Shown: one piece after another, positions 1-64,000 of the stretch
Layout of the letters: each line of letters begins with the position of its first letter
How positions within the stretch are numbered: position 1 is the first letter of the stretch
Assembly (NCBI GenBank): GCA_903904885.1
Contig: CAIVED010000021.1
Coordinates: 17,456-81,455 of the forward strand
Length of the DNA: 64,000 nucleotides
DNA from: an uncultured archaeon
GTDB lineage: Archaea > Nanobdellota > Nanobdellia > Woesearchaeales > CAIVOO01
Direction of reading: 5' to 3'
Made by a program: the position numbers and the translations under genes
The notes under the pieces: model-generated
Database searches by the model: none
Told to the model about the DNA's origin: nothing
What the model saw: only the letters and a program-made list of their open reading frames with translations

Positions 1-59
1 GGGAAGGCCTCTGCTGCTTGCGGACAGGCTGGTTTACTCGGCATACGGGATAATCTAAA

Positions 60-701
60 ATGAAAAAATCAAAAGACAAAAAAGAAGACAGAAAAGAGAA
101 GCCTGATGATGAAAATCAGGTGAGATACTTTATTTATGCAATACTCCTAATTGTAATTTTCATTGCGGTCCTTCTCTCAGTAAGGTACTTTATTCCCAGG
201 ACCAGCAAAACAAACTCATATTCTTACAATGGGTTTGTTTTCACAAACATGAGCGATCTGTGGTTTGTGGAGGTGCTGAAGGCGGGAACAACAAAGGTTT
301 ACAATGTGCCGCTTCATTTCGGGGCGAAAGAGCTGGAAACCATTAAAATTGAAGGGGATGTAAGCCATTTCAAGAATAAAACAGCAATCTACATAACTTT
401 CGATCCCACCGGAAAGGAGTTTTCGTACATTGCGCTGGCTGCCTCAGAGCTTAGCATAAACCTTGCCCAGACAATGAACATTACCCCTGTTGCTGCCTGC
501 GCTGTGGATAAAACAGAAATCTGCTCAGGCAGGCATATTATTGACTGCAAAACCCCCGGGCAGCCGGCAATATTCGTAAGATATGACAATTCAACAAGGG
601 TATTTGTCGAGAACAACTGCATATTCGTGCAGGGCCAGGGTAAGGAAGTGCTAAGGGCCGCGGACAGGCTGCTTCTTAGCTGGTTCGCTGTAATGCCCTG
701 A
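60..701 (+). CDS. Hypothetical membrane-anchored protein (basic N-terminus followed by one TM helix)
   Basis: 213-aa ORF. The N-terminus is Lys/Asp-rich, followed by a hydrophobic helix (YFIYAILLIVIFIAVLLSV). No recognisable catalytic motif. Confidence 0.45.
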   Translation: MKKSKDKKEDRKEKPDDENQVRYFIYAILLIVIFIAVLLSVRYFIPRTSKTNSYSYNGFVFTNMSDLWFVEVLKAGTTKVYNVPLHFGAKELETIKIEGDVSHFKNKTAIYITFDPTGKEFSYIALAASELSINLAQTMNITPVAACAVDKTEICSGRHIIDCKTPGQPAIFVRYDNSTRVFVENNCIFVQGQGKEVLRAADRLLLSWFAVMP

Positions 702-702
702 G

Positions 703-2262
703 TTAAATCCCCTTAAGAAGTTCCTGAATTCTCTTTTTCCTTCGCTTATTTTCCCTTATTTTTCTTGAAATTAAAATGGCAAGGATTATTGCCGCAATAA
801 GAACAATTATCAGCCAGTTGATTTTTGTTACCTTGCTTGTTATGACTGAGAAAGGCAGTTCAAGCAGAGGCTTGGCTTCAGCAACCTCTTTTGTTATATT
901 TGTTGCGTTTCCCGCCTTGACAATTTCCGGCGGTGCAACTTCAATAGTTCCTGACGGAAGGATAATCTGAACCAGCTTTTGCGGAGGCAGGCTAGTTACT
1001 CCTCCTCCACCTCCCGCATGGCCTCCGCCTCCCCCGCAGTTGCAATTGCAGGAGGCAGTGCAGTTTTGGGTTGCATTGGTGCAGAGATATTTAACAAAAC
1101 TGCTGGCTGACCAGGCGCTGCATGATTGCCCGTCGCAGGTTCGCACCCTCCAGTAATATTTTTCAAAGGCAGAAAGGCCGGCAACATTTACCGGGCGCGT
1201 AGTGTTTGACAGGGAAACTATGTTTGTAGAAAAATCATAGTAAATGCTGAACTGGAAGTCATCATAAACAGGATCGTTTTCAGGGTCTGTCCCGGGTGTC
1301 CAGTTTAGGGTTACGCTGGCGCCTGTTGTGTTGGTAATTGCAAAAAGTGCCGGTGCAGAGGGGGCATTGTTCGACCTGCTGAATGTGTCCTCTGCCCAGG
1401 CGCTGCAGGTGAGGAAATCGCAGGCGCGAACTCTCCATGTGTGGGAGCCGAACGCAATTCCTGTTGTCGAAACAGGCGAAAAGCTGTTGTTCTGGATTGC
1501 TTCTGAATCAAACTGGAACTGGTGATAGATAGAATCATTGTCAATGTCTGAGCCGTTTGTCCAGTAAAAAACAGCTGAGTCCAGGTGGCTGTTGTTCACA
1601 TGTACCAGCGTCGGGGGCAGTGGGGCGTTGTTGTAAATAACGAAAGTGTCATCTGCAAACGGAGAGCAGCAGCCCATGGCCCCGTTTGTGTTGCAGGTCC
1701 TGACCCTCCAGGTGTGGCTTGAGTAAGAAACATTCAATATCACCGGGGATGTTGTTGTCTGAATCGCTCCAGAATCCAACTGGAACTGGTCAAATGTGGA
1801 ATAGCCAAACGGGTCTTCGCCGGAATTCCAGTAAAAGCCAATCGAGCTGTTGTAATGGGCGTCTGCGGTGTCTATCAGTTTTGATGCATTTGGCGGGAAG
1901 CACAGGGTCACATTTGCCCTTCCTGCCTGGAACGTGTTTGCCAGTGTTGAAGTGCTTCCTGTTCCCTCATGGCCGCTGATGGTTGCAGTGGCGTAGGCGT
2001 TCAGGACATTCCCAGGATTTGCGTTAAGATTTGGAATTACGTAGTAACCGTTTGACTGGGAGAGGTCATTTCCTGAACAGCCGTTTGCAACCCCACCGGA
2101 ACAGCCGCTTACAGTCAGCGAAACATTTGCGCCGGAAACAAGGCCGCCGGACATGTCCAGGATGTAGCCGTCGCAGGTTCCGAGAAAAATATTGGCATTT
2201 GCAGAAAAAGCAAAAATTATTGCGAAAATAAAAAGCAAAAGGCCTCTTTTTTTCATGTTCAT
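703..2262 (-). CDS. Secreted cell-surface protein with three tandem ~100-aa Cys-containing repeats, a Gly/Cys-rich linker and a C-terminal TM anchor
   Basis: The N-terminal signal peptide is MNMKKRGLLLFIFAIIFAFSANA. Three repeats end in HTWRVRTC, HTWRVRAC and YYWRVRTC, with FnIII/Ig-like spacing. The linker is CNCNCGGGGGHAGGGGG. The C-terminal TM is followed by a KRRKK tail. N-x-S/T sequons are frequent. Confidence 0.7.
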   Translation of the reverse strand: MNMKKRGLLLFIFAIIFAFSANANIFLGTCDGYILDMSGGLVSGANVSLTVSGCSGGVANGCSGNDLSQSNGYYVIPNLNANPGNVLNAYATATISGHEGTGSTSTLANTFQAGRANVTLCFPPNASKLIDTADAHYNSSIGFYWNSGEDPFGYSTFDQFQLDSGAIQTTTSPVILNVSYSSHTWRVRTCNTNGAMGCCSPFADDTFVIYNNAPLPPTLVHVNNSHLDSAVFYWTNGSDIDNDSIYHQFQFDSEAIQNNSFSPVSTTGIAFGSHTWRVRACDFLTCSAWAEDTFSRSNNAPSAPALFAITNTTGASVTLNWTPGTDPENDPVYDDFQFSIYYDFSTNIVSLSNTTRPVNVAGLSAFEKYYWRVRTCDGQSCSAWSASSFVKYLCTNATQNCTASCNCNCGGGGGHAGGGGGVTSLPPQKLVQIILPSGTIEVAPPEIVKAGNATNITKEVAEAKPLLELPFSVITSKVTKINWLIIVLIAAIILAILISRKIRENKRRKKRIQELLKGI

Positions 2263-2936
2263 CCCAGTATGCTCCTGTTGTATTTAATTGTTGCCCCGCT
2301 TTCATTGGAGACATATACGAACTGCCCCTGTCCTGCGGATATGTTCTGGAAATCATTTTCCGCTGCAAGAGGGCTGTAGATCAAAAATTTCTGGCTTGAG
2401 GAATTCCATATCATTGCATACCTGTAGCTGCCGTTTATTTGGCCAAGGTATCTTGTTATATCTGCCTCTGCATCATAGGGGTAAATTGGTGCATTCCACC
2501 CAAAAATCAATGGCAGTGTCATTTCATCAAATAATCTTCCTGCCGTATTCATTGTCCTGTTAAGCGGCAGAAGGTAAATAAAATAGCTCCTGTTTTCTGA
2601 AAGCTCGTCAAACGGATTTCCCGCTGCCAGCGGGCTGTATATGATGAATTCCTGGCTGCTTTCATTCCATTCCATCACATACCGGTACTCGCCGTCTATG
2701 TCAACAAGCGCATTTTTTACTGTTTTGTTTGTCATATTCGAGCATATCGAAACAAGGTTCCAGCCCTGCTGGAGGGGGATGCTGCATGCAGAGAGTATCC
2801 TGAAGCTTACATGGCCCTCGCCGGTTGCAGAGCCGGTTATATCCTCCGTGCTTCTTTCATTTTTATTGAGGCCTATGGCAGCAATCATCACAGCCAGGGC
2901 AGCAACCGCAATCAAAAGAATAACAGTCCTCTTCAT
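2259..2936 (-). CDS. Secreted protein with two internal tandem repeats
   Basis: There is an N-terminal signal/TM (ILLIAVAALAVMIAAIG). Two ~90-aa repeats are present: EYRYVMEWNESSQEFIIYSPLAAGNPF and SYRYAMIWNSSSQKFLIYSPLAAENDF. The stop overlaps the next gene's start by 4 nt, consistent with an operon. Confidence 0.6.
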   Translation of the reverse strand: MKRTVILLIAVAALAVMIAAIGLNKNERSTEDITGSATGEGHVSFRILSACSIPLQQGWNLVSICSNMTNKTVKNALVDIDGEYRYVMEWNESSQEFIIYSPLAAGNPFDELSENRSYFIYLLPLNRTMNTAGRLFDEMTLPLIFGWNAPIYPYDAEADITRYLGQINGSYRYAMIWNSSSQKFLIYSPLAAENDFQNISAGQGQFVYVSNESGATIKYNRSILG

Positions 2937-2967
2937 TGATGTGTGGCTGTTTCCAACATTTAAAAAC

Positions 2968-3438
2968 CTATTGCCTTAGAAAATAAACTTTCAGCTTTCC
3001 TGAATAGTTTCCAAGCGGCCTGTCCTCCGGAACCGATGCTATGACCTCAATCTGCTGTGTAATGTTCGGCGGCAGAATAAAGTAATTTTCGCTGGCTGAA
3101 ACCATGTCCCCAGCATTTCCGGAAATATCAATCTTAACGATTACATCAACCGGGTAATGGTGGCTCACTGTTGCGTTTCTTTTTGCAGCCGCTCCCTGGG
3201 GAATCTTGCCGAAATTAAACACACCCGGGTCAACATTCAATCCGATGTTGTTTTTTCCGGAAACCTCCAGGTAAATATCAAATTCCCGGTAATTCAGGAT
3301 CTTGTAGGAAGAGTAAACTATTGAGGTTATTCCTGCAGCGAGCAGGATGCCTATTATCAGAAGTATAACTGCTTTGTAAACTGAGATGCCGCTTTCCTCA
3401 GTTCTAATTCTTTTTTTTTTAGACGTACTCTTCTTCAT
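2968..3438 (-). CDS. N-terminally anchored membrane protein, function unknown
   Basis: 156 aa. A basic N-terminus precedes a TM helix (AVILLIIGILLAAGITSIV), and the remainder is beta-rich. It lies within the surface-protein operon. Confidence 0.5.
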   Translation of the reverse strand: MKKSTSKKKRIRTEESGISVYKAVILLIIGILLAAGITSIVYSSYKILNYREFDIYLEVSGKNNIGLNVDPGVFNFGKIPQGAAAKRNATVSHHYPVDVIVKIDISGNAGDMVSASENYFILPPNITQQIEVIASVPEDRPLGNYSGKLKVYFLRQ

Positions 3439-4645
3439 CTTTGCTCTTCTTTTTCCTCAGGAGTATTATCACGTTTATTATCACCAATATCACAACAATT
3501 ATTATCAGGATGTTTGTGGTTGTAAGGTAGCTCATAAGCGAATTGATTTCAGCAGGTTTTGCTGCCGGCTTTTCCACAGGAGTTTCAGCCTCGTTTTTAA
3601 TCTCTTCTTTGCCCACAAGCTCAATCTGCCCATTCACTGTCTTTGTCTTGGTTGAGCCCCCGCTTGAGAACCTCAAATCAATCTGAAGGTCATAGACCCC
3701 GTTTTCAAGGCTTGCAGCGTCAAGAAACCCTGAAAGATTCTTTTTCTCCCAGGCTTTTAGCAAGGGCGTGGCTGCTGAAAATGTGGTGAGCACGCTGCCA
3801 TTTCTCATTACTTTCGCATCCGCGAAGATGTTGTCTATGTCCTGGTTCCATTTGCTTTCAACTTCAATAAGGAATTTGCTTACAGACCTGCTGGCTGCTT
3901 TTTTTGTATAATTAATAACATCAAGGTCAAAGGTGCCTATCCGGAATGTATCATTGGCAAATGCCTTGCCTGCTCCATAATCGAGGGCTGCATTTGCAAG
4001 ATAAATCCCCTGCTCCGCATTTCCGGTGTTCCATTTTGTCTCAACAACCTTGTTCTCCATAATGCCTGCAGATATGCTGTCTACTGAAACACTTCCTATT
4101 TTCTCGGTTCCTTTGAGTATGTCAATGGTTGCGCTTGCGTTTTCAACAGCCTCTGTTCCCAAATTTGAGACAGTCAGCTTAAGGTTTACATCGCCGCCAA
4201 CTCCCGCGTCTTCGGCGTTTAGCTTCAAACCAAGCATTTTTCCCGGGTACTGGACAAAAAATCTTACAGGAACAACAACCTCTCCCTTTGCCCCCACAGT
4301 TCCGCCGCTTCCCTCAGCCTCTGTTGCGATTACTGAAAATGAGTGCAATCCGGGGCTGCCGATCGAATCGGGCAGCGCAAATACCAAATCAACATATCCC
4401 CTCTCCTGGGGCTTCAGGAGAATTGCATTTTGAGAGGTGATGTTTGCGTAGGCTGCAAGTTCCCCGCCAATGTGCCCTATGATTGTTGTGTCTTTGTCCA
4501 GATTGTTCCTGAAATAGAAATGGGCATCGCCTGAAAGATTCGGCTGGAAAACATAATCTATTGAAGGCGGCGAAACTCCAACAGAAAGGGCAAATGGGAT
4601 TATCGCAAGAAACATAAAAATCAGCAAAACTTTTTTCATATTCAT
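3419..4645 (-). CDS. Secreted surface protein with C-terminal TM anchor and charged tail
   Basis: Signal peptide MKKVLLIFMFLAIIPFALS. The C-terminal TM is NILIIIVVILVIINVIILL, followed by RKKKSKDEEEYV. There is a Lys/Pro/Glu-rich stalk (ETPVEKPAAKPAE). Confidence 0.6.
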   Translation of the reverse strand: MNMKKVLLIFMFLAIIPFALSVGVSPPSIDYVFQPNLSGDAHFYFRNNLDKDTTIIGHIGGELAAYANITSQNAILLKPQERGYVDLVFALPDSIGSPGLHSFSVIATEAEGSGGTVGAKGEVVVPVRFFVQYPGKMLGLKLNAEDAGVGGDVNLKLTVSNLGTEAVENASATIDILKGTEKIGSVSVDSISAGIMENKVVETKWNTGNAEQGIYLANAALDYGAGKAFANDTFRIGTFDLDVINYTKKAASRSVSKFLIEVESKWNQDIDNIFADAKVMRNGSVLTTFSAATPLLKAWEKKNLSGFLDAASLENGVYDLQIDLRFSSGGSTKTKTVNGQIELVGKEEIKNEAETPVEKPAAKPAEINSLMSYLTTTNILIIIVVILVIINVIILLRKKKSKDEEEYV

Positions 4646-4684
4646 AAAAATTGGACCGGCATTTAAATATTTTATGCTGCCAGA

Positions 4685-5311
4685 TTAAACTTTAGAAACA
4701 CTGAAGGTTATTGTTACATTTCTCTGGCCGGGGTTGGCATCATTGGGTATTACAAGCCTTGCAGAGACATTAAAGCTGTCCGCACTTTGCGGGAAATTAA
4801 GCAGGGCGCAGAGACTAAGCGGGGTTTCTGTTGAGTTTGGCACATTGCCGCTGTCATAGCTTGTTACGAATGTTCCAGAGCAGGCTCCCGCCTTTGTGGT
4901 TATCCCCTTTACCTGGAAAAGAGGGCTTGTCCCCCCTATCAGGCCTTTTGCGTTGTTATCGCTGTTTCCAGAGACATTCACGGATATGTTGACTGTCCCG
5001 TCATTTTCAATTGAGACATACTGCGGCAGCGAAGCGCCGTTCCATGTTCCTCCAAGGACCGCAGCGGCCCCGGTTAAATTGCTGTCCAGGGTGGCATTTA
5101 CAGCCGTTGAATTGACCCTGCCGCTCCCAAAGTCGATGCTTCCGGTTATTTTGACAGATACTTCTTCAGTAAGATTAACGCTTGTGGTGGCTGTTCCTGA
5201 GCTGTCAAGGCCCGTTATTGAGGCAATGCCCCTTTCATGGCTGAAGGATATGGCCAATGCCGCTATGGAAATCATCAGTGCGGTTAAGAGAATTGCTTCT
5301 GTTCTGCCCAT
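4685..5311 (-). CDS. Secreted protein, member of a 4-gene family sharing a ~100-aa C-terminal module
   Basis: N-terminal signal-anchor. The C-terminal module YVSIENDGTVNISVN...GGTSPLFQVKG...NSTETPLSLC...NVSARLVIPNDANPG is homologous to the C-termini of the ORFs at 5346-5966, 16284-17813 and 17869-19452. Confidence 0.6.
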   Translation of the reverse strand: MGRTEAILLTALMISIAALAISFSHERGIASITGLDSSGTATTSVNLTEEVSVKITGSIDFGSGRVNSTAVNATLDSNLTGAAAVLGGTWNGASLPQYVSIENDGTVNISVNVSGNSDNNAKGLIGGTSPLFQVKGITTKAGACSGTFVTSYDSGNVPNSTETPLSLCALLNFPQSADSFNVSARLVIPNDANPGQRNVTITFSVSKV

Positions 5312-5345
5312 AAAATAAAAGAAAAATAAAAGAATATAAAAAGGT

Positions 5346-5966
5346 TTACGTTGCCTGAGAAGCGCTGAATGTTATTGTAGCGTTTCTTCCTCCTGCTGCG
5401 GCATCACTAGGGATGACCACTTCTGCAGAAACATTGAACGTATCTGCGCTATTGGTATATTGCAATTTGTCGCAGATAGGGTATGGTGTTTCTGTCGAGT
5501 TTGGAACAGCAGTGTAAGATGTCTGCAGTGTAACGCATGAGTTTGCCTCTGTAGCAATACCCTTCATCTTGAATGATGGGCTTGTCCCCCCTATCAAACC
5601 GTTTGCATTGTTGTTTGCGTTTGCGCTCAGGTTAACTGAAATGTTAACTGTTCCGTCGTTCTCAACCTTTATGTACTGGGTTATTGGTGTCCATGTTCCG
5701 CCGACAACGGTTCCTGCTTGGCTGTCAAGAGTGGAACTTGTGGAAGTGGCATTGACCCTTCCGTTTCCCCAGTCTATGGAACCTGTAACCAGTATTGAAA
5801 CTTCAGACGTTGCGTTGAAGGATACCGGCCCTGTTCCAGTGCCGCCTTTACCAGTTATGTAGGTGATTCCACCTTTGTTTATGCTTAATATCCCTACAAG
5901 AGATATTACGATTGCAACTCCTACAAGAATTGCCAATGTTTTGTTGCTAACATCACTCATCTTCAT
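5346..5966 (-). CDS. Secreted protein, tandem paralog of the 4685-5311 gene
   Basis: The N-terminus (NKTLAILVGVAIVISLVGILS...ITYITGKGGTG) and the C-terminal module (YIKVENDGTVNISVN...GGTSPSFKMKG...NSTETPYPIC...VVIPSDAAAG) are both shared with the neighbouring gene. Confidence 0.6.
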   Translation of the reverse strand: MKMSDVSNKTLAILVGVAIVISLVGILSINKGGITYITGKGGTGTGPVSFNATSEVSILVTGSIDWGNGRVNATSTSSTLDSQAGTVVGGTWTPITQYIKVENDGTVNISVNLSANANNNANGLIGGTSPSFKMKGIATEANSCVTLQTSYTAVPNSTETPYPICDKLQYTNSADTFNVSAEVVIPSDAAAGGRNATITFSASQAT

Positions 5967-5977
5967 TCCCTCCTTTA

Positions 5978-6208
5978 TTATTGTACTTCAAATGTAACCT
6001 GTCCGCTTTTCTGAACCGGTTCAGCAGGCGCATTTGTGCCAATCCCGAAACTTACGTACGACTTTCCTTCTGTGTTGCCTTCCCCGCCCTGAACAACCAC
6101 TGTTGAAGGGGTGCTCAGCATTTTCCAGGTGGCAACAGCTGAAAGAACAATCGCAATAATAAACAACACTGCCAGTGTTTTTTTAGAAATGTCTCCCATC
6201 TTGTTCAC
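5978..6208 (-). CDS. Small secreted/anchored protein (76 aa), possibly pilin-like
   Basis: The N-terminus DISKKTLAVLFIIAIVLSAVA resembles the N-termini of the downstream paralogs. It is the last gene of a 7-gene minus-strand surface cluster. Confidence 0.4.
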   Translation of the reverse strand: MNKMGDISKKTLAVLFIIAIVLSAVATWKMLSTPSTVVVQGGEGNTEGKSYVSFGIGTNAPAEPVQKSGQVTFEVQ

Positions 6209-6323
6209 CTCAAAGCTTTAAACTTCAAAATGTTTATTTTCGGTCATATATAAATGTTGCTGTTTTATTTTTAATTTGATAGTAATATAAACCTCGCATA
6301 GGCCTTCTAAAAAGGCAGATTTA

Positions 6324-6386
6324 CTTACATTGTAGGTAAAAATAAAAATATTTAAATACTAACAAAAATATCTTACATTGTAAGTA
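6324..6386 (+). promoter_or_regulatory. Promoter with paired 15-bp near-palindromic sites (cttacattgtaRgta x2) bracketing the TATA box aatatttaaatac
   Basis: Direct repeat at 6324-6338 and 6372-6386, 48 bp apart. The TATA lies at 6346-6358. The second repeat overlaps the predicted TSS and the ATG of the small HTH gene. Confidence 0.5.
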
Positions 6387-6580
6387 TGAAAATCGAGTCC
6401 ATCCCCCTTGCAGTTCTTTCAGACAGGTCGCTAAGTGTTCTTGAAGCGATTGTTGAGCATCTTCATGATAAGAAATCAATGTCATTCCATGAAATTGCTG
6501 TAAGCCTCAACAGGGATGACCGCACAATCTGGACATGCTATAGCCGGGCAAGGAAAAAGAGGGGGAAGAATGCGAGGTAA
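6386..6580 (+). CDS. Small winged-HTH DNA-binding protein (64 aa)
   Basis: MSFHEIAVSLNRDDRTIW is a helix-turn-helix-like segment, followed by a basic tail RARKKRGKNAR. The gene overlaps the start of the giant surface-protein gene by 11 nt. Confidence 0.45.
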   Translation: MKIESIPLAVLSDRSLSVLEAIVEHLHDKKSMSFHEIAVSLNRDDRTIWTCYSRARKKRGKNAR

Positions 6581-9500
6581 AAATATCATAATTTGCGCAT
6601 TATTTGCAATTCTGCTAATCCTCTCTTTCAAAATTGCAATGTCTGCATCAATTCCCTCGGACTATCTTGCCTACTGGAAATTTGACAATGCAAACGGCAG
6701 CAATTCCACCTTTGCGCCCGATGAAACTTGGAAATTTAATGGAAGCGTATTTGGCGGGGCTGTCAATGGAAGCGCCGGCAGGGTTGGTGAGTCCTATGTT
6801 TTCAATGCGACAAATGGCTACATTAATGCTACCAATTATAACATAACTGCAAACATATCCGCCTTTGCCTGGATGAACACTAAAATCACAAATGCTGCGC
6901 TGCGATATGTTGTGGGAAAGCAGTCAAGCTCATCCTCCGGCTGGTACATTAGGTTGGAAACATCAAACAAGCCGTCATGCACATTCGTGACCGGAGCGGG
7001 GGGAGCTGCAAACACTTCCGCAGTTTTAGCAACAATAGTCCCAACAGTTAATACATGGTATCATGTCGGATGCATTTTCAACGGCACAAACGCAATGATA
7101 TACATAAACGGCGTGCTTAACAACATAACCTCCTGGGCAGGCCCAAAGAATCTCACACCCAACGGGCTTAACATAGCAATGGGAAAATATGCGCTTAATT
7201 CAAACTACTATTGGAACGGCTCAATTGATGAGGTAATAATTTACAACCGTTCCCTTTCGATAGCAGATGCAGGCGGGATATATGATTCCTACTTCGGGTT
7301 TGCGGTAGCCCTTTCCCAACCTGCAAATGACGCAGTATTTTCACAGTCAAAGAACGTGTCACTCAATTTTTCAGTGAGCGGGGACATTAATTCCTACAAC
7401 TGCTCCCTGTCAGTAAACACTGTTTTTAACCAGACAAATAACCTGGTGCAGAATAATACGATAACCGCTTTCAATCTGAATGTGTCATCGGCGGCAACCT
7501 ATTACTGGAATGTTTCCTGCACCAACAGGAGCATAAACAACTTTTCAGAAACGAGAAATTTCACCTTTGAGAAAGTGGCATACCTAAGCTCAAACAATGC
7601 AATAGGATATACGTCTGTTGAGTCCTGTTTTGATGCGATAAACAACACCAATGATGGTTGTGTTTTGGGTGTTAGTAATTATTCAGAAACATTTTCTTCT
7701 CCTAAGTATTATAATTTCTCTCTGGATAATGGTTTTGTTCTCAGTACTTACAGCCAATCCAACGTTTCAATAGATTTCAGTAATATGAGCGCTGATGTTC
7801 TTAGTAATTTCGCTAAAGTTTCTGATAATCAGAGTTTCAGCAATCTTAATATTAGTGGTGTGTCTGTTGAGGGTTTTGAAGCAGGAAACGCTATCGCGTC
7901 TTTGGGTATTGGCTGGAATAATGTTATAATAAGCAATTTTGACTACTGCATCCATAATGACGGAACAGGTTTTCAGACTGCGATAATAAATAACAGCCAG
8001 TTTTCATGCAATCTTTTAAGCTTAAACACCTACTCTCATGACCAGGTTTATAACACCAGAATTTTAAGGGGCGGTTACATACTGTCCAGCTGGGGCAGCC
8101 CGGTAATTTTTGATAATGTCACTTTTCAAAACATTTCCATAAACAGCGGCGTTGGCGTCACTAACATGAATATTACCAATTCCCTGTTTAATTATACTGT
8201 TCTCGGGCAGGCCGTTGGCGATTATGATGCCGTTTCAGGAAACACTTTTGTATGCCCAGCCAATGCCGATGCAATATCAATAAACAGCAATTCAGTAACA
8301 ATCTCAAACAATACATTCCAAAACTGCGGAAACCTGACATACACGTCCCAATACCTGTCAAGCTACAGCCCCATGACCTACGGAGGAAACAACTTCAACA
8401 CGGCCGTAATTTTTGTTTCCTCAAACTTAGGAACAAACAAGGCTGTTTCAGCGGATAATACAGATGTTTCAACCATAGCAGACGGAACAAACAACTTCCG
8501 CCTATGGCTTGTGAACATTCCAGCAGCAAGCATACCATTTTCAACACTCTATGTTGCTGACCCGCCGGCCATGAGCTGCGCAGCAGTAGCAAGCGCCTAC
8601 GGCGGAACGTGCTATTTCGACGAAGCAGACTATTTCGTAGCAAACGGAACAGCAGATTATATCACAAATCCGGCAAGCTCAGCTGCGATAATGCCCGGGT
8701 ACACATCACCTGCATACCTCAAATACAGCGTCCTCGCAAACTACAACGCCGTTCCCTTAAGAAACTCCGGAGCAAACAACAACATCACAGGCAACACTTT
8801 TGCTAGCAATACTGCCCCATTTTTAATAAACGGCACAGGAACAAACCTGTGGTTAAACAGCTTCCAGGACTTCACGCCGATAAACCTATCCGATTACACA
8901 GCTTGCATTAATAGTGAGGGAAATTTCTATCAGGAAAGCCTAGCCACCCTGGCGGGAGACTGCGGCCAGTCAAATGTAACGGTTCCCAATGAAAATCAGA
9001 AGCAAGGCACCCTGTTCAGCCTAGGATGGAAAAAACAGAGCTCAATATTCCTGATTTTTTATGACATCTTCATTAAAAAGATTGACCAGGCATTTGCGCT
9101 TCTTGGAACAACCAATGACACAAACTATACCCTTAACGTTTCCCAGTATGATGTTTACAACTATACCTTGAAGCTGGTTCCCTATATTAATGGGTCAAGA
9201 GTGAATGGAACAAACGTGTTGAGGAATTTTGAGATAGGCTATAACCATGCGCCAAATATAACCTCAATTTTCCTGAACTCAACATCAATTTATAACCGCA
9301 GCACTGACAATCTAACCGCCGCGTACTCTGTGTCTGACTTTGACACGGACAATGTTTCCATTAATTACAACTGGTACAGGAATGGGGCATCGGAAACCGT
9401 CCTGAACATGCCTTTCACCGCACCGGACGCAAACAACCAAACCTATGATTTTTCAGCTTTCTCAAACCCCGGAACGGCCTACAATGGATCAAGATGGAAT

Positions 9501-11684
9501 GCCACCGCCGGGCATGACGGCTTCGGGGCATTTGATTTTGACGGGGTTAATGGTTCCTATATTTATATTTCAAATCCAGTTAGAACTCTCACGGTTAATA
9601 GTTTTGCCATCTCCTTATGGATTAAACCCCAAGGCTTGCAGTCAAGGAGGTGGATATTTGAATGGGGGGACAGCATGTCTGTAATCCAGCCCTGGGTAGG
9701 CTTATTAAAATACTCCAATACAACAGCCGAATGGTTTGTACTTGGGGGTTATAATAACCTTGGAACCATAAACGTTTCCGACGACTCCTGGTACCATCTT
9801 GTAATGGTTTACACTGGCACTTCAGTATCAGGCATATGGAATTCCTATGTCAACGGTGTTCTTAGCCAGGCCGTAGCTGGAAACAGAGCAAACGGATATG
9901 GAGCAGGTCACATTTATATTGGCTCGGGCCTTAACGGGTCTTTCAATGGGACAATTGATGATTTTCGTGTTTACAATAGAAGCCTTTCAGCAAGTGAAGT
10001 GTTTATGCTCTATAACAATGGGCCAAGCACCCTCCATTCCGAGGCCATAAATGTGGGAGATAATTGGTCTGTTAAGGCCACACCCATCGATTTGCAGGGA
10101 TTGAACGGCAGCGGCGTTTTTTCAAACAACATAACCATAAACCAAAATTACCCCCCATCAATATCCTCCATAACCTTGAATTCGACATCAGGCTCTAATC
10201 TTACAACTGACAATCTCACAGCCACTTCCGCAGGGGTCAGCGACCCCGAGGGGGACGCAGTTACGGTTAATTATAATTGGTATAGGAACGGGGTTTCGGA
10301 TGCAGTTGTTAATCTTCCCTTTGCTGCTCCAGATAGCTCAGGCAAAACCCACGATTTTTCCGGCAATGGCAATGACGGACTTGTTACCAGTGGCAATTTC
10401 AGTTCAACAGGCGGCCATGACGGTTTTGGGGCCTTTGAATTTAACGCGGTCATAACTTCAATGATAAACGTAAGTGTCGACCTTGAATCTTCAGACTATA
10501 ACAGCTCAACTGTTTCAGTATGGTTCAATAAAAAAAGCACAAGAGACCAAATGGTATGGTCCGATGAAAAAGGCCGCTTTGACAAATCACTTGAGCTAGA
10601 TTATTTCAATACAGACAATAGAATATGTTTGTATAATGGTACAAGCAGAATTTGCCAGATAATGAATAACCACGGCTGGCTTAATGCGGTTGCTGTTTTT
10701 TACCCGAATAATACTGCTGCATTGTACGTAAATGGCAGCCTTGTTATGACCATCAACACAAAATATAATGTAACCAATACCCTGGGATATACCATCCTTG
10801 GCAAAGATGTAATACACAACAGCCTGCACTTTAATGGAACCATTGATGATTTCCAGGTCTATAACCGGACACTCTCTGCAAATGAGATAATGCTGCTGTA
10901 CCAAAGCCAGGCAAAGCTACATTCAGACGCGTTGTCTGCAGGCGACAATTGGTCGGTAAAAGCAACGCCGATTGATTCCTATGGCCTGAATGGAAGCGGT
11001 GTTTTTTCAAACAACGTGACCATAAACGGCATCACACTTATAATCCCTTCAAGTGCAGCTATACTAATAAACCGAACGCCATTCTTCAACTGGAGCTATG
11101 GCTCGTCTGCAAGCTTTAACCTCCTGGCGGACAATAATTCGGATTTTTCATCTCCGGAAATAAATATAACCACTTCAGATTCAAACTACACCCCAACACA
11201 GGACCTTAATTTTACTGATTATTTCTGGAAGATAGGTGTTTCGGGAAGTTTTACTGAAACAAGAAACTTTACCATTATCAAGAACATTGCCTGCAAACTG
11301 CTGTTAGATTCAATAAACTTTTCAAATATAAACCTAAATGAAGTAAGGAACACAACAAACAGCGCCAATCCCATAATCGTGGAGAATTCAGGCAACCTTA
11401 AGCTCAACATCTCAATAAATTCGACAAGCCTCTGGCAGTATTATCCCAATCCGACAAACTATTACCAGTACAAAATAGGGGCGAACAAGAGCAACGCATT
11501 TGACAGCGCGCTTAACAGCAGCTGGAATAATTTTTCAAGCCAGACGGTCAATTCCATAGCAGGGCTTAAGTATTTTGATGCAAACAACTCAGCAAGAATA
11601 GATGTGCAGGTGGCTGGCCCTCCTGGTGAAGGTGCGGGAGTAAAAAATTCAACAATAGGTGTGTGGTGCGAGGAAGATGAATAA
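6570..11684 (+). CDS. Giant secreted surface glycoprotein (~1,705 aa) with three LamG/concanavalin-like modules and a right-handed beta-helix region
   Basis: The start is set at Met19 of the tracked ORF, where MRGKNIIICALFAILLILSFKIAMSA forms a signal peptide. Three jelly-roll signatures are present: IDEVIIYNRSLSIADAGGIY, IDDFRVYNRSLSASEVFMLY and IDDFQVYNRTLSANEIMLLY. Pectate-lyase-like repeats are NNVIISNFDYCIHNDGTG and ISINSNSVTISNNTFQNCGN. There is a very high density of N-x-S/T sequons. Confidence 0.75.
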   Translation: MRGKNIIICALFAILLILSFKIAMSASIPSDYLAYWKFDNANGSNSTFAPDETWKFNGSVFGGAVNGSAGRVGESYVFNATNGYINATNYNITANISAFAWMNTKITNAALRYVVGKQSSSSSGWYIRLETSNKPSCTFVTGAGGAANTSAVLATIVPTVNTWYHVGCIFNGTNAMIYINGVLNNITSWAGPKNLTPNGLNIAMGKYALNSNYYWNGSIDEVIIYNRSLSIADAGGIYDSYFGFAVALSQPANDAVFSQSKNVSLNFSVSGDINSYNCSLSVNTVFNQTNNLVQNNTITAFNLNVSSAATYYWNVSCTNRSINNFSETRNFTFEKVAYLSSNNAIGYTSVESCFDAINNTNDGCVLGVSNYSETFSSPKYYNFSLDNGFVLSTYSQSNVSIDFSNMSADVLSNFAKVSDNQSFSNLNISGVSVEGFEAGNAIASLGIGWNNVIISNFDYCIHNDGTGFQTAIINNSQFSCNLLSLNTYSHDQVYNTRILRGGYILSSWGSPVIFDNVTFQNISINSGVGVTNMNITNSLFNYTVLGQAVGDYDAVSGNTFVCPANADAISINSNSVTISNNTFQNCGNLTYTSQYLSSYSPMTYGGNNFNTAVIFVSSNLGTNKAVSADNTDVSTIADGTNNFRLWLVNIPAASIPFSTLYVADPPAMSCAAVASAYGGTCYFDEADYFVANGTADYITNPASSAAIMPGYTSPAYLKYSVLANYNAVPLRNSGANNNITGNTFASNTAPFLINGTGTNLWLNSFQDFTPINLSDYTACINSEGNFYQESLATLAGDCGQSNVTVPNENQKQGTLFSLGWKKQSSIFLIFYDIFIKKIDQAFALLGTTNDTNYTLNVSQYDVYNYTLKLVPYINGSRVNGTNVLRNFEIGYNHAPNITSIFLNSTSIYNRSTDNLTAAYSVSDFDTDNVSINYNWYRNGASETVLNMPFTAPDANNQTYDFSAFSNPGTAYNGSRWNATAGHDGFGAFDFDGVNGSYIYISNPVRTLTVNSFAISLWIKPQGLQSRRWIFEWGDSMSVIQPWVGLLKYSNTTAEWFVLGGYNNLGTINVSDDSWYHLVMVYTGTSVSGIWNSYVNGVLSQAVAGNRANGYGAGHIYIGSGLNGSFNGTIDDFRVYNRSLSASEVFMLYNNGPSTLHSEAINVGDNWSVKATPIDLQGLNGSGVFSNNITINQNYPPSISSITLNSTSGSNLTTDNLTATSAGVSDPEGDAVTVNYNWYRNGVSDAVVNLPFAAPDSSGKTHDFSGNGNDGLVTSGNFSSTGGHDGFGAFEFNAVITSMINVSVDLESSDYNSSTVSVWFNKKSTRDQMVWSDEKGRFDKSLELDYFNTDNRICLYNGTSRICQIMNNHGWLNAVAVFYPNNTAALYVNGSLVMTINTKYNVTNTLGYTILGKDVIHNSLHFNGTIDDFQVYNRTLSANEIMLLYQSQAKLHSDALSAGDNWSVKATPIDSYGLNGSGVFSNNVTINGITLIIPSSAAILINRTPFFNWSYGSSASFNLLADNNSDFSSPEINITTSDSNYTPTQDLNFTDYFWKIGVSGSFTETRNFTIIKNIACKLLLDSINFSNINLNEVRNTTNSANPIIVENSGNLKLNISINSTSLWQYYPNPTNYYQYKIGANKSNAFDSALNSSWNNFSSQTVNSIAGLKYFDANNSARIDVQVAGPPGEGAGVKNSTIGVWCEEDE

Positions 11685-12459
11685 ACTGATAATATACTTA
11701 TTGGCAATGATTTTGCTGTTGTCAAATGCGTTTGCAATAGGCATTGGGGGGAAAAATGAGCAGATAACTGCCGAGGGGCAGAAATCAATAGACCTGTTCA
11801 TCACAAACAGCGGCCATGAGGACGCAGTTGTTGATGTGGGGGTTTTAGGGGAAAATGAGGGCGTTTCAGTAAGCCCGGCCAGAATAACAATCAACTCAAC
11901 AGAAGAGATTAAAAAATTTACCGTGTTCCTCGATTTCAGCAGAATCAAAAACTATCCTGTGAAAATCTATGCATCAGAATCCCGGGGGAATGGCGGCCAG
12001 GTTTCAGCAGTGGCAAATGTTGTCTACAGTCTGCAGATAAGCCATTCAAGCAATAGCGTTTCTGAAGATTTCCCGAAAGAAGAGCCAAAAGCCGAGAGCC
12101 CTGCCTTGAATGAAACTGCCAAAGAAATTGGCACTGTGCAGGAAAAATTAGCAATCTCCGAAGAGCCGCCGAAAACAGCAGCTGCTGCAAAGGAGTTTTC
12201 AGGGGCAGCAGCTGCCAAAGAGCAAGCAATTCAGCAATCTGGAGCAAAAACAGGCGATTTGAAAAAAATACTGCTTTACAGCCTGGCTATTGTCATATTC
12301 ATAATTGTTGCAGACATGGTTTACATAAAGAAAAAGCACCCGCTGGAGGAATACATTATTAAATCCAGGAAAATCGGCAAGAATGATGAGGAGATAAAAT
12401 CAAAATTAAGCGAGGCAGGATGGAGCGATTTGATAATTGATTCGCATCTCAAAAAATGA
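11677..12459 (+). CDS. Secreted single-pass membrane protein with conserved cytoplasmic tail motif
   Basis: Signal peptide MNKLIIYLLAMILLLSNAFA, with the start adjusted from the track value of 11659. The C-terminal TM is ILLYSLAIVIFIIVADMV. The tail EEYIIKSRKIGKNDEEIKSKLSEAGWSDLIIDSHLKK matches the tail of the ORF at 58446-59267. Confidence 0.6.
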   Translation: MNKLIIYLLAMILLLSNAFAIGIGGKNEQITAEGQKSIDLFITNSGHEDAVVDVGVLGENEGVSVSPARITINSTEEIKKFTVFLDFSRIKNYPVKIYASESRGNGGQVSAVANVVYSLQISHSSNSVSEDFPKEEPKAESPALNETAKEIGTVQEKLAISEEPPKTAAAAKEFSGAAAAKEQAIQQSGAKTGDLKKILLYSLAIVIFIIVADMVYIKKKHPLEEYIIKSRKIGKNDEEIKSKLSEAGWSDLIIDSHLKK

Positions 12460-13043
12460 CGCACTATTATTCGGCAAAGCAGGAATCACCATTAAGACTG
12501 AAAATGATATCCTCTGTTTTGAGAGGCAAAGAAATCGAGTTTTACACCGGTTCAGGCGTTTTCAGCAAAGACAAGATTGACGACGGCTCCTATGTTCTTA
12601 TTGAGAATGCGATCATTAAGAAAAACTGGAAGATTCTGGATTTGGGCTGCGGTTATGGTGCAGTTGGCATTTCAATCGCAAAATCAGAAAATGCTGATGT
12701 TGTTTTGGCAGATGTCAACGAAAGGGCCGTCCATCTTGCGGAGAAAAACATAGAGCATAATAAGGTAAATGCTTCAGTACGAACATCAGATTTATTCTCA
12801 AGCATTCCTGAGAAATTTGACACCATATTATTGAATCCGCCCCAATCTGCAGGAAAACAATTATGCTTCAGGATGATAGAGGAATCCAAAGAGCATTTAA
12901 ACAAAAACGGCTTGCTTCAATTAGTTGCCCGCCCCAAAAAAGGCGGCAGGACGCTCTCAGAAAAAATGAAGGAAGTTTTCGGAAACGTCGAAGTCATTGC
13001 AAAGAAGCACGGGTTTAGCTTGTATGTGAGCAAGAATAGTTAG
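12456..13043 (+). CDS. Class I SAM-dependent methyltransferase (RsmC/RlmG 'MTS small domain' type)
   Basis: ILDLGCGYGAVGISIA is a Gly-rich SAM motif, VVLADVNERAV is an acidic motif II, and ILLNPP is the N-methylase NPPY-like motif. The start overlaps the upstream gene by 4 nt. Confidence 0.7.
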   Translation: MTHYYSAKQESPLRLKMISSVLRGKEIEFYTGSGVFSKDKIDDGSYVLIENAIIKKNWKILDLGCGYGAVGISIAKSENADVVLADVNERAVHLAEKNIEHNKVNASVRTSDLFSSIPEKFDTILLNPPQSAGKQLCFRMIEESKEHLNKNGLLQLVARPKKGGRTLSEKMKEVFGNVEVIAKKHGFSLYVSKNS

Positions 13044-13065
13044 GTTTCTATTAACAAAATTTCTG

Positions 13066-13250
13066 CCAACAAAAAACCGTTTGCTGGTTCTTGCATTAAT
13101 CTTTATGTTTGTTTTGCTTCTTCCGCTCAACTGCCATGCAAGAAGTGAATTTATTGCTGTTGGCAGGAAAATTTTTTCCGCAGTTCTGGCAATCAGGCAA
13201 AACTTGAAATCAAGGAACGGGGTTAAGAACTGCGCCAGAAAGATTATCGT
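13066..13250. repeat. Intergenic repeat family copy A (~185 bp) carrying conserved mini-ORF MFVLLLPLNCHAR...
   Basis: Shares ccgtttgctggttcttgcattaatct, ctgccatgcaagaa and ctggcaatc blocks with copies at 24748-24995 and 59271-59455. Confidence 0.6.
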
Positions 13251-13274
13251 TGATGAAAGCGCAAAAAAAGAGTC

Positions 13275-13631
13275 TTAAATCTCCTTAATCCCGTCCTTTG
13301 TCAATGCAGTCGGCTTGAACTTTATGTTGAGTTTCTGCAGTGCTGAAAGAATTGCCATGTGCTCCTTGCCGTCTCCTGAAACCAAATTAAGAGCCACTTC
13401 CTTGGTTTTTATGTTATCGCTAATTCCCTTTTTAATATCTTCAACAAGTTCTCCTACAGGTTTTCTATTGTCAATTACTACCAAAATCGCATTTTTTTCG
13501 TTTGTGAATTTCTCTTTTCCGAAATCATTTGTAATCAGAACTATGTTATCCCATGTGCCGTCTGCTATCAATCTTGCGACGTGGCCCCAGGTTCCCTTTC
13601 CTGTGCTTAAACATGCCAGTAATTCAACCAT
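13275..13631 (-). CDS. Hypothetical protein (118 aa)
   Basis: Intact ORF with no motif I can assign. The promoter has tatatataa about 20 nt upstream of the ATG, plus a GC box. Confidence 0.45.
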   Translation of the reverse strand: MVELLACLSTGKGTWGHVARLIADGTWDNIVLITNDFGKEKFTNEKNAILVVIDNRKPVGELVEDIKKGISDNIKTKEVALNLVSGDGKEHMAILSALQKLNIKFKPTALTKDGIKEI

Positions 13632-13917
13632 GCGGTTTGGATTAACAGCTTATATATAAAGTTAATGCGTCGCGTTCGGGACGTATTAATCTTTTATAGA
13701 TGCAAAATACTGCAATTTTATGAGATTTGTTAAACTAAGCGGCACAATATATGACTATTCCGAGTACAGGCTTAACATTTCTTCTCTTGTAAAAGCCATA
13801 AACGAGGAGATTGAAAACTCAGTAACCAGATTAGGATTCGTAAAGCAGAGGGAAAATATGTTTTACAACAAAAAATTCGACCTGGCACTCAAAATAGAAA
13901 TAAAGAACAAGTCAAAA

Positions 13918-14646
13918 CTAAAATTCGTCTAGGGCCTTCTGGTTTTTTTTGTGCCTCTCAAGGTGTTTCGGAGGTTCAATCTTCCTGTATTCAAATCCCC
14001 AGTCTTCAAGCATTTTCAGTGCATTTGCGCTGATTGCCGGGCAGGCGAGAATCCCGCGAACATTTTTTATTCCCTTCAGCGCCTTTATTTTTTCAACGTA
14101 TCTTCTCAATTGCGTTACCGCATTAAGGTCCCCGTTGAATCTCTTGCATTCCACAACAACCAGATTATTGTCCTTGTCATGGCCGAATACGTCAATGAAT
14201 CCGTATTTTGTGTGCTCCTCCCTGCTCAATGGCCGGAAATCATTGCCTATCAGCCCGGGGTTTTTCATTATCATGTCAGACATGTGCTTTTCTGTTCCCT
14301 GAAGTTCAATTTCCCTGTCATCCTCAAATTTCTGGCAGTGGACAAAATGTATCTTGCTGAATTCTATTTCCATGAACTCTTTCATCGCGGAATTTCTTGC
14401 CTTGAGCAGGATATTTTTTCCGTTTTCTGAAATCTCATGGACAGTTCCCTGCTTCATGTAATTCACAGGCGCGGTTCCCTTAGGCTGGTGCACAATAAGG
14501 CTTTTGTCTGATTTGATTATTACAATCCTGTCGCCTGAAGGAAGAAAGCTTTCAGCCCTGCCTGAGTAGGTTACTTCGCAGTCTGCCCCGATTATTATCA
14601 CATCCCCGGCATCAAGCGCATTTTTTATTTTCCCTGCGTAATCCAT
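13918..14646 (-). CDS. nucS: Endonuclease NucS (EndoMS), mismatch-specific RecB-like nuclease
   Basis: N-terminal MDYAGKIKNALDAGDVIIIGADCEVTYSGRAES and C-terminal GFIDVFGHDKDNNLVVVECKRFNGDLNAVTQLRRY, which is a PD-(D/E)XK D...ExK motif. The size is typical of NucS. The start is adjusted to the internal ATG because the tracked start is GTG. Confidence 0.75.
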   Translation of the reverse strand: MDYAGKIKNALDAGDVIIIGADCEVTYSGRAESFLPSGDRIVIIKSDKSLIVHQPKGTAPVNYMKQGTVHEISENGKNILLKARNSAMKEFMEIEFSKIHFVHCQKFEDDREIELQGTEKHMSDMIMKNPGLIGNDFRPLSREEHTKYGFIDVFGHDKDNNLVVVECKRFNGDLNAVTQLRRYVEKIKALKGIKNVRGILACPAISANALKMLEDWGFEYRKIEPPKHLERHKKNQKALDEF

Positions 14647-14666
14647 GGAAAAACAAAGCACTGCTT

Positions 14667-15482
14667 TTATTTAAACCTTGCACTTCCTCTGAAGCACTCG
14701 TCATAGAAATCGCATTTTCCTGTTCTCCATTTGCAAAGCCCTGATTCCTGTTTTGGGTAGTCATCAATCGCGTTAGACTCTGTTTTCTGGTGTATTCCCT
14801 CTATCTCTTTTATTGCATTTTCAATAAGCTTCTCATCCATTTCAATTATCTGCTCCTTGTCCTTGAGGAACCAGATGCTGAGCTTGTTTGGCATTTTGCC
14901 GTGCTTTTCGCTGTAAAGAAGGGCATAAATCGCAAGCTGCAATTCATAATTGTCTGAAATCTCAAAGCTCCCGCTTGTCTTGTAGTCAAGAACTTTTATT
15001 TCGCCGTCAACATGCTCAACAACATCAATGAAGCCCTTTACCATGTGCTTCTTGCTTTCGTATTCCGCTTCTATCTCAACAGGCCTGAATTTTTTGAATG
15101 CCTCGTTAAAGCTGAGTCCTGTGCTGTCAATCCTGTCAAAGAAATACTGGAGCCAGTTTGCGAGCATCTCTGCTATTTCCTGCTTTGCGCCGATTATTTC
15201 CTTTTCTGTTGCCCTCAGGTCCTCAAACTTCTCAAGGCTCTTCAGCCAGAATGCGTTGAAAAGGTTTTTCATGTAATAGGAAAGCTCCTTTTTGTAATTT
15301 TCCTCCTTGAAATGCTTTATGTCAATGTCAAAGAATTTCTCAAGCACCGAATGGACAATCTTGCCCTTTACCAGGTGGATGTTTTCGCCGGTGGGAAGCC
15401 TGAGGATGTACTGGTAGAAATATTTTCTCGGGCACTGCCGGTAGGTGTTTATGGATGAGGGGGACTGGACTCTTTTCGCCAT
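14667..15482 (-). CDS. Cas4-like PD-(D/E)XK nuclease with N- and C-terminal Cys cluster (putative Fe-S)
   Basis: N-terminal SPSSINTYRQCPRKYFYQYI. The core is IDVVEHVDGEIKVLDYKTS...ELQLAIYALL. The C-terminus is CKWRTGKCDFYDEC. This is the same family as the ORF at 49157-50320. No cas genes are nearby. Confidence 0.65.
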   Translation of the reverse strand: MAKRVQSPSSINTYRQCPRKYFYQYILRLPTGENIHLVKGKIVHSVLEKFFDIDIKHFKEENYKKELSYYMKNLFNAFWLKSLEKFEDLRATEKEIIGAKQEIAEMLANWLQYFFDRIDSTGLSFNEAFKKFRPVEIEAEYESKKHMVKGFIDVVEHVDGEIKVLDYKTSGSFEISDNYELQLAIYALLYSEKHGKMPNKLSIWFLKDKEQIIEMDEKLIENAIKEIEGIHQKTESNAIDDYPKQESGLCKWRTGKCDFYDECFRGSARFK

Positions 15483-15683
15483 GAGGGCTTTCTGGGAATT
15501 TTAATTGTTTAAATAGTTTTGTTACCTGTTGAAGTAGCAAAAACAAAAGATTCGCGGAATAAGCTTCCTAACTGAAATTATTTTCATTATATGATATAGC
15601 GCATATTTATTTTTTATCCTGCAAATGTTTCTCCTCATTTGTATATAAAAAATTTTATAAACAAGCGGCAAATCCCTTTCTGA

Positions 15684-16235
15684 ATGTTTGTTTCGTTTGG
15701 GGAAGTTGTTGATTTTGCTGTAATGACCTTCATAGTAGGCTACATTTTCTCAGATTTTTTCATCTTCAAAAGGGTCAAGCCGGTTTTTGACCTGAAAGCA
15801 ATATTGTTTGCAGCAGCCATAACTGCCCCGGCAATCGTGCTGCATGAGCTTGCACACAAGTTTGCTGCAATTTCCCTCGGGCTTACTGCGACTTTCCATG
15901 CGGCATATTTCTGGCTTATGATAGGGATCATAATGAAAGCCCTGAGCCCAGGATTCATATTCTTCGTGCCTGCCTTTGTTTCGATACAAGGCTTGAGCAC
16001 ACCCCTAACTCAAACAATAGTTTCAGCTGCCGGGCCGCTGACCAACCTTGCTTTGTTCTTGATAGCTTGGGCGGTCCTGGCGCTGAAATTTACAAACAAC
16101 AGCATGGCAGTTTTCTTTTTGAAGCTTACAAAAAGGATAAACGGATTTCTTTTCCTGTTCAACATGATACCGATTCCGGGGTTTGACGGGTTCCAGTTCT
16201 TCAGCGGGGCCTATCGGCTGATTTTCAAAGTCTAG
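15684..16235 (+). CDS. Minimal M50 family (site-2 protease-like) membrane metalloprotease
   Basis: HExxH lies in a TM helix (LHELAHKFAA). The downstream NMIPIPGFDG matches the M50 N-x-x-P-x-x-x-LDG motif. The protein is polytopic and hydrophobic. Confidence 0.6.
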   Translation: MFVSFGEVVDFAVMTFIVGYIFSDFFIFKRVKPVFDLKAILFAAAITAPAIVLHELAHKFAAISLGLTATFHAAYFWLMIGIIMKALSPGFIFFVPAFVSIQGLSTPLTQTIVSAAGPLTNLALFLIAWAVLALKFTNNSMAVFFLKLTKRINGFLFLFNMIPIPGFDGFQFFSGAYRLIFKV

Positions 16236-16283
16236 AAAAGTTTATATACGCCCCGCTCAATATATGCCTCTAAAGGTGATTTT

Positions 16284-17813
16284 TTGAAGAACCAAACAAT
16301 TGCGCTGCTTATCGGGATTTTTATTGTTGTTTCTCTGGCCAGTTTTTTGATTGTCCCTAAAAATATTGTTTACATCACCGGCAAGGCAAGCAGCGGAAGC
16401 TCAAACACTGCATTTAACCTTACCGAAGAGGTTTCTGTTCTTGTTACTAATGCAGTTGATTTTGGGGAAGGCAGGGTTGATGCAAATGCCAGTTATGCGA
16501 TTCTGGACAGCGAAGGCGGAGGCGGAAGCGCTATTGGATGGGCTAACATAACTGGCATGATAAATTCTCCCGCTACGCATGAGTTTCTCGCAACTGTTTA
16601 TGACCCTGCACTTGATGTTTTTATTGCCTATGGGGGGGACATTTATGATCCTGACACTGATAGCTATTCTCCGGATACTGAAACATGGATGTTTAATTAT
16701 TCCAATAAGGAGTGGACAAATCTGACTGCAACCGCAGGGGCTCCAAAAGCAATCTATAGTTTTGGAATGGTCTATGACAATTCTGCGAGAGGAATTATTA
16801 TGTGTGGGGGAGAGTACGATTTTTTTCAAGAAAACCAGTCCAATGAAACCTGGAAATTCAATTCAAGCATGAGGTGGGAAAATCTGAGCCCCTCAAACAC
16901 CCCTCCTTTCATAAGTGACTGGGACCCCGCGATGGCATTTGACAGCAAAAGAAATGTCACAGTGATGTTTGGAGGCTATGAAAATTGGGGTGTGGCATAT
17001 ATGAATGAAACCTGGGAGTATAATTCAAGCTCAAACAGCTGGACAAATAAAACAAAAGCCATAACCCCTCCAGCAAGGACTGATGCTTTTATGGCTTTTG
17101 ACAGCGAGAGAAATGTTACTGTTCTTATTGGGGGGGCAGGATCTTACTCATCAACTAGTCAGGACGTTTTTGAATATACTGGAACCGACTGGATAAATGT
17201 TACTGCATCTACAGGCTATGCCCCTGCCAATCCCCTTGGGCTATCCTATGATGCCTATCGTAAAAATATTGTTTTTGTTGCAGACTATGACACCTGGACC
17301 TATAATGGTACCGGATTTGTAAATGTTTCAGCTCCGTGGATTGGTGCTTTAGCATGGCAGCTAATGTCCTATGATTCAAGTGCGCAGAAAACATTATTTG
17401 TTTACCCTGATAACACCTGGGCGTACCCATCTTCAATCAGCGGCGGAGGAGGTGGCGGTTGTATCAATGGCACCTGGTCTTTTTCGCCGAGTTTTATTTA
17501 TGTTGAGAATGACGGCACTGTTGATATAAATGTTAACTACACTGCGAATAAGAATGCGGGGCAGTTTATTGGGGGCACCTCTCCAAGTTTCAAAATTAAA
17601 GGGGTTGTTGATGAGTCTGGTGCCTGTGCGGATTTGAATACCACGTATGCTGAGGTTTCCAATTCTACCGAGACTCCGCTTACTCTCTGCCCGGTTTTGA
17701 AGTACCAGAATGATGCGGACAGAATCAAGGTTCCTGCAAGGCTGGTTGTTCCCAGTGATGTTGCATCCGGGGTTCATAATTCAACAGTAACTTTCAGCGC
17801 AACTTTGGTTTAA
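16284..17813 (+). CDS. Secreted surface protein with Kelch-like beta-propeller core and conserved family C-terminal module (TTG start)
   Basis: An aaggtgat RBS sits 5 nt before the TTG. N-terminus KNQTIALLIGIFIVVSLASFLIV. Repeated NETW(K/E)(F/Y)N.S..W(T/E)N blades are followed by GG. There is a poly-Gly linker. The C-terminal module FIYVENDGTVDINVN...PARLVVPSDVASG is shared with three other genes. Confidence 0.7.
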   Translation: MKNQTIALLIGIFIVVSLASFLIVPKNIVYITGKASSGSSNTAFNLTEEVSVLVTNAVDFGEGRVDANASYAILDSEGGGGSAIGWANITGMINSPATHEFLATVYDPALDVFIAYGGDIYDPDTDSYSPDTETWMFNYSNKEWTNLTATAGAPKAIYSFGMVYDNSARGIIMCGGEYDFFQENQSNETWKFNSSMRWENLSPSNTPPFISDWDPAMAFDSKRNVTVMFGGYENWGVAYMNETWEYNSSSNSWTNKTKAITPPARTDAFMAFDSERNVTVLIGGAGSYSSTSQDVFEYTGTDWINVTASTGYAPANPLGLSYDAYRKNIVFVADYDTWTYNGTGFVNVSAPWIGALAWQLMSYDSSAQKTLFVYPDNTWAYPSSISGGGGGGCINGTWSFSPSFIYVENDGTVDINVNYTANKNAGQFIGGTSPSFKIKGVVDESGACADLNTTYAEVSNSTETPLTLCPVLKYQNDADRIKVPARLVVPSDVASGVHNSTVTFSATLV

Positions 17814-17868
17814 AATCACACTAACATTTATATACCGCCATTTCAATATATTCTTCTTAAAAGGTGAT

Positions 17869-19452
17869 TTGTTGAAGAACAATACAATTGCGCTGCTGGT
17901 GGGAATTCTTATTATAATCTCTTTGGCCAGTTTTTTAATTGTACCAAGGAGCATTGTTTATTTGACCGGCAGGGCAAGCAGCGGAAGCTCGAGTACTGCG
18001 TTTAATCTTACCGGCGAGGTTTCTGTTCTTGTTACGAATGCGGTGGATTTCGGGGAAGGCAGGGTTGATGCCAATGCCAGTTACGCAATACTTGACAGTT
18101 CTTTGGGAACTGGCGGCTCTTCAATCTTCGGCTGGTTCAATGTTACAGGGATTACCGGTGATAAGCCGCTTCTGGGCATCGACCAAGTTGCGGCCTACGA
18201 TTCAGCAAGGGATGTTTCTATTTTTTACGGCGGCTATGTGGGCGAAGGGTATAGTTTAAATGAAACCTGGCAGTTTAACTATTCCAGTAAGCATTGGACG
18301 AATTTGACAGACCTGTCAAGTGTTCCGCAACAGACAGAAACTTCAATGGTTTATGATTCTTCAATAGGCGCGATAATACTTTTCGGCGGATTCCCGGGAA
18401 ATGTAGGCGATTGCGGAAGTGGTTGCGGTTCAAATGAGACCTGGAAATTCAATTCAAGCCAAAAATGGGAAAAATTGAATCCTTCAGGTGAAAGTCCTCT
18501 ACCAATGCAATATCCTTCAATGGTTTTTGACAGCAAAAGAAATGTTACTGTTCTTTTTGGAGGGAGTATTATTCCTGGTGGCGCCTATTCAAATGAAACC
18601 TGGGAGTATGATGCGAGTTCAAATACCTGGACAAATAAGACCGGTCCTACAGCTCCTCCAACAAGGCTCATGTACTCCATGGCGTTTGATAGCGCAAGGA
18701 ATGTTACTGTTATTTTCGGAGGTAACACAGGAGCAGCAATTATTAACGATCTTTGGGAGTATAATGGCACTGACTGGGTTAATATAAGCACGGTGCATTC
18801 TCCATTACCACGATTCAATGCAGGAATGACCTATGATTCTGTAAGGAAAAGGGTTGTTCTTGCAGGAGGACAGGATGAAAATGCATCGACTTTAACTGAT
18901 ACCTGGGAGTATGATGGGTCTGATTGGACAGATACGGGCTATACTTCGTATGGTCCGATTGATACTAATACTTATTCTCGTGTTATTTTCGATACCCAAA
19001 TTGGCAGAACATTGCTTTTCTATGCTGAGGCCATTAGCGGTTTTGAGGAGGTCCAGGAGTATGGCAACATAACCGCTGGCGGAGGAGGAGGTGGCGGCTG
19101 TACCAACGGCACCTGGTCTTTTTCGCCGAGTTTTATCTACGTTGAGAATGACGGCACTGTTGACATAAATGTTAATTATACTGCGAATAAGAATGCAGGG
19201 CAGTTTATTGGGGGCACCTCTCCAAGTTTCAAAATTAAAGGGGTTGTGGATGAATCTGGTGCTTGCGCTGATTTGAATACCACGTATGCTGATGTTCCCA
19301 ATTCTACTGAGACACCTCTTACTTTATGCCCGCTTTTGAAGTACCAGAATGATGCGGACAGAATCAAGGTTCCTGCAAGGCTGGTTGTTCCCAGTGATGT
19401 TGCCTCTGGAATGCATAACTCAACCATAACCCTGACCGCAACCCAGGTTTGA
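17869..19452 (+). CDS. Tandem paralog of the 16284-17813 gene (Kelch-like surface protein; TTG start)
   Basis: The first ~220 nt and last ~390 nt are about 90-95% identical at nucleotide level to the upstream gene, while the central propeller is divergent. The RBS/TTG arrangement is the same. Confidence 0.7.
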   Translation: MLKNNTIALLVGILIIISLASFLIVPRSIVYLTGRASSGSSSTAFNLTGEVSVLVTNAVDFGEGRVDANASYAILDSSLGTGGSSIFGWFNVTGITGDKPLLGIDQVAAYDSARDVSIFYGGYVGEGYSLNETWQFNYSSKHWTNLTDLSSVPQQTETSMVYDSSIGAIILFGGFPGNVGDCGSGCGSNETWKFNSSQKWEKLNPSGESPLPMQYPSMVFDSKRNVTVLFGGSIIPGGAYSNETWEYDASSNTWTNKTGPTAPPTRLMYSMAFDSARNVTVIFGGNTGAAIINDLWEYNGTDWVNISTVHSPLPRFNAGMTYDSVRKRVVLAGGQDENASTLTDTWEYDGSDWTDTGYTSYGPIDTNTYSRVIFDTQIGRTLLFYAEAISGFEEVQEYGNITAGGGGGGGCTNGTWSFSPSFIYVENDGTVDINVNYTANKNAGQFIGGTSPSFKIKGVVDESGACADLNTTYADVPNSTETPLTLCPLLKYQNDADRIKVPARLVVPSDVASGMHNSTITLTATQV

Positions 19453-19564
19453 TGCTGAACAGAAACTTTCCGGGCTTTACCGGCTGGCATTTTAAAGGCA
19501 TATACGCCACTATTTTCTATAAACCCAAGCTTTATATACAACCTTTTATCTAGTTTTTCTACGT

Positions 19565-21184
19565 ATGGCAGAAAACATACGTAACAATTCTAAGACCAAA
19601 TGGATAGTTGTTACAGGCGGAGTTGTCTCCGGGCTAGGCAAGGGTGTTGCAGCTGCTTCAATAGCAAGGCTGCTGAAAAATGATAGTGCAAAGATTGTTC
19701 CTGTAAAATGCGACGGCTACCTTAATGTTGACCCGGGCACAATGAATCCCATCGAGCACGGCGAGGTTTTTGTTCTTGAGGACGGAGGCGAGGTTGACAT
19801 GGACTTTGGCCATTACGAGAGATTTATCGGCGTAAGCTGCAAGTTCAAGTGGAACCTCACCTCAGGAAAAATATTCCATTCTATAATTGAAAAGGAACGG
19901 CGCGGTGATTATCTCGGGAAAACAATCCAGATATTCCCCCACGTAAGCGATGAAATCCTGAGGAAACTGCTTGAGATTGCAGCCGAAGAAAATCCAGGAA
20001 TAATGCTTGTTGAGATAGGCGGGACAATAGGGGATGTTGAAAACTCCTGGTTTCTGACAGCGGTCAAGCAGCTCAGGAAGGATGTCGGCTCTGAAAATAT
20101 AATCTACGTTCATTTAACCTACATACCTTACCTTGACTCTGTCGGCGAGCTGAAAACAAAGCCAGCCCAGAGGGACATAGAGCTTTTGAGAAAGCTCGGA
20201 ATAAATCCGGACATAATTCTTACAAGAAGCAGGGAGCCATTGTCAAAAAAGCTCAAGGAAAAGCTTGCGGTGATGGCGGATTTGGAGCCGAATCAGGTGA
20301 TAAACGCCAGCGATGTGGAAAATATCTATGAAATTCCGCTGATGTTCCGTGAAGAGGGGATTCTTGATGTTTTCAGCAAAAGATTCGGCTCAAGGGAAAA
20401 TGATTTGTCAGAATGGGAGCAGCTTGTTGAAAAAATAAACAAGCCGAAAACTGAAATTAATGTGGCAATTTGCGGGAAATACACAGCTCTTCATGATTCC
20501 TATGCAAGCATAATAGAATCTCTGATACATTCAGGGGCCCATCTTGACGCAAAAGTCAATCTCAAATGGATTGAAACAACTGACCTGGAGGAGAGAAAGA
20601 AAACCTGCGCAGAAGTCCTGAAAGATTGCAAAGGTGTTATTATCCCGGGCGGATTCGGCGGCAGGGGCGCAGAGGGAAAGATTGATATAATCCGATATGC
20701 AAGGGAGCATAACATCCCTTTCCTCGGACTGTGCTATGGGCTTCAGCTTGCGGTTATAGAGTTTGCAAGAAATGCTTGCAGTCTTGACAAGGCAAATACA
20801 ACAGAGATAGATGAAAAAACTAACTATCCTGTAATTGACATACTGCCTGAGCAGAAGAGTGTGTGCGCAAAGGGCGCAACAATGCGTTTGGGGGGCTATT
20901 CCTCGGTAATAGAAAAGGGAACAAAAGTTTTTGAACTGTACAATTCGGAAATAGTTTCCGAAAGGCACAGGCACCGCTACGAGGTAAATCCGGAATATCA
21001 CAATATTCTTGAGAGAAACGGGCTTGTTTTTTCAGGCACATCATGCAACAAGCGGCTGGTTGAATTCATCGAGCTTCCAAAGCACAAATTCTTCATCGCA
21101 ACCCAGAGTCATCCTGAGCTGAAGTCAAATCTTCTGAAGCCGGCTCCGCTGTTTTTGGGGTTTGTAAAAGCGTGTTTGGAATAG
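19565..21184 (+). CDS. pyrG: CTP synthase
   Basis: The N-terminal synthetase domain has VVTGGVVSGLGKG. The C-terminal class I glutamine amidotransferase has GLCYGLQ...HRHRYE. 539 aa. Confidence 0.9.
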   Translation: MAENIRNNSKTKWIVVTGGVVSGLGKGVAAASIARLLKNDSAKIVPVKCDGYLNVDPGTMNPIEHGEVFVLEDGGEVDMDFGHYERFIGVSCKFKWNLTSGKIFHSIIEKERRGDYLGKTIQIFPHVSDEILRKLLEIAAEENPGIMLVEIGGTIGDVENSWFLTAVKQLRKDVGSENIIYVHLTYIPYLDSVGELKTKPAQRDIELLRKLGINPDIILTRSREPLSKKLKEKLAVMADLEPNQVINASDVENIYEIPLMFREEGILDVFSKRFGSRENDLSEWEQLVEKINKPKTEINVAICGKYTALHDSYASIIESLIHSGAHLDAKVNLKWIETTDLEERKKTCAEVLKDCKGVIIPGGFGGRGAEGKIDIIRYAREHNIPFLGLCYGLQLAVIEFARNACSLDKANTTEIDEKTNYPVIDILPEQKSVCAKGATMRLGGYSSVIEKGTKVFELYNSEIVSERHRHRYEVNPEYHNILERNGLVFSGTSCNKRLVEFIELPKHKFFIATQSHPELKSNLLKPAPLFLGFVKACLE

Positions 21185-21214
21185 TTTTATAAACAATAAA
21201 AACATAATATTGAC

Positions 21215-22039
21215 ATGCCTAAATCAGACTACGGCTGGCTAATGGAGCAATCACGAGATAAGCAGACAAAAATGTTTATCCGGGAGATTGAGCACGACAG
21301 GATTCTCGCGGAGAAGGAAAAAAAGATAATAAAAGGGGACTATTTCATAAAACTTAACCTTGGTGATTATGGGCTTTTGGTACGGAAATGTTCCGCCTAT
21401 GTTTCTGCAGACATATATACTGAAATTTTCAAGGATAATGGGCATGCAAAAATTCCGGGATTCTCAGGCAAAGGCAATAATGTCATATTAGACATAGGAG
21501 CAAATGAAGGTTTTTATCTGCTGAAGATGAAGCAGGACAACCCAGAGGCAAAAATCATTGCGGTTGAGCCCAATCCGGCATCATTTGAAGTTTTACAGAA
21601 AAATATTGAATATAACGGAATCAAAAATGCAGTTTTGGAAAACAGGGCAATAACCCGCCGAAAAGGAATTTTCAGTTTTCAGGTGGTTAAGGAGGTCGGC
21701 GCAATCTGCGCTTTGAATATTGACATTGAGCATAGGCCCTGGCTTAAAAAAAGCAGAATCAGAAAAATAAGGGTAAGCGGGATAACTCTTGAAGACCTCT
21801 GCAGAAGCCAGAAGCTTGATAGCATAGACCTTATGAAGATAGACGCAGAGGGAGCAGAGATGGACATACTGACTGGCGGTGCGAGCGTACTGCCCTATAT
21901 TAACCGGATAGTTGTGGAATACCATTCCCCTCAGCTAAGAGAGCAAGTCAAGAAATTCCTGATGGCAAAGAAGTTCAGGCTTTTACTGGAAGAAAAAGGC
22001 AAAGGGCCATACGGCGAACTTTATTTTATCCATAAATAA
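21215..22039 (+). CDS. FkbM-family SAM-dependent methyltransferase
   Basis: VILDIGANEGFY...KIIAVEPNPASFEVLQKN, with a C-terminal DAEGAEMDIL block. This is a typical FkbM domain. Confidence 0.65.
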   Translation: MPKSDYGWLMEQSRDKQTKMFIREIEHDRILAEKEKKIIKGDYFIKLNLGDYGLLVRKCSAYVSADIYTEIFKDNGHAKIPGFSGKGNNVILDIGANEGFYLLKMKQDNPEAKIIAVEPNPASFEVLQKNIEYNGIKNAVLENRAITRRKGIFSFQVVKEVGAICALNIDIEHRPWLKKSRIRKIRVSGITLEDLCRSQKLDSIDLMKIDAEGAEMDILTGGASVLPYINRIVVEYHSPQLREQVKKFLMAKKFRLLLEEKGKGPYGELYFIHK

Positions 22040-22104
22040 ACTGCCGGGGGTTTATATTCTCTTTACCAAAACCTTTATAAACAAAAACCTTAATTTTTGC
22101 TGTC

Positions 22105-23007
22105 ATGGGGGCTTTTAAGGACAAATACGTTAAGTTTTATGATAAGCATTACAAGACTCTTTTGATAGGAACAGCTATTTTCTTCTTGATATTTATCGGG
22201 GTGATTATTGCACATGCGGTCAGAACTGGCGAGCCTTTTGAAAGGGGGGTTTCGCTCAAGGGCGGTTCAATAATAACAGTCCTGCTTAACAATGATGTCA
22301 ATGTTGACGATGTCCAGAAGGCCCTGGAAAAGCTGACCACTGAAGAAGTCAGCGTAACCCAGTTTTCATCTGCCACAGGCCAGCATCTCGGTTTCACTGT
22401 TGAGACAACCCTGCAGAATGTAACCTCGCTGAGAAGCTACATAGAATCAAACTACAATGTCAAAACCCTTAATGTTGAAACCGTGGGCCCAAGGCTCGGG
22501 GAGTCTTTTTTCAAGCAGCTTGAAATTTCTGTTTTGATTGCTTTCTTTCTGATGGCCTGCGTTATTTTTGCATACTTCCGGAGCCCTCCGCCGACATTTT
22601 TTATTGTCCTAAGCGCAGTTGTGGACATAGCATTTCCCTGGGCGATGGTTATTCTTATGAATGTGAAAGTATCTGCAGCAGGGGTCGCAGCATTCCTTAT
22701 GCTTATAGGCTATTCAGTTGACACAGACATTCTTCTTACAACAAGGGTTTTGAAGGGAAAAATCGGGACTGTTTCAGAGCGAGTATATGGCGCGATGAAC
22801 ACAGGAATTGTGATGACAATTGCCGCAATGGCTGCCACCGGAATAGCCTACCTGACCACTCCTTCAGAGGTCCTTAAGCAGATAACCATGATACTTTTCA
22901 TAGGCCTGCTTGCGGACATTCCAAGCACATGGTTCCAGAATGCCGGGCTTTTGAAACTGTATGTGGACAAAAAGGAAAAGCAGAGGGAAGAGAAGGAAAA
23001 TGATTGA
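22105..23007 (+). CDS. secF: Protein-export membrane protein SecF
   Basis: 300 aa. An N-terminal TM is followed by a periplasmic domain and a 5-TM bundle. It overlaps secD downstream by 8 nt. Confidence 0.7.
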   Translation: MGAFKDKYVKFYDKHYKTLLIGTAIFFLIFIGVIIAHAVRTGEPFERGVSLKGGSIITVLLNNDVNVDDVQKALEKLTTEEVSVTQFSSATGQHLGFTVETTLQNVTSLRSYIESNYNVKTLNVETVGPRLGESFFKQLEISVLIAFFLMACVIFAYFRSPPPTFFIVLSAVVDIAFPWAMVILMNVKVSAAGVAAFLMLIGYSVDTDILLTTRVLKGKIGTVSERVYGAMNTGIVMTIAAMAATGIAYLTTPSEVLKQITMILFIGLLADIPSTWFQNAGLLKLYVDKKEKQREEKEND

Positions 23008-24715
23008 CCTTAAAGTGCTGAAGAGCGGAAGAGTCATTTTTTTGCTCCTGGTGCTTGCTCTCGCAGTAATCGCGCTTTACCCGAATCCATGGAACAAGGG
23101 TGTTGCCATACGCGGCGTTATCAAGGACAGCCCCGCATACGCCGCGGGAATAGCATCGCCGAAGGCGGCTTCTGCACCCATGACCAGGGAGGTTATAAAA
23201 TCAATAAACAATATTCCCATTAATAATGTTGAGGACTATGCAAATGTGCTCAACACCCTTAAGGTTAATGCAACATCCCAGATTAAGACAAGCAAGGGAG
23301 TTTACAGGATAATTCCCCAGTATAAATTTTCATACGTAACTGTTGAAAATGAAACCACCTATGAAAACAGGACAAACCAGGTTTACAACAAGACATTAAA
23401 CATGTCTGTAAATGTCACAGAGCTTGTGGCTGTTCCGAAAAGGGTCAAGGTCTATGACAATTCAACAGTTGATTTGGGCCTTTCTGTTTTTAATGCCCCT
23501 AAAACAAACATAAGGACAGGGCTGGATTTGCAGGGCGGCACAAGGGTATTGCTTGAGCCTGCTGCGCAGATAACCGATGATCAGTTTGACAACCTCCTTG
23601 CAAGCCTTGAGGAGAGGATAAATGTTTACGGAATAGGTGACGTTGTAATAAGGCCTGCAACAGACCTCACCGGCAAAAAATACATAAGGATTGAAATTGC
23701 AGGGGTAACAGAAGAAGAGGTAAGGAACTTCATAACAAGCCAGGGCAAGTTCGAGGCAAAGATTGGCAATAATACGGTGTTCATAGGAGGCAACGACATA
23801 ACCTATGTCTGCAAGACCTCCCAGTGCTCGGGGCTTTCATACCAGCAGCCCTGTGGAAAAACTTCTGATAACCAGTGGGCATGCAGGTTCATGTTTTCAA
23901 TAACTGTAAGGCCGGATGCTGCCCAGAGGCAGGCGGATGCCACAAAGAATCTTGAGGTTGTGGACAACAATGGCGAGAAATACCTAAGCCAGAAGATTGA
24001 TTTTTACCTTGATGATGTTCTTGTTGACTCGCTTAATATCGGCGCAGACCTTAAGGGAAGGTCCGCAACTGACATTGAGATTTCAGGCTCAGGAACAGGG
24101 CTGACCCAGGCAGAGGCTGTAAACGATGCCCTAGCCAGCATGAAAAAAATGCAGACAATCCTGATAACAGGTTCGCTTCCTGTGAGGCTTAACATTGTCC
24201 AGATAGACACAATCAGCCCAACCCTTGGGAGGGAATTCACCCAAAGCACAATATTCCTTGCAATCCTTGCGTCGCTCGCGGTCATACTAGTTATTTTCAT
24301 AAAATACCGGGAAATCAGGATAGTGTTCCCGATAGCGGTGACCCTTATTTCCGAGATTGTCATCATTGTAGGGGTTGCGGCGCTTATCGGCTGGAACATT
24401 GATTTGGCTGCAATTGCAGGAATAATCGTTGCGGTGGGAACAGGAGTGGACGATCAGATTGTTATCACTGACGAGACTTTGCGAGGGGAAGTCTCCGTGC
24501 TGAGCTGGAAAGAGCGGTTCAAGAAGGCATTCTTCATAATAATCGCTGCCTATTTCACAACTGTTGTTTCAATGCTTCCGCTTCTGGCAGCCGGCGCAGG
24601 CCTGCTGAAGGGATTTGCAATAACATCAATCCTCGGAGTTTCAATCGGTGTTTTCATAACAAGGCCGGCCTATGCGGCTATTGTTGAGAGAATCCTGAAG
24701 GAGAAGAGGCAGTAG
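23000..24715 (+). CDS. secD: Protein-export membrane protein SecD
   Basis: Large periplasmic domain with DLQGGTRVLLE, which is the SecD GG motif. The C-terminal 6-TM region has IAVGTGVDDQIVITDE. The start is set at MIDLKV. Confidence 0.75.
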   Translation: MIDLKVLKSGRVIFLLLVLALAVIALYPNPWNKGVAIRGVIKDSPAYAAGIASPKAASAPMTREVIKSINNIPINNVEDYANVLNTLKVNATSQIKTSKGVYRIIPQYKFSYVTVENETTYENRTNQVYNKTLNMSVNVTELVAVPKRVKVYDNSTVDLGLSVFNAPKTNIRTGLDLQGGTRVLLEPAAQITDDQFDNLLASLEERINVYGIGDVVIRPATDLTGKKYIRIEIAGVTEEEVRNFITSQGKFEAKIGNNTVFIGGNDITYVCKTSQCSGLSYQQPCGKTSDNQWACRFMFSITVRPDAAQRQADATKNLEVVDNNGEKYLSQKIDFYLDDVLVDSLNIGADLKGRSATDIEISGSGTGLTQAEAVNDALASMKKMQTILITGSLPVRLNIVQIDTISPTLGREFTQSTIFLAILASLAVILVIFIKYREIRIVFPIAVTLISEIVIIVGVAALIGWNIDLAAIAGIIVAVGTGVDDQIVITDETLRGEVSVLSWKERFKKAFFIIIAAYFTTVVSMLPLLAAGAGLLKGFAITSILGVSIGVFITRPAYAAIVERILKEKRQ

Positions 24716-24747
24716 ATTCTTTTTATTTTGGTTCCAAACAATTTACA

Positions 24748-24995
24748 TCAACAAAAAATCCGTTTATTTTAGTTCTTGCATTACTGTTCATGTCGTTTTT
24801 CACTCTTCTGCCTTATTGCCATGCGCAAGAAAAGGCATAGCCTTTTCTGCGCGCAGAAAATTGAGCACAATTTTCTTGCGCAAGAATGAATTATTACCTG
24901 CTGAAAGCAGGTTAAACGCAGGCCTGGCAATCATGGCGGACAGTAAAAGCAGGAAGGAAAAATAAGGCCTGCCCAGAAAACGGGTTATTTTTTGA
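24748..24995. repeat. Intergenic repeat family copy B (with ~80-bp internal insertion containing perfect 18-bp palindrome ttttctgcgcgcagaaaa at 24844-24861)
   Basis: Shares tccgtttattttagttcttgcattact, ttgccatgcgcaagaa, ggcctggcaatcatggcgg and cagaaaacgggttatttttt with copies A and C. The mini-ORF is MSFFTLLPYCHAQEKA. Confidence 0.6.
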
Positions 24996-25052
24996 AAGTT
25001 TGCCAAAAAGCCAACCGAATGCTTTAAATACCTTTCCTCTTAAATTAGCCCC

Positions 25053-25670
25053 ATGAACAGGACAATTAAACTGCTTATAGCATCGGACATTTTTGTGCTG
25101 ACAGGATTCGGGCTTATAGCGCCGATTCTTGCGATTTTCATAAAGGACAACCTTGCCGGCGGCTCTATTTTCGCGGCAGGAATCGCCAGCATGATATTCC
25201 TTGTTGTAAAATCCCTTGTCCAGCTGCCGTTTTCAATGTATGTTGACAACCACCGGGATAAGGTAAGGTGGCTTGTAGTCGGCACATTTTTGATAGCAGT
25301 AACGCCGGTCTTCTACATGTTCGCGAACAATGTCAATTTCATCTACATTGCCCAGGTCATATACGGCCTTGGCGCTGGCCTTGCCTATCCAACATGGCTT
25401 GGGCTTTTCAGCACGCACCTTGACAAGAATCATGAGAGCTTTGAATGGAGCCTTTATTCAACAATGGTTGGGGTAGGAGTTGCCATAACAGCTGCAGTCG
25501 GCGCGGCAATCGCGAATTATGTGGGCTTCAATTTCACATTTTTGCTTGTCTGGTTCATGGCCCTGATAGGCTGCTTCATACTTGTGGGCCTTGAAAGGAG
25601 CAATGAAAAGCTAAAGAAGGTTAGGATTCTGCACTATCACCAAAGGAGGAAGATGACCCATAGAGAATGA
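25053..25670 (+). CDS. Polytopic membrane protein (~6 TM), function unknown
   Basis: Hydrophobic throughout. The gctttaaatacc TATA lies ~25 nt upstream. Confidence 0.5.
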   Translation: MNRTIKLLIASDIFVLTGFGLIAPILAIFIKDNLAGGSIFAAGIASMIFLVVKSLVQLPFSMYVDNHRDKVRWLVVGTFLIAVTPVFYMFANNVNFIYIAQVIYGLGAGLAYPTWLGLFSTHLDKNHESFEWSLYSTMVGVGVAITAAVGAAIANYVGFNFTFLLVWFMALIGCFILVGLERSNEKLKKVRILHYHQRRKMTHRE

Positions 25671-26650
25671 AAATAATATACTCGAACTGCCTGGGAAGCT
25701 TTGTTTTTGAGAATGGGATAATTGATTCTGTTTTGTTTGACAAAAAAAATGCTGTTGAAAACTGCCTGAAGCTTTGGAAGGGAGAGATTCTTGAGGAAGA
25801 GAAAAGGCTGCTTAAAAAATATCCCGATGCAGTTTTCCTGAATAAAAAAACAGAAACAGTAAAACAGCTTGAAGATGCAGGGAAAATGGGGGAGATTCTG
25901 GGCCATTTCACTGCAAAGAGCCAGGAATTTTTTGAGCCTGAACTGGGGCTCATAAAAAAAAGGCTCAGGGAGAGCGTTCATTTTGACATCCTTTTGGTTA
26001 ATGCTTCAAATTCAATTGATGAGATAAACAAATGCGAAAATATGCTTTCAAGGAGGCTGAGAGAATGGTTTGGGCTCAGCTGCCCAGAGATGTCAAGGAA
26101 AACAGAGGATAATCTTATTTTTGCAAAAAATGTGGCTGAAAAATCAAGAAAGGACTTCCTGAAGGAATTAAAGCTGTCCGAAGATAACACAATGGGCGCG
26201 GATTTGAAGGACGTTGATGTTTTGCCAATCAAGAATCTCGCAGAGGAAATATTAAGCATGGAAAAACTGAAGGAAAAGCAGGAGAAATACATCGAGGCAG
26301 TTATGAAAGAGAGATGCCCGAATATCTTTGCGGTTGCCGGAGCGAATTTGGGGGCCAGGCTGATTGCGCTTGCTGGCTCTTTTGAAAGGCTTGCAACACT
26401 GCCCGCGTCCACAATACAGATTCTGGGCGCTGAAAAGGCGCTGTTCAGGCACATCAAGACAGGGGCAAAGAGCCCTAAGCACGGAGTTATATTGCAGCAT
26501 CCGCTTGTCCTGGATGCAAAGGCAAAGGGCAAGGCAGCAAGGCAGGTGGCTGACAAGATAAGCATAGCTGCAAGGATTGATTTTTTCAAGGGCGAATTCA
26601 GGGGCGATATTTTGATTAAAGAGCTTCGTGAAAAGCTTGGAGGGCAGTGA
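25667..26650 (+). CDS. nop5: C/D box sRNP protein Nop5 (Nop56/58 homolog)
   Basis: The N-terminus is MKIIYSNCLGSFVFE, a NOP5NT-type start. The NOP domain has AVAGANLGARLIALAGSFERLATLPASTIQILGAEKALFRH. It lies immediately upstream of fibrillarin. Confidence 0.85.
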   Translation: MKIIYSNCLGSFVFENGIIDSVLFDKKNAVENCLKLWKGEILEEEKRLLKKYPDAVFLNKKTETVKQLEDAGKMGEILGHFTAKSQEFFEPELGLIKKRLRESVHFDILLVNASNSIDEINKCENMLSRRLREWFGLSCPEMSRKTEDNLIFAKNVAEKSRKDFLKELKLSEDNTMGADLKDVDVLPIKNLAEEILSMEKLKEKQEKYIEAVMKERCPNIFAVAGANLGARLIALAGSFERLATLPASTIQILGAEKALFRHIKTGAKSPKHGVILQHPLVLDAKAKGKAARQVADKISIAARIDFFKGEFRGDILIKELREKLGGQ

Positions 26651-26651
26651 A

Positions 26652-26849
26652 ATGGCAGTTAAACTCTATTTAGAAAAGGAAAGAATGCGAATGACAACCG
26701 GCTGGATTCAGCTGGTTCTGGGCATTGTTTGCCTTGTTGTCAGCATAGGGCTTTTCGCGACAATGGACAAATACGGAATTCCGATTTTTGCGCTGGTTGC
26801 GTCGATTTTCATGATAATAACCGGGAGGCTGAATTTAACAGAGCAATGA
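26652..26849 (+). CDS. Small membrane protein (65 aa) inserted between nop5 and flpA
   Basis: Single TM (WIQLVLGIVCLVVSIGLF). It starts 2 nt after the nop5 stop and overlaps the fibrillarin start by 7 nt. Confidence 0.4.
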   Translation: MAVKLYLEKERMRMTTGWIQLVLGIVCLVVSIGLFATMDKYGIPIFALVASIFMIITGRLNLTEQ

Positions 26850-27508
26850 GAGAGCATCAGCTTAAAGGGATATTTGTAGATGACAAAAGGAGATTTTACA
26901 CGAAGAATCTCGTTCCGGGCAAGGTTGTTTATGGGGAATTCCTGCTCAGGACAAAAGAAGGGGAATTCCGCCAGTGGGACACAAGGAGAAGCAAATTAGG
27001 GGCAGCTCTTGCAAAGGGAATCTCGCAGATTGGCCTGAAGGAGAGTTTCAAGGTGCTTTATCTCGGTGCAGCCACCGGCACAACGGTTTCCCATGTGTCA
27101 GATATTGTCGGCAAAACAGGATTTGTTTTTGCAGTTGATTCTGCTCCCCGGGTCCTGAGGGAGCTTGTCTTTGTTGCAGAGGACAGGAAAAACATCGCGC
27201 CTATTCTTGCGAATGCAAACCAGCCGATGGAATATGTTCATCTTGTCCCTGAAGTTGATTTTATTTTCCAGGATGTTTCCCAGAGAAATCAGGTGGAGAT
27301 ATTTTTGAAGAATATTGAGCTGTATCTGAAAAAGGAGGGATTTGCAGCGCTTGCGATAAAGGCCAGGTCGATAGATGTTACAAAAAGGCCTTCGGTTATA
27401 TTTGAAGAGTCAAAACAGATGCTGGAAAAAAGCGTAACAATCGTTGACTACAGGACTTTGGACCCTCTTGAGAAGGACCATGCTTTTTTTGTTGTGAAAA
27501 AGAAATGA
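26843..27508 (+). CDS. flpA: Fibrillarin-like rRNA/tRNA 2'-O-methyltransferase
   Basis: MREHQLKGIFVDDKRRFYTKNLVPGKVVYGE...VLYLGAATGTTVSHVSDIV is the archaeal fibrillarin signature. The start is adjusted to the internal Met of the tracked ORF. Confidence 0.85.
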   Translation, partial: AMREHQLKGIFVDDKRRFYTKNLVPGKVVYGEFLLRTKEGEFRQWDTRRSKLGAALAKGISQIGLKESFKVLYLGAATGTTVSHVSDIVGKTGFVFAVDSAPRVLRELVFVAEDRKNIAPILANANQPMEYVHLVPEVDFIFQDVSQRNQVEIFLKNIELYLKKEGFAALAIKARSIDVTKRPSVIFEESKQMLEKSVTIVDYRTLDPLEKDHAFFVVKKK

Positions 27509-27936
27509 AGCGAGTGATAATAAGCGGATATTTTAATCCCTTGCATAGGGGGCATATTGCTTATATTAAAGCTGCCCGGGATATTGGAGACCATCTTACT
27601 GTAATTATAAACAGCGATTATCAGGTCGGATTGAAAGGTTCTGTTCCGTTTATGGATGAAGATGAAAGAATGGAAATTGTGAAGAGCATCCGCTGGGTGG
27701 ATGAGGTGATGCTAAGCATAGACCAGGACAGAAGCCAGTGCAAGTCTTTAGAGTACCTCAGAGACCTCTACAAAGGCGATGAGATAATCTTCGCAAATGG
27801 CGGGGACAGGACAAGTGAAAATATCCCCGAGATGAAAGTCAGCGGTGTCAAGTTCGTATTCGGCGTTGGAGGAACTGAGAAGCTGCAGAGCAGCTCAGAG
27901 CTTATCGGAAAAACAAAAGACAAAGGGGCAAAATAG
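27505..27936 (+). CDS. Cytidylyltransferase-like (H/T)xGH nucleotidyltransferase (RibL/TagD-like)
   Basis: ISGYFNPLHRGHIAYIKAA is the HxGH motif. The protein is 143 aa and its start overlaps the flpA stop by 4 nt. Confidence 0.65.
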   Translation: MKRVIISGYFNPLHRGHIAYIKAARDIGDHLTVIINSDYQVGLKGSVPFMDEDERMEIVKSIRWVDEVMLSIDQDRSQCKSLEYLRDLYKGDEIIFANGGDRTSENIPEMKVSGVKFVFGVGGTEKLQSSSELIGKTKDKGAK

Positions 27937-28006
27937 GCCTTTCAAAGCGAAAAATATAAAAAGCCCTTCTTTAATTGCTATTGCCGGGGCGAAGGAGTGA
28001 TTTTTT

Positions 28007-28975
28007 ATGTCAGATGATAGCCCAAGGGATTACTATTTATTCAGAACAGGAGCGCCTGTTTCTCCTGAGACCTTTGTGAGGGCAATAAACCCAAGACAGC
28101 TTGAAACAGTTCTGTCCAGTTCAGTGCTGCTCTCAAAATTTGACGTAATGCATGCCTGTCCTCTTGATTCTCATTGCGTAACCGCTGTTTTAGCTGGAAA
28201 GCTGCACGTTGCGCCGCATTTGGCATCTGGTTATGGGCCTTACATTCTTCAGCATGTTGGAGGGGATGGGAAGGTCAATGTGATTGATATATCAAATGAC
28301 CCCGAGCCAATTCTCGCAGCATTGAGGAAAAATGATAATCTTTACATGGATGAAGCCCAGGAAGCGTTGGAACCTATTTTAGATCCGAGTTTGCGGGAAG
28401 CGGACATCTCGTCGGACCCTGAAGATGCCCTCCCGATTTCACTTGAGATGAGAGTTTTAGAGCCCGTCATTTTTAGAGTGCTCGAAGCCCTTCCAAAAAA
28501 TGAAGGAAGGTTTGTGGCATTGTTCAAAGGCAACATGGTTTACACTGACCTTGGAAATTACTATTTTCACACAGCAAAGGCTGCTGAAGCATTATTGAAA
28601 AAGAAAGGGCTGCCGCTGACCCGGGCGGATATTGCAGAAGCAGTTCCCTATGATATCCGTTACGGGAACGGAGTGCCGGTGATTGGGTATATTGTAGAAA
28701 AAATGACAAACAATGGTCCGGTTTCGCTTTCATTTTTGGAATCAATTGAGGACCCTAAAGCAATTATTGACAAATATCCGGGAATGGATGTCAGGATAAA
28801 AAAGCTTTTAATGAGCGATTACTGGGAAAGAGAGGGAGAAAAGGATGTTGAAGCAGTCTGCTGGGCATTGGACTGCGAAGAGGCTGAAGAAGAGTTTGAA
28901 CCTCCGAAAGCGCAAAAGCCAAAAGGGATATGGCAGAGAATAGTGAAGAGTTTATCCAGGACCGCGCCCGACTAA
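28007..28975 (+). CDS. Hypothetical acidic protein (322 aa)
   Basis: Intact ORF with GGAGTGA RBS 7 nt upstream. No motif could be assigned. Confidence 0.45.
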   Translation: MSDDSPRDYYLFRTGAPVSPETFVRAINPRQLETVLSSSVLLSKFDVMHACPLDSHCVTAVLAGKLHVAPHLASGYGPYILQHVGGDGKVNVIDISNDPEPILAALRKNDNLYMDEAQEALEPILDPSLREADISSDPEDALPISLEMRVLEPVIFRVLEALPKNEGRFVALFKGNMVYTDLGNYYFHTAKAAEALLKKKGLPLTRADIAEAVPYDIRYGNGVPVIGYIVEKMTNNGPVSLSFLESIEDPKAIIDKYPGMDVRIKKLLMSDYWEREGEKDVEAVCWALDCEEAEEEFEPPKAQKPKGIWQRIVKSLSRTAPD

Positions 28976-31347
28976 ATCTTTATTGAAAGCTCGCCGTATG
29001 ATATTTTCTTTATAGAATGCGCTTCTGTCAGGTCTTTTTCTATTTTTTTGAACTTGTCAGGAAGCGTTATTTCCGTTATTTCCGCTTTCAGGCTCAGGCT
29101 GTTGTCCTTCTTTGCCTTCCAGATTTGAGAGTTTAGGTCTGTTAATTCCTCTTTTGTGAATTCAACAGCTTCCTGCTCCAACGGCTTTGGGAATTCCTCA
29201 ACATGGATGTTTTTCCCTTCCAGCTCATTGTAAATCCTGTATGTTATGAACGGGATTATGGGGGAAAGCAGTTTGAGCATATTTTCAAGGCAATAATGCA
29301 ATGTGAACAATGCGCCGTTCTGCTGCTCTTTTGTGAACCTTTTGCTGTCATTGTATGCCCTGCCCTTCACCAGTTCAAGATAATGCGATGCGAATGTCTC
29401 CCATAAAAAGTTTTTCAGCGCAGCTGCAGGATTGTGGAAGTCATATTTCTCATACCTTGCCCTTGCTTCCCTGATTATGCTGTTCATCTCGCTGATTATC
29501 CATTTGTCTGTTTCCAATAACTCGATTTTCCCTTCCGGCTTCGGGAACATGCTAACAAACTTGGCAACATTCCACAGTTTTGTAAGCGTTTTTCCCGCGC
29601 CATCGACCCTTTCGTAGCTGCACTTGAAATCCTGCCTGTCCAGGTTGCCCTCAATTGCGCACCACAGCCTGAACGGCTCTGCGCCGTAGCGTTTTAGGAT
29701 TTCCTGGGGGTCAATCACATTCCCGACGGACTTTGACATCTTTGCGCCCTTTTCATCAAGGATGTGATGGTGTATCCATACGTCCTTGAAGATGTGCTTG
29801 CCTGTAAGCAGGTAGCATTTGAAAACAGTGTAATACAGCCAGGTCCTTACAATCTCCTTTCCCTGCGGTCGCAGCGAGCATCTGCTGTTTTTTGCAAAAA
29901 AATCATGGTCGCGCTCATATTTAAGTATGTATAACGGGCTTATTGATGAATCAAACCAGGTGTCTAAAACCCTTACATCGCCTTCGGACTTATCGCTTCC
30001 GCATTTGCATTTTATCGGTGATTTTTCCTTCCATGGCTGGTAGTATTTTCCCTTTGCCGGCACAATTACTTCGCCGCAGTCCTTGCAGTGCCAGACAGGA
30101 ACCTCTGTTGCATAATACCTTCTCCTTGAAATCGGCCAGTCAATTGATATTGAATTAACCCAGTCAATGAATATCTGCCTGCTTTCAGGCGCAAAGAAGT
30201 TTATTTTTTCTGATTCTGCAAGTATCTTGTCCTTGAATTCCACCTGCTTGAGGTAAAATTCTTTCATGTTTATGAACTCAATCGGGTCCTTTGACCTTTC
30301 GCAGATTGGGGTCCTATGCGTGACTGCTGTTTGTTTTACAAGAAGGTTGGTTTCTTTTAACATCTCAATCATGTTCTTTCTTGCATCCTTAACCTTCAGT
30401 CCTTTCAGGAATTCTGCATGCTCATTCATTGTCCCGTCAATGTTTATTGCTATGACCGGGGGGATGTTCATTTCCCTGAAGAATCTGATATCAGAAGTGT
30501 CTCCTGCAGAACACATCATAACCAAGCCAGTTCCCTTGTCGATTTCTGCCATTGGATGAGCCATTATTTTTACTTCTTTGTTGAACAATGGTGTTATTGC
30601 CGTTTTGCCTTCCAAATGCTGGTATCTTTCATCATCCGGGTTGAAGATAACCATTCCGCAGGTGCAGACCAGTTCCGGCCTTGTTGTTCCGATGATAATT
30701 TCCTCCCCGGTTTCTTTTACCTTGAAAATTATGTCGTTGAAGAATGTCGGCAAATCTTTGTATTCAATCTCTGCATCGGCAATTGTTGTCTGGCAGCCTG
30801 GGCAGTAGTTGTTTATCCTGTCATCCTCGTAAATTAAGCCCTTGTTCCACAAATCTATGAATGTTTCCTGCGTGAGCTGCCTGTAATCAGGGGAATCTGT
30901 CTGGTAGATTTCCCCCAGACCTGTGCCTATTTTCCATGAGCTGTAGCTGTGGCCTAATTTTAGAAATGAATCCAGTGACTCTGCGCTGGATTCTTCCAAA
31001 ACATTCTTGCACATTTCTATGAATTCTTCCCTGCTTACTTCATTGAATTTTTTTTTGAACTTCTTTTCAGCAGCCATTTCGATTGGCAGGCCGTTTCGGT
31101 CAAGGCCCAATGGGAATAAAACATTAAAGCCAATCATTCTCCTGAACCTTGCAATCATGTCCATTATTGTGTAGGTTGCTGCATGGCCCATGTGGATTGG
31201 GGTGTTAACATAGGGCGGAGGAGTGTCTATGGAATAAACCGGCTTTTCCGATGCCTTGTTGAATGTAAAAGGATGCTTTTTCCACTCTTCGTAGATGGGC
31301 TGTTCAAACTCCTTTGCCCAGTTCTTGTCCTTCAGTTTGGCTTCCAT
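28972..31347 (-). CDS. valS: Class I aminoacyl-tRNA synthetase, most likely valyl-tRNA synthetase (Val/Ile/Leu clade)
   Basis: The HIGH region has PPPYVNTPIHMGHAATYTIMDMIARFRRM. The KMSKS has GAKMSKSVGNVIDP. DWPISRRRYYATEVPVWHCKDCGE matches the ValRS/IleRS zinc knuckle. A CP1 editing insert is present. At 791 aa the size fits a reduced ValRS. Confidence 0.7.
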   Translation of the reverse strand: MEAKLKDKNWAKEFEQPIYEEWKKHPFTFNKASEKPVYSIDTPPPYVNTPIHMGHAATYTIMDMIARFRRMIGFNVLFPLGLDRNGLPIEMAAEKKFKKKFNEVSREEFIEMCKNVLEESSAESLDSFLKLGHSYSSWKIGTGLGEIYQTDSPDYRQLTQETFIDLWNKGLIYEDDRINNYCPGCQTTIADAEIEYKDLPTFFNDIIFKVKETGEEIIIGTTRPELVCTCGMVIFNPDDERYQHLEGKTAITPLFNKEVKIMAHPMAEIDKGTGLVMMCSAGDTSDIRFFREMNIPPVIAINIDGTMNEHAEFLKGLKVKDARKNMIEMLKETNLLVKQTAVTHRTPICERSKDPIEFINMKEFYLKQVEFKDKILAESEKINFFAPESRQIFIDWVNSISIDWPISRRRYYATEVPVWHCKDCGEVIVPAKGKYYQPWKEKSPIKCKCGSDKSEGDVRVLDTWFDSSISPLYILKYERDHDFFAKNSRCSLRPQGKEIVRTWLYYTVFKCYLLTGKHIFKDVWIHHHILDEKGAKMSKSVGNVIDPQEILKRYGAEPFRLWCAIEGNLDRQDFKCSYERVDGAGKTLTKLWNVAKFVSMFPKPEGKIELLETDKWIISEMNSIIREARARYEKYDFHNPAAALKNFLWETFASHYLELVKGRAYNDSKRFTKEQQNGALFTLHYCLENMLKLLSPIIPFITYRIYNELEGKNIHVEEFPKPLEQEAVEFTKEELTDLNSQIWKAKKDNSLSLKAEITEITLPDKFKKIEKDLTEAHSIKKISYGELSIKI

Positions 31348-31392
31348 TGCAGGCTTTAGATTGAGAAGGGGGATTTAAATAGTTTACCCTAG

Positions 31393-31875
31393 TCAGATGT
31401 CTGTTTCAAGAGCCAAATCATGGTCCCTGAACCCGTTCTTCCTGTAGAATTCTATTGCCCTTGTGTTCTGGGCCAATGCCGCTACTTTTATTCTCCTGAT
31501 TTTCTTTGATTTGCACCAGCTAACAAATTCCTGGAACAGCATTTTGCCGATTCCCTGGCTTCGGTATTCCTGCAGAACAAACATGTTGTCCAGCTCCCCG
31601 ATTTTATCTAATTTTCTCCAGCTTTCAGATTTGTATGCAATGCAGGAGAGGTATCCGACAATTTTTTTATTGTCAACAGCAACAAAAACATTGCCCGTTC
31701 TTATTTGTGAGCTAAAATATTTTTTCCCGTCCTTTCCAAAGGTCCATTTGCAGTTGAGTGTGGGGTCATGTTCAAAATCCGTTTCAAACAGCAACTGGCT
31801 CAGCCTCTGGACCGCTTTCATGTCTTTGATTGCTGCTTTTCTGATTTCAATCATATTTTCGCCTGTAAAAATCAA
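31393..31875 (-). CDS. GNAT family N-acetyltransferase
   Basis: VGYLSCIAY...QEYRSQGIGKMLFQEFVSW is a motif A Q/RxxGxG/A acetyl-CoA site. Confidence 0.7.
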   Translation of the reverse strand: MIFTGENMIEIRKAAIKDMKAVQRLSQLLFETDFEHDPTLNCKWTFGKDGKKYFSSQIRTGNVFVAVDNKKIVGYLSCIAYKSESWRKLDKIGELDNMFVLQEYRSQGIGKMLFQEFVSWCKSKKIRRIKVAALAQNTRAIEFYRKNGFRDHDLALETDI

Positions 31876-32422
31876 TCATGTATTTTGGTATTGCTTTATT
31901 TTTGCACATTTTTATAGTTTTTCCCTTTACTGTTTGGAACAGCATTGTTTTAAAGAAATGCCTTTTTAATGATTCCAATTCGCTTTTTATGGTCTGGCCT
32001 GTTGTCAGGCTGAATATTTCCCCGTTTTCCACAAGCTTTTTTGCTTCCCGGATGTCTTTATCTGTTTTGAATATTATTGCAGGTATAGGTTTATGGGCTA
32101 AAGTGGCAGCTGTGGTTTTATGGGTTCCATCAAGCAGGAAATATTCAGCTTTTGGGTGAGACTTGATGAATTTTCTAAGCAAATTGTTATATTTGTTTAT
32201 TTTTTTATCATTTCCCCGCATTAACGGAATTCCTGCAGATTTTGGCATAACCGGGCAGGGGGGCACAATCCTGCCCTGCCCTTTGTGGAACATCCGGAAA
32301 TACAGCTTGAGAATCTGCTCATTATGCACAGGATAGTCATTTAGTGTTACGATCTGTTCAGGACTTAACTTTTTAAGTATCATGAGGGCATATTCTATTA
32401 TGCTATTTATTAAATTTGCCAA
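31847..32422 (-). CDS. Hypothetical protein, possible ParB/sulfiredoxin-like fold
   Basis: FLLDGTHKTTAATLA resembles the ParB/Srx DGxH(R/K)xxAA box. This is weak. Confidence 0.35.
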   Translation of the reverse strand: MANLINSIIEYALMILKKLSPEQIVTLNDYPVHNEQILKLYFRMFHKGQGRIVPPCPVMPKSAGIPLMRGNDKKINKYNNLLRKFIKSHPKAEYFLLDGTHKTTAATLAHKPIPAIIFKTDKDIREAKKLVENGEIFSLTTGQTIKSELESLKRHFFKTMLFQTVKGKTIKMCKNKAIPKYMIDFYRRKYD

Positions 32423-32937
32423 ATTATATAAACTTCTTTTGGTTTTTTATTAAAATGACCTATTTCATCATAATAAGAGGGCCTTTGGGCATAGGCAAGA
32501 CGACAATAGCCAAGAAATTAGCGAAGATTCTGAAAGCTGAATACGTTCCTTTTGATTTGGTGCTTGAGAAATATAAATTAGATAAGGCTTCCGGAAGCGG
32601 CATTCCTGCAGCCAATTTCATCAAAGCGGACAATATTATTTTGCCAAAAATAAAGAAGATACTCAAGCGAAAGATTGTAATATTTGACGGCTGCTTTTAC
32701 CACAGAAAACATATTCAGCATTTGATTAAAAGTTTGAAATTTCCGCATTATGTTTTCACTTTGAAAGCTACTGTCGGGGTATGCATAGAACGAGATAGAA
32801 AAAGAAAGAAAACATTAGGCAAGGATTCAGCCAAGGCAGTCCACTGGCTCTGCTCAAAGTTTGATTATGGGTGTGTGGTTAAGACGGGTAAGAAAACTAT
32901 AAATAATACTTTAAAAGAAATCCTAAGTGATCTTTAG
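32416..32937 (+). CDS. P-loop NTPase / small-molecule kinase-like protein
   Basis: Walker A is IIIRGPLGIGKTTIAKKLAKIL. 173 aa. Confidence 0.55.
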   Translation: MPNYINFFWFFIKMTYFIIIRGPLGIGKTTIAKKLAKILKAEYVPFDLVLEKYKLDKASGSGIPAANFIKADNIILPKIKKILKRKIVIFDGCFYHRKHIQHLIKSLKFPHYVFTLKATVGVCIERDRKRKKTLGKDSAKAVHWLCSKFDYGCVVKTGKKTINNTLKEILSDL

Positions 32938-33321
32938 AAATTCTGTTGGCGTTAGAATCCTGATTTTCCTGAACTCCTTAATTTTTAGCAGGTGATTGTC
33001 ATAGCTCAGGATAAAATCCGCTGCTGCTGAAACAGCGCATTCAAGAATTCTGTTATCTGCGGCATCCTCTTTTATAACACTAATTCTTTCATCAGCAATA
33101 ATTAAACTAAATGCATTTAAGATAACAGGTATTATTGTTTCAATTTCTTCTTTTGTGTACCTAAAATCTCTCATCAGTGCATTTCTGTACTCGTTTATTA
33201 TTTCAATGCTTGTAAAAAGCCTTGCATCGGAATTTATCAGTTTAATCAGCAGCTTGTGGCAGACGCTATTGTCCCACAGGGTTGCCGAAATCAAGGCATT
33301 TGTGTCAAAAACAATTCGCAT
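32923..33321 (-). CDS. vapC: PIN-domain ribonuclease toxin (VapC-like)
   Basis: MRIVFDTNALISA is the first PIN acidic residue context. 132 aa. Its start overlaps the antitoxin stop. Confidence 0.7.
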   Translation of the reverse strand: MRIVFDTNALISATLWDNSVCHKLLIKLINSDARLFTSIEIINEYRNALMRDFRYTKEEIETIIPVILNAFSLIIADERISVIKEDAADNRILECAVSAAADFILSYDNHLLKIKEFRKIRILTPTEFLKIT

Positions 33322-33593
33322 TATTTTACTCCCCTCATTTTGTGGATAAGCTTTGGCACATCGCTTTCTTTTATTCCCATTTTTTCCATTCTTTTCCTGC
33401 CCTCTGCCCCTATTTTGTTAAAGCTTTCAATCAGCTTTTCCTTGGAAGGGATCTCCATTCTTTTCAGCAAAATAGTGTCGTCTGTGCCAAACACGGCAAA
33501 TAACGTTCCTTCTTTCGCTTTCATGCTCTCCCTTATGTCCTGCGGTATCACTACCTGCCCTTTCGAACTCATTCTTGTTATTTCGATTTCCAT
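33321..33593 (-). CDS. vapB: AbrB/SpoVT-family antitoxin (VapB-like)
   Basis: MSSKGQVVIPQDIRESMKAKEGTLF is a swapped-hairpin AbrB motif. 90 aa, encoded upstream of and overlapping vapC. Confidence 0.7.
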   Translation of the reverse strand: MEIEITRMSSKGQVVIPQDIRESMKAKEGTLFAVFGTDDTILLKRMEIPSKEKLIESFNKIGAEGRKRMEKMGIKESDVPKLIHKMRGVK

Positions 33594-33624
33594 GTTCTTA
33601 CCTCCTTGAGTGTCTTACGCGAAA

Positions 33625-33659
33625 GGAGGTCAGCAAACATTTTCGTTTGCGCTACCTCC
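33625..33659 (-). promoter_or_regulatory. 5'-UTR stem-loop containing SD/anti-SD mimic (ggaggt...gcaaac-loop-gtttgc...acctcc) upstream of vapBC
   Basis: Nested inverted repeats GGAGGT/ACCTCC and GCAAAC/GTTTGC were read directly from the sequence. The true SD GGAGGTA lies 7 nt before the vapB ATG. Confidence 0.4.
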
Positions 33660-33720
33660 ATGGTAAGAAAGTAAGATTATCTTATTTATAAGGTTTTCTG
33701 TTTAATGTGGCTGAAGAATG

Positions 33721-33752
33721 GGTATTTAAAGTTTGCACGTCGCGGCCACAGC
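33721..33752 (+). promoter_or_regulatory. TATA (ggtatttaaag) plus GC box (gcacgtcgcggccac)
   Basis: Member of the recurrent TATA + ACGTSGCGGCC motif family. It is followed by a second TATA-like agatttataaatc (33758-33770) ahead of the lipoprotein gene. Confidence 0.5.
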
Positions 33753-33808
33753 AGCATTAGATTTATAAATCAAAGCCGGTTTAGAAGACAATGGGGGGTG
33801 TTAGATAC

Positions 33809-34363
33809 ATGAAAAAACTTTTGGTACTTTTGGTGATTTTGTCTTTTTTCATTGTTGGCTGCGAAAAGCAGGCAGAGCCGAGCAATGCAGCCACCACTGG
33901 CGGAGAAAGCCAGCAGGAAACAGCGCCTGCTGCACAGCCGGCTGCAACTCAAAACCCTGCAGAGACAAACCAGGCAGATTCTGACCAGAAACTGCTTAAC
34001 AAAATTGACTGGAACAGCATAGAGGATGGGGCAATACTCATTCAGGCGAATCAGTTTGGCGCTGTGGAGTATGTTGGCGCCGGCTCAGATCAGGGTTGGA
34101 GGATTTTTGTGCCTGATAAGAATGATTTCCTGGATTTCATAAACAATTATGACTTTGAGCTGACTACCCTGGAAGAGAACGGGAAAACTGTTTACAGGCT
34201 GAAGGAGATAAAGAGAAAGCCGGCTCCGGTCACAAATGGATTAAGCTTGCTGCCGCAAGATGTGCAGGGGGCTTTTGGAAATCTTTTAGCCAACTACCCT
34301 AACTTTCTCAGCTCAGGTAACGGAGTCAGCTCAAGCGGCATAGGCGGCGCAGGGCCAAGCTGA
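33809..34363 (+). CDS. Secreted lipoprotein-like protein (paralog of the 35054-35539 gene)
   Basis: MKKLLVLLVILSFFIVGC is a lipobox-like signal. The domain DWNSIEDGAILIQANQFGAVEYVG...NGKTVYRLKE is shared with the paralog. The start is adjusted to the internal Met. Confidence 0.6.
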   Translation: MKKLLVLLVILSFFIVGCEKQAEPSNAATTGGESQQETAPAAQPAATQNPAETNQADSDQKLLNKIDWNSIEDGAILIQANQFGAVEYVGAGSDQGWRIFVPDKNDFLDFINNYDFELTTLEENGKTVYRLKEIKRKPAPVTNGLSLLPQDVQGAFGNLLANYPNFLSSGNGVSSSGIGGAGPS

Positions 34364-34377
34364 ATATTTTTTTTATT

Positions 34378-34968
34378 TTATCTTACTGCACACAATCCGC
34401 TGCCCACTACTATCATTCTCTGGTTGAGGCAGGCCTTTTCAACTCCATCTTCGATTATCATTGGCATTGCGATTAATTTTGTAAGGGGTTCCTGCAGGTT
34501 AATGGTGTAATTTCTTGCCTCGGCCTTTGCAAAGCCAACATCGTCTTTAATGTACCTTTCTGTTCCGTTTTCTGTCGTGGCGTAGAACCACATTCCGTCA
34601 ATTCCGTTGCCTTTTCCTGAGTACATTAATATTGCTTTTATCCTGGTTCCGTTCATCTGGCAGGCATTTGTTGCCGGCGCCCAGTTTATGGCATAGCGGA
34701 TATTGCAGTTTTTTACTTCCTCAGGCTTCTGATTTGCAAGAACCGGCTTTGATTTTGGCTCCGGTGTGAGATTTTTTGGCTGTTGGACTGTTTCATTATT
34801 GTCGCAGACACTATTGCTATTTTGGTCTAAACAGCAGCCGCCATCAAATTGCATGTACGGCGGTTCGCATAAAACCACTTTTGGAGCCTCTGCCGGCTTT
34901 TGGCAGCCGGCAATAAGTAAGGCTGCTAAAATGAATGGGATGAGAAATAATAGTCTTTTCATAAGCAC
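34378..34968 (-). CDS. Secreted Cys-rich lipoprotein-like protein
   Basis: Signal peptide with IAGCQKPAE. There are about 12 Cys in the mature part. It lies between the two lipoprotein paralogs. Confidence 0.55.
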   Translation of the reverse strand: MLMKRLLFLIPFILAALLIAGCQKPAEAPKVVLCEPPYMQFDGGCCLDQNSNSVCDNNETVQQPKNLTPEPKSKPVLANQKPEEVKNCNIRYAINWAPATNACQMNGTRIKAILMYSGKGNGIDGMWFYATTENGTERYIKDDVGFAKAEARNYTINLQEPLTKLIAMPMIIEDGVEKACLNQRMIVVGSGLCAVR

Positions 34969-35053
34969 TTTAAAGGAGTTTTTGTTTAAAAATCTTTCTC
35001 AATTGAGATAAATTTTTAAAGTCAATATGGCTGAATAAACCAAAACAGGGGGT

Positions 35054-35539
35054 ATGATGAACATGAAACGATTATTTGCAATATTGGTTATTCTGGCGTT
35101 GGTTCTTATGGGCTGCCAAAAACAAACAGAGCAGAAAACTGCGACTGCTGAGCAAGTCAGTGCGCCAAAAGCAGCGGTTGTTCAGGAAACACCAAAACAG
35201 GAAGAAAAAAATGCATTGTTTGATAAAATAGACTGGAACAGCATACCTGACAAATCAATAATCCTTTTTGTGGAAAAGTTCGGCGCTGAGCAGTATGTTA
35301 ATTACGGCTCCGCCAGAACATTGAGGCTTCTTATTCCCATAAAAAATGATTTTAAGGAGTTCGTAACCAAATATGATTTCAAGCTTGAGACGCTTAAAAA
35401 CAACGGAAAAACTGTTTATGCCCTTACAGAGCTTGGCAGAAGGCAGACCTTAAGCAAAAACGGGTTTGACAGCCTTCCCAGTGAAGTGAAAGCTGCCTAT
35501 GAAAATCTTTTGGACAAGTATCCCAACCTGCTTGAATGA
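35054..35539 (+). CDS. Secreted lipoprotein-like protein (paralog of the 33809-34363 gene)
   Basis: LMGCQKQTEQ lipobox. DWNSIPDKSIILFVEKFGAEQYVNYG...NGKTVYALTE. Confidence 0.6.
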   Translation: MMNMKRLFAILVILALVLMGCQKQTEQKTATAEQVSAPKAAVVQETPKQEEKNALFDKIDWNSIPDKSIILFVEKFGAEQYVNYGSARTLRLLIPIKNDFKEFVTKYDFKLETLKNNGKTVYALTELGRRQTLSKNGFDSLPSEVKAAYENLLDKYPNLLE

Positions 35540-35573
35540 TTAGCTTTAAAAATACGGCGGGGATAATCACTGC

Positions 35574-36257
35574 ATGATTAAAGCAGTCATCTTTGACCTG
35601 GACAACACCCTTATTGACTTCATGAAAATGAAGAGGGCTGCTGTTGAGGAGGCAGTTGATGCAATGATTGATGCCGGGCTTTCTGTTCCGAAAAAGAAGG
35701 CGCTGGAAGAATTGTACTCCATTTATTTTAAAGACGGCATCGAAGACCCCCAGATATTCCAGAAGTTTCTAAAGAAAGTATCCGGTTCTGTTGATTATAA
35801 GAAACTGGCATACGCGATTGTTGCCTACAGGAATGCTAGGACTGGTTTTTTGCATCCGTATGCAGGTACTCGTGAGACGCTTATGAAGTTGAAGGCTCGC
35901 GGTTTGAAATTAGCTGTTGTTTCTGACGCGCCCAAATTAAAAGCATGGATTAGGCTGGTTAACATGAAGATTGACCAATTCTTTGATGTTGTGGTGGCTT
36001 TGGAGGATACTGGACGCAGGAAACCTTCTGTTATGCCTTTCAAGGCGGCACTTAGGAAGTTGAAGGTTAAGGCTTCATCTTGCCTGATGGTCGGCGATTG
36101 GCCTGAAAGAGACTTACTTGGAGCTAAGAAGCTTGGAATGAAGACGTGTTTTGCTGCCTACGGCTACGAGCAGATTCCTAATATTAAAACAAAAAAAGAG
36201 AATGTGAAGGCGGATTATGTTGTTGAGTCTATTACTGAGCTTGCCAGAATTGTTTAG
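35574..36257 (+). CDS. HAD-superfamily hydrolase (phosphatase/phosphoglycolate phosphatase-like)
   Basis: Motif I is VIFDLDNTLID. Motif III/IV has MVGDWPERDLLGAKKLG. Confidence 0.7.
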   Translation: MIKAVIFDLDNTLIDFMKMKRAAVEEAVDAMIDAGLSVPKKKALEELYSIYFKDGIEDPQIFQKFLKKVSGSVDYKKLAYAIVAYRNARTGFLHPYAGTRETLMKLKARGLKLAVVSDAPKLKAWIRLVNMKIDQFFDVVVALEDTGRRKPSVMPFKAALRKLKVKASSCLMVGDWPERDLLGAKKLGMKTCFAAYGYEQIPNIKTKKENVKADYVVESITELARIV

Positions 36258-37165
36258 AGCCCGTGCTTTTTAGCTATTCCATTCTTTATCTTTTTTCCGA
36301 TTTCCTCTGCATCTTTTATTGTGAGCTCGCTTTTCAATAGCTTTCTTTTTTCTTTCTCTGGGATTTTCAGATAATTTTCAGCACTTACAACCCTTTCTCC
36401 AGATTCTACTTCAAGATTCTTTCTGGCGTCTCCTGCAATTTTTCCGCCTTTCCGGGCAGCAACCTTGTTTTCAGGAAAACCCTGTGCATCTTTGCTTCGG
36501 GCTATTTTTGTTGTTGATGCTTCTCCAAGCATTGTGAATATTAATTCCAAATCATCCATATGGTCTCTGAGGTTTTCTTTTTTGAGGCCTTTGAAATCCG
36601 TGTATTCATCTATGGTCTTGCCGAATGTTGCCTTGCTTATTTCATTTGTCAGGATTGCAAATTCAACATTCTGCTTTACTCCCCTGTTTTTCCACTCATC
36701 TGTAAGCTCCTGCCTTACAGCTATGCCCCGGACTCTTTTTTCAATCCACTCATCTGAATACCCTTTTGCCTTGTAAATCTCTTTCATTCTGGCCTGTGCC
36801 AATTCAGGGTTTTCTATTTCCTGCACTCTTTCATAGCCAACTTTGGCAAGCCATAACTTGAAAGGCTCTGCTTTGGGAGATGGGATTGATTGAATAAGAC
36901 GGAATAATGTTTCAACATTTGCACAATCTGTTTCTCTTAATTTCCCATCCTCAGCAGGCAATTTCAACTGGTTACATTTTGTAACCGTTTCATCTGAACC
37001 TTCTTCCATAATACGGTGTTTTAATACTTTCCAGTAATTGCGCGGGTCTGAACTGTCGCTCAAAACCCCCACTACATCAACTACAGAGAAATACCACTCA
37101 TTATCATGCCAAACCCTTCTTATTTTCTTATCCCGGAATACCACCAGGGCATTGTTTGCGTCCAT
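36254..37165 (-). CDS. Bro-N/KilA-N domain protein with DinD-like C-terminal region
   Basis: VVFRDKKIRRVWHDNEWYFSVVDVVGVL is a Bro-N signature. The tracked ORF is extended upstream by a TTG start through the promoter repeat. The start is reset to the ATG, which has a ctttataag TATA ~25 nt upstream. Confidence 0.55.
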   Translation of the reverse strand: MDANNALVVFRDKKIRRVWHDNEWYFSVVDVVGVLSDSSDPRNYWKVLKHRIMEEGSDETVTKCNQLKLPAEDGKLRETDCANVETLFRLIQSIPSPKAEPFKLWLAKVGYERVQEIENPELAQARMKEIYKAKGYSDEWIEKRVRGIAVRQELTDEWKNRGVKQNVEFAILTNEISKATFGKTIDEYTDFKGLKKENLRDHMDDLELIFTMLGEASTTKIARSKDAQGFPENKVAARKGGKIAGDARKNLEVESGERVVSAENYLKIPEKEKRKLLKSELTIKDAEEIGKKIKNGIAKKHGL

Positions 37166-37248
37166 TTTGATTGTAAGCGTATTCTCCCTTATAAAGCTCA
37201 CCAAAGCATGTCCAGTGAGAAATTCATATAGATAATAAACATAGATAT

Positions 37249-37290
37249 GGTATTTAAACCTTGCACGTGGCGATGATGGCAACGTGAGAA
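37249..37290. promoter_or_regulatory. Repeat/promoter module ggtatttaaaccttgcacgtggcgatg (copy 1), palindromic TATA plus CACGTGGCG box
   Basis: 26 nt (37250-37275) are identical to 38461-38486. On the minus strand it reads gtgcaaggtttaaatac, a BRE/TATA, upstream of the Bro-N gene. Confidence 0.55.
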
Positions 37291-37299
37291 TAAACTATT

Positions 37300-37827
37300 T
37301 TAGATCAGCTTTTTCATTTCAAACACAAATTCCTTTGCTCTTTGAAGTGAGGTTTTTGCCCTGGATTCCTTTGTCTTTTCAAGCATATCATACTGGAATC
37401 TTGAACGCTTGCCTAACTCAAAGCTGTAGAATTCTATAACCTCCTCTGCTCTTGCATTTGCAATTTCAAGAGCATCATCTTTTATGTTTTCATAGTCTTC
37501 CAATAGGTCCTTTTTTAATTTATTTAGAACAAGGACTATCAACGCATCATTTGTAACCTTGTGAGCAATCTTGTCCTGAATTTTGTAGCCAAGGTTCAAA
37601 AGAACAGCATTTGCAGCGTAGAACATTGAATAGTATGACGTGACTATAACCCAGAGATATGGCCTGAGGCTGCTCTGCATAAGCTCGCTTGCCACAGCAA
37701 GGGAAAGCTCTGCATTTTCAATGTATTTTTCCTTTGCTGCCTCATTTGTCTCTTTTTTCAGAAGACCTTCTTCTAAGTATCTTGAGAAGTTATTTTTCGC
37801 TTCCTTTGTTCTTGTTTCATCTATCAT
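37300..37827 (-). CDS. HEPN domain protein (PF05168-type), partner of the MNT gene
   Basis: VIVTSYYSMFYAANAVLLNLGYKI...RAEEVIEFY...RSRFQYD. Its start overlaps the MNT stop by 4 nt. Confidence 0.65.
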   Translation of the reverse strand: MIDETRTKEAKNNFSRYLEEGLLKKETNEAAKEKYIENAELSLAVASELMQSSLRPYLWVIVTSYYSMFYAANAVLLNLGYKIQDKIAHKVTNDALIVLVLNKLKKDLLEDYENIKDDALEIANARAEEVIEFYSFELGKRSRFQYDMLEKTKESRAKTSLQRAKEFVFEMKKLI

Positions 37828-38390
37828 TTTATCAGTTCATAATAGCTTTCAATTCCGTGAAGTATCACATTGTTTGCTATTGCTTCCGAGCCTACTGTCA
37901 TTTTTTTTGAATTTTTCATTTCAATGAATTCAGCTTCGCTGAATATGTTTATATGAAGATCAAGAGGAATTGTGTCTGCGATGCGGTTTATTTCCTTTAT
38001 TTCATCAGGTACTATGAACAGAAGGTCTATGTCTGAATTGTTTTTGGCTGTTTTCTTTGCGTGGGATCCAAAAAGCAGAAGTATGAAAAGTTTTGTTTTC
38101 AGTCCGGAGACAAAGCTGTCCAGCATTACCTTGAGGTTTTTGTTTTTCAAAGTATCTTCTCTTCTTTCATATTCTGCCCGATAAATTAGAGGATTTGGGC
38201 GGGGGATTAATTCTATTTTTGCTGATTTGCCGAAAGCTGTTGTTTTTAGTATTCCCGTTTTTTCAAGCCTTTTGACTATTGTATGGGCGGTCTTGTAATC
38301 CTTTCCTGCTATCCTGGCAAGTCTGCTTATGTTCATGTCACCCTTGTTTTCTATCAAAGCCTTGATTATTGATGTTTCTTTGGTTCTCAT
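37824..38390 (-). CDS. Minimal nucleotidyltransferase (MNT, Pol-beta fold) fused to N-terminal winged HTH
   Basis: The N-terminus has ISRLARIAGKDYKTAHTIVKRLEKTGIL, a wHTH. The NTase motif is LLFGSHAKKTAKNNSDIDLLFIVPDE. Confidence 0.7.
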   Translation of the reverse strand: MRTKETSIIKALIENKGDMNISRLARIAGKDYKTAHTIVKRLEKTGILKTTAFGKSAKIELIPRPNPLIYRAEYERREDTLKNKNLKVMLDSFVSGLKTKLFILLLFGSHAKKTAKNNSDIDLLFIVPDEIKEINRIADTIPLDLHINIFSEAEFIEMKNSKKMTVGSEAIANNVILHGIESYYELIK

Positions 38391-38459
38391 GGTAATATCA
38401 CCTTAATATTATGGTGTTATAGCCATATATAAACCTTTCTGTTGTGAACCAGGCTAATA

Positions 38460-38500
38460 TGTATTTAAACCTTGCACGTGGCGATGGAGACGGCGCAGGG
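38460..38500. promoter_or_regulatory. Repeat/promoter module tgtatttaaaccttgcacgtggcgatg + gagacggcgcaggg (copy 2)
   Basis: Identical 26-mer to copy 1. The extension gagacggcgYaggg is shared with the 40541-40554 element. It lies upstream of the MNT-HEPN operon on the minus strand. Confidence 0.55.
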
Positions 38501-38503
38501 AGA

Positions 38504-39025
38504 TTATATCACATCACTCTTCGTGATTATTCCGGCAATCTTGTGCTTCTCCATTACTAAGACTGCAGAATTATGCTTGAGCAGGTCAATAACGGTTGTC
38601 AAAGGAGTCTTGCTGCCTATGGCTGGCAAAGGATCATCAAGCGCATCAGATACAATTTTCTTTCCGAAGTTTTCCAGTATGCTTCTTTCTGATATGCTCC
38701 CGATAATTCTATCCCGGGAATCCGTTACCGGCAGCTGCGATATGCCTTTCTGCTTCATTAAGGCAGCTGCTTTCCTTATTTCATCGCTTTCTTTTGCAAT
38801 GGTTACATTCCTGTTCATCACGTCTGCTGCTGTTTTTTCGTTTTTTAGCTCAATTGATTCCAGTGCATCAAATATCTTCTCTGCTTTCTCGTAGGTTGGG
38901 CTTACCCTTCCTGCCTCTATCTTGACTAATAACGACTGGGAAATTCCTGAAAGGCTTGACAGCTCTGCCTGGGTCAGTTCCAATGCTTTCCTTCTTCTCT
39001 TTATTTCTTCTATCTTTGGTAACAT
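38504..39025 (-). CDS. XRE-type HTH transcriptional regulator fused to tandem CBS domains
   Basis: N-terminal LTQAELSSLSGISQSLLVKIEAGRVSPTY is an XRE HTH. CBS pairs have motifs such as DVMNRNVTIAKESDEIRKAAALMKQKGISQLPV. Confidence 0.7.
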   Translation of the reverse strand: MLPKIEEIKRRRKALELTQAELSSLSGISQSLLVKIEAGRVSPTYEKAEKIFDALESIELKNEKTAADVMNRNVTIAKESDEIRKAAALMKQKGISQLPVTDSRDRIIGSISERSILENFGKKIVSDALDDPLPAIGSKTPLTTVIDLLKHNSAVLVMEKHKIAGIITKSDVI

Positions 39026-39077
39026 ATGAATATTATTGTCAAGAGCATTTATAATATACTACTATATAAGATTTTCC

Positions 39078-39566
39078 ATGAAAATAGCGAAACTTGAGCA
39101 ATTGATAGACATGCAGGATAAAAAGAGAGCTGCGGAGAAAAGGAAAAGCGAGCAGGAAGACGAGAAGTTCAGGCAGAAGACAGCGGCGTTCTGGAGAAAT
39201 GAAAAGCGCCTGGTTCCTGAAAAGCAGACGTTAGTGGAGAGGATAATCTCCTGGAGAGACTCCTTTGTCAAAACAGGGGCGTTCAGGAAGCTGTCCGGGG
39301 AAACAGTGATATTCTACGGCCCCTGGGGCCATGAACTGCCAAGATACGGGAATGGCTGCTGGTCGAGGGTCTATCTTGAAAAGACAGGTTCCTTGAAGTA
39401 TGCTGCGGGCTACAAGTGGATGGGAGGCAGAGGCTTCCTTGCTGAGGGTGACTTTGCGCAGAAGCTATCTTGTGATTATCTTAAGGCGCTGGCTGGGCAT
39501 CTTGAAAGCGGGGAGGTTTATGAGACGATTGCGGGGGAGGTTAAGCAGTCCTTAAAACCCTCTTAA
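39078..39566 (+). CDS. Hypothetical protein encoded by a conspicuously GC-rich gene
   Basis: About 50-55% GC by eye against an AT-rich background. Trp/Gly-rich (GPWGHELPRYGNGCWSRVY). The start is reset to the Met 25 nt downstream of a tttataatatac TATA. Confidence 0.45.
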   Translation: MKIAKLEQLIDMQDKKRAAEKRKSEQEDEKFRQKTAAFWRNEKRLVPEKQTLVERIISWRDSFVKTGAFRKLSGETVIFYGPWGHELPRYGNGCWSRVYLEKTGSLKYAAGYKWMGGRGFLAEGDFAQKLSCDYLKALAGHLESGEVYETIAGEVKQSLKPS

Positions 39567-40032
39567 AGAACAGGTTCTCTTTCTGCCCCGAACTTATCTT
39601 TTCAAGCTCGTAATCCTTAAGCAATGTTACCAGTTTTGTTTCACAATTCCTTACAGTTTCCGCGGCAGAAGAAATCCCCGAAACAATAAACACTGAAGGA
39701 ATGTTGCTTGAGACTATAGACGTCGCTGCCTGGAGGATATCTCTCTCCTTGTCAGTGTTTCGCACAAATAGCACATGTTTTTCTATATTCTCAAGGACTT
39801 TCATAATATCTTCCTTGAATTTATCAAGGGAAACTATATTGTCTATCAATATGCCAATATATCGGTTTAAAATCCCATTTTGAACAAATTGTGCAATATG
39901 CAAGCCCTTAACTCCATACCTATTGAAAATCTTGGTCCTAAGGTTTTGTCTCCGTTCAGCATCCTTTTCTTCTTCCAGCTTTCTAAGGGTAAGGCCCATT
40001 TTAAGCAGAAAAAGAATTTCCCGGTCATCCAC
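39541..40032 (-). CDS. Hypothetical protein (163 aa)
   Basis: Intact ORF with no assignable motif. It converges on the GC-rich gene with a 26-nt overlap. Confidence 0.4.
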   Translation of the reverse strand: MDDREILFLLKMGLTLRKLEEEKDAERRQNLRTKIFNRYGVKGLHIAQFVQNGILNRYIGILIDNIVSLDKFKEDIMKVLENIEKHVLFVRNTDKERDILQAATSIVSSNIPSVFIVSGISSAAETVRNCETKLVTLLKDYELEKISSGQKENLFFKRVLRTA

Positions 40033-40204
40033 ATAGTACTTGTAAAATTAAAGCTCTCCGGACCGGTATTGCTCCTTGACAATGCCTATTGTCTTTTCAT
40101 CCTGGATAAATGCCAGCTTTTTATCCTTCAGTTTGGTGGCAAATGATTTTATCTGGTCCAGCGACCAGTCAAGAATGCCTTTTACAGCGCCTTCTATGAT
40201 TTCG

Positions 40205-40459
40205 TCAGAGGACATCCCCGAACTCCTCCAAATATCTTGAGAGGCTCAGTTCGTTATTGTCCAGTATTATGGAACTGCCGGGCAGAATGACCATGTTTTC
40301 AACCTTTACCGGGATTTCTAAATATCTGTCAAGAACTTTGTTCCCTTCGGAATCAAGAACAAATTCCCCGTCGCAGGAGTATCCCAATTCCTTGAGCAAT
40401 AGCATCTTGGACTTCAGAGAAACTTCCTTCAGGGATACCAGTTCCATTTGGCTTGTCAT
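40205..40459 (-). CDS. Small hypothetical protein (84 aa)
   Basis: Intact ORF upstream of and divergent from radC. No GG terminus. Confidence 0.35.
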   Translation of the reverse strand: MTSQMELVSLKEVSLKSKMLLLKELGYSCDGEFVLDSEGNKVLDRYLEIPVKVENMVILPGSSIILDNNELSLSRYLEEFGDVL

Positions 40460-40511
40460 GGTTTGGTTGTTTATAAGCCTTTTGCCTCCTTCTTCGGAAT
40501 CACACGATATG

Positions 40512-40555
40512 CATATTTAAGGTTTGTGCGTGGCCACCGAGACGGCGTAGGGTTA
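40512..40555 (+). promoter_or_regulatory. TATA (catatttaagg) + GC box (tgtgcgtggccaccgagacggcgtaggg) driving radC-PIN operon
   Basis: Motif-family member. The radC ATG is 67 nt downstream of the TATA. Confidence 0.5.
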
Positions 40556-40580
40556 AAACATGCAGGGGAATTCTTAGTGC

Positions 40581-41246
40581 ATGAAGATAAAAGACATGAG
40601 CGAAGGAGAGAGGCCACGGGAGAGGATGATGAGAGAGGGAGTTTCTGTTCTTAGTGATGCTGAATTAATTGCTGTTGTTCTGCAGAAAGGAACCAGGAAG
40701 GAGAATGTTATTGATGTGAGCAACAGGCTGATTGCCAAGTTTGGCCTGGATAAATTGGCTTCTTTGTCTTTGACCGAATTGCAGTCAATTGATGGAATTG
40801 GCCCTGCGAAGGCAATGCAGATTAAATCAATGTTTGAGATTAATAAGCGGGTTAAATCTGTTCGGAATAATGTTCAGATTAAATGCTCAGAGGATGTTTT
40901 TGAATACTGTTCAGGCAAGCTGGCTGATAAAGATAAGGAGTTCTTTATGATAATAATGCTTGATTCCAAGAATAAGATAATAAAGGATGAAATTGTCTCC
41001 ATTGGCACTTTGAATAGTTCTTTAGTTCATCCTCGCGAGATATTCAAATCAGCAATTAAAGAAAGCGCTAATTCTGTAATATTAGTTCACAACCATCCTT
41101 CCGGAGATCCAACCCCCTCAGAGGAAGACGAAGAGATTACTAAACGACTGGTTGAGGCAGGGGAGTTGTTGAATATTAAAGTGCTGGATCATGTTGTTTT
41201 AGGAAGAATTAAATATCACAGTATTGTGGGCAAGAATCATGATTAA
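40581..41246 (+). CDS. radC: RadC-like JAB/JAMM domain protein
   Basis: N-terminal LSDAELIAVVLQKG. The JAMM motif is HNHPSGDPTPSEEDEEITKRL. 221 aa. Confidence 0.8.
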   Translation: MKIKDMSEGERPRERMMREGVSVLSDAELIAVVLQKGTRKENVIDVSNRLIAKFGLDKLASLSLTELQSIDGIGPAKAMQIKSMFEINKRVKSVRNNVQIKCSEDVFEYCSGKLADKDKEFFMIIMLDSKNKIIKDEIVSIGTLNSSLVHPREIFKSAIKESANSVILVHNHPSGDPTPSEEDEEITKRLVEAGELLNIKVLDHVVLGRIKYHSIVGKNHD

Positions 41247-41631
41247 GATATATGTTGATACTTGTGTTTATGTGGATCTCTTTGAAGGTGGTCGTAAATC
41301 TGCCCTTGCTTATGCTTTCTTTTCAAAGGGATGGAATTGTGCTTTTGAACTTGTGGTTTCGGATTGGGTGCGGTCAGAGCTTAGAAGAAGAAAAATGGAT
41401 TCCGATTATCCTTTGCTATTTGAAAAGTTTAAGGCTAAGAATAAGCTACATTTGATTGAGCATACTGAAGAAGAGCTGAAACTGGCTAAATCAAAGTCTG
41501 ACCATTGGCAGGATTATCTGCATTATCTGATAGCTAAGAAAGCAGGATGTGACAAGATTGTGACTTGTGATAAAGATTTTATTTTTTCTGTTTCACCCAT
41601 CTTTGATATAGTTCGTCCCGAGAATATTTAG
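41224..41631 (+). CDS. PIN-domain protein (VapC-like), co-transcribed with radC
   Basis: MIKIYVDTCVYVDLFEG is an N-terminal acidic cluster. The C-terminus has IVTCDKDF. It overlaps the radC stop by 23 nt. Confidence 0.55.
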   Translation: MWARIMIKIYVDTCVYVDLFEGGRKSALAYAFFSKGWNCAFELVVSDWVRSELRRRKMDSDYPLLFEKFKAKNKLHLIEHTEEELKLAKSKSDHWQDYLHYLIAKKAGCDKIVTCDKDFIFSVSPIFDIVRPENI

Positions 41632-42481
41632 CATCAGTATATCCAAATATCACTTGATCTAACTGTTCCTCAGCCTCCTGCTTTTTTTCTTCAATCTTAT
41701 CTTTAAGATATTCTTCTATCTCATCTCCATAATAAGTTCTCAAGGATTCTTTGAAGTTTACTAATGAGATATATTTCCACAAACTAGAGAAGAAAATACT
41801 TCTTGTTTTCTCCCATCCAAGAAGCATAGTGGCTCTTGCAAAATCTGTTACCAAATCTAAAGTTTCTTTAGGCACTAATTTGAGAAGCTCTAATGGATCT
41901 ATCTCTTTTCCTGATATTATATCTTCTTTGAACTTGTAGAGTTTATTGTCATATTTTTTATATACTTCTTTTTGCAGATCTATTGGTTCTAATTTACAGT
42001 ACTGTTCTGATTTTTCTTTGATTAGAATTTCATAATCTAGTTTTATTTCACTTTCTTCATTTCCAGAATATATTAACACAGAACAAGGGCCATGCTGATA
42101 CCAGCCAACCGGAAGATTAAGGTTTTTTTCTTTCATTACCTCATAAATTATTTTGTACACATGAGTTTTAGCCGGGTTCTTGCCATAGGCTTCATTACAA
42201 TATTTTCTTATGAGGGCATAGATAGTATGCATTACTTTTTTTTCTTGCTCTCTGATTGGCAAGCTGAAATATGTATCATCAGAATTTTTTAGGGATATCA
42301 ATTTTTCTCTTCCATCATTTTTCACTTCAACAATTCCTCCTTTCTCAAATGCAGAGATATACTGAGAAACCGTTACTCTGTTTATTTTTGATGAATTGCT
42401 TAGCTGTGTTAAGGTCTGTTCTCCTTGTTTTAGAGAATTGATTATGCTGGGGATGATATCTGAAGGTGACTTTCTTTCCAT
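41579..42481 (-). CDS. Hypothetical protein with N-terminal winged-HTH
   Basis: LTQLSNSSKINRVTVSQYISAFEKGGIVEV near the N-terminus. AT-rich gene. 300 aa. Confidence 0.45.
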   Translation of the reverse strand: MERKSPSDIIPSIINSLKQGEQTLTQLSNSSKINRVTVSQYISAFEKGGIVEVKNDGREKLISLKNSDDTYFSLPIREQEKKVMHTIYALIRKYCNEAYGKNPAKTHVYKIIYEVMKEKNLNLPVGWYQHGPCSVLIYSGNEESEIKLDYEILIKEKSEQYCKLEPIDLQKEVYKKYDNKLYKFKEDIISGKEIDPLELLKLVPKETLDLVTDFARATMLLGWEKTRSIFFSSLWKYISLVNFKESLRTYYGDEIEEYLKDKIEEKKQEAEEQLDQVIFGYTDAKYSRDELYQRWVKQKK

Positions 42482-42604
42482 TAGCTGTGATATATGTATT
42501 CTGATATATAAATGTTTTGATTATCATAATGGGATAATATGTTAATTGTAATTTACATATGTTTATAAACATCCTCATATTTATCCGCTTAAAAAAAAGA
42601 TTTT

Positions 42605-42883
42605 GTGAAATATACTAAAATGAGAAAACAAGTTAAAAAATGGGTTGATGGAGATTCGGGCTATTTTGCAGATGGCTCAGGATTTAGACTAGCTCGTGTT
42701 AGGGCTCCGGAGAAATATCAGTTTGGCGGTTCAAGAGCAACAAGAAGAGCAGCAGGAATGACTGCCAGGTCAAATGGCAATGTGAATGTCCAAGTTGTTG
42801 GCAGAAGCTATGGCCGAACAGTGGTTGAGCTGAGCAATTCAGACGGTTCAATCAACAACAGATTAATCCGAAGAGGTTGTTAG
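42605..42883 (+). CDS. Small protein with SNase/thermonuclease-like N-terminal motif (possibly truncated)
   Basis: WVDGDSGYF...RLARVRAPE resembles the SNase DGDT...RL.GIDAPE motif. Only 92 aa. Confidence 0.3.
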   Translation: MKYTKMRKQVKKWVDGDSGYFADGSGFRLARVRAPEKYQFGGSRATRRAAGMTARSNGNVNVQVVGRSYGRTVVELSNSDGSINNRLIRRGC

Positions 42884-43296
42884 AAGAAGGGGAGGTAAAA
42901 ATGAAATATGAATTTTTGATTTGTGCAGTTCTGCTACTTTTTTTAGCAGGGTGCAGTAATGACTATGTGAGTGGAAAGGTTAGCGCAAAGTTAGATTCAA
43001 TAGGCATACAAAACAATGCAGATACAAAACTGACAGTAACCGTGCAGAATACTGGTACACTCCCGTTCGAAGGTACACTGAAAGTTATCCCAGAAGATGG
43101 GGCAGTTACTGCGTCATATCCTAATGATAAGGAACTAACATTTACCCTACAAAAACAAGAACAACAAACTAAAGTATTCACCATACATGGGACCACTAAA
43201 ACCATAAGCACAAATTATTTGATTAAGGTGGTACTAGTAAACAACACAAATGGAATAATTGATCAAACAGAGGTCACATTGACTGTAAACAAATAA
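42877..43296 (+). CDS. Lipoprotein (139 aa)
   Basis: LLLFLAGCSNDY lipobox. Beta-rich mature region. Confidence 0.55.
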   Translation: MLEEGEVKMKYEFLICAVLLLFLAGCSNDYVSGKVSAKLDSIGIQNNADTKLTVTVQNTGTLPFEGTLKVIPEDGAVTASYPNDKELTFTLQKQEQQTKVFTIHGTTKTISTNYLIKVVLVNNTNGIIDQTEVTLTVNK

Positions 43297-43302
43297 AGTA
43301 AA

Positions 43303-43857
43303 ATGAAAAAGACAACGTACATTAAGTTTTTTGCGCCAATAGATAATAATACGGTTCATACGCTGATGACAGTGATAGACCAAAAGATCCTGGAAGGAGT
43401 AAATAAAATAGTTTTAATCATATCTTCTCAGGGAGGCTCAGTTTTTCATGGCATTAGCGCATATAATTATCTTAATGGACTTCCAGTTGAGGTAGAAACC
43501 CATAATTTTGGAAGTGTAGACTCAATCGGAGTTGTTTTGTTCTTGTCTGGGAAAAAAAGATTTGCTGTACCCGACTCAAGGTTCATGATGCACCCAGTTG
43601 TGATGAATTTTGTGAATGGTTCTACATTGGATGAACATGGGCTTAATGAAACTATAAAAGGGCTAAAAATGGATTCACAAAATATAGCGTCCATAATAGC
43701 AAAAAACACTGATAAAAACGTAGAAGACATTAAGAATGAAATTAATAATAGAACAACTTTGAGCGCTTCTGAAGCTAAAGATTTTGGTTTAATTCATGAG
43801 ATTAAGAAAGAATTGATTCCTGTGGGAGCAGATTTAGTGTGCATAAATGTTCCATAA
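43303..43857 (+). CDS. ClpP-like (S14) serine peptidase, phage/defence-type
   Basis: KFFAPIDNNTVHTLMTVIDQ...IISSQGGSVFHGISAYNYL...KKRFAVPDSRFMMHPV parallels ClpP IYLFGPIDD...INSPGGSV...GKRFALPNSRIMIHQP. Confidence 0.6.
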   Translation: MKKTTYIKFFAPIDNNTVHTLMTVIDQKILEGVNKIVLIISSQGGSVFHGISAYNYLNGLPVEVETHNFGSVDSIGVVLFLSGKKRFAVPDSRFMMHPVVMNFVNGSTLDEHGLNETIKGLKMDSQNIASIIAKNTDKNVEDIKNEINNRTTLSASEAKDFGLIHEIKKELIPVGADLVCINVP

Positions 43858-43864
43858 ATAAAAT

Positions 43865-45325
43865 TCATACCTCAAACGCCTCCCTCAAAACTGCTTCCAT
43901 CAATAACTCAGAATTCTTTTGGTTTTCTTTGACTCTGGTTTCTAATTCATCGCAAAGCTTCATTAATTGGTCAACTTTTTCAACAATACGCTTTTGTTCG
44001 AAGAGAGGTGGGAGGGGAAATAAGTACTCTCTCAAATAGTTTAGCGCGACAAATGATTGAACAGCCCCACTTGATTTTTCTTTCATAATAACTTCTGCAT
44101 ACCTTAAAAAATAAAGAAGATATTTAGAATTACTTAAATGAGTGTTGTAAAATTTAAAAAGTGCTACATTTTTTATACTGAAATTTGGTTCAATATCAAT
44201 TAAAACTGGATTTCCTATACTGCCAATCATAGCAAAGATTATGTCCCCTTTATCAACTTTTGAACGTTTTGATATCTCAATATGATCTTGATTTGAGATG
44301 TACTTAATATTATTCATATCCAGTTTTCCGTTGTAGATATTTTTACTAGTCACAAGAGGAAATCCTTCGTTGACATATTTGGGAGTATCATGTGTCCCAT
44401 CCCTCACATCAAAAACGTCTTGTAATCTTGCCCACACCCATCCGCCAGGTAGTTCATAATGAATTTCTTCTTTTGTGATTGGTGGCAGAGGTTTGTCTTT
44501 CTTGATTTTCTTTTCTTTAATTAATTTCTCTTTCTCTGCTTTAATCTTCTTTAACAATTCTGATGCAGGTTCGTCTTTTGGGTCTTGCGGAACAAGTTTT
44601 CCAGAAACAGCTTCTTGAAGGATTGATTTTCTTAAGTGCGAAATTAATTCAAAATCGTCTAAATAAATATTTCTTATAGTATTGTAACCTTCTTTGGTAA
44701 GAATAAACTCTTTTAATTGAGGAATTATTGCAGCATACCCTCTTACGTCCTCCACTAACTTAGTTTTTTCTATATGAAACAGTAATTTTTGAACATTTTC
44801 TTGAATTTCTAATGGGGGAATAGGAACTTCCGTATTTTTTACGACATCTTGGCTAATGTTAGGTTGCGCACCTCCAAAACTTTGTTGTATATATTCAAAT
44901 CTTTTTTGTCTAAAGAACCAAAATAAGTATTCTTTAGAGATTCCTTTTTCAGGATAAACTGCGCAAACTGCTTGATTGGACGCAGCTTCAAATCCCAATA
45001 TTCCCGTCTTTCCAACTGTGGCGCCATAAAGAGCTAATACTAAAGTTCCTTTTGGATATAACTTAGCGCTTGAATTTTTTAAGGCATCTTCAGTTATGGT
45101 TTCCTCTGATACCATGATTATAGTATCATTCAGCTCTCCAGACTTAATCCATGCAATGTTTCCACCATAATAGGCTGATATTGACCTATTAGGTGTTCCC
45201 CCACTTGTAGTTTTTGCAATATCTTTAATCTTTTTTGAAGGATATTTTTGTGATAGATAATTAAAGAGTATTTTAGCTACACCTACTGAAGTATCTACTT
45301 TGTTGTAAAATTCAAGCAATCTCAT
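43865..45325 (-). CDS. hsdS: Type I restriction-modification specificity subunit HsdS (two TRDs)
   Basis: Conserved spacers are VPIPPLEIQENVQKLL and LFPLPPLFEQKRIVEKVDQLMKLCDELE. Its start overlaps the hsdM stop by 4 nt. Confidence 0.85.
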   Translation of the reverse strand: MRLLEFYNKVDTSVGVAKILFNYLSQKYPSKKIKDIAKTTSGGTPNRSISAYYGGNIAWIKSGELNDTIIMVSEETITEDALKNSSAKLYPKGTLVLALYGATVGKTGILGFEAASNQAVCAVYPEKGISKEYLFWFFRQKRFEYIQQSFGGAQPNISQDVVKNTEVPIPPLEIQENVQKLLFHIEKTKLVEDVRGYAAIIPQLKEFILTKEGYNTIRNIYLDDFELISHLRKSILQEAVSGKLVPQDPKDEPASELLKKIKAEKEKLIKEKKIKKDKPLPPITKEEIHYELPGGWVWARLQDVFDVRDGTHDTPKYVNEGFPLVTSKNIYNGKLDMNNIKYISNQDHIEISKRSKVDKGDIIFAMIGSIGNPVLIDIEPNFSIKNVALFKFYNTHLSNSKYLLYFLRYAEVIMKEKSSGAVQSFVALNYLREYLFPLPPLFEQKRIVEKVDQLMKLCDELETRVKENQKNSELLMEAVLREAFEV

Positions 45326-46758
45326 TTTTTAATACTTTTCTGAATAGTATCGATAATTTCAGATATTTTTTTGCTGTTTTCATTTAATTTTGTCAATAAT
45401 TCAGGTATTGTATGATTTTGAGAAGTTTCAACATTACTTGGATTATTCACATCCAAATTATAATTCCTTTTCTTTATTTCATCAATGGTTACTTTCCAGC
45501 AATTCTTTGAGAATTTCTCATCTTCTCTGTTCTTCCACCATTCTTTTTCTAAGTCAAACTCTTCAATTCTGATTGGCTTGGTTTTATTGTATGTTTTAGC
45601 TCCTTCTGGAAGTGGATGTTCAAAATACCATATCTCTTTTGTTCCTTTGCCAGATTTTTCAAAGAACAAGAGATTTGTTCTAATCCCAGTATATGGACTA
45701 AACACCCCGTTTGGCAATCTAACAATTGTATGAAGATTAAATTCAGATAGCAATTTTTCTTTTATTCTTGTTTTTACTCCCTCACCAAATAAGAATCCAT
45801 CAGGTAAAACCATTCCACATCTTCCTTCATCTCGAAGTAATTTAGTAATCAAAACTAAAAATAAATCTGCGGTTTCTCTAGTTCTATAAGCTGATGGAAA
45901 GTTTGATTCTATTCCTGGTTCCTCTGCGCCCCCAAATGGTGGATTGGTTACGACAACATCAACCATATCTGCGGGGCCATAATCTGCTAAAGGTCTAGCC
46001 AATGAATTGTCATGTCTTATATTTGGAACTTCAACGCCATGAAGAATCATATTGGTAGTGCAAAGCAAATGAGCAAGAGGCTTTTTTTCAATTCCGTTAA
46101 TATTCTTCTGTAAAGTGTCCCAATCTTCATCGCTTTTTGCGTTTTTCTTCATCTTTTCCAAAGCACAAATCAAAAAGCCTCCTGTTCCGCAAGCAGGATC
46201 AAGGACTTTTTCTCCCAGTTTTGGATTAACCATGTCAACAATAAACTGAGTTACTGCTCTAGGCGTGTAGTATTCTCCTGCATTTCCTGCAGATTGTAAA
46301 TCAGAAAGAATTTTCTCATATATATCATTAAACATATGCCTATCTTCTGACTTGTTGAAATCAACCTCATTTAGCTTATTGATAACTTGTCTAATTAGAG
46401 TTCCAGACTTCATGTAATTATAAGCATCTTCAAAAACTTCTTTGATAATAAACCCTTTTGGGTCATCTTCTTTAGACACATTTAATCCTTTTAATGTTTT
46501 GAATAATTTTCCAATGAAATCAAGAAGTTCATCACCAGTTATTCCTTCTTTATCTGCTGCCCAATTTCTCCATCTGAATTTTTCAGGAAGAGGGGATTTG
46601 TATTCTTCATTTTCTAATTCCCATTCTTTTTCTTTATCATCGAATATCTTTAGAAAAATCATCCAAACCAACTGAGAAATCCTTTGGGCATCTCCATCTA
46701 CTCCTGCATCTTGACGCATTATATCTTGTATTGATTTTATTATTGTTGATATTGACAT
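45322..46758 (-). CDS. hsdM: Type I R-M N6-adenine DNA methyltransferase HsdM
   Basis: Motif I is VLDPACGTGGFL. Motif IV is VVTNPPFGG. Confidence 0.9.
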   Translation of the reverse strand: MSISTIIKSIQDIMRQDAGVDGDAQRISQLVWMIFLKIFDDKEKEWELENEEYKSPLPEKFRWRNWAADKEGITGDELLDFIGKLFKTLKGLNVSKEDDPKGFIIKEVFEDAYNYMKSGTLIRQVINKLNEVDFNKSEDRHMFNDIYEKILSDLQSAGNAGEYYTPRAVTQFIVDMVNPKLGEKVLDPACGTGGFLICALEKMKKNAKSDEDWDTLQKNINGIEKKPLAHLLCTTNMILHGVEVPNIRHDNSLARPLADYGPADMVDVVVTNPPFGGAEEPGIESNFPSAYRTRETADLFLVLITKLLRDEGRCGMVLPDGFLFGEGVKTRIKEKLLSEFNLHTIVRLPNGVFSPYTGIRTNLLFFEKSGKGTKEIWYFEHPLPEGAKTYNKTKPIRIEEFDLEKEWWKNREDEKFSKNCWKVTIDEIKKRNYNLDVNNPSNVETSQNHTIPELLTKLNENSKKISEIIDTIQKSIKK

Positions 46759-46760
46759 TT

Positions 46761-49085
46761 TTAACTCCCCGCATATAATTGTTCTTTAATCTCGTTTAGA
46801 GCTTTAAGGTACTTTTCTTTTCCACCAAAAGATTCTATTATTTCTACAGGTGTTCCAAATTCTCTAAATGGATTGACTTTCAAAATAGTCATTGTTTCTA
46901 TATTCTCTATTCCTTCGTCTGCATATTTGTCAAGAAGAGCTTCTATTATTTTACGCGCTTTTTCACCATATTTTGTGAAATAATTTCTCTTTTTAACATT
47001 ATTTGCTCTTTCTTTTCTTGTTAAAGGTTTTTGGTCAAAAGCGACATGGCAAACTAAGTCAAATTCATCGAAGTTTTTCCCAACTTCTTCTTTTAGTTCA
47101 TGAAGAAATATTCCATTTTCTATCATTTCCTGGATTATTGCAGATTTTTTATCTGTGGATTTCCATTTTTTTAGGAAATTGTCTAGTGACTTAAACTCTT
47201 TTGTCGCTGTTTTCTTTGTATAATCCTTTAACGATTCTGTGATTAGTTTTCCCTCTTTGTCAAATATTTGCACTCTTTCATTTAGAACTCTTACTTCTAC
47301 ATTATTAACATAATACTTTCTGGGTTTATCTGGCGATTCTTTCAGCAAATAAACTTGTTCCTGAACAGAACCATAAACTTTCTCAATCGGGGCAGTTTCA
47401 GGAATTATAATTTCTTCATCTGCTGTAAACTCCTCACATTGTACTGGTTCACCATCAAAGTCAGGATCAGCAAATAAATTTGTTACTTGTCTAAAATCCA
47501 TGATAGTAAAATAAGATTTATCATAGTCTTCTCTTATTCTGGTTCCCCTTCCAATAATCTGTTTAAATTCAGTCATAGATTGTATGTTGCTTTCCAGAAC
47601 AATTAATTTGCATGTCTGAGCATCAACCCCCGTATTAAGTAGTTTTGATGTTGTTGCTATAACTGGATATTTTGATGATGGGTCGATGAAATTATCTAGT
47701 TCTCGTTTACCCAGAATATCATCTCCTGTGATTTTTACAACATATTTTGAATTTTTTGTGACTAAATCCTTATTTTCATTACAGAGCGCTCTTCTCATTC
47801 TTTCAGCATGTTCTATATCTACACAGAAAACTATTGTTTTGTCAAATCTATTTGTCTTTTTTAGATATTCTGTAATTTTTTTAGCAACTAATATTGTTCG
47901 GGCGTCTAGTACAATATTCCTATCATAATCTTTTATATTATAGATCCTATCGGGTATTTCATTGCCATATTTGTCAATTTTTCCTTTTTCAGGTCTATAT
48001 CCTTCAACGTCTTTATCTATTGTAATTCTTATAACTTTATATGGTGCTAAGAACCCATCCTGAATTCCTTGTTTTAATGAATAAACATAAAGAGGTTTTC
48101 CAAAATAATGACTATTTGAAACATCTCTATCCTCTTTTGGTGTTGCAGTCAACCCAATTTGTGTTGCTTTAGGGAAATATTCTAAAACCTCTCTCCATTG
48201 AGAATTGATTGCTGCGCTACCTCTATGGCACTCATCTACAATTATTAAATCAAAGAATTCTTTTGAAAATTGCTTATAGATATTTTTCCATTCTTCGTTA
48301 CCTGTAACTGATTGGTATAATGCAAGGTAAACTTCATAAGATGTGTCAACCTTTCTGTTAGTTATTCTAGTCATAACCTTGCTGAAAATCTTAAAGTCAT
48401 TATTACGTGGTTGAGTTAATAATACATCTCTATCAGTTAAGAAGAGTACTCTTTTTTTTGTTTTTGATTCTAATAACTTATGCATGATTTGAGAAGCCAC
48501 ATAAGTTTTTCCAGTTCCAGTAGCTAAAACTAGCAAAATTCTATCTTGACCTTTAGCAACTGCTTCTACAGTTCTATTAATTGCAATTTGCTGATAATAT
48601 CTTGGTTTCTTTTGTCCAGCATAATAATCTTGTGTAATAATTTCTTCCTGCTTCTTGCTTATCCCTTTCCATTCCTTATATCGATTCCACAATTCATCTG
48701 GACTTGGAAATTTGTCCAAAGACAACTCTTTTTCAACTTCTTTAGAGTTACCTGTTTTATCATGCTCAATAAATCCATCTCCATTTGAGCTGTAAACAAA
48801 AGGAATATCTAGAATTTCTCCATAATCCAGAGCCTGCTGGATTCCCGAACCAATATCGTGATTATTATCTTTTGCTTCAATTATTGCTATTGGCAAATTT
48901 GGCTTATAATAAAGAATGTAGTCTGCTCTTTTCTTTTCCCCTCTTATTGTTTTATCTCCTTTTAAAAGAATTCTCCCATCTGTAAAAGTAACTTCTTCTC
49001 TAAACAATTGCCAGCCCGAATGTTTAATCGAAGGAGTTATGTATTTTGTACAAATATCCCTTTCAGAGAGTGATTTTTTATTCAT
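46761..49085 (-). CDS. hsdR: Type I R-M restriction subunit HsdR (SF2 helicase/endonuclease)
   Basis: Walker A is LVLATGTGKTYVA. The DEAH box is IIVDECHRGS. An N-terminal nuclease region is present. 774 aa. Confidence 0.9.
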   Translation of the reverse strand: MNKKSLSERDICTKYITPSIKHSGWQLFREEVTFTDGRILLKGDKTIRGEKKRADYILYYKPNLPIAIIEAKDNNHDIGSGIQQALDYGEILDIPFVYSSNGDGFIEHDKTGNSKEVEKELSLDKFPSPDELWNRYKEWKGISKKQEEIITQDYYAGQKKPRYYQQIAINRTVEAVAKGQDRILLVLATGTGKTYVASQIMHKLLESKTKKRVLFLTDRDVLLTQPRNNDFKIFSKVMTRITNRKVDTSYEVYLALYQSVTGNEEWKNIYKQFSKEFFDLIIVDECHRGSAAINSQWREVLEYFPKATQIGLTATPKEDRDVSNSHYFGKPLYVYSLKQGIQDGFLAPYKVIRITIDKDVEGYRPEKGKIDKYGNEIPDRIYNIKDYDRNIVLDARTILVAKKITEYLKKTNRFDKTIVFCVDIEHAERMRRALCNENKDLVTKNSKYVVKITGDDILGKRELDNFIDPSSKYPVIATTSKLLNTGVDAQTCKLIVLESNIQSMTEFKQIIGRGTRIREDYDKSYFTIMDFRQVTNLFADPDFDGEPVQCEEFTADEEIIIPETAPIEKVYGSVQEQVYLLKESPDKPRKYYVNNVEVRVLNERVQIFDKEGKLITESLKDYTKKTATKEFKSLDNFLKKWKSTDKKSAIIQEMIENGIFLHELKEEVGKNFDEFDLVCHVAFDQKPLTRKERANNVKKRNYFTKYGEKARKIIEALLDKYADEGIENIETMTILKVNPFREFGTPVEIIESFGGKEKYLKALNEIKEQLYAGS

Positions 49086-49156
49086 TTTATTGGTCTAATA
49101 ACTATTAATTTTATAAAGATTATCTTTGCCTTAGTTAGCCATTCCCCACAATCCTT

Positions 49157-50320
49157 TCAATCATCTTCTTTTCTGTTTGATAAAGATACTCTATATCCCT
49201 TCTCTTTATCAACCATCTTATCTACATCCGAATCAATCTCTCCTTTTATCGCATCTGAATTTAGTCTTGAATAACAAATCATCGAATACACATCATAAAG
49301 CCCCTTCTTCTTAAGTAAAGCTATCAACTTAGTCTTGTCTTCAGGTAAAACAACAGATAAATACTCCCTAACCGCCGCTTTCTTATTCGAACCAAAGACT
49401 ACTTCAATTCCTTTCTGCTTGGCAAATAATATAATCTCATCTTTTAGCTCTTCCATCTTCTCTTCTGCATTCTTTTTAACTAGCTGCAATTTAGAATACT
49501 CATCAACCATCTTGACTCCAGCGTCTTTCTTGAATTCTTTGGCTGTTTTCAGCTCAAGCTCAATGTCATGCTTCCAGGCAGGGCAGATTGATTTATAAGA
49601 GCAGTAATCACACAAAGCAGTAACCTTAGTTGGAAATTCTTTTGCTTTCTCAACTTCCTTTATCAGTGCCATTGTATCGTCCTGAAGCTTCTTCAGCTGC
49701 GCATCTGTCCTTTCAGAAGTAACTTCCTTGTTGAAGGCAAGCATGTGCCACAGAAGAACTACTTTTTTGGCATCCTTGAAAGTATTCTTAACCCAGATTG
49801 AATACATAGCCAATTGCCTGTCTTCATCAGCCTCCTGCTGGTCTTTCATCCTGTTATTTGACTTGTAATCGCAGACATAATAAACACCGTTTTTGAAGCC
49901 TAATTTGTCCATTCTCACATGATAATGATTTCCATCAGGAAGATGCAGTCTGTCCTGTGTTTCAAGCCCTAAAATAGTCATCTGGTCAAAAGGAGCATAA
50001 TTATTATAGTAATCTGTCAAATACTTCTCTCCCATCAGCTTATAATTTTTAGCAGAATAATCTTTCTTTACAATTATTATGTCATCTGTCCAGCTCTTAT
50101 CCCATGAATCCCTGTAAAATTTAAGCAAGTCCTTCAAAGAATTCAGTTTCTGGAATTTTAAGTCCTTATACAGCTTCTCAAGCGCTTCATGAACGCGGCT
50201 GCCCATAAATGCTTCAACTGACTCTGCACCTTCAATCTTAACACCATCAATATACTGCAATTTATACTTATACCTGCATTGCGAAAATGTGCTTAGTTTG
50301 GAATGCGAGTAAGTGGCCAT
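49157..50320 (-). CDS. Cas4-like PD-(D/E)XK nuclease with Cys cluster (stand-alone)
   Basis: N-terminal SHSKLSTFSQCRYKYKLQYI. The core is VRMDKLGFKNGVYYVCDYKS...QLAMY. The C-terminus is CDYCSYKSICPAW. Paralog of the ORF at 14667-15482. Confidence 0.6.
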   Translation of the reverse strand: MATYSHSKLSTFSQCRYKYKLQYIDGVKIEGAESVEAFMGSRVHEALEKLYKDLKFQKLNSLKDLLKFYRDSWDKSWTDDIIIVKKDYSAKNYKLMGEKYLTDYYNNYAPFDQMTILGLETQDRLHLPDGNHYHVRMDKLGFKNGVYYVCDYKSNNRMKDQQEADEDRQLAMYSIWVKNTFKDAKKVVLLWHMLAFNKEVTSERTDAQLKKLQDDTMALIKEVEKAKEFPTKVTALCDYCSYKSICPAWKHDIELELKTAKEFKKDAGVKMVDEYSKLQLVKKNAEEKMEELKDEIILFAKQKGIEVVFGSNKKAAVREYLSVVLPEDKTKLIALLKKKGLYDVYSMICYSRLNSDAIKGEIDSDVDKMVDKEKGYRVSLSNRKEDD

Positions 50321-50365
50321 TCTGGGAGTATTGATTGTTTGTTATTTATAAATCTTGCAGCAGGA

Positions 50366-50412
50366 TGTCTAGTGGGTCGCGGCCGCCACGTCTTAAAATT
50401 AAATACTCAAAG
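50366..50412. promoter_or_regulatory. Divergent promoter region with central GC box gtcgcggccgccacgtc (NotI site) flanked by ttaaaattaaatac
   Basis: Motif-family member lying between the divergent Cas4-like (-) and NYN (+) genes. A tttataaat TATA (50344-50352) faces the minus-strand gene. Confidence 0.5.
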
Positions 50413-50427
50413 TATTCTTAAATATTA

Positions 50428-51162
50428 ATGGAAAAACGAAAATCTTATATAGCTCCTGAGCTTAAAAATTCATATTTAAGTCCCCAGTATGACCTCCTTG
50501 GAGGGAATGCTGGGCATCCTTCTCATGCCGTTGTTTTTGTAGATGCCAATAACTGGTATCATAATGTTAAGAAATTTATTGACCCAAGCGAAGTTGATAT
50601 TCTTAAAGTGGCTAAGTTTCTATGCGAAGTCAAAAAGTATAATTTAGTTGGGGTAAGATGGTACGCTTCAACTCCAAGCATTGCGGATGGGGAAAGAATG
50701 TACTACAAGCATATGGCTTTTTTGCAGCATCTCGAGAAAAAAGGAATAAAAGTTATTACCCGGAAACTTCAAAGAATATCAAATAAGGAAATCCAGAAGA
50801 AAAGAAGGGACACTATAGACAACCTGGACTTGTGCGATCATTGCAGGCCTCTGGTTGAATCTGTTTTTCTTGACTTGGCTGATCTGAAGAAAAAAGAAAA
50901 AGGCATAGATGTCTGGGTTGCGATCGACATGATAAAAGAGTCTGTAATTGACAAAAACTGCGATGTTTGCATACTTATCTCCGGAGATGCTGACTTCACT
51001 CCTGCACTGAGCCTCATAAAAAGCCATGGGAAGGAAGTGCTTACTGCGATGGTTCCTTTTGGATATTCTTCAGAACTTATAAGGGAATTTCCATTTTTTA
51101 TATTGAGAAAAGAAACTCTGATGAAATGCCTAAGAGGCTACAGAGAGAAACCTCCCAGTTAG
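50428..51162 (+). CDS. NYN-domain (LabA-like) putative RNase
   Basis: VVFVDANNWYHN...DVWVAIDM...ILISGDADFTPAL are NYN/PIN-like acidic motifs. Confidence 0.7.
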   Translation: MEKRKSYIAPELKNSYLSPQYDLLGGNAGHPSHAVVFVDANNWYHNVKKFIDPSEVDILKVAKFLCEVKKYNLVGVRWYASTPSIADGERMYYKHMAFLQHLEKKGIKVITRKLQRISNKEIQKKRRDTIDNLDLCDHCRPLVESVFLDLADLKKKEKGIDVWVAIDMIKESVIDKNCDVCILISGDADFTPALSLIKSHGKEVLTAMVPFGYSSELIREFPFFILRKETLMKCLRGYREKPPS

Positions 51163-51175
51163 TAATAATTTTGTT

Positions 51176-51445
51176 TCAGACCCTGATGCCCTTTGCAATT
51201 GCCTTCCTCAGTTTTTCGCTTGGGTTGTATATCCATGTTATGCCCTTCAGGCCAACAAGAATCTTCCCGCTTTTTTCAAGATAGTCAAGCACTATCATGA
51301 GTGTGTTATGGTTTACCTGCCTTGGAAGCTTTCTTTTCAGCTCAGCGATTTTCATTACGCTGCCTTCCATTTTTTTCAGGACAGTCTCAACCATCAAAAC
51401 GGTGTTCAATGTTGGTGAGTGTTCAAGCATTTGCATTTTAATCAC
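51176..51445 (-). CDS. Small winged-helix-like protein (89 aa)
   Basis: MKIAELKRKLPRQVNHNTLMIVLDYLEKSGKILV is wHTH-like. Confidence 0.4.
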   Translation of the reverse strand: MIKMQMLEHSPTLNTVLMVETVLKKMEGSVMKIAELKRKLPRQVNHNTLMIVLDYLEKSGKILVGLKGITWIYNPSEKLRKAIAKGIRV

Positions 51446-51526
51446 TTTTAGTTATTAATTAATAACTATAAGTTATTAACTTATATATAAATCTTTCGGC
51501 CTGAACAAGTAAGAATTAGAAGGGAA

Positions 51527-51566
51527 GTATTTAATCCTACGCCGTTGCGGCCGCAACTGCGTAACC
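51527..51566 (+). promoter_or_regulatory. TATA (gtatttaatcc) + 20-bp near-perfect palindrome gccgttgcggccgcaactgc
   Basis: Motif-family member. It is inserted between ctttcgg and ttaatattgttaac, two blocks that are contiguous in the paralogous flank at 52513-52540. Confidence 0.5.
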
Positions 51567-51629
51567 TTTTAAATCGCTAGTTAACACTCTTAACCAAAAC
51601 AGCCAAAAAACAGTTATTTGTTAATATTG

Positions 51630-52193
51630 TTAACCAACCAGCGCATGTTCTATCTTGTAGCTGACGCCCCACGTATCAAAAACCTGCTTTAGCACGTCCT
51701 CTTTTGAAGCAGAGACAAGAATTGAGCCGGTGCCCATGAATCTTCCACCCACCTCTTTTAGAATCCCCTCCCTGCCTCCCCTTCCCTTAAGCAGGTAATG
51801 GAACTGGACCCGTTTGGAAGGGGAAAACTTCTTCAAAGTATAGACAAAAATGCTCTTGTTCTCAAAACCCATGACCTGGGCCATGAATTTCCGGTTTTTA
51901 ATGCTGTATCCCTCATTAAGCAGTGTTTTTGAGAGGGTATTTCCTGAAACAAGCGCCCCAAGAGTCAATATGCTTATATGAGCATCAATTATTTTTGAAA
52001 GCGAATTGACAAGATCAATGCTTTTCTTTTCATCAGAATCATCTATTATTATGCACAGGTCAATATCTCTTGGATTTTTTTTGCCTCTTGAGGAAGAGCC
52101 GAACATGATAACATCAAATATTTTGCCTGATTTTATCCATTTTCTTATTTCAGAGAATGAGTTTTTTTGCATTTTCCACCTCGGTTTTGACAA
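51630..52193 (-). CDS. Nucleotidyltransferase (MNT-type, Pol-beta fold) with C-terminal extension
   Basis: IMFGSSSRGKKNPRDIDLCIIIDDSDE is the GS...D.D NTase motif. It overlaps the upstream HEPN gene by 44 nt. Confidence 0.7.
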   Translation of the reverse strand: MSKPRWKMQKNSFSEIRKWIKSGKIFDVIMFGSSSRGKKNPRDIDLCIIIDDSDEKKSIDLVNSLSKIIDAHISILTLGALVSGNTLSKTLLNEGYSIKNRKFMAQVMGFENKSIFVYTLKKFSPSKRVQFHYLLKGRGGREGILKEVGGRFMGTGSILVSASKEDVLKQVFDTWGVSYKIEHALVG

Positions 52194-52482
52194 GTTTAGC
52201 GATCGTTTCGCTTATCTCCTTGTTGTATGAATCCCGGTAAAACCTGAAAAGTTTTGAAGAAATAGCATAAATTTCAGGTGAAACCTTTTCAAGCATCTCA
52301 AATCTTTCAGTGTGATTTGCCCCGAGCTTGCCTGTTTTCCTGATAAGCTCCAAATCACAGAGCTCAACAAGCGCCTTGTAATAAAGAGTAACTGCTGTAT
52401 TGAATTTTCTTCTTGAGAATGAATATTCAGCTATTTCAATGAACTCCCTGAAATTTTTCTCTATTACCTCTGTTTCAGCCAT
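52150..52482 (-). CDS. HEPN domain protein (PF05168-type)
   Basis: FNTAVTLYYKALVELCDLELIRKTG...RFYRDSY. Confidence 0.65.
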   Translation of the reverse strand: MAETEVIEKNFREFIEIAEYSFSRRKFNTAVTLYYKALVELCDLELIRKTGKLGANHTERFEMLEKVSPEIYAISSKLFRFYRDSYNKEISETIAKLVKTEVENAKKLIL

Positions 52483-52546
52483 GTTAAGAGTATTAACCTA
52501 TAAAGGATATTTAAACCTTTCGGTTAATATTGTTAACTGGGTTATA

Positions 52547-53230
52547 TTAAACCTTCCAACTCCCGCTCGCATCTTCGCGGGAACAGACAGAATAGTCAAT
52601 CTTTCGCTTAACATGCGTTTCAAAGCATTCGCTGGCAAGCAGGGGAGTATTATTGTTCCCTGATAAATGCCCCAATAAAACCAAAGAAAGGTTATTGCCT
52701 TTGCTTTGAACCAGCGAGCTTGCGGTTTCATTGCTCAGATGGCCCTGGTCCGAGAGAATCCAGTTTTTCAGGAAATGGGGATAGCGCCCGTTCTTGAGCA
52801 TCTCAACGTCATGGTTGGATTCCAACAGCACAGCATTCAAATGCTTCATGGCCGTTTCCATCTGGGGCGTAACCATGCCTGTGTCTGTAAACAGCCCGAA
52901 TTTGCCGATAACAAACCCTGAAGAGGGAACATTATGGGAAGTCAAAACAGGCTTTATCTCCAGGTTTTTAATTTTAAAATTCCCTGTGAACCTGTTAACA
53001 TACAGCGGGATATTATAGCGCCGGGAAATCACACCTGCACCGCAGACATGGTCTGAATGTGAATGGGTTATAACACAGGCATCAACATTTTCTAAACTTT
53101 TTCCGAGAGAATTCATCCTTTTCTCAAGCTCCCTCCCGCTCTTGCCGGCATCGATAAGAACAGAAACTCCTTTGTCCTCAACCAGGCAGCAGTTGCCGTT
53201 GCTCCCGGATGCTATAACTGAGATTTCCAT
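52547..53230 (-). CDS. Metallo-beta-lactamase-fold hydrolase
   Basis: VITHSHSDHVCGAG is the HxHxDH motif. 227 aa. Confidence 0.75.
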   Translation of the reverse strand: MEISVIASGSNGNCCLVEDKGVSVLIDAGKSGRELEKRMNSLGKSLENVDACVITHSHSDHVCGAGVISRRYNIPLYVNRFTGNFKIKNLEIKPVLTSHNVPSSGFVIGKFGLFTDTGMVTPQMETAMKHLNAVLLESNHDVEMLKNGRYPHFLKNWILSDQGHLSNETASSLVQSKGNNLSLVLLGHLSGNNNTPLLASECFETHVKRKIDYSVCSREDASGSWKV

Positions 53231-53277
53231 TTATTTTAAGAAACAATGAAGCTGTTTATAACTCTTTTTATTGTGGT

Positions 53278-53919
53278 CTATCTCCTTAAAAAGAATTTAT
53301 TAGCTATTTTCTTGCTTATGACTGCATTCATATCGCATTCTTTCAGCAAATCCAGCGAAATATTCCCCTCAAAATGATAATTTTCAACCATCTTGCCAAG
53401 CATTTTTACCTGTCTCACCAAGGGAGCAAAATCACCATCACCGCTTATCAGGATTGAAGTGTCATACTTGTTCTCATAGGCATCCCGAAGCATATCTATT
53501 GCAAGATGAATATCATCTCCCTTTATTGTGAAAAACTCCTTGCCGTCTTTGTTAGTCCTTCTCTGCCTTTTGCATAGAATAACATTAAATCTATGTATTT
53601 TCACCAATCTTGCAAAAAACTGCTGCTGTTTCCTGAAAGACTCGGGGTTTATCTGCTGTTTCAGGGAAGCATTATAGTAATAAACAGAAACTAGATATCG
53701 TTGACCAACAATTTTCTTTATGTAGCTTTCAAAATCAAACTTGAAATCAGTATATCTTTCATTTATTGACTTTATTCCATAAAGAAAATTCGCTCCATCT
53801 ATATAAACTGAAACGCGATTAGAATGGTACCCGTCTTGCGTTTGCAAGAACGGGGAACACAATGCGGTATTCTGCAAAGCAGATTCCGGCGCTACCTGGC
53901 ACCAATGAATGTTATTCAT
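53278..53919 (-). CDS. NYN-domain (LabA-like) putative RNase, paralog of the 50428-51162 gene
   Basis: VSVYIDGANFLYG...IHLAIDM...ILISGDGDFAPL. Confidence 0.7.
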   Translation of the reverse strand: MNNIHWCQVAPESALQNTALCSPFLQTQDGYHSNRVSVYIDGANFLYGIKSINERYTDFKFDFESYIKKIVGQRYLVSVYYYNASLKQQINPESFRKQQQFFARLVKIHRFNVILCKRQRRTNKDGKEFFTIKGDDIHLAIDMLRDAYENKYDTSILISGDGDFAPLVRQVKMLGKMVENYHFEGNISLDLLKECDMNAVISKKIANKFFLRR

Positions 53920-53944
53920 CTCGGATATTTAAAGTTTTCGCCCC

Positions 53945-53990
53945 TCTTAAACTTTATACGTCGCGGCCGCCACGGCGAACATTTAAAACA
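53945..53990. promoter_or_regulatory. Divergent promoter with central GC box acgtcgcggccgccacggcg (NotI site) flanked by tttaaa elements
   Basis: Lies between the NYN (-) and RFC (+) genes. An acatttaaaac TATA sits ~40 nt upstream of the RFC ATG at 54025. Confidence 0.5.
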
Positions 53991-54024
53991 GAACCTTCTT
54001 AAATCTCTACAATATTGTAATCTC

Positions 54025-55239
54025 ATGAACATCCCATTCACTAAGCGATATGCACCTAAACATACTAAAGATGTAATCGGCCAAGACGCACCCATCCTAA
54101 AGCTAAAAGACTTCGTAAACAACTTCAAAAAGCAAAAGAAGAAGGCGATGTTCATAAGCGGCCCGGTTGGTTGCGGGAAAACAGTAGCAGTCCAGGCAAT
54201 AGCAAATGAATTAAACTACGAACTTCTGGAAATCAACGCCTCAGACACAAGGAATTCAGCAGCAATTGAAAGCATTGTCGGAGCAGCAATCCACCAGGCT
54301 TCTTTCTTCCACAAGGGCAAAATCATCATGATAGATGAGGCAGAGGGGATTACAGGAACCCAGGACAGGGGCGGTTTAACAACGTTAGCAGATTTAATTG
54401 ACCAGACAGCTTTTCCGATAATAATCATCTCCAACGACGCCTATGACCATAAATTCTCAGGCATAAGAAAGAAATGTGCAGTATTAGATTTCAATCCATT
54501 GACTGTTGAGGATGTTTTCAAAATAATAAAACAGATAGCAGAAAAAGAAAAGATTCAAGCAGAAGATGACATCCTCAGAACAATATCAAGGAGATCTGCA
54601 GGAGATTCAAGAGCAGCAATTACAGATTTGCAAGTCCTGGCGGTCCAGGGCAAAATCACAAGAGAAGAAATAGATGCTCTTTCCTATCGTGAAAAAGAAG
54701 ACACAATGCAGGATGCCTTGATAAAAGTCTTCAAGAATTCAGACCCGTTGATAGCAATTGATGCATTCGAGAGGGTTGACGAGCAGCAGGACAAATTAAT
54801 GCTCTGGGTTGATGAAAACCTGCCGTTAGAATATACCAAGCGAGAAGATTTGGCAATGGCCTACAACTTCCTATCAAAGGCAGACATCTTCCAGAAGAGA
54901 ATAATCAAGAGGCAGGACTGGAGATTTTTAGTCTACATAAACGCATTAATCACAGCAGGCGTCGCGGTTTCAAAAACAGAAAAAAACAGAACCCCAATAG
55001 ATTACAAGCAGACTTCAAGAATACTTAAAATGTGGATTATGAACAACAAATACGCAAAGAGGAAGTCAATCGCGCTTAAAATAGCAGAAAAAACACACTG
55101 CTCATTGCATGATGCAATCCAATCCTCTGTTCCCTACATCAAAGTCATCTTCCAAAAGAACAAAAAAATGTCAGAAAAGCTAACAGACGAGTTTGAATTT
55201 GACCAGGAAGAGGTTGAGTGGCTGGAGAGAAAGGTTTAA
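54025..55239 (+). CDS. rfcL: Replication factor C large subunit (AAA+ clamp loader)
   Basis: MNIPFTKRYAPKHTKDVIGQD is the canonical RFC N-terminus. Walker A is ISGPVGCGKTVAVQ. Walker B is IIMIDEAEG. The start is reset from the over-extended track value of 53824. Confidence 0.8.
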   Translation: MNIPFTKRYAPKHTKDVIGQDAPILKLKDFVNNFKKQKKKAMFISGPVGCGKTVAVQAIANELNYELLEINASDTRNSAAIESIVGAAIHQASFFHKGKIIMIDEAEGITGTQDRGGLTTLADLIDQTAFPIIIISNDAYDHKFSGIRKKCAVLDFNPLTVEDVFKIIKQIAEKEKIQAEDDILRTISRRSAGDSRAAITDLQVLAVQGKITREEIDALSYREKEDTMQDALIKVFKNSDPLIAIDAFERVDEQQDKLMLWVDENLPLEYTKREDLAMAYNFLSKADIFQKRIIKRQDWRFLVYINALITAGVAVSKTEKNRTPIDYKQTSRILKMWIMNNKYAKRKSIALKIAEKTHCSLHDAIQSSVPYIKVIFQKNKKMSEKLTDEFEFDQEEVEWLERKV

Positions 55240-55264
55240 ATCATAAGAAATATTTCCTCTCTGA

Positions 55265-56971
55265 ATGCAAAGGAAGTCGCAGATAGCGGTTTTTGCCATA
55301 ATAGGGATAGTTATTATTGCATCCTTCCTGCTCTATGGCGCCTATTCTTCAGGTTTCCTCAGCACGAAATCCTCAGGAGCATTTGATTCTTCCTATAATT
55401 CATTCTCCCTTTATGCAACAGAGTGCTTCAGGGCTGTTTCAAAGGATGCTCTTGAGAAATTCGGCCCTGACAGGGGGCTCCTGCAGCAGTATCTTAAGGT
55501 TCAGGGTGTTGACTGCCTGAACCAGTCTCTTTTCAGCGGGATTAACCTAGAAATCTCCCTGCCGCTTTCTGTCGAACTTGTTGAAAGAGATAAGGACTAC
55601 AACATAAAAATACTACTCAAGACAAGGGTCTACAGGGACAATTTTGAAAGGACAATAGACAAGTTTGAGTTCACCCTCAAGAAGTCCGAGATTAACATAT
55701 CCCTGCAGAGAAATGTTTCCATCGGCATTGAGGATTTCTCGTTCATACAGCCGAACGAAACAAAAAAACAGCCATTTGTTGGGGGGGAGATAATTGTCCA
55801 TTACAACGCAACCCCTCCTGATGATTCATCCTACAGCAGCGCACTTAGCGCACTTCATATAACTGCACGGGAGCCATTGTACGACCTTTCACTTCTTGGC
55901 ACAGAGGACAGCGAGACCAGAGACATTGTCAAAGGATTAGTTTCCGATGAAAAGATGAAATTCAACGAGTCGCTCATATCCTATGACAAGCTCAGGGAGG
56001 AATTGCTCAGATTCAGCTTCATCGGCGAAGTCAGCAGGAATATTGTTTCCTATCCCGGCCAGAAAAGATTTATTATGGGGTTTAATGCTGTTTCAGACAA
56101 GTTTTACAGGTACCAGTGGTACCTCAAAAACACAGGCCAGTTTTTTGGCATAGCCGGAAGCGACATATCAATTGAGAATGCATGGAATATCACCAGGGGA
56201 AATGAAAGCACTGTGATTGCGGTCATAGACCAGGGCATTTCCCCAAACCCTGACCTGGCAGGCAATATAATCTACAGCAAGAGCTATAATTTTGTCGGGA
56301 AAAACACCAACATAACCCCTTCAACCATTTGGGAATACCACGGAACCCATGTGGCAGGGATAATAGCATCCGAAGCAAACAACTCAAGGGGAATTGCGGG
56401 CGTATGCCCTAAATGCAGGATAATCAACATGAGGATAATGGACGGGGACGGCTATGCAGATTCGAAGACGCTTATGAACGCGGTCCTTAAAAGTGTTGCA
56501 GCAGGCGCAAAAATAGTAAGCATGAGCCTGGGAAGCACCGAGCGTTCCGACTATGAGGAGCTAATATTCAGCCAGCTTTCGCAGAAGGGAATAATATTTG
56601 TGGCTGCCGCAGGCAATGACGGGACAGATGAGAAAAACTACCCTGCAGCCTACAAAGGGGTTATAGCAGTTGCTGCAACAGACAATGCAGACAGCCTTTC
56701 ATATTTCTCCAACTACGGCAGCTGGGTTGACATATCCGCGCCGGGAGAATTCATACTGAGCGCCTGCGGTGCAAATGCTTACTGCTTCCTTTCAGGCACA
56801 TCAATGGCAACGCCTGTTGTTTCAGGGGTCATCGGCCTTATGAAATCAATAAATTCTTCGCTCACCCCTGCCCAGGCAGAGAGCGCGCTCAAGCAAACAG
56901 CAGACCCAATCAAAGGCAGCAACATAAGAATTAACGCTGCCAAAGCCCTTGCCTATGTTTCGGGCAGATAG
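55265..56971 (+). CDS. Subtilisin-like (S8) serine protease, membrane-anchored/secreted
   Basis: N-terminal TM. The catalytic triad contexts are AVIDQGIS (Asp), HGTHVAGIIAS (His) and GTSMATPVVSG (Ser). Confidence 0.85.
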   Translation: MQRKSQIAVFAIIGIVIIASFLLYGAYSSGFLSTKSSGAFDSSYNSFSLYATECFRAVSKDALEKFGPDRGLLQQYLKVQGVDCLNQSLFSGINLEISLPLSVELVERDKDYNIKILLKTRVYRDNFERTIDKFEFTLKKSEINISLQRNVSIGIEDFSFIQPNETKKQPFVGGEIIVHYNATPPDDSSYSSALSALHITAREPLYDLSLLGTEDSETRDIVKGLVSDEKMKFNESLISYDKLREELLRFSFIGEVSRNIVSYPGQKRFIMGFNAVSDKFYRYQWYLKNTGQFFGIAGSDISIENAWNITRGNESTVIAVIDQGISPNPDLAGNIIYSKSYNFVGKNTNITPSTIWEYHGTHVAGIIASEANNSRGIAGVCPKCRIINMRIMDGDGYADSKTLMNAVLKSVAAGAKIVSMSLGSTERSDYEELIFSQLSQKGIIFVAAAGNDGTDEKNYPAAYKGVIAVAATDNADSLSYFSNYGSWVDISAPGEFILSACGANAYCFLSGTSMATPVVSGVIGLMKSINSSLTPAQAESALKQTADPIKGSNIRINAAKALAYVSGR

Positions 56972-56994
56972 GATAAACTATTTAAATACCAATA

Positions 56995-58449
56995 ATGGTC
57001 TATTCTGGTAAAATGCCAATAACAATAGATGAGATGGCCGCATTCTGCAAGAGGAAGGGCTTTGTTTTCAGGAGTTCGGATATCTACGGCGGATTTGCCG
57101 GGTTTTGGGATTTTGGGCCATTGGGAGTTGAGCTATTCAACAACATAAAGCAGGATTTCTGGAAATATTTTGTTCACCAAAAAGAAAACATGGTTGGAAT
57201 TGAGGCAAGCATTATCTCACACCCAAGAACATGGAAGGCATCAGGCCACATCGCAAGCTTTGCGGATGTCGCAGTTGTCTGCAAGAAATGCAAGAAAGCA
57301 ACAAAAATAGACAAATCAGAAGTAGGAAATGTAAAATGTGATTGCGGTGGGGAATATGAAATCAAGGGCGAATTCAATCTATTATTCAAAACAAAAGTGG
57401 GCGCTTTAGATTCTGAAGATGCATATTTGAGGGGAGAAACCGCCCAGGGAATGTTCATGGATTTCAAATTAGTCAACGAGACATCAAGATTGAAACTTCC
57501 ATTCGGGATTGCTCAAATAGGAAGATGCTTCAGGAATGAAATCGCGCCCAGGGATTTTCTTTTCAGGAGCAGGGAGTTCAATATAGGAGAATTCGAGTTT
57601 TTCATACATCCTGATGAAAAGAAATGCAGTTTGCTGACAAAAACTCATCTCAGTCTAAAATTAAAACTTCTGGATGCCCAGACACAGGAAAAAGGCAAAG
57701 ACACTTTGATAGAAACAACAATAGGCAAGATGCTGGAAGCAAAAAAGCTTGAGGAGTGGCATGCATATTGGCTTGCAGAGCAGTTGCTTTGGTTCAATTC
57801 TTTGGGGCTTACAAAAATAAAGGTAAGGGAGCACATGAAAAGCGAATTGTCCCATTACTCATCAGCGACATTTGATCTGGACTATGAGTATCCTTTCGGA
57901 AGCAAGGAGGTTGCGGGAAATGCAAACCGCGGCCAGTATGATTTAACCCAGCACATCAAGGAGAGCGGCCAGAAAATGGAGGTCTTTGACGAGGAAACAA
58001 AGAAAAATGTAATACCAAAAGTAATAGAGCCGACATTCGGAATGGAAAGAGTATTCCTGGCAGTCCTTGTTGAAGCCTATGAGTATGACAAAAAAAGGGA
58101 AAATATAGTCCTTAAACTATTGCCGAAACTTGCTCCTGTAAAGGTTGCAGTTTTCCCGCTGCTTTCAAACAAGCCGGAGATTGTCAAAAAGGCAAGGGAA
58201 GTTTTTGATGCATTAAAAACAGAGTTCACATCCCAATTAGACATTTCAGGAAGCATCGGCAGGAGATACGCCCGCCAGGATGAAATCGGAACGCCATACT
58301 GCATAACCATTGATTTTGACTCTTTAGAGAAAGATGATGTCACAATAAGGGACAGGGACTCTACAGACCAGAAGAGAATAAAAATCGTTAAAATAGCTGA
58401 AATTTTGGAAAAGCTTTTAAAAGGCAAAACAGAGTTTAAGGATTTATGA
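56995..58449 (+). CDS. glyS: Glycyl-tRNA synthetase (archaeal/eukaryal alpha2 type)
   Basis: MAAFCKRKGFVFRSSDIYGGFAGFWDFGPLGVEL is the class II GlyRS N-terminus. 484 aa with a C-terminal anticodon-binding domain. Confidence 0.85.
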   Translation: MVYSGKMPITIDEMAAFCKRKGFVFRSSDIYGGFAGFWDFGPLGVELFNNIKQDFWKYFVHQKENMVGIEASIISHPRTWKASGHIASFADVAVVCKKCKKATKIDKSEVGNVKCDCGGEYEIKGEFNLLFKTKVGALDSEDAYLRGETAQGMFMDFKLVNETSRLKLPFGIAQIGRCFRNEIAPRDFLFRSREFNIGEFEFFIHPDEKKCSLLTKTHLSLKLKLLDAQTQEKGKDTLIETTIGKMLEAKKLEEWHAYWLAEQLLWFNSLGLTKIKVREHMKSELSHYSSATFDLDYEYPFGSKEVAGNANRGQYDLTQHIKESGQKMEVFDEETKKNVIPKVIEPTFGMERVFLAVLVEAYEYDKKRENIVLKLLPKLAPVKVAVFPLLSNKPEIVKKAREVFDALKTEFTSQLDISGSIGRRYARQDEIGTPYCITIDFDSLEKDDVTIRDRDSTDQKRIKIVKIAEILEKLLKGKTEFKDL

Positions 58450-59267
58450 AAGAACGGGTTTACTTCCTTATTTCTATGCTTTTCACCCTGATGATACTAG
58501 CCCTGATTGGGAATAACCATATGCCAACAGGCTATGCAACCTTCGCTTCGCCTGACCAGGTTCAGACAGCGCTGAATGTCCTGTCAACAGACGGTTCAAT
58601 GGAGCTCCTTGCAGAGGGTGTGGAGATATGCGCTGTGGTCGAAATCAGCAGCGAAACAACATACTATTACAGCATCATAAAGACCGGGCCAACAGTTGAC
58701 ATGGCAGAAGAATACTGCGCAGACCCCGGCCAGGACAATCTAATCATCAAATTCAATTCATTTGACGACCTTCTTTCAGCAAGCAAGAATCCCAAGGCGT
58801 TCATAGCAGAAAAAATGAACACAGGCTATTACATTTTTCCCTCAAACTATGTGAGCATCGGCGGAGAGTCAAGCTGCCCGGCGTCATTCCAGCAGAACTA
58901 CTGCGCAGCCTTGTACGTTGACTTCTCAAAAACCGAGATTGCAGACATGGGCCTGGCCTGCTGCGCAAACTATGAGCTGACCGCTGAACAGCAGGCAAAG
59001 GTTGATGAGGTGAAGAAAGGAAAGGCAGGTTCTCTGCAGTCACCCATGGACTTCCTTTTCAGCACAACCGGAATCATAATAATAATCATGGTGATTATTT
59101 TCATAGTGATTGTTTCCTCGCTTGTTGTCCTGAAGCCGAAAAACCCGTTGGTTGAATATGTGCATACCACAAGAATGCAGGGCTATGCAGACGAGGACAT
59201 AAAGAATTCCCTGGTTCAGTCCGGCTGGGACGAGAAGACGATTGATGATGCTCTAACTAAGAAATAA
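58446..59267 (+). CDS. Secreted single-pass membrane protein with conserved cytoplasmic tail (paralogous in architecture to the 11677-12459 gene)
   Basis: Signal peptide. The C-terminal TM is IIIIIMVIIFIVIVSSLVVL. The tail VEYVHTTRMQGYADEDIKNSLVQSGWDEKTIDDALTKK is present. Confidence 0.55.
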   Translation: MKERVYFLISMLFTLMILALIGNNHMPTGYATFASPDQVQTALNVLSTDGSMELLAEGVEICAVVEISSETTYYYSIIKTGPTVDMAEEYCADPGQDNLIIKFNSFDDLLSASKNPKAFIAEKMNTGYYIFPSNYVSIGGESSCPASFQQNYCAALYVDFSKTEIADMGLACCANYELTAEQQAKVDEVKKGKAGSLQSPMDFLFSTTGIIIIIMVIIFIVIVSSLVVLKPKNPLVEYVHTTRMQGYADEDIKNSLVQSGWDEKTIDDALTKK

Positions 59268-59270
59268 TCT

Positions 59271-59455
59271 CTTCCAACAAAATTCCGATTGCTGGTTCTT
59301 GCATTAATCTCAATGTTTATTCTGCTTCTTATGCTTGAGTGCCATGCAAGAATTATGTAATTACTTGCCGTAGGCAAGTTAAAGCAGGCCTGGCAATCGC
59401 GGCAAACATCTGAAGCAAGAAATAGAATTAAGGTCTGCCAAGAAAACGGGATATT
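59271..59455. repeat. Intergenic repeat family copy C, mini-ORF MFILLLMLECHARIM, hairpin acttgccgtaggcaagt
   Basis: Shares tccgattgctggttcttgcattaatct, gtgccatgcaagaa, ggcctggcaatcgcggc and agaaaacgggatattt with copies A and B. Confidence 0.6.
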
Positions 59456-59484
59456 TATCCAGATTCAGTAAAACCAAGAAACTA

Positions 59485-59571
59485 TCAGATATACCCCAGC
59501 CCCGCCATTATGGCAAATACCAGCACCATTGCTGCAATAAATTTTATGATTGTGCTGTATGTTTCTTCCAT
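59485..59571 (-). CDS. Possible small membrane peptide (28 aa), not in ORF track
   Basis: MEETYSTIIKFIAAMVLVFAIMAGLGYI. A ttttatatagg TATA lies ~25 nt upstream of the ATG. Short, so uncertain. Confidence 0.3.
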   Translation of the reverse strand: MEETYSTIIKFIAAMVLVFAIMAGLGYI

Positions 59572-59647
59572 GGTCTAGTAAGGTGTTTTACCTATATAAA
59601 ATCTCGCCAAAAACTATTTAAATGGCTGTTTAAAATGTTAGCCTGTC

Positions 59648-59722
59648 GGGGCGGTAGCTACAGACTGGGAGAGCGCACCGCTGAAGACGGTGAAGTCATG
59701 GGTTCAAATCCCATCCGCCCCA
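59648..59722 (+). tRNA. tRNA-Phe (anticodon GAA)
   Basis: Manual cloverleaf. Acceptor GGGGCGG/CCGCCCC. Anticodon stem CACCG/CGGTG with loop CTGAAGA. T-arm ATGGG-TTCAAAT-CCCAT. Discriminator A. CCA is not encoded. A ctatttaaatgg TATA lies ~28 nt upstream and a T7 terminator follows. Confidence 0.85.
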
Positions 59723-59724
59723 CA

Positions 59725-59731
59725 TTTTTTT
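59725..59731 (+). terminator. Poly-T archaeal terminator after tRNA-Phe
   Basis: ttttttt immediately 3' of the tRNA. Confidence 0.6.
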
Positions 59732-59739
59732 CAGAATTC

Positions 59740-61986
59740 TCAGGCAGCCTGCAGTATGTTCGCAGCTATCAGGTTGAATGTCAGTATGACAATCAGTGAA
59801 ATAACCACGTACAGCCCGACAGACCTTGTCAGATTCTTTCCAATCAGGTATTCTTCGCTGACAGTGTCTGCGCCGTTCTCAATGCCGTTGGACATTATGG
59901 TCAGGATGTAAATTATCTGCACAACGTAGAGGCCGACGATTATCTGGAAATAGTATGTGGGAATTCCGTCTCCGAAGAGGTCAACAAGCCCGGCTCCCGC
60001 ACCTCCTGTGCCTGCCCCTGCGCCTGCCGTTTGCTGTATTTTTGTCAGCTGAATGCCAAGCTTCCCGATTATTGTTGTAATCATTGAGGTTATGCCGATG
60101 ACAATGCCCGAGATTGTTGGGGTGAGAAAATTAATCTGCGAATTGATGTCGGAGCTTATGTCTGCCATAAGGTCCTTCAGCCTCTCATCAACCTTGTGGA
60201 TTTCCTTTATGTAAACTGATACATTCACCAGCGCCTGGGATGCGATCAGCGGGCCCTTCTTTGAGCTGTCAATCAGGATTTTCATTGCGCTGTCTATGGT
60301 CTTTGACGGGAACTGCAGGATTGCGCCCGCTTTCGGGTCAAATATGGCCTGTTCTATGCCCATGCCGAGCCTTCTTATGTTCACTTCAACTGCCTGGAAG
60401 AATGTCCCAGAGGATGTTCCCTCCATGACTGCGGCAACCTTTCCGAATGCTATCTCTGCAGGAATTCCGTCGCCGAGCCTGTTGCCCAGCTGGAAAAGCG
60501 CAGAGGCAAATTCATCCTCAAGCTGCTTGGCCCTTTCCCGTATGTCTATTATGTTTTTTGACCTAAGCTTGTAATAGAGCCCGACTGCTATGCCTATTCC
60601 CACGGGAATGCCAAGGCTTGCTATTGCTGCGCCGATGCCGTAGGGGCCCTTTATTTTGTTTGGGTCTTTTCTTGCTGTCCTGTAGCCCAGAAAATCGAAC
60701 TTTATCATCGCAAGCTCCTCAGTCGGGGTGCTGCTGCTTATTGTCTTGAGAATGGTCCCCCTTTTTGAGTCTTCAACCAGGGCAATGTCCCAGAGCGGGT
60801 CGCTATGGGCATAATGCAGAACTATCGGGAAGAAGGCGATTGAAAGGAACAGTGCGCCGACAATGATGCTGATTATTAAAGGGTTAATCTTTATTTCAGA
60901 ACCGCCCATTTTTATTATGACATTATGGTATTTTTTCAGCTCGGGATTCTCCTCGGTTATGTCAGTTTCCCCGTAGCCGGTGGGCCTCGTTGACAGGGTT
61001 TTTTTGATAAGGTAGTAAACACTAACGGGCAGTATGATGTTGTAGAGCATGGCAAGGTGGTACCATTCCACATTTTCCATGAAGCTTACAACAAGCGGAA
61101 GAATCACTAAACCAAGGATTGGCAGAATTATGCCAAGCATGTGAATCATTGTTATGGGAGACTTAAGGTTCTGGGCAAAATGAAGCATTTTTTCGTAGGT
61201 CTCCTCAAGGATGACAGTAAGCGCCTTGTCAAGGGTTGTCAGCCTGTTTTTTTCATTGCCCTCGAACAGCGAGGCCTCAACAAGATGGAACGATTCTATG
61301 AACTCCATGTTCCATTTCTTCCATGTCTGCAGATAATGGTCCAGGGATTCCTTTACGGACTCAAATTTCTCTGTTTCAACATCCCAGATTATTTTCTTCA
61401 TGTCCAGGGAAAGGGGCGGCGTAAGGTGGTCTGATGCGAAGTTAATGGCCCTCTCCAGGTTTGATGTATGCCTCATGTATGTTACAACGTAAAAAATGCA
61501 GAGAACCATCTGGTTGCTGGCCTTCATTCTCCAGCTGTTTGCCAGGAATTCCGGAAGCTTTGTCAGCGGGAATATCAGTACAAGGCCGCCCACAACAAAG
61601 AATGTTATGAAGAATGTGGATATCTGGCCGCCGGTTATGAACGGCACTGCGATTGTCCCGAAGACGCCCAGGAGCGCAAACAGCACCGGGAAAAGGTAGG
61701 CAAAGCTTGTTGTGCCTGCAGGGGTTACGTTCAGGTGGCAGATGCCAATCGCTTCCTGCAAAATGGGCTCTGTTTTTGCATCGGGCTTCAGCTTTATCAG
61801 TTTCTCGCTGAAATTGCATGCCTTCTCAAACAGGTTCAGCCGCGTTGGCATGAATTCCTTCTTGAATTCCTGGTATTCCTTGGTGGTTATCGGCCTGGCT
61901 TCAACAGACTCGCGCTGGCCAAGTTTTTGCTCCAGCTCTTTCTTGTATTTTGAGACAAGTTCGCCTACTGATTTTTCATCAGGCAT
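59740..61986 (-). CDS. FlaJ/TadC-like polytopic membrane protein of an archaeal type IV pilus/archaellum-like assembly system
   Basis: About 750 aa with multiple TM segments and large cytoplasmic domains. Its start overlaps the stop of the upstream secretion ATPase, giving translational coupling. The start is set at MPDEK. Confidence 0.6.
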   Translation of the reverse strand: MPDEKSVGELVSKYKKELEQKLGQRESVEARPITTKEYQEFKKEFMPTRLNLFEKACNFSEKLIKLKPDAKTEPILQEAIGICHLNVTPAGTTSFAYLFPVLFALLGVFGTIAVPFITGGQISTFFITFFVVGGLVLIFPLTKLPEFLANSWRMKASNQMVLCIFYVVTYMRHTSNLERAINFASDHLTPPLSLDMKKIIWDVETEKFESVKESLDHYLQTWKKWNMEFIESFHLVEASLFEGNEKNRLTTLDKALTVILEETYEKMLHFAQNLKSPITMIHMLGIILPILGLVILPLVVSFMENVEWYHLAMLYNIILPVSVYYLIKKTLSTRPTGYGETDITEENPELKKYHNVIIKMGGSEIKINPLIISIIVGALFLSIAFFPIVLHYAHSDPLWDIALVEDSKRGTILKTISSSTPTEELAMIKFDFLGYRTARKDPNKIKGPYGIGAAIASLGIPVGIGIAVGLYYKLRSKNIIDIRERAKQLEDEFASALFQLGNRLGDGIPAEIAFGKVAAVMEGTSSGTFFQAVEVNIRRLGMGIEQAIFDPKAGAILQFPSKTIDSAMKILIDSSKKGPLIASQALVNVSVYIKEIHKVDERLKDLMADISSDINSQINFLTPTISGIVIGITSMITTIIGKLGIQLTKIQQTAGAGAGTGGAGAGLVDLFGDGIPTYYFQIIVGLYVVQIIYILTIMSNGIENGADTVSEEYLIGKNLTRSVGLYVVISLIVILTFNLIAANILQAA

Positions 61987-63902
61987 TATAGGCCCCTCTT
62001 TTTCGCTGCGGATTTGAGCCATTCGTTCCATTCAAAGAAAATTCTTTTTGAGTCCAGCGCTCCAACCTCTTCCCTTACCTTGTCAGATATCCTGTGGAAC
62101 TGGTCGTTTGCAAGAATCACAAAGTCCGCTTCCAGCAGCTCGGGGTTTTTTGCGCTGTCAGAAATGTCAGCAATGGCTTTCTTGATGTCAGCCCTAAGCT
62201 GTATGTTTTCCCAGACAGCGTCCCAGTTTCCTGCCCATTCCCTTACGTTACCTGCGATGCCCTTCAGAATTTCAGACTCGCCGTGCACCAAATCATCCGA
62301 CGGCACAAGCATGTCTGTTCTTGAATCGTATTTCATCAGATCAGAAAAGCCGTGCTCCGCCAGGGGATCCTGCTCCCAGTGCTTCCTGACTTCAGTAATG
62401 GATGTAACCCTCCTCCAGCGGTGCATTCCGTCGGCAGACTTTATGGGATTTGCAACAATGATTACGTCAGTTGCCTTGAAGCTGGTTTTTGGAACCTGCA
62501 AATCATTTACAACCCTGTCGTAAACTCCGTAGGGCGAATCGCCGTGGATTGTTCCTGCGACCACATTCGCCAGCGCGCCGACCCTCATGGCTTCGTAGAG
62601 AGCCCTGGCCTCTGTTGAGCGGACCTCACCGACAAAAAGGGCGGAATCTCCCAACCTCAGTGTTGTCCTTATTCCCTCGTCAGCAGGAACCTCTGCGGTC
62701 CCCCTTGTAAGGGCGCTTGCAACCTTCATCTGCTGTATGTTATAGCCGAGATTTATCAAAGGTGAAACAGGAAGTTCAAGGGTGTCTTCAATTGTTATTA
62801 TCCTTGTGCTTCTCATAAGCTCAACCATTATGGATGCCAGAAGTGATGTTTTACCTGCGCTCCTTGTTCCTGCCACCAGAATTGTCCTTGCCCCGTCAAT
62901 GATGAAGCTCATCAGGCCTGCGCCGAGAGGGCTTATCATTTTTTGCTTGATGAACAACGGCAGGGTCCATGGCCTGTCTCTGTGCCTCCTGAATGCAAAG
63001 GCGTATCCCGTGGGATTCAGGGGGCCTGTTATTGCGCCGACCCTTGCCCTTGCGCCAGGAATCGAAACCTCTGTGTCAAGTATCGGGTTTGCCTCGTCGA
63101 GAGGCCTGCCCGAAAGCAATCTTAATTTTGTTGCCCAGCTTTCCGCTTCTGTCCTTGTGGCTATTATGTTGGTCTTGCAGTTGTCAAAGTCTGCATGGAC
63201 AATAAACATCGGAGCCTTTCCCATTGGGCTGTTGATTGTGACGTCCTGTATTTTCTCATCCCTCAAAAGAACCTCAACAAGCCCGAAGCCTATTGTATAC
63301 CTGACCAGAATTGCAGTAAGTTCTGCCAGCTGGTCATCTGTAAGCTTTATGTTCCTGTAATTGGCAAGCTCGTCAATCAAGTCCTTGCCCACATTGAAGA
63401 AAACCTGCCTCATCCTGTCCGGGTCGGTGAATTCCTCACGCTCGGGCTTATGCTCTGCCATTATTTTTCTTGCTGTGTCAAGAATCTCATAATGGTCTTC
63501 AGATAATTTGAACTCCGGCGGTATGAGATGGTAAAGGATATGAACCGTGTCCGGCAGCTTGAATATGCTTACCTCTGTTTCGCCGACTTCATAGCTTGCA
63601 AGCTCCTCTCCGTCAAGGGGATAGCTTGCCATCAGCTTTGTGTACATGAAATCAGGCTTTATGGACGGCCGGAATATTTTCCCGTAGATGCTCCTGTCGC
63701 TCAGCTCGTAGCCCGCAAGATAGGGCCTTGCGAGGCCTATCAGTTTTGTCTTGTCAAGAAGCGTGTGAACGTAATTAAGCAGGGCGATGTATTTTCTCTG
63801 GCCCTCAAGGTCGGCTTCCTCGATGTATTCGCCGAGCTTTATCCTCTCAAGCCGCATTACCCTCTTGAGCTCCACATAGGCCCCTATCGGGTCGCTTTTC
63901 AT
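61986..63902 (-). CDS. FlaI/VirB11/PilB-family type II/IV secretion ATPase
   Basis: Walker A is VAGTRSAGKTSLLASIM. The Asp/His box region is IEDTLE...RLGDSALFVGEVR. The reading frame stays open upstream to the window edge, so the true start may lie beyond 64000. Confidence 0.75.
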   Translation of the reverse strand: MKSDPIGAYVELKRVMRLERIKLGEYIEEADLEGQRKYIALLNYVHTLLDKTKLIGLARPYLAGYELSDRSIYGKIFRPSIKPDFMYTKLMASYPLDGEELASYEVGETEVSIFKLPDTVHILYHLIPPEFKLSEDHYEILDTARKIMAEHKPEREEFTDPDRMRQVFFNVGKDLIDELANYRNIKLTDDQLAELTAILVRYTIGFGLVEVLLRDEKIQDVTINSPMGKAPMFIVHADFDNCKTNIIATRTEAESWATKLRLLSGRPLDEANPILDTEVSIPGARARVGAITGPLNPTGYAFAFRRHRDRPWTLPLFIKQKMISPLGAGLMSFIIDGARTILVAGTRSAGKTSLLASIMVELMRSTRIITIEDTLELPVSPLINLGYNIQQMKVASALTRGTAEVPADEGIRTTLRLGDSALFVGEVRSTEARALYEAMRVGALANVVAGTIHGDSPYGVYDRVVNDLQVPKTSFKATDVIIVANPIKSADGMHRWRRVTSITEVRKHWEQDPLAEHGFSDLMKYDSRTDMLVPSDDLVHGESEILKGIAGNVREWAGNWDAVWENIQLRADIKKAIADISDSAKNPELLEADFVILANDQFHRISDKVREEVGALDSKRIFFEWNEWLKSAAKKRGL

Positions 63903-64000
63903 AAGCTTGAAAATTATTCTCTGGACATCGGCATATCTCTTGTCAAGGTCCTTGGTAAAATTGCCGAATTTCAGCGCTTCGTAGCTTAGTATTTCCTTCT

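What the first reader, a model, noticed from the sequence alone, without database searches (positions are those of the whole stretch)
4685..19452. A shared ~100-aa C-terminal module defines a four-member secreted protein family split between two loci
The C-terminal segment (Y/F)I.(V/I)ENDGTV(N/D)I(S/N)VN...N(A/N)...(L/F)IGGTSP.F(K/Q)(I/M/V)KG...(A/S)C...NSTETP(L/Y).(L/I)C...(S/N)AD...(V/P)(S/A)A.(L/V)V(I/V)P.D.A.G appears in the ORFs at 4685-5311, 5346-5966, 16284-17813 and 17869-19452. The N-terminal signal-anchor xTIALLxGIxIxxSLA...(I/V)(T/V)YITGKxxxG is shared as well, and also by the 76-aa ORF at 5978-6208. This could be a sorting or anchoring module, an S-layer or pilus-tip domain, or a receptor-binding fold. 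It is paired with a FlaI/FlaJ-like assembly system at the other end of the window.
Basis: partly seen in the sequence, partly recalled or inferred. Interest (0 to 1): 0.55.

Follow-up and report, generated by a model that had tools for sequence, protein, structure and literature searches.

The report
Predicted strand-exchange pilus family in DPANN archaea
The shared "C-terminal module" is the back half of a roughly 170-residue beta-sandwich whose predicted fold most resembles TasA, cannula and chaperone-usher pilins, and it sits in a conserved, undescribed gene cassette of Woese-, Pace- and Nanoarchaeota that probably builds glycosylated surface fibres displaying Kelch or lectin adhesion domains.

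Summary
All four ORFs exist and are clearly homologous. The homology covers the whole ~205-aa small proteins, not only the last 100 aa. The two long proteins are the same domain with a ~310-aa Kelch beta-propeller inserted in a loop between poly-Gly linkers. A fifth copy of the C-terminal module ends the 1722-aa LamG protein (6516-11684). The 76-aa and 225-aa ORFs carry only the N-terminal part.

The domain has no Pfam, NCBIfam or PDB sequence match. It is nevertheless a large family, with 2136 clusters at 50% identity. Named hits are Woese-, Pace- and Nanoarchaeota MAGs.

My best reading (confidence ~0.5) is a Sec-dependent, strand-donation pilus of DPANN archaea with plug-in adhesin domains. 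I found no link to the FlaI/FlaJ genes 54 kb away. Polymerisation itself is inferred, not shown.

The parts
5346..5966 (-). A-type pilin-like subunit (206 aa; public gene calls start at 5960, giving 204 aa). It has an N-terminal hydrophobic helix (aa 8-28), a low-confidence linker carrying the invariant I-T-G (aa 37-39), and then a beta-sandwich (aa 58-204).
   Evidence: AF2 pLDDT 87; HMM E 2e-65.
4685..5311 (-). B-type pilin-like subunit (208 aa). It is 57% identical to the A-type and has a distinct N-terminus (M..(T/I)E..(L/F)L). An A/B tandem recurs in the closest related loci (L001, L002, L003).
   Evidence: (E 4e-54).
5978..6208 (-). g1: a small protein (76 aa) with the same hydrophobic helix as the A-type, followed by two short strands (..SYVSFGIG.. 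and ..GQVTFEVQ). It has no beta-sandwich.
   Evidence: profile 1-56, E 1.4e-5; hhalign 96.7% against the pilin N-terminus.
3419..4645 (-). g4: a signal peptide, three Ig-like beta-sandwich domains (aa 23-131, 138-237, 241-344) and a C-terminal TM anchor (aa 376-402). It is the gene that most regularly follows the pilin gene.
2968..3438 (-). g5: an N-terminal TM anchor plus one beta-sandwich. It is homologous to g4 domain 1 and weakly similar to the pilin profile.
   Evidence: hhalign g5-g4 96.3%; pilin-g5 80%.
2259..2936 (-). g6: a TM helix, then 'ITGSATGEGHVSFRI' (the family N-terminal half), then an unrelated repeat-containing C-terminal part.
   Evidence: (profile 5-103, E 7e-8).
703..2262 (-). 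g7: a signal peptide, fn3-type repeats and a C-terminal TM anchor. It is the last gene of the operon in the closest loci. In relative P0065, a g7-like N-terminal segment (about 60 aa, compared by eye) is followed by other sequence and ends in the pilin-like domain.
   Evidence: (fn3).
6516..11684 (+). Divergently transcribed 1722-aa LamG adhesin-like protein. Its last ~105 aa (about nt 11349-11660) are a divergent copy of the C-terminal module. It has a hydrophobic N-terminal stretch that looks like a signal peptide, and no other membrane anchor was noted.
   Evidence: Laminin_G_3, E 2e-47; E 1.7e-6; the same module ends the 821-aa counterpart in L001 and L002.
11659..12459 (+). p266: a signal peptide, one beta-sandwich weakly similar to g4 domain 1, and a C-terminal TM anchor. 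It follows the LamG protein. A pairing of a large module-bearing protein with a g4 paralogue recurs in other loci.
   Evidence: E 1e-3, weak.
16284..17813 (+). K1 (509 aa): family N-half (aa 1-84, nt 16284-16535), Kelch beta-propeller insert flanked by poly-Gly (aa 85-394, nt 16536-17465), and family C-half (aa 395-509, nt 17466-17810).
   Evidence: two HMM segments: 5-97 and 87-203.
17869..19452 (+). K2 (527 aa; the likely true start is 17872): N-half nt 17869-18129, Kelch insert nt 18130-19104, C-half nt 19105-19449. It is a tandem duplicate of K1, including the upstream promoter/SD-like sequence.

Best explanation
The family members are subunits of a Sec-exported, N-glycosylated surface fibre of DPANN archaea. 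I propose that the fibre polymerises by donor-strand exchange, as TasA fibres, archaeal bundling pili, threads, cannulae, Tafi and chaperone-usher pili do.

**Proposed mechanism**
1. The N-terminal hydrophobic helix takes the protein through Sec.
2. The leader is cut at or near the invariant hydrophobic-T-G-x-A-T motif. This leaves a short Gly/Ser/Thr-rich N-terminus followed by the first strand (G.VS.N.T).
3. That strand is donated to the beta-sandwich of a neighbouring subunit.

**Proposed roles**
- The short A and B proteins form the shaft.
- K1 and K2 are shaft-compatible subunits that display a Kelch propeller from a loop.
- Large proteins that end in the module, such as the 1722-aa LamG protein, attach through it as tip or side adhesins.
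- g1 (a membrane helix plus a copy of the first strand) is a membrane-embedded strand donor that anchors or nucleates the fibre.
- g4 and g5 (membrane-anchored Ig-like proteins) act as assembly or anchoring factors.

**Shown:** homology, domain architecture, predicted fold, synteny and taxonomic range.

**Inferred:** export, the cleavage site, strand exchange, polymerisation and all individual roles.
For: **Fold**
- The AF2 model has pLDDT 87.
- The Foldseek top hits are FimF, CsuA/B, PapE, TLP-1a and CanX, with probability up to 0.99.

**N-terminus**
- The segment carrying the invariant Gly (159 of 159 sequences) has pLDDT below 50 in the monomer model.
- The first-strand region has pLDDT of only about 60, while the core is above 95.
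- TLP-1 and AbpA show comparable behaviour in monomer predictions (PMC11494351, PMC9245690).

**Architectures**
- Some relatives have an ordinary Sec signal peptide, then a passenger (beta-helix, LamG or other), then a C-terminal copy of the domain without the TM/ITG leader. This is the layout of chaperone-usher tip adhesins.
- The window's LamG giant and its L001/L002 counterpart end in the module.

**g1:** it is a TM helix plus a copy of strand A.

**Synteny and machinery**
- A short pilin-like gene is followed by g4 in about 24 of 33 fetched loci. g5 follows g4 in about 19 of these, and g1 lies next to the pilin in about 16.
- No type IV machinery is nearby.

**Location:** sequon density is 4-5 times that of the cytoplasmic proteins.

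**Precedent:** Tafi loci have a tip protein and TM-anchored jelly-roll anchor proteins (PMC12337348).
Against: - There is no sequence-profile link to TasA. hhalign against a Bacillus TasA alignment gave 3% probability. No PF12389 hit appeared even at E up to 10.
- Polymerisation could not be tested.
- The hydrophobic stretch is about 20 aa, and AF2 models residues 8-28 as one helix. It could be a permanent anchor rather than a cleaved signal.
- In sequence, strand A is joined to strand B by only 2-4 residues. This could favour an intramolecular hairpin.
- No dedicated signal peptidase or TapA-like protein was recognised. The g4 fold matches are non-specific.
Confidence: 0.5

Rival explanations
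1. The proteins are permanently membrane-anchored surface scaffolds that do not form fibres. The N-terminal helix is a signal anchor. The beta-sandwich is a stalk or lattice (S-layer-like) domain that holds Kelch or LamG binding domains at the cell surface. g4, g5, g7 and p266 are further members of the same membrane-bound surface complex.
For: - The hydrophobic stretch is about 20 aa and is modelled as one helix (aa 8-28).
- Nearly every other protein of the cassette is itself membrane-anchored.
- The fold scores do not exclude a generic beta-sandwich.
- No polymerisation evidence was obtainable.
Against: - The best structural neighbours are fibre subunits, not S-layer or stalk domains.
- The module also ends large proteins in which no membrane anchor was noted, and these need some means of attachment.
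- g1, a helix plus a lone first strand, has no obvious role in this reading.
- The invariant TG motif lies 0-14 residues after the helix, where a cleavage site would be expected.
Confidence: 0.25
2. The ~100-aa C-terminal segment is a sorting or attachment signal, functionally like the beta-sandwich C-terminal domain of bacterial T9SS cargo. The accessory proteins recognise it and fix cargo to the envelope. The small proteins are decoys or adaptors.
For: - In every architecture inspected here, the domain is at the extreme C-terminus. Passengers are always N-terminal or inserted.
- It ends the giant LamG protein.
- It is always accompanied by g4 and g5 type membrane proteins.
Against: - The C-terminal segment is not autonomous. 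In the AF2 model it forms one sandwich with the N-terminal strands.
- Relatives of the second architecture keep the whole domain from strand A on.
- Most of the 150 listed members are about 200 aa, so they consist of the domain alone and carry no cargo.
Confidence: 0.1
3. They are archaeal type IV pilin-like proteins. Their N-terminal helix would form the filament core, and the FlaI/FlaJ-like system at 59740-63902 would assemble them.
For: - The layout is an N-terminal hydrophobic helix followed by a beta-sandwich.
- A T2SSE ATPase (PF00437, E 8e-13) and an adjacent 763-aa protein with several hydrophobic stretches are in the same window.
Against: - No class III signal is apparent: there is no [KR][GA] cleavage site before the helix.
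- The helix is separated from the sandwich by a low-confidence Gly-rich linker.
- The domain also occurs without the helix.
- The ATPase is 54 kb away, and no FlaI or FlaJ homologue lies in 339 kb around 33 related loci.
- No archaeal type IV pilin or archaellin appears among the listed fold matches.
Confidence: 0.05

Closest known systems
TasA superfamily strand-donation filaments: B. subtilis TasA, Pyrobaculum AbpA bundling pili, Sulfolobus threads, Pyrodictium/Hyperthermus CanX/CanA/Hyper2 cannulae
   Same: - The subunits are about 150-230 aa, secreted and beta-rich.
- Export appears Sec-type, and no ATPase is encoded nearby.
- A conserved Gly lies in the N-terminal segment, as in cannula donor strands (PMC12518558).
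- A ~410-aa protein with three beta-domains is encoded directly after the pilin gene, as AbpB is in Pyrobaculum (PMC9245690).
   Different: - No sequence-profile similarity: hhalign 3%, and no PF12389 hit.
- The hydrophobic leader carries an invariant hydrophobic-TG-x-AT motif.
- Kelch or LamG domains are inserted in a loop.
- The accessory set (g1, g4, g5) is its own.
- No signal peptidase gene was found in the cassette.
- The hosts are DPANN lineages, not covered in the papers read here.
TLP-1a/b fibrils (Tsinghua Lotus Pond, CryoSeek; PDB 9ikj/9ikk)
   Same: - It is a strand-exchange fibre made of a single beta-rich subunit.
- Its donor strand is also predicted as disordered in AF2 monomers (PMC11494351).
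   Different: - The closest sequence relatives of TLP-1 are bacterial (Flavobacteriales).
- Identity to the window protein is 13%.
- TLP-1 has an ordinary 22-aa signal peptide.
- No inserted domains are reported for it.
Tafi (Tat-fimbriae) of haloarchaea
   Same: - It is an archaeal strand-donation pilus.
- Its locus also encodes a tip protein and membrane-anchor proteins built from one TM helix plus a jelly-roll domain (TafF-like). That is the layout of g5 here (PMC12337348).
   Different: - Tafi subunits use the Tat pathway and a dedicated signal peptidase (TafD).
- The window proteins have no twin-arginine motif.
- No peptidase gene was found in the cassette.
Bacterial chaperone-usher pili (FimA/F/G/H, PapE, CsuA/B, Caf1)
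   Same: - These are the top Foldseek hits (FimF, CsuA/B, PapE).
- The logic is the same: short polymerising subunits, plus large adhesins whose C-terminal pilin-type domain plugs them into the fibre.
   Different: - There is no outer membrane and no usher.
- No Pfam PapD match was found.
- Adhesin domains can be inserted inside the pilin fold instead of preceding it.

Membership tests
TasA superfamily (strand-donation pilins) | TasA-like jelly-roll / Ig-like beta-sandwich fold | tested here: met
   [not shown]
TasA superfamily (strand-donation pilins) | Sequence or profile similarity to PF12389 (Peptidase_M73 / TasA) or to TasA alignments | tested here: not met
   None of 28 members hit PF12389 at E up to 10. 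hhalign of A3 against a 36-sequence Bacillus TasA alignment gave 3% probability. The PDB profile search found nothing relevant. Caveat: the TasA alignment was Bacillus-only and used no secondary-structure term.
TasA superfamily (strand-donation pilins) | Cleaved signal peptide that exposes an N-terminal donor strand | tested here: inconclusive
   A hydrophobic helix is followed after 0-14 residues by an invariant TG motif and then the first strand. No signal-peptide predictor or proteomic data were available.
TasA superfamily (strand-donation pilins) | Polymerisation by inter-subunit strand insertion | not testable with these tools
TasA superfamily (strand-donation pilins) | Neighbouring TapA/AbpB-like protein or dedicated signal peptidase | tested here: inconclusive
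   [not shown]
Chaperone-usher pili | PapD-type chaperone and outer-membrane usher encoded with the pilins | tested here: not met
   [not shown]
Archaeal type IV pilins | Class III signal peptide, with the helix continuous with the globular domain | tested here: not met
   By inspection, no [KR][GA] site precedes the helix. AF2 places a linker with pLDDT below 50 (aa 30-42) between helix and sandwich.
Archaeal type IV pilins | Co-located PilB/FlaI ATPase and PilC/FlaJ platform | tested here: not met
   The ATPase is 54 kb away in the window. There are no homologues in 339 kb around 33 related loci.
Kelch beta-propeller (the insert only) | Match to Kelch repeat models above the curated thresholds | tested here: met
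   PF24681 scores 65.6 and 105.3 bits (cut-off 50). Kelch_3 and Kelch_4 are above threshold.

The most novel reading that the evidence does not exclude
This is a fourth, DPANN-specific class of archaeal strand-donation pili.
- It has its own three-protein, membrane-anchored assembly and anchoring set: g1 as a strand-only anchor, plus the g4 and g5 Ig-like factors.
- It has a 'plug-in' design, in which Kelch, LamG or beta-helix adhesin domains are inserted into, or fused before, the pilin fold.
- It has a previously unrecognised N-terminal sorting signal: a long hydrophobic helix followed by an invariant hydrophobic-T-G-x-A-T. The signal also occurs on unrelated secreted proteins of these organisms and would be processed by a dedicated enzyme.
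- Such fibres would be prime candidates for the host-attachment apparatus of these episymbiotic archaea.
Probability: 0.25. Interest if true: 0.8.

Novelty: new variant of a known kind. Interest (0 to 1): 0.62.

Why it matters
DPANN archaea (here Woese-, Pace- and Nanoarchaeota) are thought to depend on physical contact with host cells. Their attachment structures are largely unknown, and most of their surface proteins are unannotated.

This work defines a large family with no Pfam entry (more than 2,100 clusters at 50% identity). It comes with a conserved gene cassette and a concrete, testable assembly model that links it to the recently recognised strand-donation pili of archaea (ABP, threads, cannulae, Tafi).

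If the model is right, it would matter in three ways.
- It extends that assembly principle to DPANN lineages, which the papers read here do not cover.
- It shows a way of displaying adhesin domains from inside a pilin fold, which I did not find described in the papers read here.
- It gives named targets (A/B, K1/K2, g1, g4, g5) for cryo-ET and proteomics of DPANN-host co-cultures.

Tried and rejected
1. Pfam, NCBIfam and PDB sequence searches of the domain, as single proteins and as profiles, gave no meaningful hit.
2. Profile-profile comparison with a Bacillus TasA alignment gave 3% probability. Only the signal and first-strand region aligned.
3. I built a linked A-B pseudo-dimer with a paired alignment to test strand exchange by AF2.
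5. I tested linkage to FlaI/FlaJ and to the adjacent M50 peptidase. There are no FlaI or FlaJ homologues near related loci. M50 recurs only in L001, as ordinary synteny.
6. The search for related loci with the broad alignments A3 and A2 failed because no stretch was conserved enough. A narrower alignment (A7) worked, but it only reaches close relatives.
7. Literature searches for DPANN plus TasA, or Woesearchaeales plus pilin/adhesin/Kelch, found nothing relevant in the held library.
8. I considered a sortase-like reading of the T-G motif. I did not adopt it, because there is no LPxTG context and the topology is the opposite one.
Full report
**1. The observation**

The ORFs at 4685-5311(-), 5346-5966(-), 16284-17813(+), 17869-19452(+) and 5978-6208(-) all exist. 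An alignment of the five (A1) shows the quoted C-terminal motif in all four larger proteins. It also shows that the similarity starts at the N-terminus.

- The first ~85 residues of the short proteins align with the first ~85 of the long ones at 42-48% identity. The last ~115 residues align at 50-54%.
- Between these two blocks, the long proteins carry about 310-325 extra residues. Pfam recognises these as a Kelch beta-propeller (PF24681, E 5e-18 and 3.7e-30).
- The insert is bracketed by poly-Gly runs (…LDSE-GGGGS… and …GGGGGGC.NGTW…).

The family unit is therefore the whole ~205-aa protein. K1 and K2 are that protein with a propeller inserted in a loop.

A family HMM searched against the six-frame translation of the window recovers the following:

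| ORF | Profile positions matched | E-value |
|---|---|---|
| The four family ORFs | whole profile (two segments in K1 and K2) | 1e-50 to 2e-65 |
| C-terminus of the 1722-aa LamG protein (6516-11684) | 93-199 | 1.7e-6 |
| 225-aa ORF 2259-2936 | 5-103 | 7e-8 |
| 76-aa ORF | 1-56 | 1.4e-5 |

It is, however, under-described.

**2. What the domain is**

No Pfam, NCBIfam or PDB sequence match exists for the domain. This holds for single proteins and for profiles.

- A word-indexed search found only 41 relatives. The few that carry names are 'Candidatus Woesearchaeota'.
- An exhaustive profile search of 1.84 billion cluster representatives found 2136 at E<=1e-3 and 1639 at E<=1e-10. Most are about 200 aa. 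This is a large, unannotated family.
- An AlphaFold2 model of the A-type protein, built with a 28-sequence alignment, has mean pLDDT 87. It shows a helix at residues 8-28, a low-confidence linker (30-42) and a well-defined beta-sandwich at 58-204.

Structure comparison points in one direction.

- Foldseek independently ranks FimF, CsuA/B, PapE, TLP-1a and CanX first.
- TLP-1 is an environmental fibril that assembles by donor-strand exchange. AF2 also predicted its donor strand as disordered in the monomer (PMC11494351).

The scores are moderate, and a profile-profile comparison with a Bacillus TasA alignment is negative (3% probability). The link to the TasA superfamily therefore rests on the predicted fold only.

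**3. Sequence anatomy**

Across 159 short members the N-terminus has a fixed plan:
- a short n-region;
- a hydrophobic stretch of about 20 residues;
- then, 0-14 residues later (mode 7), the motif [ILFVM]-[TS]-G-x-[AGV]-[TS], with the Gly invariant in 159 of 159 sequences;
- a few Gly/Ser/Thr residues;
- a first strand (G.V[SN].[NT].T), then 'INFT' and 'I.FG.G.V'.

The sandwich has an invariant Asn-x-Gly (ENDG) and a conserved Cys pair.

The invariant TG segment falls in the part of the monomer model with pLDDT below 50. The first-strand region reaches only about 60, against more than 95 for the core. Strong conservation without a confident monomer structure is what one expects of a segment that works between molecules or is a processing site.

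The same helix plus TG signal is present on proteins outside the family. Examples are g6, the 273-aa protein at 58446-59267 ('PTGYAT') and the N-terminus of P0161. It may therefore be a general leader or processing signal of these organisms. A cut at or just after the Gly would fit the -3/-1 rule of type I signal peptidases (my knowledge, not tested here). It would leave the first strand near the mature N-terminus, which is where donor strands sit in TasA-like pilins.

N-glycosylation sequons are 3.9-4.5 per 100 aa in the family and 5.6 in the LamG giant. Cytoplasmic proteins of the window have 0-0.9.

**4. Architectures**

Long relatives fall into two classes.
1. Leader, TG motif and first strands, then an inserted Kelch or LamG domain, then the C-half. 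K1 and K2 belong here.
2. An ordinary short signal peptide ending in an AxA-type site, then a passenger (right-handed beta-helix, LamG or other), then a complete copy of the domain from the first strand on. This class has no hydrophobic leader and no TG motif. One such relative, P0065, begins with a ~60-aa segment resembling the N-terminus of g7.

In every architecture inspected here, the domain is the extreme C-terminus. The second class has the layout of chaperone-usher tip adhesins, with a passenger followed by a C-terminal pilin-type domain.

The window's LamG giant ends in a divergent copy of the module. So does the 821-aa protein at the equivalent divergent position in L001 and L002.

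**5. Genomic context**

The two short genes lie in a seven-gene operon on the minus strand (6208 to 703): g1 (76 aa), A, B, g4 (408 aa), g5 (156 aa), g6 (225 aa), g7 (519 aa). This operon is conserved gene for gene in related contigs.

Loci whose pilin is only 35-41% identical still keep g1, the pilin, g4 and g5.

A scan of GTDB representative genomes returned 28 loci in Woese-, Pace- and Nanoarchaeota MAGs, several per genome. HMMs for each operon protein gave these results across all 33 fetched loci:
- A short pilin-like gene is followed by g4 (380-470 aa) in about 24 of the 33.
- g5 (135-170 aa) follows g4 in about 19 of these.
- g1 lies next to the pilin in about 16.
- A second unit, a large module-bearing protein followed by a g4 paralogue, often lies upstream.
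- Five loci (L009-L013) hold only long members (513-755 aa), presumably insert-type, with no cassette gene nearby. The window's K1/K2 locus is like this.

The accessory proteins look as follows.
- The sandwich of g5 is homologous to g4 domain 1 (hhalign 96%). It is weakly similar to the pilin profile (80%).
- g1 is the pilin's hydrophobic helix plus a copy of its first strand and one more strand. It has nothing else.

No FlaI or FlaJ homologue occurs within the 339 kb of these loci. The window's T2SSE ATPase (61986-63902) is 54 kb from the operon.

**6. Mechanism proposed**

Putting these results together, I favour a Sec-dependent strand-donation fibre.
- A and B would be the shaft subunits.
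- K1 and K2 would be subunits that expose a Kelch propeller.
- Large adhesins would join through their C-terminal module.
- g1 would be a membrane-embedded strand donor that anchors or nucleates the fibre.
- g4 and g5 would be membrane-anchored assembly or anchoring factors.

Tafi loci offer a precedent for tip proteins and for anchor proteins made of a TM helix plus a jelly-roll (PMC12337348). Pyrobaculum encodes a 410-aa protein with three beta-domains directly after its pilin gene (PMC9245690).

Homology, architecture, predicted fold, synteny and distribution are shown. Export, the cleavage site, strand exchange and all assigned roles are inferred.

**7. Rivals**

- **Permanently anchored scaffold or lattice (0.25).** This fits the hydrophobic helix and the many membrane-anchored partners. 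It explains g1 and the large module-bearing adhesins less well.
- **C-terminal sorting domain (0.1).** This conflicts with the single-fold model and with most listed members being the domain alone.
- **Type IV pilin assembled by FlaI/FlaJ (0.05).** This fails on signal type, linker, architecture and synteny.

**8. Novelty and verdict**

In the held literature I found no description of this family, or of TasA-like pili in DPANN archaea. The cannula paper's survey is built on HMMER searches with known pilins (PMC12518558). The negative Pfam scan and the negative hhalign against Bacillus TasA suggest such searches would not detect this family.

I classify it as a new variant of a known kind: a strand-donation, TasA-like pilus with a new leader motif, loop-inserted adhesin domains and its own accessory cassette. 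Interest is 0.62. The main uncertainty is whether the proteins polymerise at all.

Noticed in passing
window 16221-19452: K1 and K2 are tandem duplicates that include their upstream TATA-like and GGTGAT sequences. The pilin-scaffold parts are 83% (N-half) and 93% (C-half) identical in protein, while the Kelch insert is only 46% identical. This suggests that the scaffold is homogenised or constrained while the binding domain diverges. K2 most likely starts at TTG 17872.
   Followed up: partly
window 2259-2936, 58446-59267; relative P0161: The N-terminal signal (a long hydrophobic helix followed by hydrophobic-T-G-x-A-T) also occurs on proteins that lack the pilin domain ('EDITGSAT', 'MPTGYAT', 'RFTGNAI'). 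It may be a general processing or sorting signal of these archaea.
   Followed up: partly
window 11659-12459 and 58446-59267: Two otherwise different surface proteins share a ~40-aa cytoplasmic tail after their C-terminal TM helix (PL.EY...R..G..DE.IK..L...GW....ID..L.KK).
   Followed up: no
window 42000-50400: GC drops to 0.32-0.35, against about 0.43 elsewhere. The low-GC stretch covers a type I restriction-modification system (HsdS 43865-45325, HsdM 45322-46758, HsdR 46761-49085) and a Cas4-like PD-(D/E)XK nuclease (49157-50320). It is probably an acquired island.
   Followed up: no
window 33791-35539 and 42877-43296: Four small proteins have lipobox-like N-termini (…IVGC, …IAGC, …LMGC, …LAGC). 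These are candidate archaeal lipoproteins.
   Followed up: no
window 15684-16235: A 183-aa M50-family (site-2 protease-like) membrane peptidase lies 48 bp upstream of K1 on the same strand. It recurs near the operon only in L001, as ordinary synteny, so a functional link is not supported.
   Followed up: yes
loci L007, L010, L016, L017, L027, L030: Several GTDB-representative MAGs that carry the cassette are titled 'uncultured Methanosarcinales archaeon'. All other carriers are Woese-, Pace- or Nanoarchaeota, so these labels look doubtful.
   Followed up: no
locus L004 6627-7583: A Peptidase_S49 (SppA-type signal-peptide peptidase) gene sits directly upstream of the g1-pilin-g4-g5 cassette in one distant locus. 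It was not seen in the other annotated loci.
   Followed up: no

What the first reader, a model, noticed from the sequence alone, without database searches (positions are those of the whole stretch)
6324..6580. Small HTH gene overlapping the giant glycoprotein gene, with paired near-palindromic operator sites bracketing the TATA box
The sequence cttacattgtaRgta occurs twice, at 6324-6338 and 6372-6386, on either side of aatatttaaatac. The second copy overlaps the predicted TSS and the ATG of a 64-aa HTH-like ORF. That ORF's stop overlaps the signal-peptide Met of the 1,705-aa surface glycoprotein. The arrangement suggests an autoregulated regulator and giant adhesin/S-layer operon.
Basis: seen in the sequence. 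Interest (0 to 1): 0.55.

Follow-up and report, generated by a model that had tools for sequence, protein, structure and literature searches.

The report
Conserved DPANN regulator, operator and giant gene
A 64-residue DNA-binding protein, its two palindromic binding sites around its own promoter, and the giant sugar-coated surface-protein gene it overlaps form a unit that recurs across tiny symbiotic (DPANN) archaea. This gives a directly testable handle on gene regulation in these uncultured organisms.

Summary
Two copies of the palindrome TACTTACAWTGTAAGTA (6322-6338, 6370-6386) bracket a TATA box (6351-6358). The proximal copy ends on the A of the ATG of a 64-aa ORF (6386-6580), and that ORF's stop overlaps the start of a 1704-aa secreted LamG glycoprotein by 11 nt.

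The ORF belongs to a large uncurated family: about 1950 clusters at 50% identity, with an invariant RDDRTIWT motif. Its predicted fold resembles sigma-70 region 4 and LuxR-type HTH domains. Genome records carrying it are mostly labelled Woesearchaeota or Nanoarchaeota.

- In 80 related loci the exact 17-mer is 344-fold enriched within 500 nt upstream of family genes.
- 56 of 80 loci have a giant ORF abutting the HTH gene.
- Five syntenic orthologous promoters conserve only the two palindromes, the TATA boxes and the divergent gene's ribosome-binding site.
- Proteins built only of canonical modules have palindromic sites. Proteins that pair a divergent module with a canonical one have asymmetric sites that share one half-site.

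Best reading: a dimeric HTH regulator that binds these operators and autoregulates the HTH-giant operon, probably by repression at the transcription start. It may also control the divergent TasA-like fibre operon. Binding and the direction of regulation are untested.

The parts
6322..6338 (.). Distal operator TACTTACATTGTAGGTA. It has one mismatch to the 17-bp palindrome consensus and its centre lies about 24 nt upstream of the TATA centre.
   Evidence: Consensus logo from 153 sites. It is an invariant block in the alignment of five orthologous promoters.
6351..6358 (+). TATA box TTTAAATA of the HTH-giant operon, preceded by the A-rich stretch 6339-6350 (BRE-like).
   Evidence: Conserved as TTTAAA(T/A)(A/G) in all orthologous promoters. 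A TATA-like box upstream of sites is general.
6370..6386 (.). Proximal operator ATCTTACATTGTAAGTA. Its last base is the A of the ATG, and it covers the predicted transcription start (about 6380-6386).
   Evidence: In all five orthologues the site is fused to the ATG as ...GTATG. The transcription start is inferred from the TATA position only.
6386..6580 (+). 64-aa tetrahelical HTH protein (sigma-70 region 4 / LuxR-like fold) of the RDDRTIWT family. The mRNA is probably leaderless.
   Evidence: Homologues. Pfam Sigma70_r4_2 scores 17.4 bits, below the cut-off. AlphaFold2 pLDDT 88.7. Foldseek TM-score 0.66-0.75 to sigma region 4 domains. Public gene calls agree.
6559..6565 (+). Shine-Dalgarno-like GAGGGGG, 4 nt before the giant gene's ATG and inside the HTH codons for KKRG. 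This suggests translational coupling.
   Evidence: read directly from the sequence. Stop/start overlap is typical of the other loci.
6570..11684 (+). 1704-aa secreted protein with a signal peptide, three LamG (Laminin_G_3) domains and 97 N-X-S/T sequons (about 43 expected). Its C-terminal ~100 aa are tentatively related to the fibre-subunit family encoded in the divergent operon.
   Evidence: Homologous giant ORFs occur next to HTH genes in other loci (43 subject proteins). hhalign E = 1.4e-4, probability 53%.
11677..12459 (+). 260-aa protein with N- and C-terminal hydrophobic segments. Its start overlaps the giant gene's stop by 8 nt, so it is probably in the same operon.
12456..13043 (+). 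195-aa MTS-type methyltransferase, overlapping the previous gene by 4 nt. It recurs near HTH genes elsewhere.
   Evidence: Pfam MTS E = 2.6e-43. Homologues (50% identity) directly after or overlapping HTH genes in L058 and L077, and one gene further on in L032; in the same operon in L207.
5978..6199 (-). 73-aa secreted or membrane protein, first gene of the divergent operon. Its ribosome-binding site (reverse complement of 6200-6212) and TATA box (reverse complement of 6246-6253) are conserved.
   Evidence: In L187 a homologue lies downstream of two such sites with no HTH gene between them.
4685..5966 (-). Two paralogous ~206-aa proteins (5346-5966 and 4685-5311), each an N-terminal hydrophobic helix followed by a beta-sandwich. 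The fold is closest to TasA-like and cannulae-type fibre subunits.
3419..4645 (-). 408-aa CARDB-like protein with a C-terminal membrane anchor. It belongs to the ~390-426-aa family that follows HTH genes in mid-operon loci.
   Evidence: Pfam CARDB E = 0.0012. 31 homologues in the related loci.

Best explanation
The 64-aa protein is a stand-alone tetrahelical HTH with a sigma-70 region 4 / LuxR-like fold. It most likely binds as a dimer to the 17-bp palindrome TACTTACAWTGTAAGTA, with one module reading one TACTTACA half-site.

In the window, one site covers the predicted transcription start and ends on the ATG of the regulator's own, probably leaderless, gene. The second site lies 48 bp upstream, just beyond the BRE/TATA. 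The regulator is co-transcribed and probably translationally coupled with a 1704-aa secreted LamG glycoprotein, through an 11-nt overlap with the Shine-Dalgarno-like sequence inside the regulator's last codons.

Occupancy of the proximal site should block RNA polymerase recruitment or promoter opening after TBP/TFB have bound. That would give negative feedback on the regulator-giant operon. The distal site could stabilise repression cooperatively, or act as an upstream activating site for this promoter and for the divergent fibre-subunit operon.

Shown here: the sites, their conservation and positions, the family, the fold, the gene linkage, and the match between protein architecture and site symmetry. 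Inferred: DNA binding, dimerisation, the transcription start, and the direction of regulation.
For: - Site conservation: logo from 153 sites in 48 loci. The flanking T-A-C / G-T-A bases were not part of the search pattern yet are 86-99% conserved.
- Enrichment: the exact 17-mer is 344-fold enriched within 500 nt upstream of family genes, p = 5e-85.
- Operon position: HTH genes at the head of an operon carry sites in 44 of 57 cases. HTH genes in mid-operon carry them in 1 of 23 (Fisher p = 1e-9).
- Phylogenetic footprint: in five syntenic orthologues only the two sites, the TATA boxes and the divergent gene's ribosome-binding site are conserved, and the ATG is fused to the proximal site in every one.
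- Covariation: proteins with only canonical modules have ACTTACA followed by the palindromic half in 100 of 117 cases. Nine proteins with a divergent N-terminal module plus a canonical module have 0 palindromic and 24 of 24 asymmetric TACTTACAnnATAT-type sites.
- Fixed geometry: the TATA-like centre peaks at -18.5/-17.5 from the site centre, which places the site between the TATA box and the transcription start.
- Fold: pLDDT 88.7, four helices, best structural matches are sigma region 4 domains (some solved on -35 DNA) and RcsB.
- Reverse test: a scan of metagenomes for the 17-mer found a family gene 150-400 nt downstream in 28 of 89 loci where this could be judged.
- Linkage: a giant ORF abuts the HTH gene in 56 of 80 loci.
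Against: - There is no experimental evidence for binding, for the transcription start or for the regulatory outcome.
- In the window the TATA centre lies -23.5 from the proximal site centre, not at the -18 mode. The exact overlap with the transcription start is therefore uncertain.
- At other promoters (rio1, gyrA, aminoacyl-tRNA synthetase/RFC, the w76-like gene) the sites lie upstream of the TATA box. This is a position more typical of activation, so the protein may be mainly an activator or dual-function.
- The 48-bp spacing shows no clear helical phasing.
- 13 operon-head genes lack canonical sites. Most of these belong to the asymmetric-site subfamily, but L057 showed no sites at all.
Confidence: 0.62

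Rival explanations
1. The same protein and the same sites, but the main role is activation or dual regulation. Bound at the distal site, upstream of BRE/TATA, the protein recruits TBP/TFB to this promoter and to the divergent fibre operon. The proximal site only tempers expression.
For: At rio1 (L029, L082), gyrA (L093, L160), aminoacyl-tRNA synthetase/RFC (L101, L148) and a w76-like gene (L187), the sites lie 16-110 nt upstream of the TATA box. The distal site in the window sits immediately upstream of the BRE/TATA. Tandem [TATA + site] arrays mean each site is also upstream of the next TATA box.
Against: In the family's own promoters the commonest geometry puts the site directly between the TATA box and the start, and fused to the ATG in the window's orthologous group. 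That position is normally repressive in archaea (established knowledge for MDR1, LrpA and Phr; from memory).
Confidence: 0.25
2. The palindrome is a promoter or initiator element read by another factor, such as a basal factor paralogue. The HTH gene merely lies downstream of a common strong promoter type.
For: Sites also occur at some housekeeping promoters. No binding data exist.
Against: Site symmetry tracks the module composition of the adjacent protein: 0 of 24 sites are palindromic for mixed-module proteins against 100 of 117 for canonical ones. Sites are 344-fold concentrated upstream of family genes. The 64-kb window has only the two copies, although it holds many other promoters.
Confidence: 0.07
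3. The modules mainly tether DNA to the membrane or to the secretion site of the giant protein, a structural or transertion-like role, rather than regulate transcription.
For: Some relatives are fused through a membrane helix and a poly-basic stretch to the C-terminus of giant or glycosylated ectodomain proteins.
Against: The window's protein is a free 64-aa domain. The window's giant protein has no C-terminal membrane helix. The site positions are tied to the TATA box and the start.
Confidence: 0.04
4. The palindromes act as RNA hairpins in the 5' region of the transcript, affecting stability or translation.
For: The distal copy and the consensus fold better than shuffled controls (-6.4 and -5.3 kcal/mol, z = -3.9).
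Against: The proximal copy folds weakly (-2.1 kcal/mol, z = -0.9) and would be largely untranscribed if the start is at 6380-6386. Conservation is at the level of sequence rather than of base pairing. The asymmetric-site subfamily cannot form the hairpin at all.
Confidence: 0.02

Closest known systems
Sigma-70 region 4 / ECF sigma domain 4 (Pfam PF08281, PF04545)
   Same: The same four-helix HTH fold. The best Foldseek matches are SigR, SigH, SigD, SigE and SigW region 4, some solved on -35 DNA. There are weak Pfam and NCBIfam sequence hits. Public annotations call some relatives 'sigma-70 region 4 domain-containing protein' or 'sigma24 family'.
   Different: It has no region 2 or other sigma domains and is only 64 aa. 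It occurs in archaea, which use TBP/TFB. It reads a palindrome at the transcription start rather than a -35 element. It also occurs as 2-4 tandem modules. It is not a sigma factor.
Stand-alone LuxR/FixJ-type HTH proteins such as GerE (74 aa) and the RcsB DNA-binding domain
   Same: A small tetrahelical HTH that works as a dimer on inverted repeats (established knowledge, from memory). RcsB-DNA structures are among the fold matches, with 30-36% identity over 45-64 columns.
   Different: There is no Pfam GerE hit. The organism is archaeal. The conserved recognition motif RDDRTIWT is specific to this family.
Archaeal repressors that bind between the TATA box and the transcription start (MDR1, LrpA, Phr, NrpR; from memory)
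   Same: The operator overlaps the predicted transcription start downstream of the TATA box, the regulator sits at its own promoter, and the operator is palindromic.
   Different: Those proteins belong to the DtxR, Lrp/AsnC, winged-helix and other families. This protein has a sigma region 4-like HTH, and its promoters often carry tandem [TATA + operator] units with up to about 10 sites.
Tfx of Methanothermobacter, an archaeal regulator with a sigma region 4 / LuxR-like N-terminal HTH (from memory; domain listed in PMC5413776)
   Same: An archaeal DNA-binding protein whose HTH is of the sigma region 4 / LuxR type.
   Different: Tfx carries a C-terminal TFX_C domain, which is not detected here. 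The target sites, gene context and lineage all differ.
'Sigma-70' genes reported as prevalent in Woesearchaeota (fam00359; Castelle et al. 2021, PMC8204110)
   Same: That paper reports sigma-70-classified genes in Woesearchaeota that have no anti-sigma partner and no clear role. This is very probably the same family, given its Pfam label and lineage.
   Different: Identity with fam00359 could not be verified, because the supplementary tables are not held. No operator, giant-gene linkage or multi-module architecture was described there.

Membership tests
Sigma-70 family sigma factor | Sequence match to region 4 at Pfam's gathering score | tested here: not met
   PF08281 scores 17.4 bits against a 25.7 cut-off, E = 0.0034. 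About a quarter of the homologues carry a precomputed PF08281 hit.
Sigma-70 family sigma factor | Region 4 fold (four-helix HTH) | tested here: met
   AlphaFold2 pLDDT 88.7. Foldseek TM-score 0.66-0.75 to ECF sigma region 4 domains, although E-values are only 0.05-0.5.
Sigma-70 family sigma factor | Presence of region 2 (core RNA polymerase binding and -10 recognition) | tested here: not met
   The protein is 64 aa, a single domain. Multi-module relatives repeat only the region 4-like module.
LuxR/FixJ/GerE-type HTH (PF00196) | Sequence match to the GerE profile | tested here: not met
   No PF00196 hit at E <= 1.
LuxR/FixJ/GerE-type HTH (PF00196) | Dimer binding to an inverted repeat | not testable with these tools
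   Supported only indirectly, by the 17-bp palindrome and by the covariation between modules and half-sites.
Autoregulated archaeal repressor acting at the TATA-to-start region | Operator lies between the TATA box and the transcription start of its own gene | tested here: inconclusive
   The position relative to the TATA box and the ATG is shown and conserved. The transcription start itself is only predicted.
Autoregulated archaeal repressor acting at the TATA-to-start region | The protein lowers transcription of its own promoter | not testable with these tools
   This needs in vitro transcription or in vivo data.
RDDRTIWT small-HTH family of DPANN archaea (uncurated; defined here) | Module ...IP..IF.DR.LSVLEAIVEYLK....L.FHEIA.LLNRDDRTIWT.Y.RAKKK with invariant R-D-D-R-T-I-W-T | tested here: met
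   Alignment A1: 15 invariant columns, all present in the window protein. 186 hits with E <= 0.01. 1950 clusters at 50% identity.
RDDRTIWT small-HTH family of DPANN archaea (uncurated; defined here) | TACTTACAWTGTAAGTA sites upstream when the gene heads an operon | tested here: met
   Two sites in the window. 44 of 57 operon-head genes in related loci have sites.
RDDRTIWT small-HTH family of DPANN archaea (uncurated; defined here) | The gene abuts a giant secreted-protein gene | tested here: met
   11-nt overlap with the 1704-aa LamG protein. 56 of 80 loci show the same linkage.
Tfx family | C-terminal TFX_C domain | tested here: not met
   No such Pfam hit, and the protein ends after the HTH.

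The most novel reading that the evidence does not exclude
The RDDRTIWT modules are the DNA-binding output of a DPANN-specific link between cell surface and genome. In some lineages two to four modules are covalently joined, through a membrane helix and a poly-basic stretch, to the cytoplasmic end of giant two-pass surface proteins. In the window's lineage the module is free but translationally coupled to the giant protein.

The phylum-wide operator would then mark a regulon joining giant adhesins and TasA-like fibres to a few core operons (rio1-top6, gyrA). Host contact, or giant-protein export, would feed back on transcription by release or sequestration of the modules.
Probability: 0.12. Interest if true: 0.85.

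Novelty: new variant of a known kind. Interest (0 to 1): 0.68.

Why it matters
Almost nothing is known about gene regulation in DPANN archaea, and none of the lineages carrying this family is in culture. This work supplies several things that can be tested directly with a 64-residue protein and a 100-bp DNA fragment:

- a very conserved, abundant regulator family;
- its likely 17-bp operator;
- a rule that each module reads one half-site;
- a defined target, namely the giant glycosylated lectin-like proteins and fibre subunits most likely to mediate host attachment.

It also offers an explanation for the 'sigma-70 genes without anti-sigma factors' reported in Woesearchaeota. These would be stand-alone region 4-like transcription factors, not sigma factors.

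Tried and rejected
- **Chance repeat or spurious ORF:** rejected.
- **Viral or mobile origin:** no relatives in IMG/VR, and PHROGs hits are only marginal.
- **Curated family membership:** nothing reaches threshold in Pfam, NCBIfam or PHROGs. No relative by sequence in the PDB.
- **Other family members or sites in the window:** none. The 1-mismatch site at 61482 looks like chance.
- **Literature:** searches for the motif and the family found nothing specific. Several papers contain the 11-mer in unrelated contexts.
- **A faulty regex of mine:** my first scan of the metagenome loci returned 0 of 120 because the motif pattern had one position too many. The corrected scan gave 28 of 120.
- **Promoters of the fused ectodomain-HTH genes:** L201 and L202 hold no canonical sites, and the genes are cut or preceded by another ORF, so their promoters were not reached.
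- **Identity with fam00359 of PMC8204110:** could not be checked.
- **The window contig itself:** the contigs carrying the identical protein had no DNA file.
- **The sigma-70 promoter scanner:** not used, because the promoters are archaeal.

Full report
**Observation.**

CTTACATTGTAGGTA lies at 6324-6338 and CTTACATTGTAAGTA at 6372-6386, on either side of tttaaata (6351-6358). The ATG at 6386 opens a 64-aa ORF that ends at 6580. The ATG at 6570, preceded by GAGGGGG (6559-6565), opens a 1704-aa ORF, so the two genes overlap by 11 nt.

No other close copy of the 15-mer exists in the 64-kb window. Public gene calls on five other contigs carrying the same locus give the same 64-aa gene and 73-aa divergent gene; the contig with the complete giant gene gives the same 1704 aa.

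**The small ORF is a real and widespread gene.**

- A word-indexed search found 186 relatives at 52-83% identity, nearly all 62-110 aa.
- The alignment has 15 invariant columns, including R-D-D-R-T-I-W-T.
- An exhaustive phmmer search found 1950 clusters at 50% identity with E <= 1e-3.
- Species-representative genomes hold 226 loci. Most are labelled Woesearchaeota, Nanoarchaeota or Nanoarchaeia. One series of third-party assemblies is labelled 'Methanosarcinales', yet one of its members is a 774-kb chromosome. At least seven assemblies contribute two of the 80 fetched loci each.
- No curated family reaches its threshold. Pfam Sigma70_r4_2 scores 17.4 bits against a 25.7 cut-off, and NCBIfam and PHROGs give only marginal sigma-like hits.
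- The PDB has no relative by sequence, and IMG/VR has none.
- AlphaFold2 gives a confident four-helix domain with pLDDT 88.7. Its best structural matches are ECF sigma region 4 domains, some solved on -35 DNA, and the LuxR-type domain of RcsB. TM-scores are 0.66-0.75, though E-values are weak, as expected for about 60 residues.
- Some sources name relatives 'sigma-70 region 4 domain-containing protein' or 'sigma24 family'. Castelle et al. 2021 noted unexplained 'sigma-70' genes in Woesearchaeota (PMC8204110). These are very likely this family, but I could not verify it.

**The palindrome is a conserved site tied to this family.**

In 80 related loci (869 kb), TTACANTGTAA with at most one mismatch occurs 153 times within 500 nt upstream of family modules and 59 times elsewhere. 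The exact 17-mer TACTTACAWTGTAAGTA occurs 68 times against 4, a 344-fold enrichment (p = 5e-85).

The logo from 153 sites is a perfect 17-bp palindrome. Its outer T-A-C / G-T-A bases were not in the search pattern yet are 86-99% conserved. Sites come in arrays of 2 to about 10 copies, most often 42-46 bp apart.

A TATA-like box peaks 17.5-18.5 nt upstream of the site centre. Many loci therefore carry tandem [TATA + site] units.

HTH genes at the head of an operon have sites in 44 of 57 cases. Those that directly follow another same-strand gene have sites in 1 of 23 (Fisher p = 1e-9).

The reverse test agrees. Of these, 28 have a canonical family gene 150-400 nt downstream, and L083 has a divergent member. 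Another 31 lie too close to a contig end to judge, and 23 lie inside long ORFs and look like chance matches.

**Orthologous promoters.**

Four close homologues (64-77% identity) gave five loci (two of them carrying the same protein), all with the window's synteny: ~405, ~202, ~204 and ~73 aa genes on one strand, and the HTH and a LamG giant on the other. In the alignment of the intergenic regions, only five blocks are conserved:

- the ribosome-binding site and start of the divergent gene;
- the divergent gene's TATA box;
- the distal TACTTACAWTGTAAGTA;
- the TTTAAA TATA box;
- the proximal TCTTACAWTGTARGTATG, with the ATG fused to the site in every case.

The TATA centre lies 28-32 nt before the ATG. 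The transcript is therefore probably leaderless, or has only a few untranslated nucleotides. This is an inference; no 5'-end data exist.

**Evidence that the protein reads the site.**

The family occurs as one module, as two canonical modules, or as a divergent N-terminal module (...RNEIALAVTY...) followed by a canonical one.

| Protein architecture | ACTTACA followed by palindromic half | Followed by nnATAT-type half |
|---|---|---|
| Canonical modules only | 100 of 117 | 3 of 117 |
| Divergent plus canonical (9 proteins) | 0 of 24 | 24 of 24 |

One half-site therefore tracks the canonical module and the other half tracks the partner module. This is what a one-module, one-half-site reader predicts, and it argues against an unrelated factor.

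RNA hairpins formed by the sites are weak (-2.1 to -6.4 kcal/mol). The asymmetric sites cannot form them at all.

**What is regulated.**

The giant protein has a signal peptide, three Laminin_G_3 domains (E = 2e-47), 97 N-X-S/T sequons against about 43 expected, and no C-terminal anchor.

Giant ORFs abut HTH genes in 56 of 80 loci. Either they lie downstream, typically with a 4-nt overlap, or they lie upstream, in which case a ~390-426-aa gene follows the HTH. Homologues of the window's giant protein and of its 408-aa, ~206-aa and 73-aa proteins recur in those loci. The HTH thus belongs to a conserved cluster.

A fibre with a giant lectin-like component therefore fits better than an S-layer. 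This rests on moderate structural scores.

**Mechanism.**

The proximal site spans roughly -11 to +6 of the predicted start. Archaeal repressors bound at that position let TBP/TFB bind but exclude RNA polymerase (established knowledge for MDR1, LrpA and Phr; from memory). Because the regulator is the first cistron and is coupled to the giant gene, this gives negative feedback on the operon.

The distal site lies just upstream of the BRE/TATA. It is also about 80 nt from the divergent operon's TATA box. At rio1 (L024, L029, L082), gyrA (L093, L160), aminoacyl-tRNA synthetase/RFC (L101, L148) and a w76-like gene (L187), sites lie upstream of the TATA box. A dual repressor-activator role and a wider regulon are therefore plausible.

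My estimates are about 0.8 that the protein binds these sites, about 0.6 that the net effect on its own promoter is repression, and about 0.25 that activation or dual control dominates.

**Relatives with other architectures.**

Many family members have two, three or four modules. At least eleven 50% clusters are proteins of 779-5919 aa that end in a hydrophobic helix, an RRKKKK stretch and four modules; the complete ones show an N-terminal membrane helix before a huge ectodomain. Smaller proteins (448-487 aa) show a glycosylated ectodomain, a membrane helix, a KRRKKKK-like stretch, a linker and two modules.

These fusions tie the module functionally to giant surface proteins, and they raise the speculative reading given under the novel case. 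I did not reach their promoters.

**Novelty and verdict.**

An autoregulated HTH with a palindromic operator is a known kind of system. What is new is the combination:

- an uncurated, very conserved, DPANN-wide family with a sigma region 4-like fold acting as a stand-alone factor in archaea;
- a phylum-wide operator;
- tandem TATA-operator arrays;
- multi-module and membrane-fused versions;
- systematic linkage to giant surface-protein and fibre clusters.

I found no description of the operator or of the linkage in the searchable literature. That library is incomplete, so this is not proof of absence.

The caveats are that regulation is inferred and that 'S-layer' is not supported.

Noticed in passing
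Proteins P0127, P0140, P0153, P0163, P0165, P0186, P0171, P0173, P0129, P0133, P0150; also P0272, P0287, P0295, P0301 (loci L201, L202): Giant proteins (779-5919 aa) carry four HTH modules of this family after a C-terminal hydrophobic helix and an RRKKKK stretch; the complete ones also show an N-terminal membrane helix. Smaller proteins have a glycosylated ectodomain, a membrane helix, a linker and two modules. These are membrane-tethered DNA-binding arrays.
   Followed up: partly
L024:1473-1509, L029:1112-1495, L082:5160-5176; L093:2153-2169, L160:594-610; L101:8201-8217, L148:1072-1088: The same 17-bp palindrome, in arrays of up to seven copies, lies upstream of housekeeping operons in DPANN-like contigs. 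These include rio1-KH-top6B-top6A (three genomes), gyrA (two), and aminoacyl-tRNA synthetase/RFC (two). In these cases the sites usually lie upstream of the TATA box.
   Followed up: partly
L119, L139, L151, L169 (AbrB/SpoVT-type antitoxin genes); L085, L110 (TetR-type divergent promoters): The identical 17-mer TACTTACAWTGTAAGTA sits 10-60 nt upstream of unrelated regulator genes in mostly higher-GC (49-71%), bacterial-looking contigs. This appears to be independent reuse of the same palindrome as an operator.
   Followed up: no
[not shown]
   Followed up: partly
window 12456-13043 (+); L058:3890-4495, L077:7132-7827, L032:7753-8373, L207:6973-7557: An MTS-type methyltransferase (195 aa) recurs immediately or closely downstream of HTH genes, with about 50% identity between genomes. 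Its role in the cluster is unexplained.
   Followed up: no
L016:6486-6703, L025:5013-5182, L024:6364-6689, L029:6274-6681, L055:6871-6970, L174:1851-2176: Whole promoter units (TATA box plus palindrome) are tandemly duplicated up to about 10 times, with unit lengths of 36-69 bp. In L020 a run of N interrupts such an array, which suggests these arrays break assemblies.
   Followed up: partly
window 42000-50000: GC content falls to 0.32-0.35, against about 0.42-0.45 elsewhere, over a block of minus-strand genes (43865-50320). This may be an island.
   Followed up: no
window 13918-15482 (-): A NucS endonuclease gene is followed by a PD-(D/E)XK / Cas4-like nuclease gene, next to the HTH-giant operon.
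   Followed up: no
L007 and other loci: Many of the fetched records are titled 'uncultured Methanosarcinales archaeon', yet one is a complete 774-kb chromosome with DPANN-like gene content. The label looks unreliable.
   Followed up: no
L003, L007, L093 and others (for example tacCTACATTGTAGgta): Some sites carry symmetric C/G substitutions at positions -5 and +5 (CCTACAWTGTAGG). This is a possible second operator class that may match variation in the recognition helix.
   Followed up: no

What the first reader, a model, noticed from the sequence alone, without database searches (positions are those of the whole stretch)
13066..59455. ~190-bp intergenic repeat family (3 copies) with conserved CHA(R/Q) mini-ORF and conserved distal blocks
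Copies lie at 13066-13250, 24748-24995 and 59271-59455. They share three ordered blocks: caacaaaa-ccgtttgctggttcttgcattaatct, then ctgccatgcaagaa, then ggcctggcaatcRYggc ... agaaaacgggWtattt. Each encodes a short ORF beginning M(F/S)xLLL..(N/E/Y)CHA(R/Q), of length 65, 16 and 15 aa respectively. Copy B carries an ~80-bp insertion containing the perfect palindrome ttttctgcgcgcagaaaa. Copy C has the hairpin acttgccgtaggcaagt. Every copy begins just after the stop of a plus-strand gene. Conservation outside the mini-ORF argues for an RNA or regulatory element, such as an sRNA, a leader-peptide attenuator or a MITE-like element, rather than a protein gene.
Basis: seen in the sequence. Interest (0 to 1): 0.65.

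Follow-up and report, generated by a model that had tools for sequence, protein, structure and literature searches.

The report
Structured intergenic repeat in DPANN archaeon
Three copies of a roughly 190-base non-coding element, absent from the RNA family library searched, were each inserted just after a gene's stop codon in a Woesearchaeota-type archaeon. The element folds into helices kept intact by compensating mutations, the 'mini-ORF' in it is not a gene, and its function is unknown.

Summary
The three copies are real: a covariance model places them at 13068-13255, 24751-24994 and 59276-59460, all on the + strand, and finds no others in the window. One metagenome scan gave 15 more copies, all from three related JGI metagenome datasets.

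The mini-ORF is not conserved. The ATG is present in only 8 of 17 copies, variation shows no codon periodicity, and synonymous positions are invariant.

The conserved feature is a fold on the + strand:
- P2 is an invariant 9-bp helix, UUCUUGCAU/AUGCAAGAA.
- P3 is a hairpin in which all 7 pairs show compensatory changes.
- P4 is an 8-bp helix in which 4 pairs covary.
- No shuffle out of 500 reached the observed covariation score.
- G-U pairs outnumber A.C mismatches 12 to 3, which favours the + strand.

Rfam 15 has no matching family. The host is a Woesearchaeota/Pacearchaeota-type DPANN archaeon.

Syntenic contigs of seven relatives lack the element, and the genes it separates are tightly joined there at nearly all the sites compared. 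All three window copies are therefore lineage-specific insertions. No target-site duplication or terminal inverted repeat was detected.

The element follows a co-directional gene at 12 of 14 independent loci.

Best reading: a dispersed, formerly mobile, structured non-coding element that probably acts as an RNA 3'-end module. The function is inferred, not shown.

The parts
13044..13274 (+). Copy A, whole inserted segment, lying between the stop of the MTS methyltransferase gene and the stop of the convergent 118-aa gene. Conserved core 13068-13255.
   Evidence: CM hit of 157 bits. In relative L099 the same spacer is 88 unrelated nt, and in L101 the two genes overlap.
13088..13144 (+). Copy A, domain P2. 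The helix pairs TTCTTGCAT (13088-13096) with ATGCAAGAA (13136-13144). Its U-rich loop carries GCTTCTTCCGC (13116-13126).
   Evidence: 9 bp, paired in 14 of 14 aligned copies and invariant apart from one U-G.
13180..13233 (+). Copy A, domain P4. The helix pairs GCAGTTCT (13180-13187) with AGAACTGC (13226-13233). Its loop carries CTGGCAATC..GGCAAA.
   Evidence: 8 bp, 4 pairs with changes on both sides, 97% of cells paired.
24716..24998 (+). Copy B, whole inserted segment between the secD stop codon and the pre-existing promoter region of the MFS gene. Conserved core 24751-24994.
   Evidence: CM hit of 129 bits. The SecD-to-MFS spacer is 1-46 nt in six relatives with SecD 78-85% identical. Homology to the L104 spacer resumes at TTTGCCAAA, about 24999.
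24825..24879 (+). Copy-B-specific 55-nt extra segment inside the 3' strand of P2, flanked by the direct repeat GCAAGAA. It contains three abutting hairpins, including the palindrome at 24843-24860.
   Evidence: Absent from all 16 other copies. With it, copy B has an MFE z-score of -4.4.
24897..24911 (+). Copy B, hairpin P3 (CCTGCTGAAAGCAGG).
   Evidence: All 7 pairs of P3 show changes on both sides across the family.
24918..24972 (+). Copy B, domain P4. The helix pairs GCAGGCCT (24918-24925) with AGGCCTGC (24965-24972).
   Evidence: Compensatory relative to copy A: UU/AA there, GC/GC here.
59268..59480 (+). Copy C, whole inserted segment between the stop of the 273-aa membrane-protein gene and the stop of the convergent 28-aa ORF. 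Conserved core 59276-59460.
   Evidence: CM hit of 180 bits. In L099 the two genes are 3 nt apart. In L036 an OB-fold gene occupies the site.
59296..59352 (+). Copy C, domain P2 (TTCTTGCAT 59296-59304 paired with ATGCAAGAA 59344-59352).
   Evidence: The single-sequence MFE fold of copy C reproduces P2, P3 and P4.
59363..59379 (+). Copy C, hairpin P3 (ACTTGCCGTAGGCAAGT).
59384..59438 (+). Copy C, domain P4 (GCAGGCCT 59384-59391 paired with AGGTCTGC 59431-59438, including one G-U pair).

Best explanation
This is a lineage-restricted family of non-coding intergenic elements in Woesearchaeota-type DPANN archaea. The conserved core is about 190 nt and the inserted unit about 215-230 nt.

Shown:
- The + strand folds into three helices. 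P2 is an invariant 9-bp helix closing a U-rich loop of about 39 nt that carries GCUUCUUCUGC. P3 is a variable hairpin, in most copies with tandem G.A pairs and an NGCA loop. P4 is a covarying 8-bp helix closing a loop of about 41 nt that carries CUGGCAAUC..GGCAAA..AAGCARGAA.
- The core is bracketed by an A-rich 5' tract and a U-rich 3' tract.
- The copies were inserted into otherwise collinear gene order, right after stop codons, and usually in the orientation of the upstream gene.

Inferred:
- The element is transcribed as the 3' extension of the upstream mRNA. That transcript ends at the element's oligo-U tract, the archaeal termination signal.
- It then acts as a portable RNA 3'-end module, serving as terminator, 3'-end protection or a protein-binding platform. 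This is comparable to bacterial REP/BIME, ERIC or Correia elements.
- It spread by an unidentified transposition-like process. The fold is kept either for host use or for mobilisation.
For: Structure:
- RNAalifold and pair counts on 14 full copies give 94.5% of cells paired, against 33-49% when the partners are slid.
- 11 pairs show changes on both sides, and no shuffle out of 500 reaches the observed covariation score.
- G-U pairs outnumber A.C mismatches 12 to 3, which favours folding of the + strand.

Not coding: variation is equal across the three codon positions (entropy 0.86, 0.91, 0.86) and the ATG is present in 8 of 17 copies.

Insertions: sites A, B and C are empty in the syntenic relatives L099 to L106. 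The CM finds no copy in 75 kb (L099-L103) plus 12 kb (L104-L106) from those relatives. It also finds none in 1.15 Mb from 80 GTDB Nanoarchaeia species.

Maintenance: in the orthologous pair L003/L005 the element is 83% identical, against 67% at four-fold degenerate sites of the flanking gene. For L003/L014 the figures are 67% against 47-51%.

Context:
- The upstream gene is co-directional at 12 of 14 independent loci, a binomial p of about 0.007 by my own arithmetic.
- The element starts 0-35 nt after the stop codon at 10 of them.
- The upstream genes are functionally unrelated: secD, L35Ae, an MTS methyltransferase, HIT, FKBP and others.
- Most copies end in a T-run.
Against: - There are no transcript data, so RNA has not been separated from single-stranded DNA as the folded molecule.
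- MFE z-scores are modest and similar on the two strands (-1.8 and -1.7).
- Single-sequence folds often prefer a long fold-back to P2 plus P4.
- P2 never varies, so covariation cannot test it.
- The terminal helix P1 is only weakly supported (p = 0.046).
- Two loci, L001/L007 and L011, have a divergent upstream neighbour. There the element cannot be a read-through product.
- Archaeal termination needs only oligo-U, so a 190-nt fold is more than a terminator requires.
- Close relatives express the same genes without the element, so it is dispensable for them.
- L003 and L014 are no more alike (67%) than random paralogues (57-76%). Independent insertions at the same site cannot be excluded for that pair.
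Confidence: 0.45

Rival explanations
1. An independent small-RNA gene family. Each copy has its own promoter, with the A-rich box acting as BRE/TATA, and its own oligo-U terminator. It produces a trans-acting RNA of about 150-190 nt whose invariant blocks bind a protein or another RNA.
For: - L001/L007 and L011 have divergent upstream neighbours, so those copies need their own promoter. L007 has TTTATAAT 23 nt upstream of block S1.
- The A-box sits at a fixed distance from S1.
- The invariant single-stranded blocks and the roughly four-fold excess of GCA triplets (counted by eye on one copy) are what an RNA-protein or RNA-RNA interface would look like.
- Copies are maintained at each locus.
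Against: - The 12-of-14 orientation bias towards the upstream gene is unexpected for self-contained genes.
- If the A-box were the TATA box, transcription would start inside or just after S1. That would remove the 5' strand of P2 from the RNA. This follows from the spacing seen at this genome's tRNA-Phe promoter.
- No Rfam family matches.
- Close relatives have no copy at all in 87 kb, which is odd for a core regulatory RNA.
Confidence: 0.25
2. A non-autonomous DNA transposon whose fold matters in single-stranded DNA. Examples are an IS200/IS605-type palindrome-associated element or a REP-like element mobilised by a HUH transposase. Under this reading any RNA role is incidental.
For: - The three copies are insertion-polymorphic in collinear gene order.
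- No target-site duplication and no terminal inverted repeat were found, as expected for this class.
- The strand-specific structure with G-T tolerance fits one folded DNA strand as well as it fits RNA.
- The element is quasi-palindromic. Its reverse strand also matches the model, with E-values from 1e-12 to 1e-2.
- All three window copies lie on the same strand.
Against: - No transposase, TnpB or RAYT gene lies next to any of the 18 copies. No such gene turned up among the 40 window proteins scanned against Pfam; about 27 further ORFs were not scanned.
- No conserved 4-5-nt target motif is seen at the left junction.
- Copies are only 57-83% identical, with no young near-identical copies.
- The orthologous copies L003/L005 are better conserved than four-fold degenerate sites.
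- Rfam's transposon-associated RNA models, assuming Rfam 15 carries them (from memory, not checked), do not match.
Confidence: 0.2
3. A small hydrophobic peptide gene, with the RNA fold serving translational control. Candidates are a type I toxin, a leader peptide, or the remnant of a signal peptide (K/R..VLAL..LLL..CHA|R).
For: - The frame through S1 to Sa is free of stop codons in 16 of 17 copies, against 12.1 expected (p = 0.02).
- It reads like an n-region, h-region, c-region signal peptide.
- Multi-copy, lineage-specific, structured loci of about 200 nt resemble type I toxin-antitoxin loci.
Against: - The ATG is present in only 8 of 17 copies and there is no alternative conserved start codon.
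- Four copies put Lys or Arg in the middle of the hydrophobic stretch.
- Variation shows no third-position excess.
- Synonymous positions of GTT CTT GCA TTA and TGC CAT GCA are invariant. Changes in the GCUUCUUCUGC block fall on codon positions 1 and 2 (by eye).
- Counted from the ATG, the peptides of B and C are 16 and 15 aa, too short to span a membrane.
- The frame relative to the upstream gene differs between copies.
- A profile search of 5.8 billion proteins found only the window's own ORF.
Confidence: 0.03
4. A DNA-level array of protein-binding half-sites of the TTCTTGC/GCAAGAA type occurring in both orientations. It would act as an insulator, an operator or a bidirectional terminator, with no folded nucleic acid involved.
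For: - The motif recurs five or six times per copy in both orientations (S1, S2, Sa, S3, Sb and the 3' strand of P4).
- P2 is invariant, so it is equally a perfect inverted repeat.
- A-run and T-run ends would terminate convergent transcription from both sides. The downstream gene is convergent in A, the L003/L005/L014 locus, L004, L006, L007 and L012.
Against: Compensatory changes in P3 and P4, with strand-asymmetric G-U pairs, require base pairing and not sequence readout.
Confidence: 0.05

Closest known systems
Bacterial structured intergenic repeats: REP/BIME, ERIC (IRU), Neisseria Correia elements, pneumococcal BOX/RUP
   Same: - Short, non-coding and multi-copy.
- Located between genes, typically at 3' ends or between convergent genes.
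- Transcribed with neighbouring genes and folded into hairpins that affect termination and mRNA stability (established knowledge).
- Insertion-polymorphic between related genomes.
   Different: - The host is archaeal (DPANN) and there is no sequence similarity.
- The core is far larger than a REP and has three helices and long conserved loops rather than a single palindrome.
- There are no Correia-type inverted repeats or TA duplication.
- Copies are old and diverged (57-83% identical).
- No RAYT-type gene has been seen.
MITEs, including the archaeal examples in Sulfolobus and haloarchaea
   Same: - Size class, non-coding, dispersed.
- Absent from orthologous sites of relatives.
- Quasi-palindromic with AT-rich ends.
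   Different: - No terminal inverted repeats beyond A-rich and T-rich tracts.
- No target-site duplication above chance.
- No related autonomous element found.
- Compensatory evolution of internal helices, and conservation above four-fold degenerate sites.
IS200/IS605-derived palindrome-associated elements and their TnpB omega-RNAs
   Same: - No target-site duplication and no terminal inverted repeat.
- Strand-specific hairpins.
- Size of about 150-250 nt.
- Could encode a structured RNA.
   Different: - No tnpA or tnpB nearby.
- No conserved target tetranucleotide.
- No pair of similar subterminal hairpins.
- No match to Rfam models.
Type I toxin-antitoxin loci (hok/sok, ibs/sib, aapA/isoA)
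   Same: - Structured loci of about 200 nt with a short hydrophobic reading frame.
- Possible pairing between the 5' and 3' ends.
- Multi-copy, lineage-specific and insertion-polymorphic.
   Different: - The reading frame lacks a conserved start codon and any coding signature.
- The peptides would be too short.
Integron attC sites
   Same: - Sit directly after the stop codon of a co-oriented gene.
- The structure is conserved more than the sequence.
- Fold on one strand.
   Different: - No R''/R' core sites.
- The flanking genes are housekeeping genes in conserved synteny, not cassette arrays.
- No integrase.
- Longer than attC sites.

Membership tests
Any Rfam 15 RNA family | Match to a curated covariance model | tested here: not met
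   Searching the whole window at gathering thresholds found only tRNA-Phe. Five element-bearing loci searched at E <= 5 gave only chance-level hits, none overlapping the element except L007 728-830 (rnk_pseudo, 25.5 bits against a gathering score of 55), which overlaps its first 33 nt.
MITE | Terminal inverted repeats | tested here: not met
   The only end complementarity is an A-rich 5' tract against a U-rich 3' tract. Cognate ends pair barely better than non-cognate ends (p = 0.046).
MITE | Target-site duplication flanking each copy | tested here: not met
   Flank-to-flank local alignments are no better than shuffled controls at 13 copies. The same holds at the three sites whose boundaries are fixed by empty-site comparison (summed p = 0.29).
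MITE | Presence/absence polymorphism at orthologous sites | tested here: met
   Site A is empty in L099 to L102, site B in L099 to L106 and site C in L099/L100 and L036.
MITE | Related autonomous element with the same ends and a transposase | tested here: inconclusive
   None was found in the window, in 15 metagenome loci or in about 1.24 Mb from relatives. The rest of the host genome could not be searched.
IS200/IS605-type PATE or REP | Y1/HUH transposase (TnpA or RAYT) or TnpB in the genome or nearby | tested here: inconclusive
   No such domain appeared in the 40 window proteins scanned or next to any copy. About 27 window ORFs and the rest of the genome were not scanned.
IS200/IS605-type PATE or REP | Conserved 4-5-nt target sequence abutting the left end | tested here: not met
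   The left junctions read TGCC, CATC, TTCC, TTCT, TTAA, TTTT and others, with no shared motif.
Type I toxin or leader-peptide gene | Conserved start codon and protein-level constraint on the short ORF | tested here: not met
   The ATG is present in 8 of 17 copies, entropy per codon position is 0.86, 0.91 and 0.86, and synonymous sites are invariant.
Leader-peptide attenuator or riboswitch (5' cis-regulator) | Lies upstream of, and co-oriented with, the regulated gene | tested here: not met
   The downstream gene is convergent in A, the L003/L005/L014 locus, L004, L006, L007 and L012.
Integron attC | R''/R' core sites (RYYYAAC..GTTRRRY), cassette array, intI | tested here: not met
   Most copies begin AATAAAA rather than RYYYAAC, and their 3' ends do not fit GTTRRRY (by eye). 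The flanking genes are syntenic housekeeping genes.
Structured non-coding RNA (generic) | Helices supported by compensatory substitutions | tested here: met
   All 7 pairs of P3 and 4 of the 8 pairs of P4 show changes on both sides, and no shuffle out of 500 reaches the covariation score.
Structured non-coding RNA (generic) | A discrete transcript | not testable with these tools
   No expression data are available for this uncultured lineage.

The most novel reading that the evidence does not exclude
The element is a previously unknown class of archaeal structured RNA that is itself the mobile unit. It could be a retro-mobile or transposon-borne RNA gene, for example an orphan guide or scaffold RNA working with a nuclease or recombinase encoded elsewhere in the genome. 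Alternatively it could be a protein-sequestering RNA with multiple GCA motifs that has recently colonised gene 3' ends in one DPANN lineage.
Probability: 0.12. Interest if true: 0.75.

Novelty: new variant of a known kind. Interest (0 to 1): 0.5.

Why it matters
- DPANN archaea have tiny, gene-dense genomes, and I know of few non-coding elements described in them.
- This family has covariation-supported helices, no Rfam match, and a clear record of recent insertion into otherwise collinear housekeeping regions. One insertion splits a tightly linked secD-MFS gene pair.
- If the RNA works as a portable 3'-end module, it would be an archaeal counterpart of bacterial REP/ERIC-type elements.
- It could also help in studying how archaeal transcripts are terminated and stabilised.
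- If it partners with a protein, it marks an unknown ribonucleoprotein or mobility system.
- It is also a practical annotation warning. Gene callers have already predicted a 57-aa 'protein' from copy A.

Tried and rejected
- **GTDB genome scan:** the exact pattern GTTCTTGCATTA-N33-TGCCATGC gave no hit in the species representatives.
- **Viral contigs:** a relaxed pattern gave two matches, and neither matches the model.
- **Plasmids and phages:** blastn in 'distant' mode found nothing.
- **Relatives, GTDB:** the covariance model found nothing in 80 ProRS loci (1.15 Mb) from GTDB Nanoarchaeia.
- **Relatives, syntenic:** the model found nothing in eight syntenic contigs from seven close relatives.
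- **Terminal helix P1:** cognate against non-cognate duplex energies gave only p = 0.046, so P1 is kept as tentative.
- **Loop-loop pairing:** GCUUCUUCUGC against AAGCARGAAGC was tested in two registers. They gave 80% and 66% of cells paired, with no covariation beyond shuffles, so this is left unproven.
- **Pairing inside the P2 loop:** a search for covarying column pairs found nothing convincing.
- **Long fold-back:** S1 pairing with the 3' strand of P4 is predicted for several single sequences. It was rejected as the conserved fold because by inspection copies B, C and L006 break it while keeping P4.
- **K-turn or hammerhead in P3:** the tandem G.A pairs have no 3-nt bulge and there is no CUGANGA core (by inspection).
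- **Long target-site duplications:** these looked plausible by eye at all three sites but are not above chance.
- **Peptide search:** a frame-0 peptide profile against 5.8 billion proteins found only the window's own ORF. The contig look-up for that ORF failed.
- **Literature:** a search for DPANN structured RNAs returned nothing relevant.

Full report
**1. Observation**

Within the window GTTCTTGCATTA occurs only at 13087, 24772 and 59295. Each occurrence is followed, after exactly 33 nt, by TGCCATGC.

A covariance model built later places the copies at 13068-13255, 24751-24994 and 59276-59460. All are on the + strand, with E-values of 1e-27 to 1e-39, and the model finds no other copy in the window.

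The palindrome in copy B and the hairpin in copy C are as described. Each copy begins 8-35 nt after the stop codon of a + strand gene. These genes encode an MTS-type methyltransferase, SecD and a 273-aa membrane protein.

Two details need correcting. The extra segment in copy B is 55 nt (24825-24879). The 65-aa ORF of copy A starts at a TTG codon.

**2. More copies, and what is actually conserved**

The exact pattern gave nothing in the GTDB species representatives. In JGI metagenomes it gave 16 loci, of which 15 are true relatives (L010 is a chance match). All 15 come from three related datasets (Ga0315268, Ga0315275 and Ga0315281), and none is identical to a window copy.

Across the 17 copies the ATG of the mini-ORF is replaced by AAG, CTG, ATA, ATT or CGG in nine. 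Four copies place Lys or Arg inside the 'hydrophobic' stretch. Variation is spread evenly over the three codon positions (entropy 0.86, 0.91, 0.86), and the synonymous positions of GTT CTT GCA TTA and TGC CAT GCA never change.

The frame is free of stop codons in 16 of 17 copies, against 12.1 expected (p = 0.02). This is weak evidence, and the U-rich composition together with the invariant blocks can explain it. The mini-ORF is therefore a side-effect of nucleotide-level conservation.

A profile of the notional peptide, searched against 5.8 billion predicted proteins, found only the 57-aa ORF that a gene caller had predicted from copy A itself.

**3. Structure**

I aligned fourteen full-length copies (alignment A2, with copy B's extra segment removed) and folded the alignment with RNAalifold. 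It gave three helices:
- **P2** pairs UUCUUGCAU with AUGCAAGAA. It is 9 bp and paired in every copy. It never varies except for one U-G pair.
- **P3** is a hairpin whose 7 pairs all show changes on both sides, for example CCUGCU/AGCAGG, CUUGCC/GGCAAG and AACUUUC/GAAAGUU.
- **P4** is an 8-bp helix in which four pairs covary: GCAGUUC/GAACUGC, GCAGGCC/GGCCUGC, GCAAUUC/GAAUUGC, GUAAUUC/GAAUUAC and GCAGCUC/GAGCUGC.

Overall 94.5% of cells are paired, against 33-49% when the partners are slid by 1-3 columns. No shuffle out of 500 reaches the observed covariation score. G-U pairs outnumber A.C mismatches 12 to 3, so it is the + strand that folds.

P2 closes a U-rich loop of about 39 nt that carries the nearly invariant GCUUCUUCUGC. 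P4 closes a loop of about 41 nt that carries CUGGCAAUC, GGCAAA, AAGCARGAA and UUAAG. In most copies P3 carries tandem G.A pairs below a G-C or A-U pair and an NGCA loop.

Several further pairings were tested and are not established:
- A terminal helix P1, between the A-rich 5' tract and the U-rich 3' tail, is only weakly supported (p = 0.046).
- Loop-loop pairings are compatible with the sequences but have no covariation support.
- No pairing inside the P2 loop was found.

Thermodynamic support is modest, with a mean z-score of -1.8 on the + strand and -1.7 on the - strand. Single-sequence folds often prefer a long fold-back. This reflects the quasi-palindromic layout, which also lets the reverse strand match the model weakly. 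By inspection the fold-back is broken in copies B, C and L006, where P4 is nevertheless kept, so I take P2-P3-P4 as the conserved fold.

No Rfam 15 family matches, either at gathering thresholds or at E <= 5.

**4. Host and distribution**

The window encodes archaeal proteins, including NucS, Nop5, fibrillarin and SecDF. Its ProRS is at most 75% identical to those of GTDB genomes named Woesearchaeota, Pacearchaeota or Nanoarchaeota.

The model finds nothing in 1.15 Mb surrounding the ProRS gene in 80 such species. The family is therefore narrow in distribution.

**5. The copies are insertions**

SecD homologues led to syntenic contigs of close relatives. The contigs and their SecD identities are L103 at 85%, L105 and L106 at 82%, L104 at 80%, L099 and L100 at 78%, and L101 and L102 at 75%. 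L099/L100 and L101/L102 are two contigs of the same relative. Gene order is the same as in the window, but the model finds no copy in them. The three sites compare as follows:

| Site | Genes on either side | Spacer in the window | Spacer in relatives |
|---|---|---|---|
| A | MTS gene and convergent 118-aa gene | 231 nt | 88 unrelated nt in L099; genes overlap in L101 |
| B | secD and MFS gene | 337 nt | 1-46 nt in six relatives |
| C | 273-aa gene and convergent 28-aa ORF | about 215 nt | 3 nt in L099; an OB-fold gene in the more distant L036 |

At site B the MFS promoter (TTTAAATACC) already exists in L104 and L105, directly after the secD stop codon. In the window, homology to that spacer resumes right after the element.

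All three copies are therefore gains in the window's lineage. They are not at synteny breakpoints.

Candidate long target duplications that I saw by eye are no better than chance. There are no inverted terminal repeats beyond the A-rich and T-rich ends, and no shared target motif.

**6. Age and selection**

Copies are 57-83% identical to one another, and A, B and C are 64-71% identical. There are no young near-identical copies.

L003, L005 and L014 carry the element at the same locus, between the L35Ae gene and a convergent membrane-protein gene of 152-154 aa:
- Between L003 and L005 the element is 83% identical, while four-fold degenerate sites of the flanking gene are 67% identical.
- Between L003 and L014 the figures are 67% against 47-51%.

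This points to purifying selection after insertion. However, L003 and L014 could be independent insertions at one site. The neighbouring spacer in L003/L005 also looks well conserved, at about 80% by eye.

One copy (L004) is truncated after P3.

**7. Context**

Across 14 independent loci the upstream neighbour is co-directional in 12, a binomial p of about 0.007 by my own arithmetic. The element starts within 35 nt of the stop codon in 10 of them.

The exceptions are L001/L007, where the upstream gene is a divergent TYW3-like gene, and L011, where no co-directional upstream gene is seen. By eye a T-arm-like motif suggests a divergent tRNA gene there, although ARAGORN called none.

In A, the L003/L005/L014 locus, L004, L006, L007 and L012 the downstream gene is convergent, which rules out a 5' leader. 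The upstream genes have nothing in common functionally.

Most copies end in a T-run. Oligo-T is the archaeal termination signal (established knowledge).

No transposase, reverse transcriptase or integrase lies near any copy. None appeared among the 40 window proteins scanned against Pfam; about 27 further ORFs were not scanned.

**8. Interpretation**

Shown:
- The element is non-coding and dispersed.
- It was inserted in this lineage.
- It has a strand-specific base-paired core and long invariant unpaired blocks.

Inferred:
- Because it is nearly always co-oriented with, and abuts, an upstream gene and carries its own U-tract, it is most simply read as a portable RNA 3'-end module. It could serve in termination, in protection from 3' exonucleases, or as a protein platform.
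- It would be an archaeal analogue of REP/BIME, ERIC or Correia elements that spread by an unknown transposition-like route.

Two rivals remain serious. One is a self-contained sRNA gene family, since two loci need their own promoter. The other is a transposon whose fold matters in single-stranded DNA, because the lack of duplications and inverted repeats and the strand specificity fit that class. The peptide and pure DNA-site readings are unlikely.

The element fails the defining tests for MITE, attC, type I toxin and leader peptide. I therefore file it as a new variant of the known kind 'structured intergenic repeat', and not as a member of any named family.

**9. Verdict**

It is partly wrong: the mini-ORF is not conserved and the element is not an attenuator.

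Interest is moderate. The element is absent from Rfam 15 and well supported as a structure, but its function and its mode of spread are open.

Noticed in passing
window 37250-37275 and 38461-38486 (degenerate third copy at 33722-33747): A 26-bp exact direct repeat, GTATTTAAACCTTGCACGTGGCGATG, brackets a HEPN (37300-37827, - strand) and MNT-nucleotidyltransferase (37824-38390, - strand) gene pair. It looks like the boundary of a duplicated or mobile toxin-antitoxin cassette.
   Followed up: partly
window about 31400-55000: This is a low-GC stretch (0.32-0.39). It carries a Bro-N protein, the HEPN/MNT pair, a type I restriction-modification system (hsdS, hsdM and hsdR at 43865-49085) and a PD-(D/E)XK nuclease. 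In relative L099 the class-I aaRS and ProRS genes that flank this stretch are separated by only one AAA-ATPase gene. The stretch is therefore probably an inserted defence island.
   Followed up: partly
L099 20900-21000 compared with window 59648-59723: The tRNA-Phe of the relative carries a 35-nt insert in the D-arm region that the window's tRNA-Phe lacks. It may be a non-canonical archaeal tRNA intron. The upstream TTTAAAT promoter box is conserved in both.
   Followed up: no
window 59485-59571 (- strand): A 28-aa hydrophobic mini-ORF (MEETYSTIIKFIAAMVLVFAIMAGLGYI) has a homologue at the same position in L099 (MEDWHKDMVKIIASMVVVFVVLMMLGYI, translated by hand). It is therefore probably a real small membrane-protein gene.
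   Followed up: partly
window 16284-17813 and 17869-19452: Two tandem paralogous Kelch-repeat protein genes contain DNA stretches that are 83-92% identical.
   Followed up: no
window 24999-25052: Copy B split what is a tightly linked secD-MFS gene pair in six relatives (spacer 1-46 nt). The MFS gene keeps a TTTAAATA box 22 nt upstream of its ATG, which suggests a leaderless transcript.
   Followed up: partly
L012, about 35 nt upstream of its element; L004 1132-1310: L012 has an S1-like motif (TTGCTCTTGCATATT) just upstream of its element, possibly the remnant of a second copy. The L004 copy is truncated after helix P3 and overlaps the end of a convergent gene.
   Followed up: no
window 6516-11684: A 1722-aa protein with three LamG/concanavalin-like domains is followed by a 266-aa membrane protein. 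The C-terminal motif of that protein (..GWSDLIIDSHLKK) resembles the C-terminus of the 273-aa protein upstream of copy C (..GWDEKTIDDALTKK).
   Followed up: no
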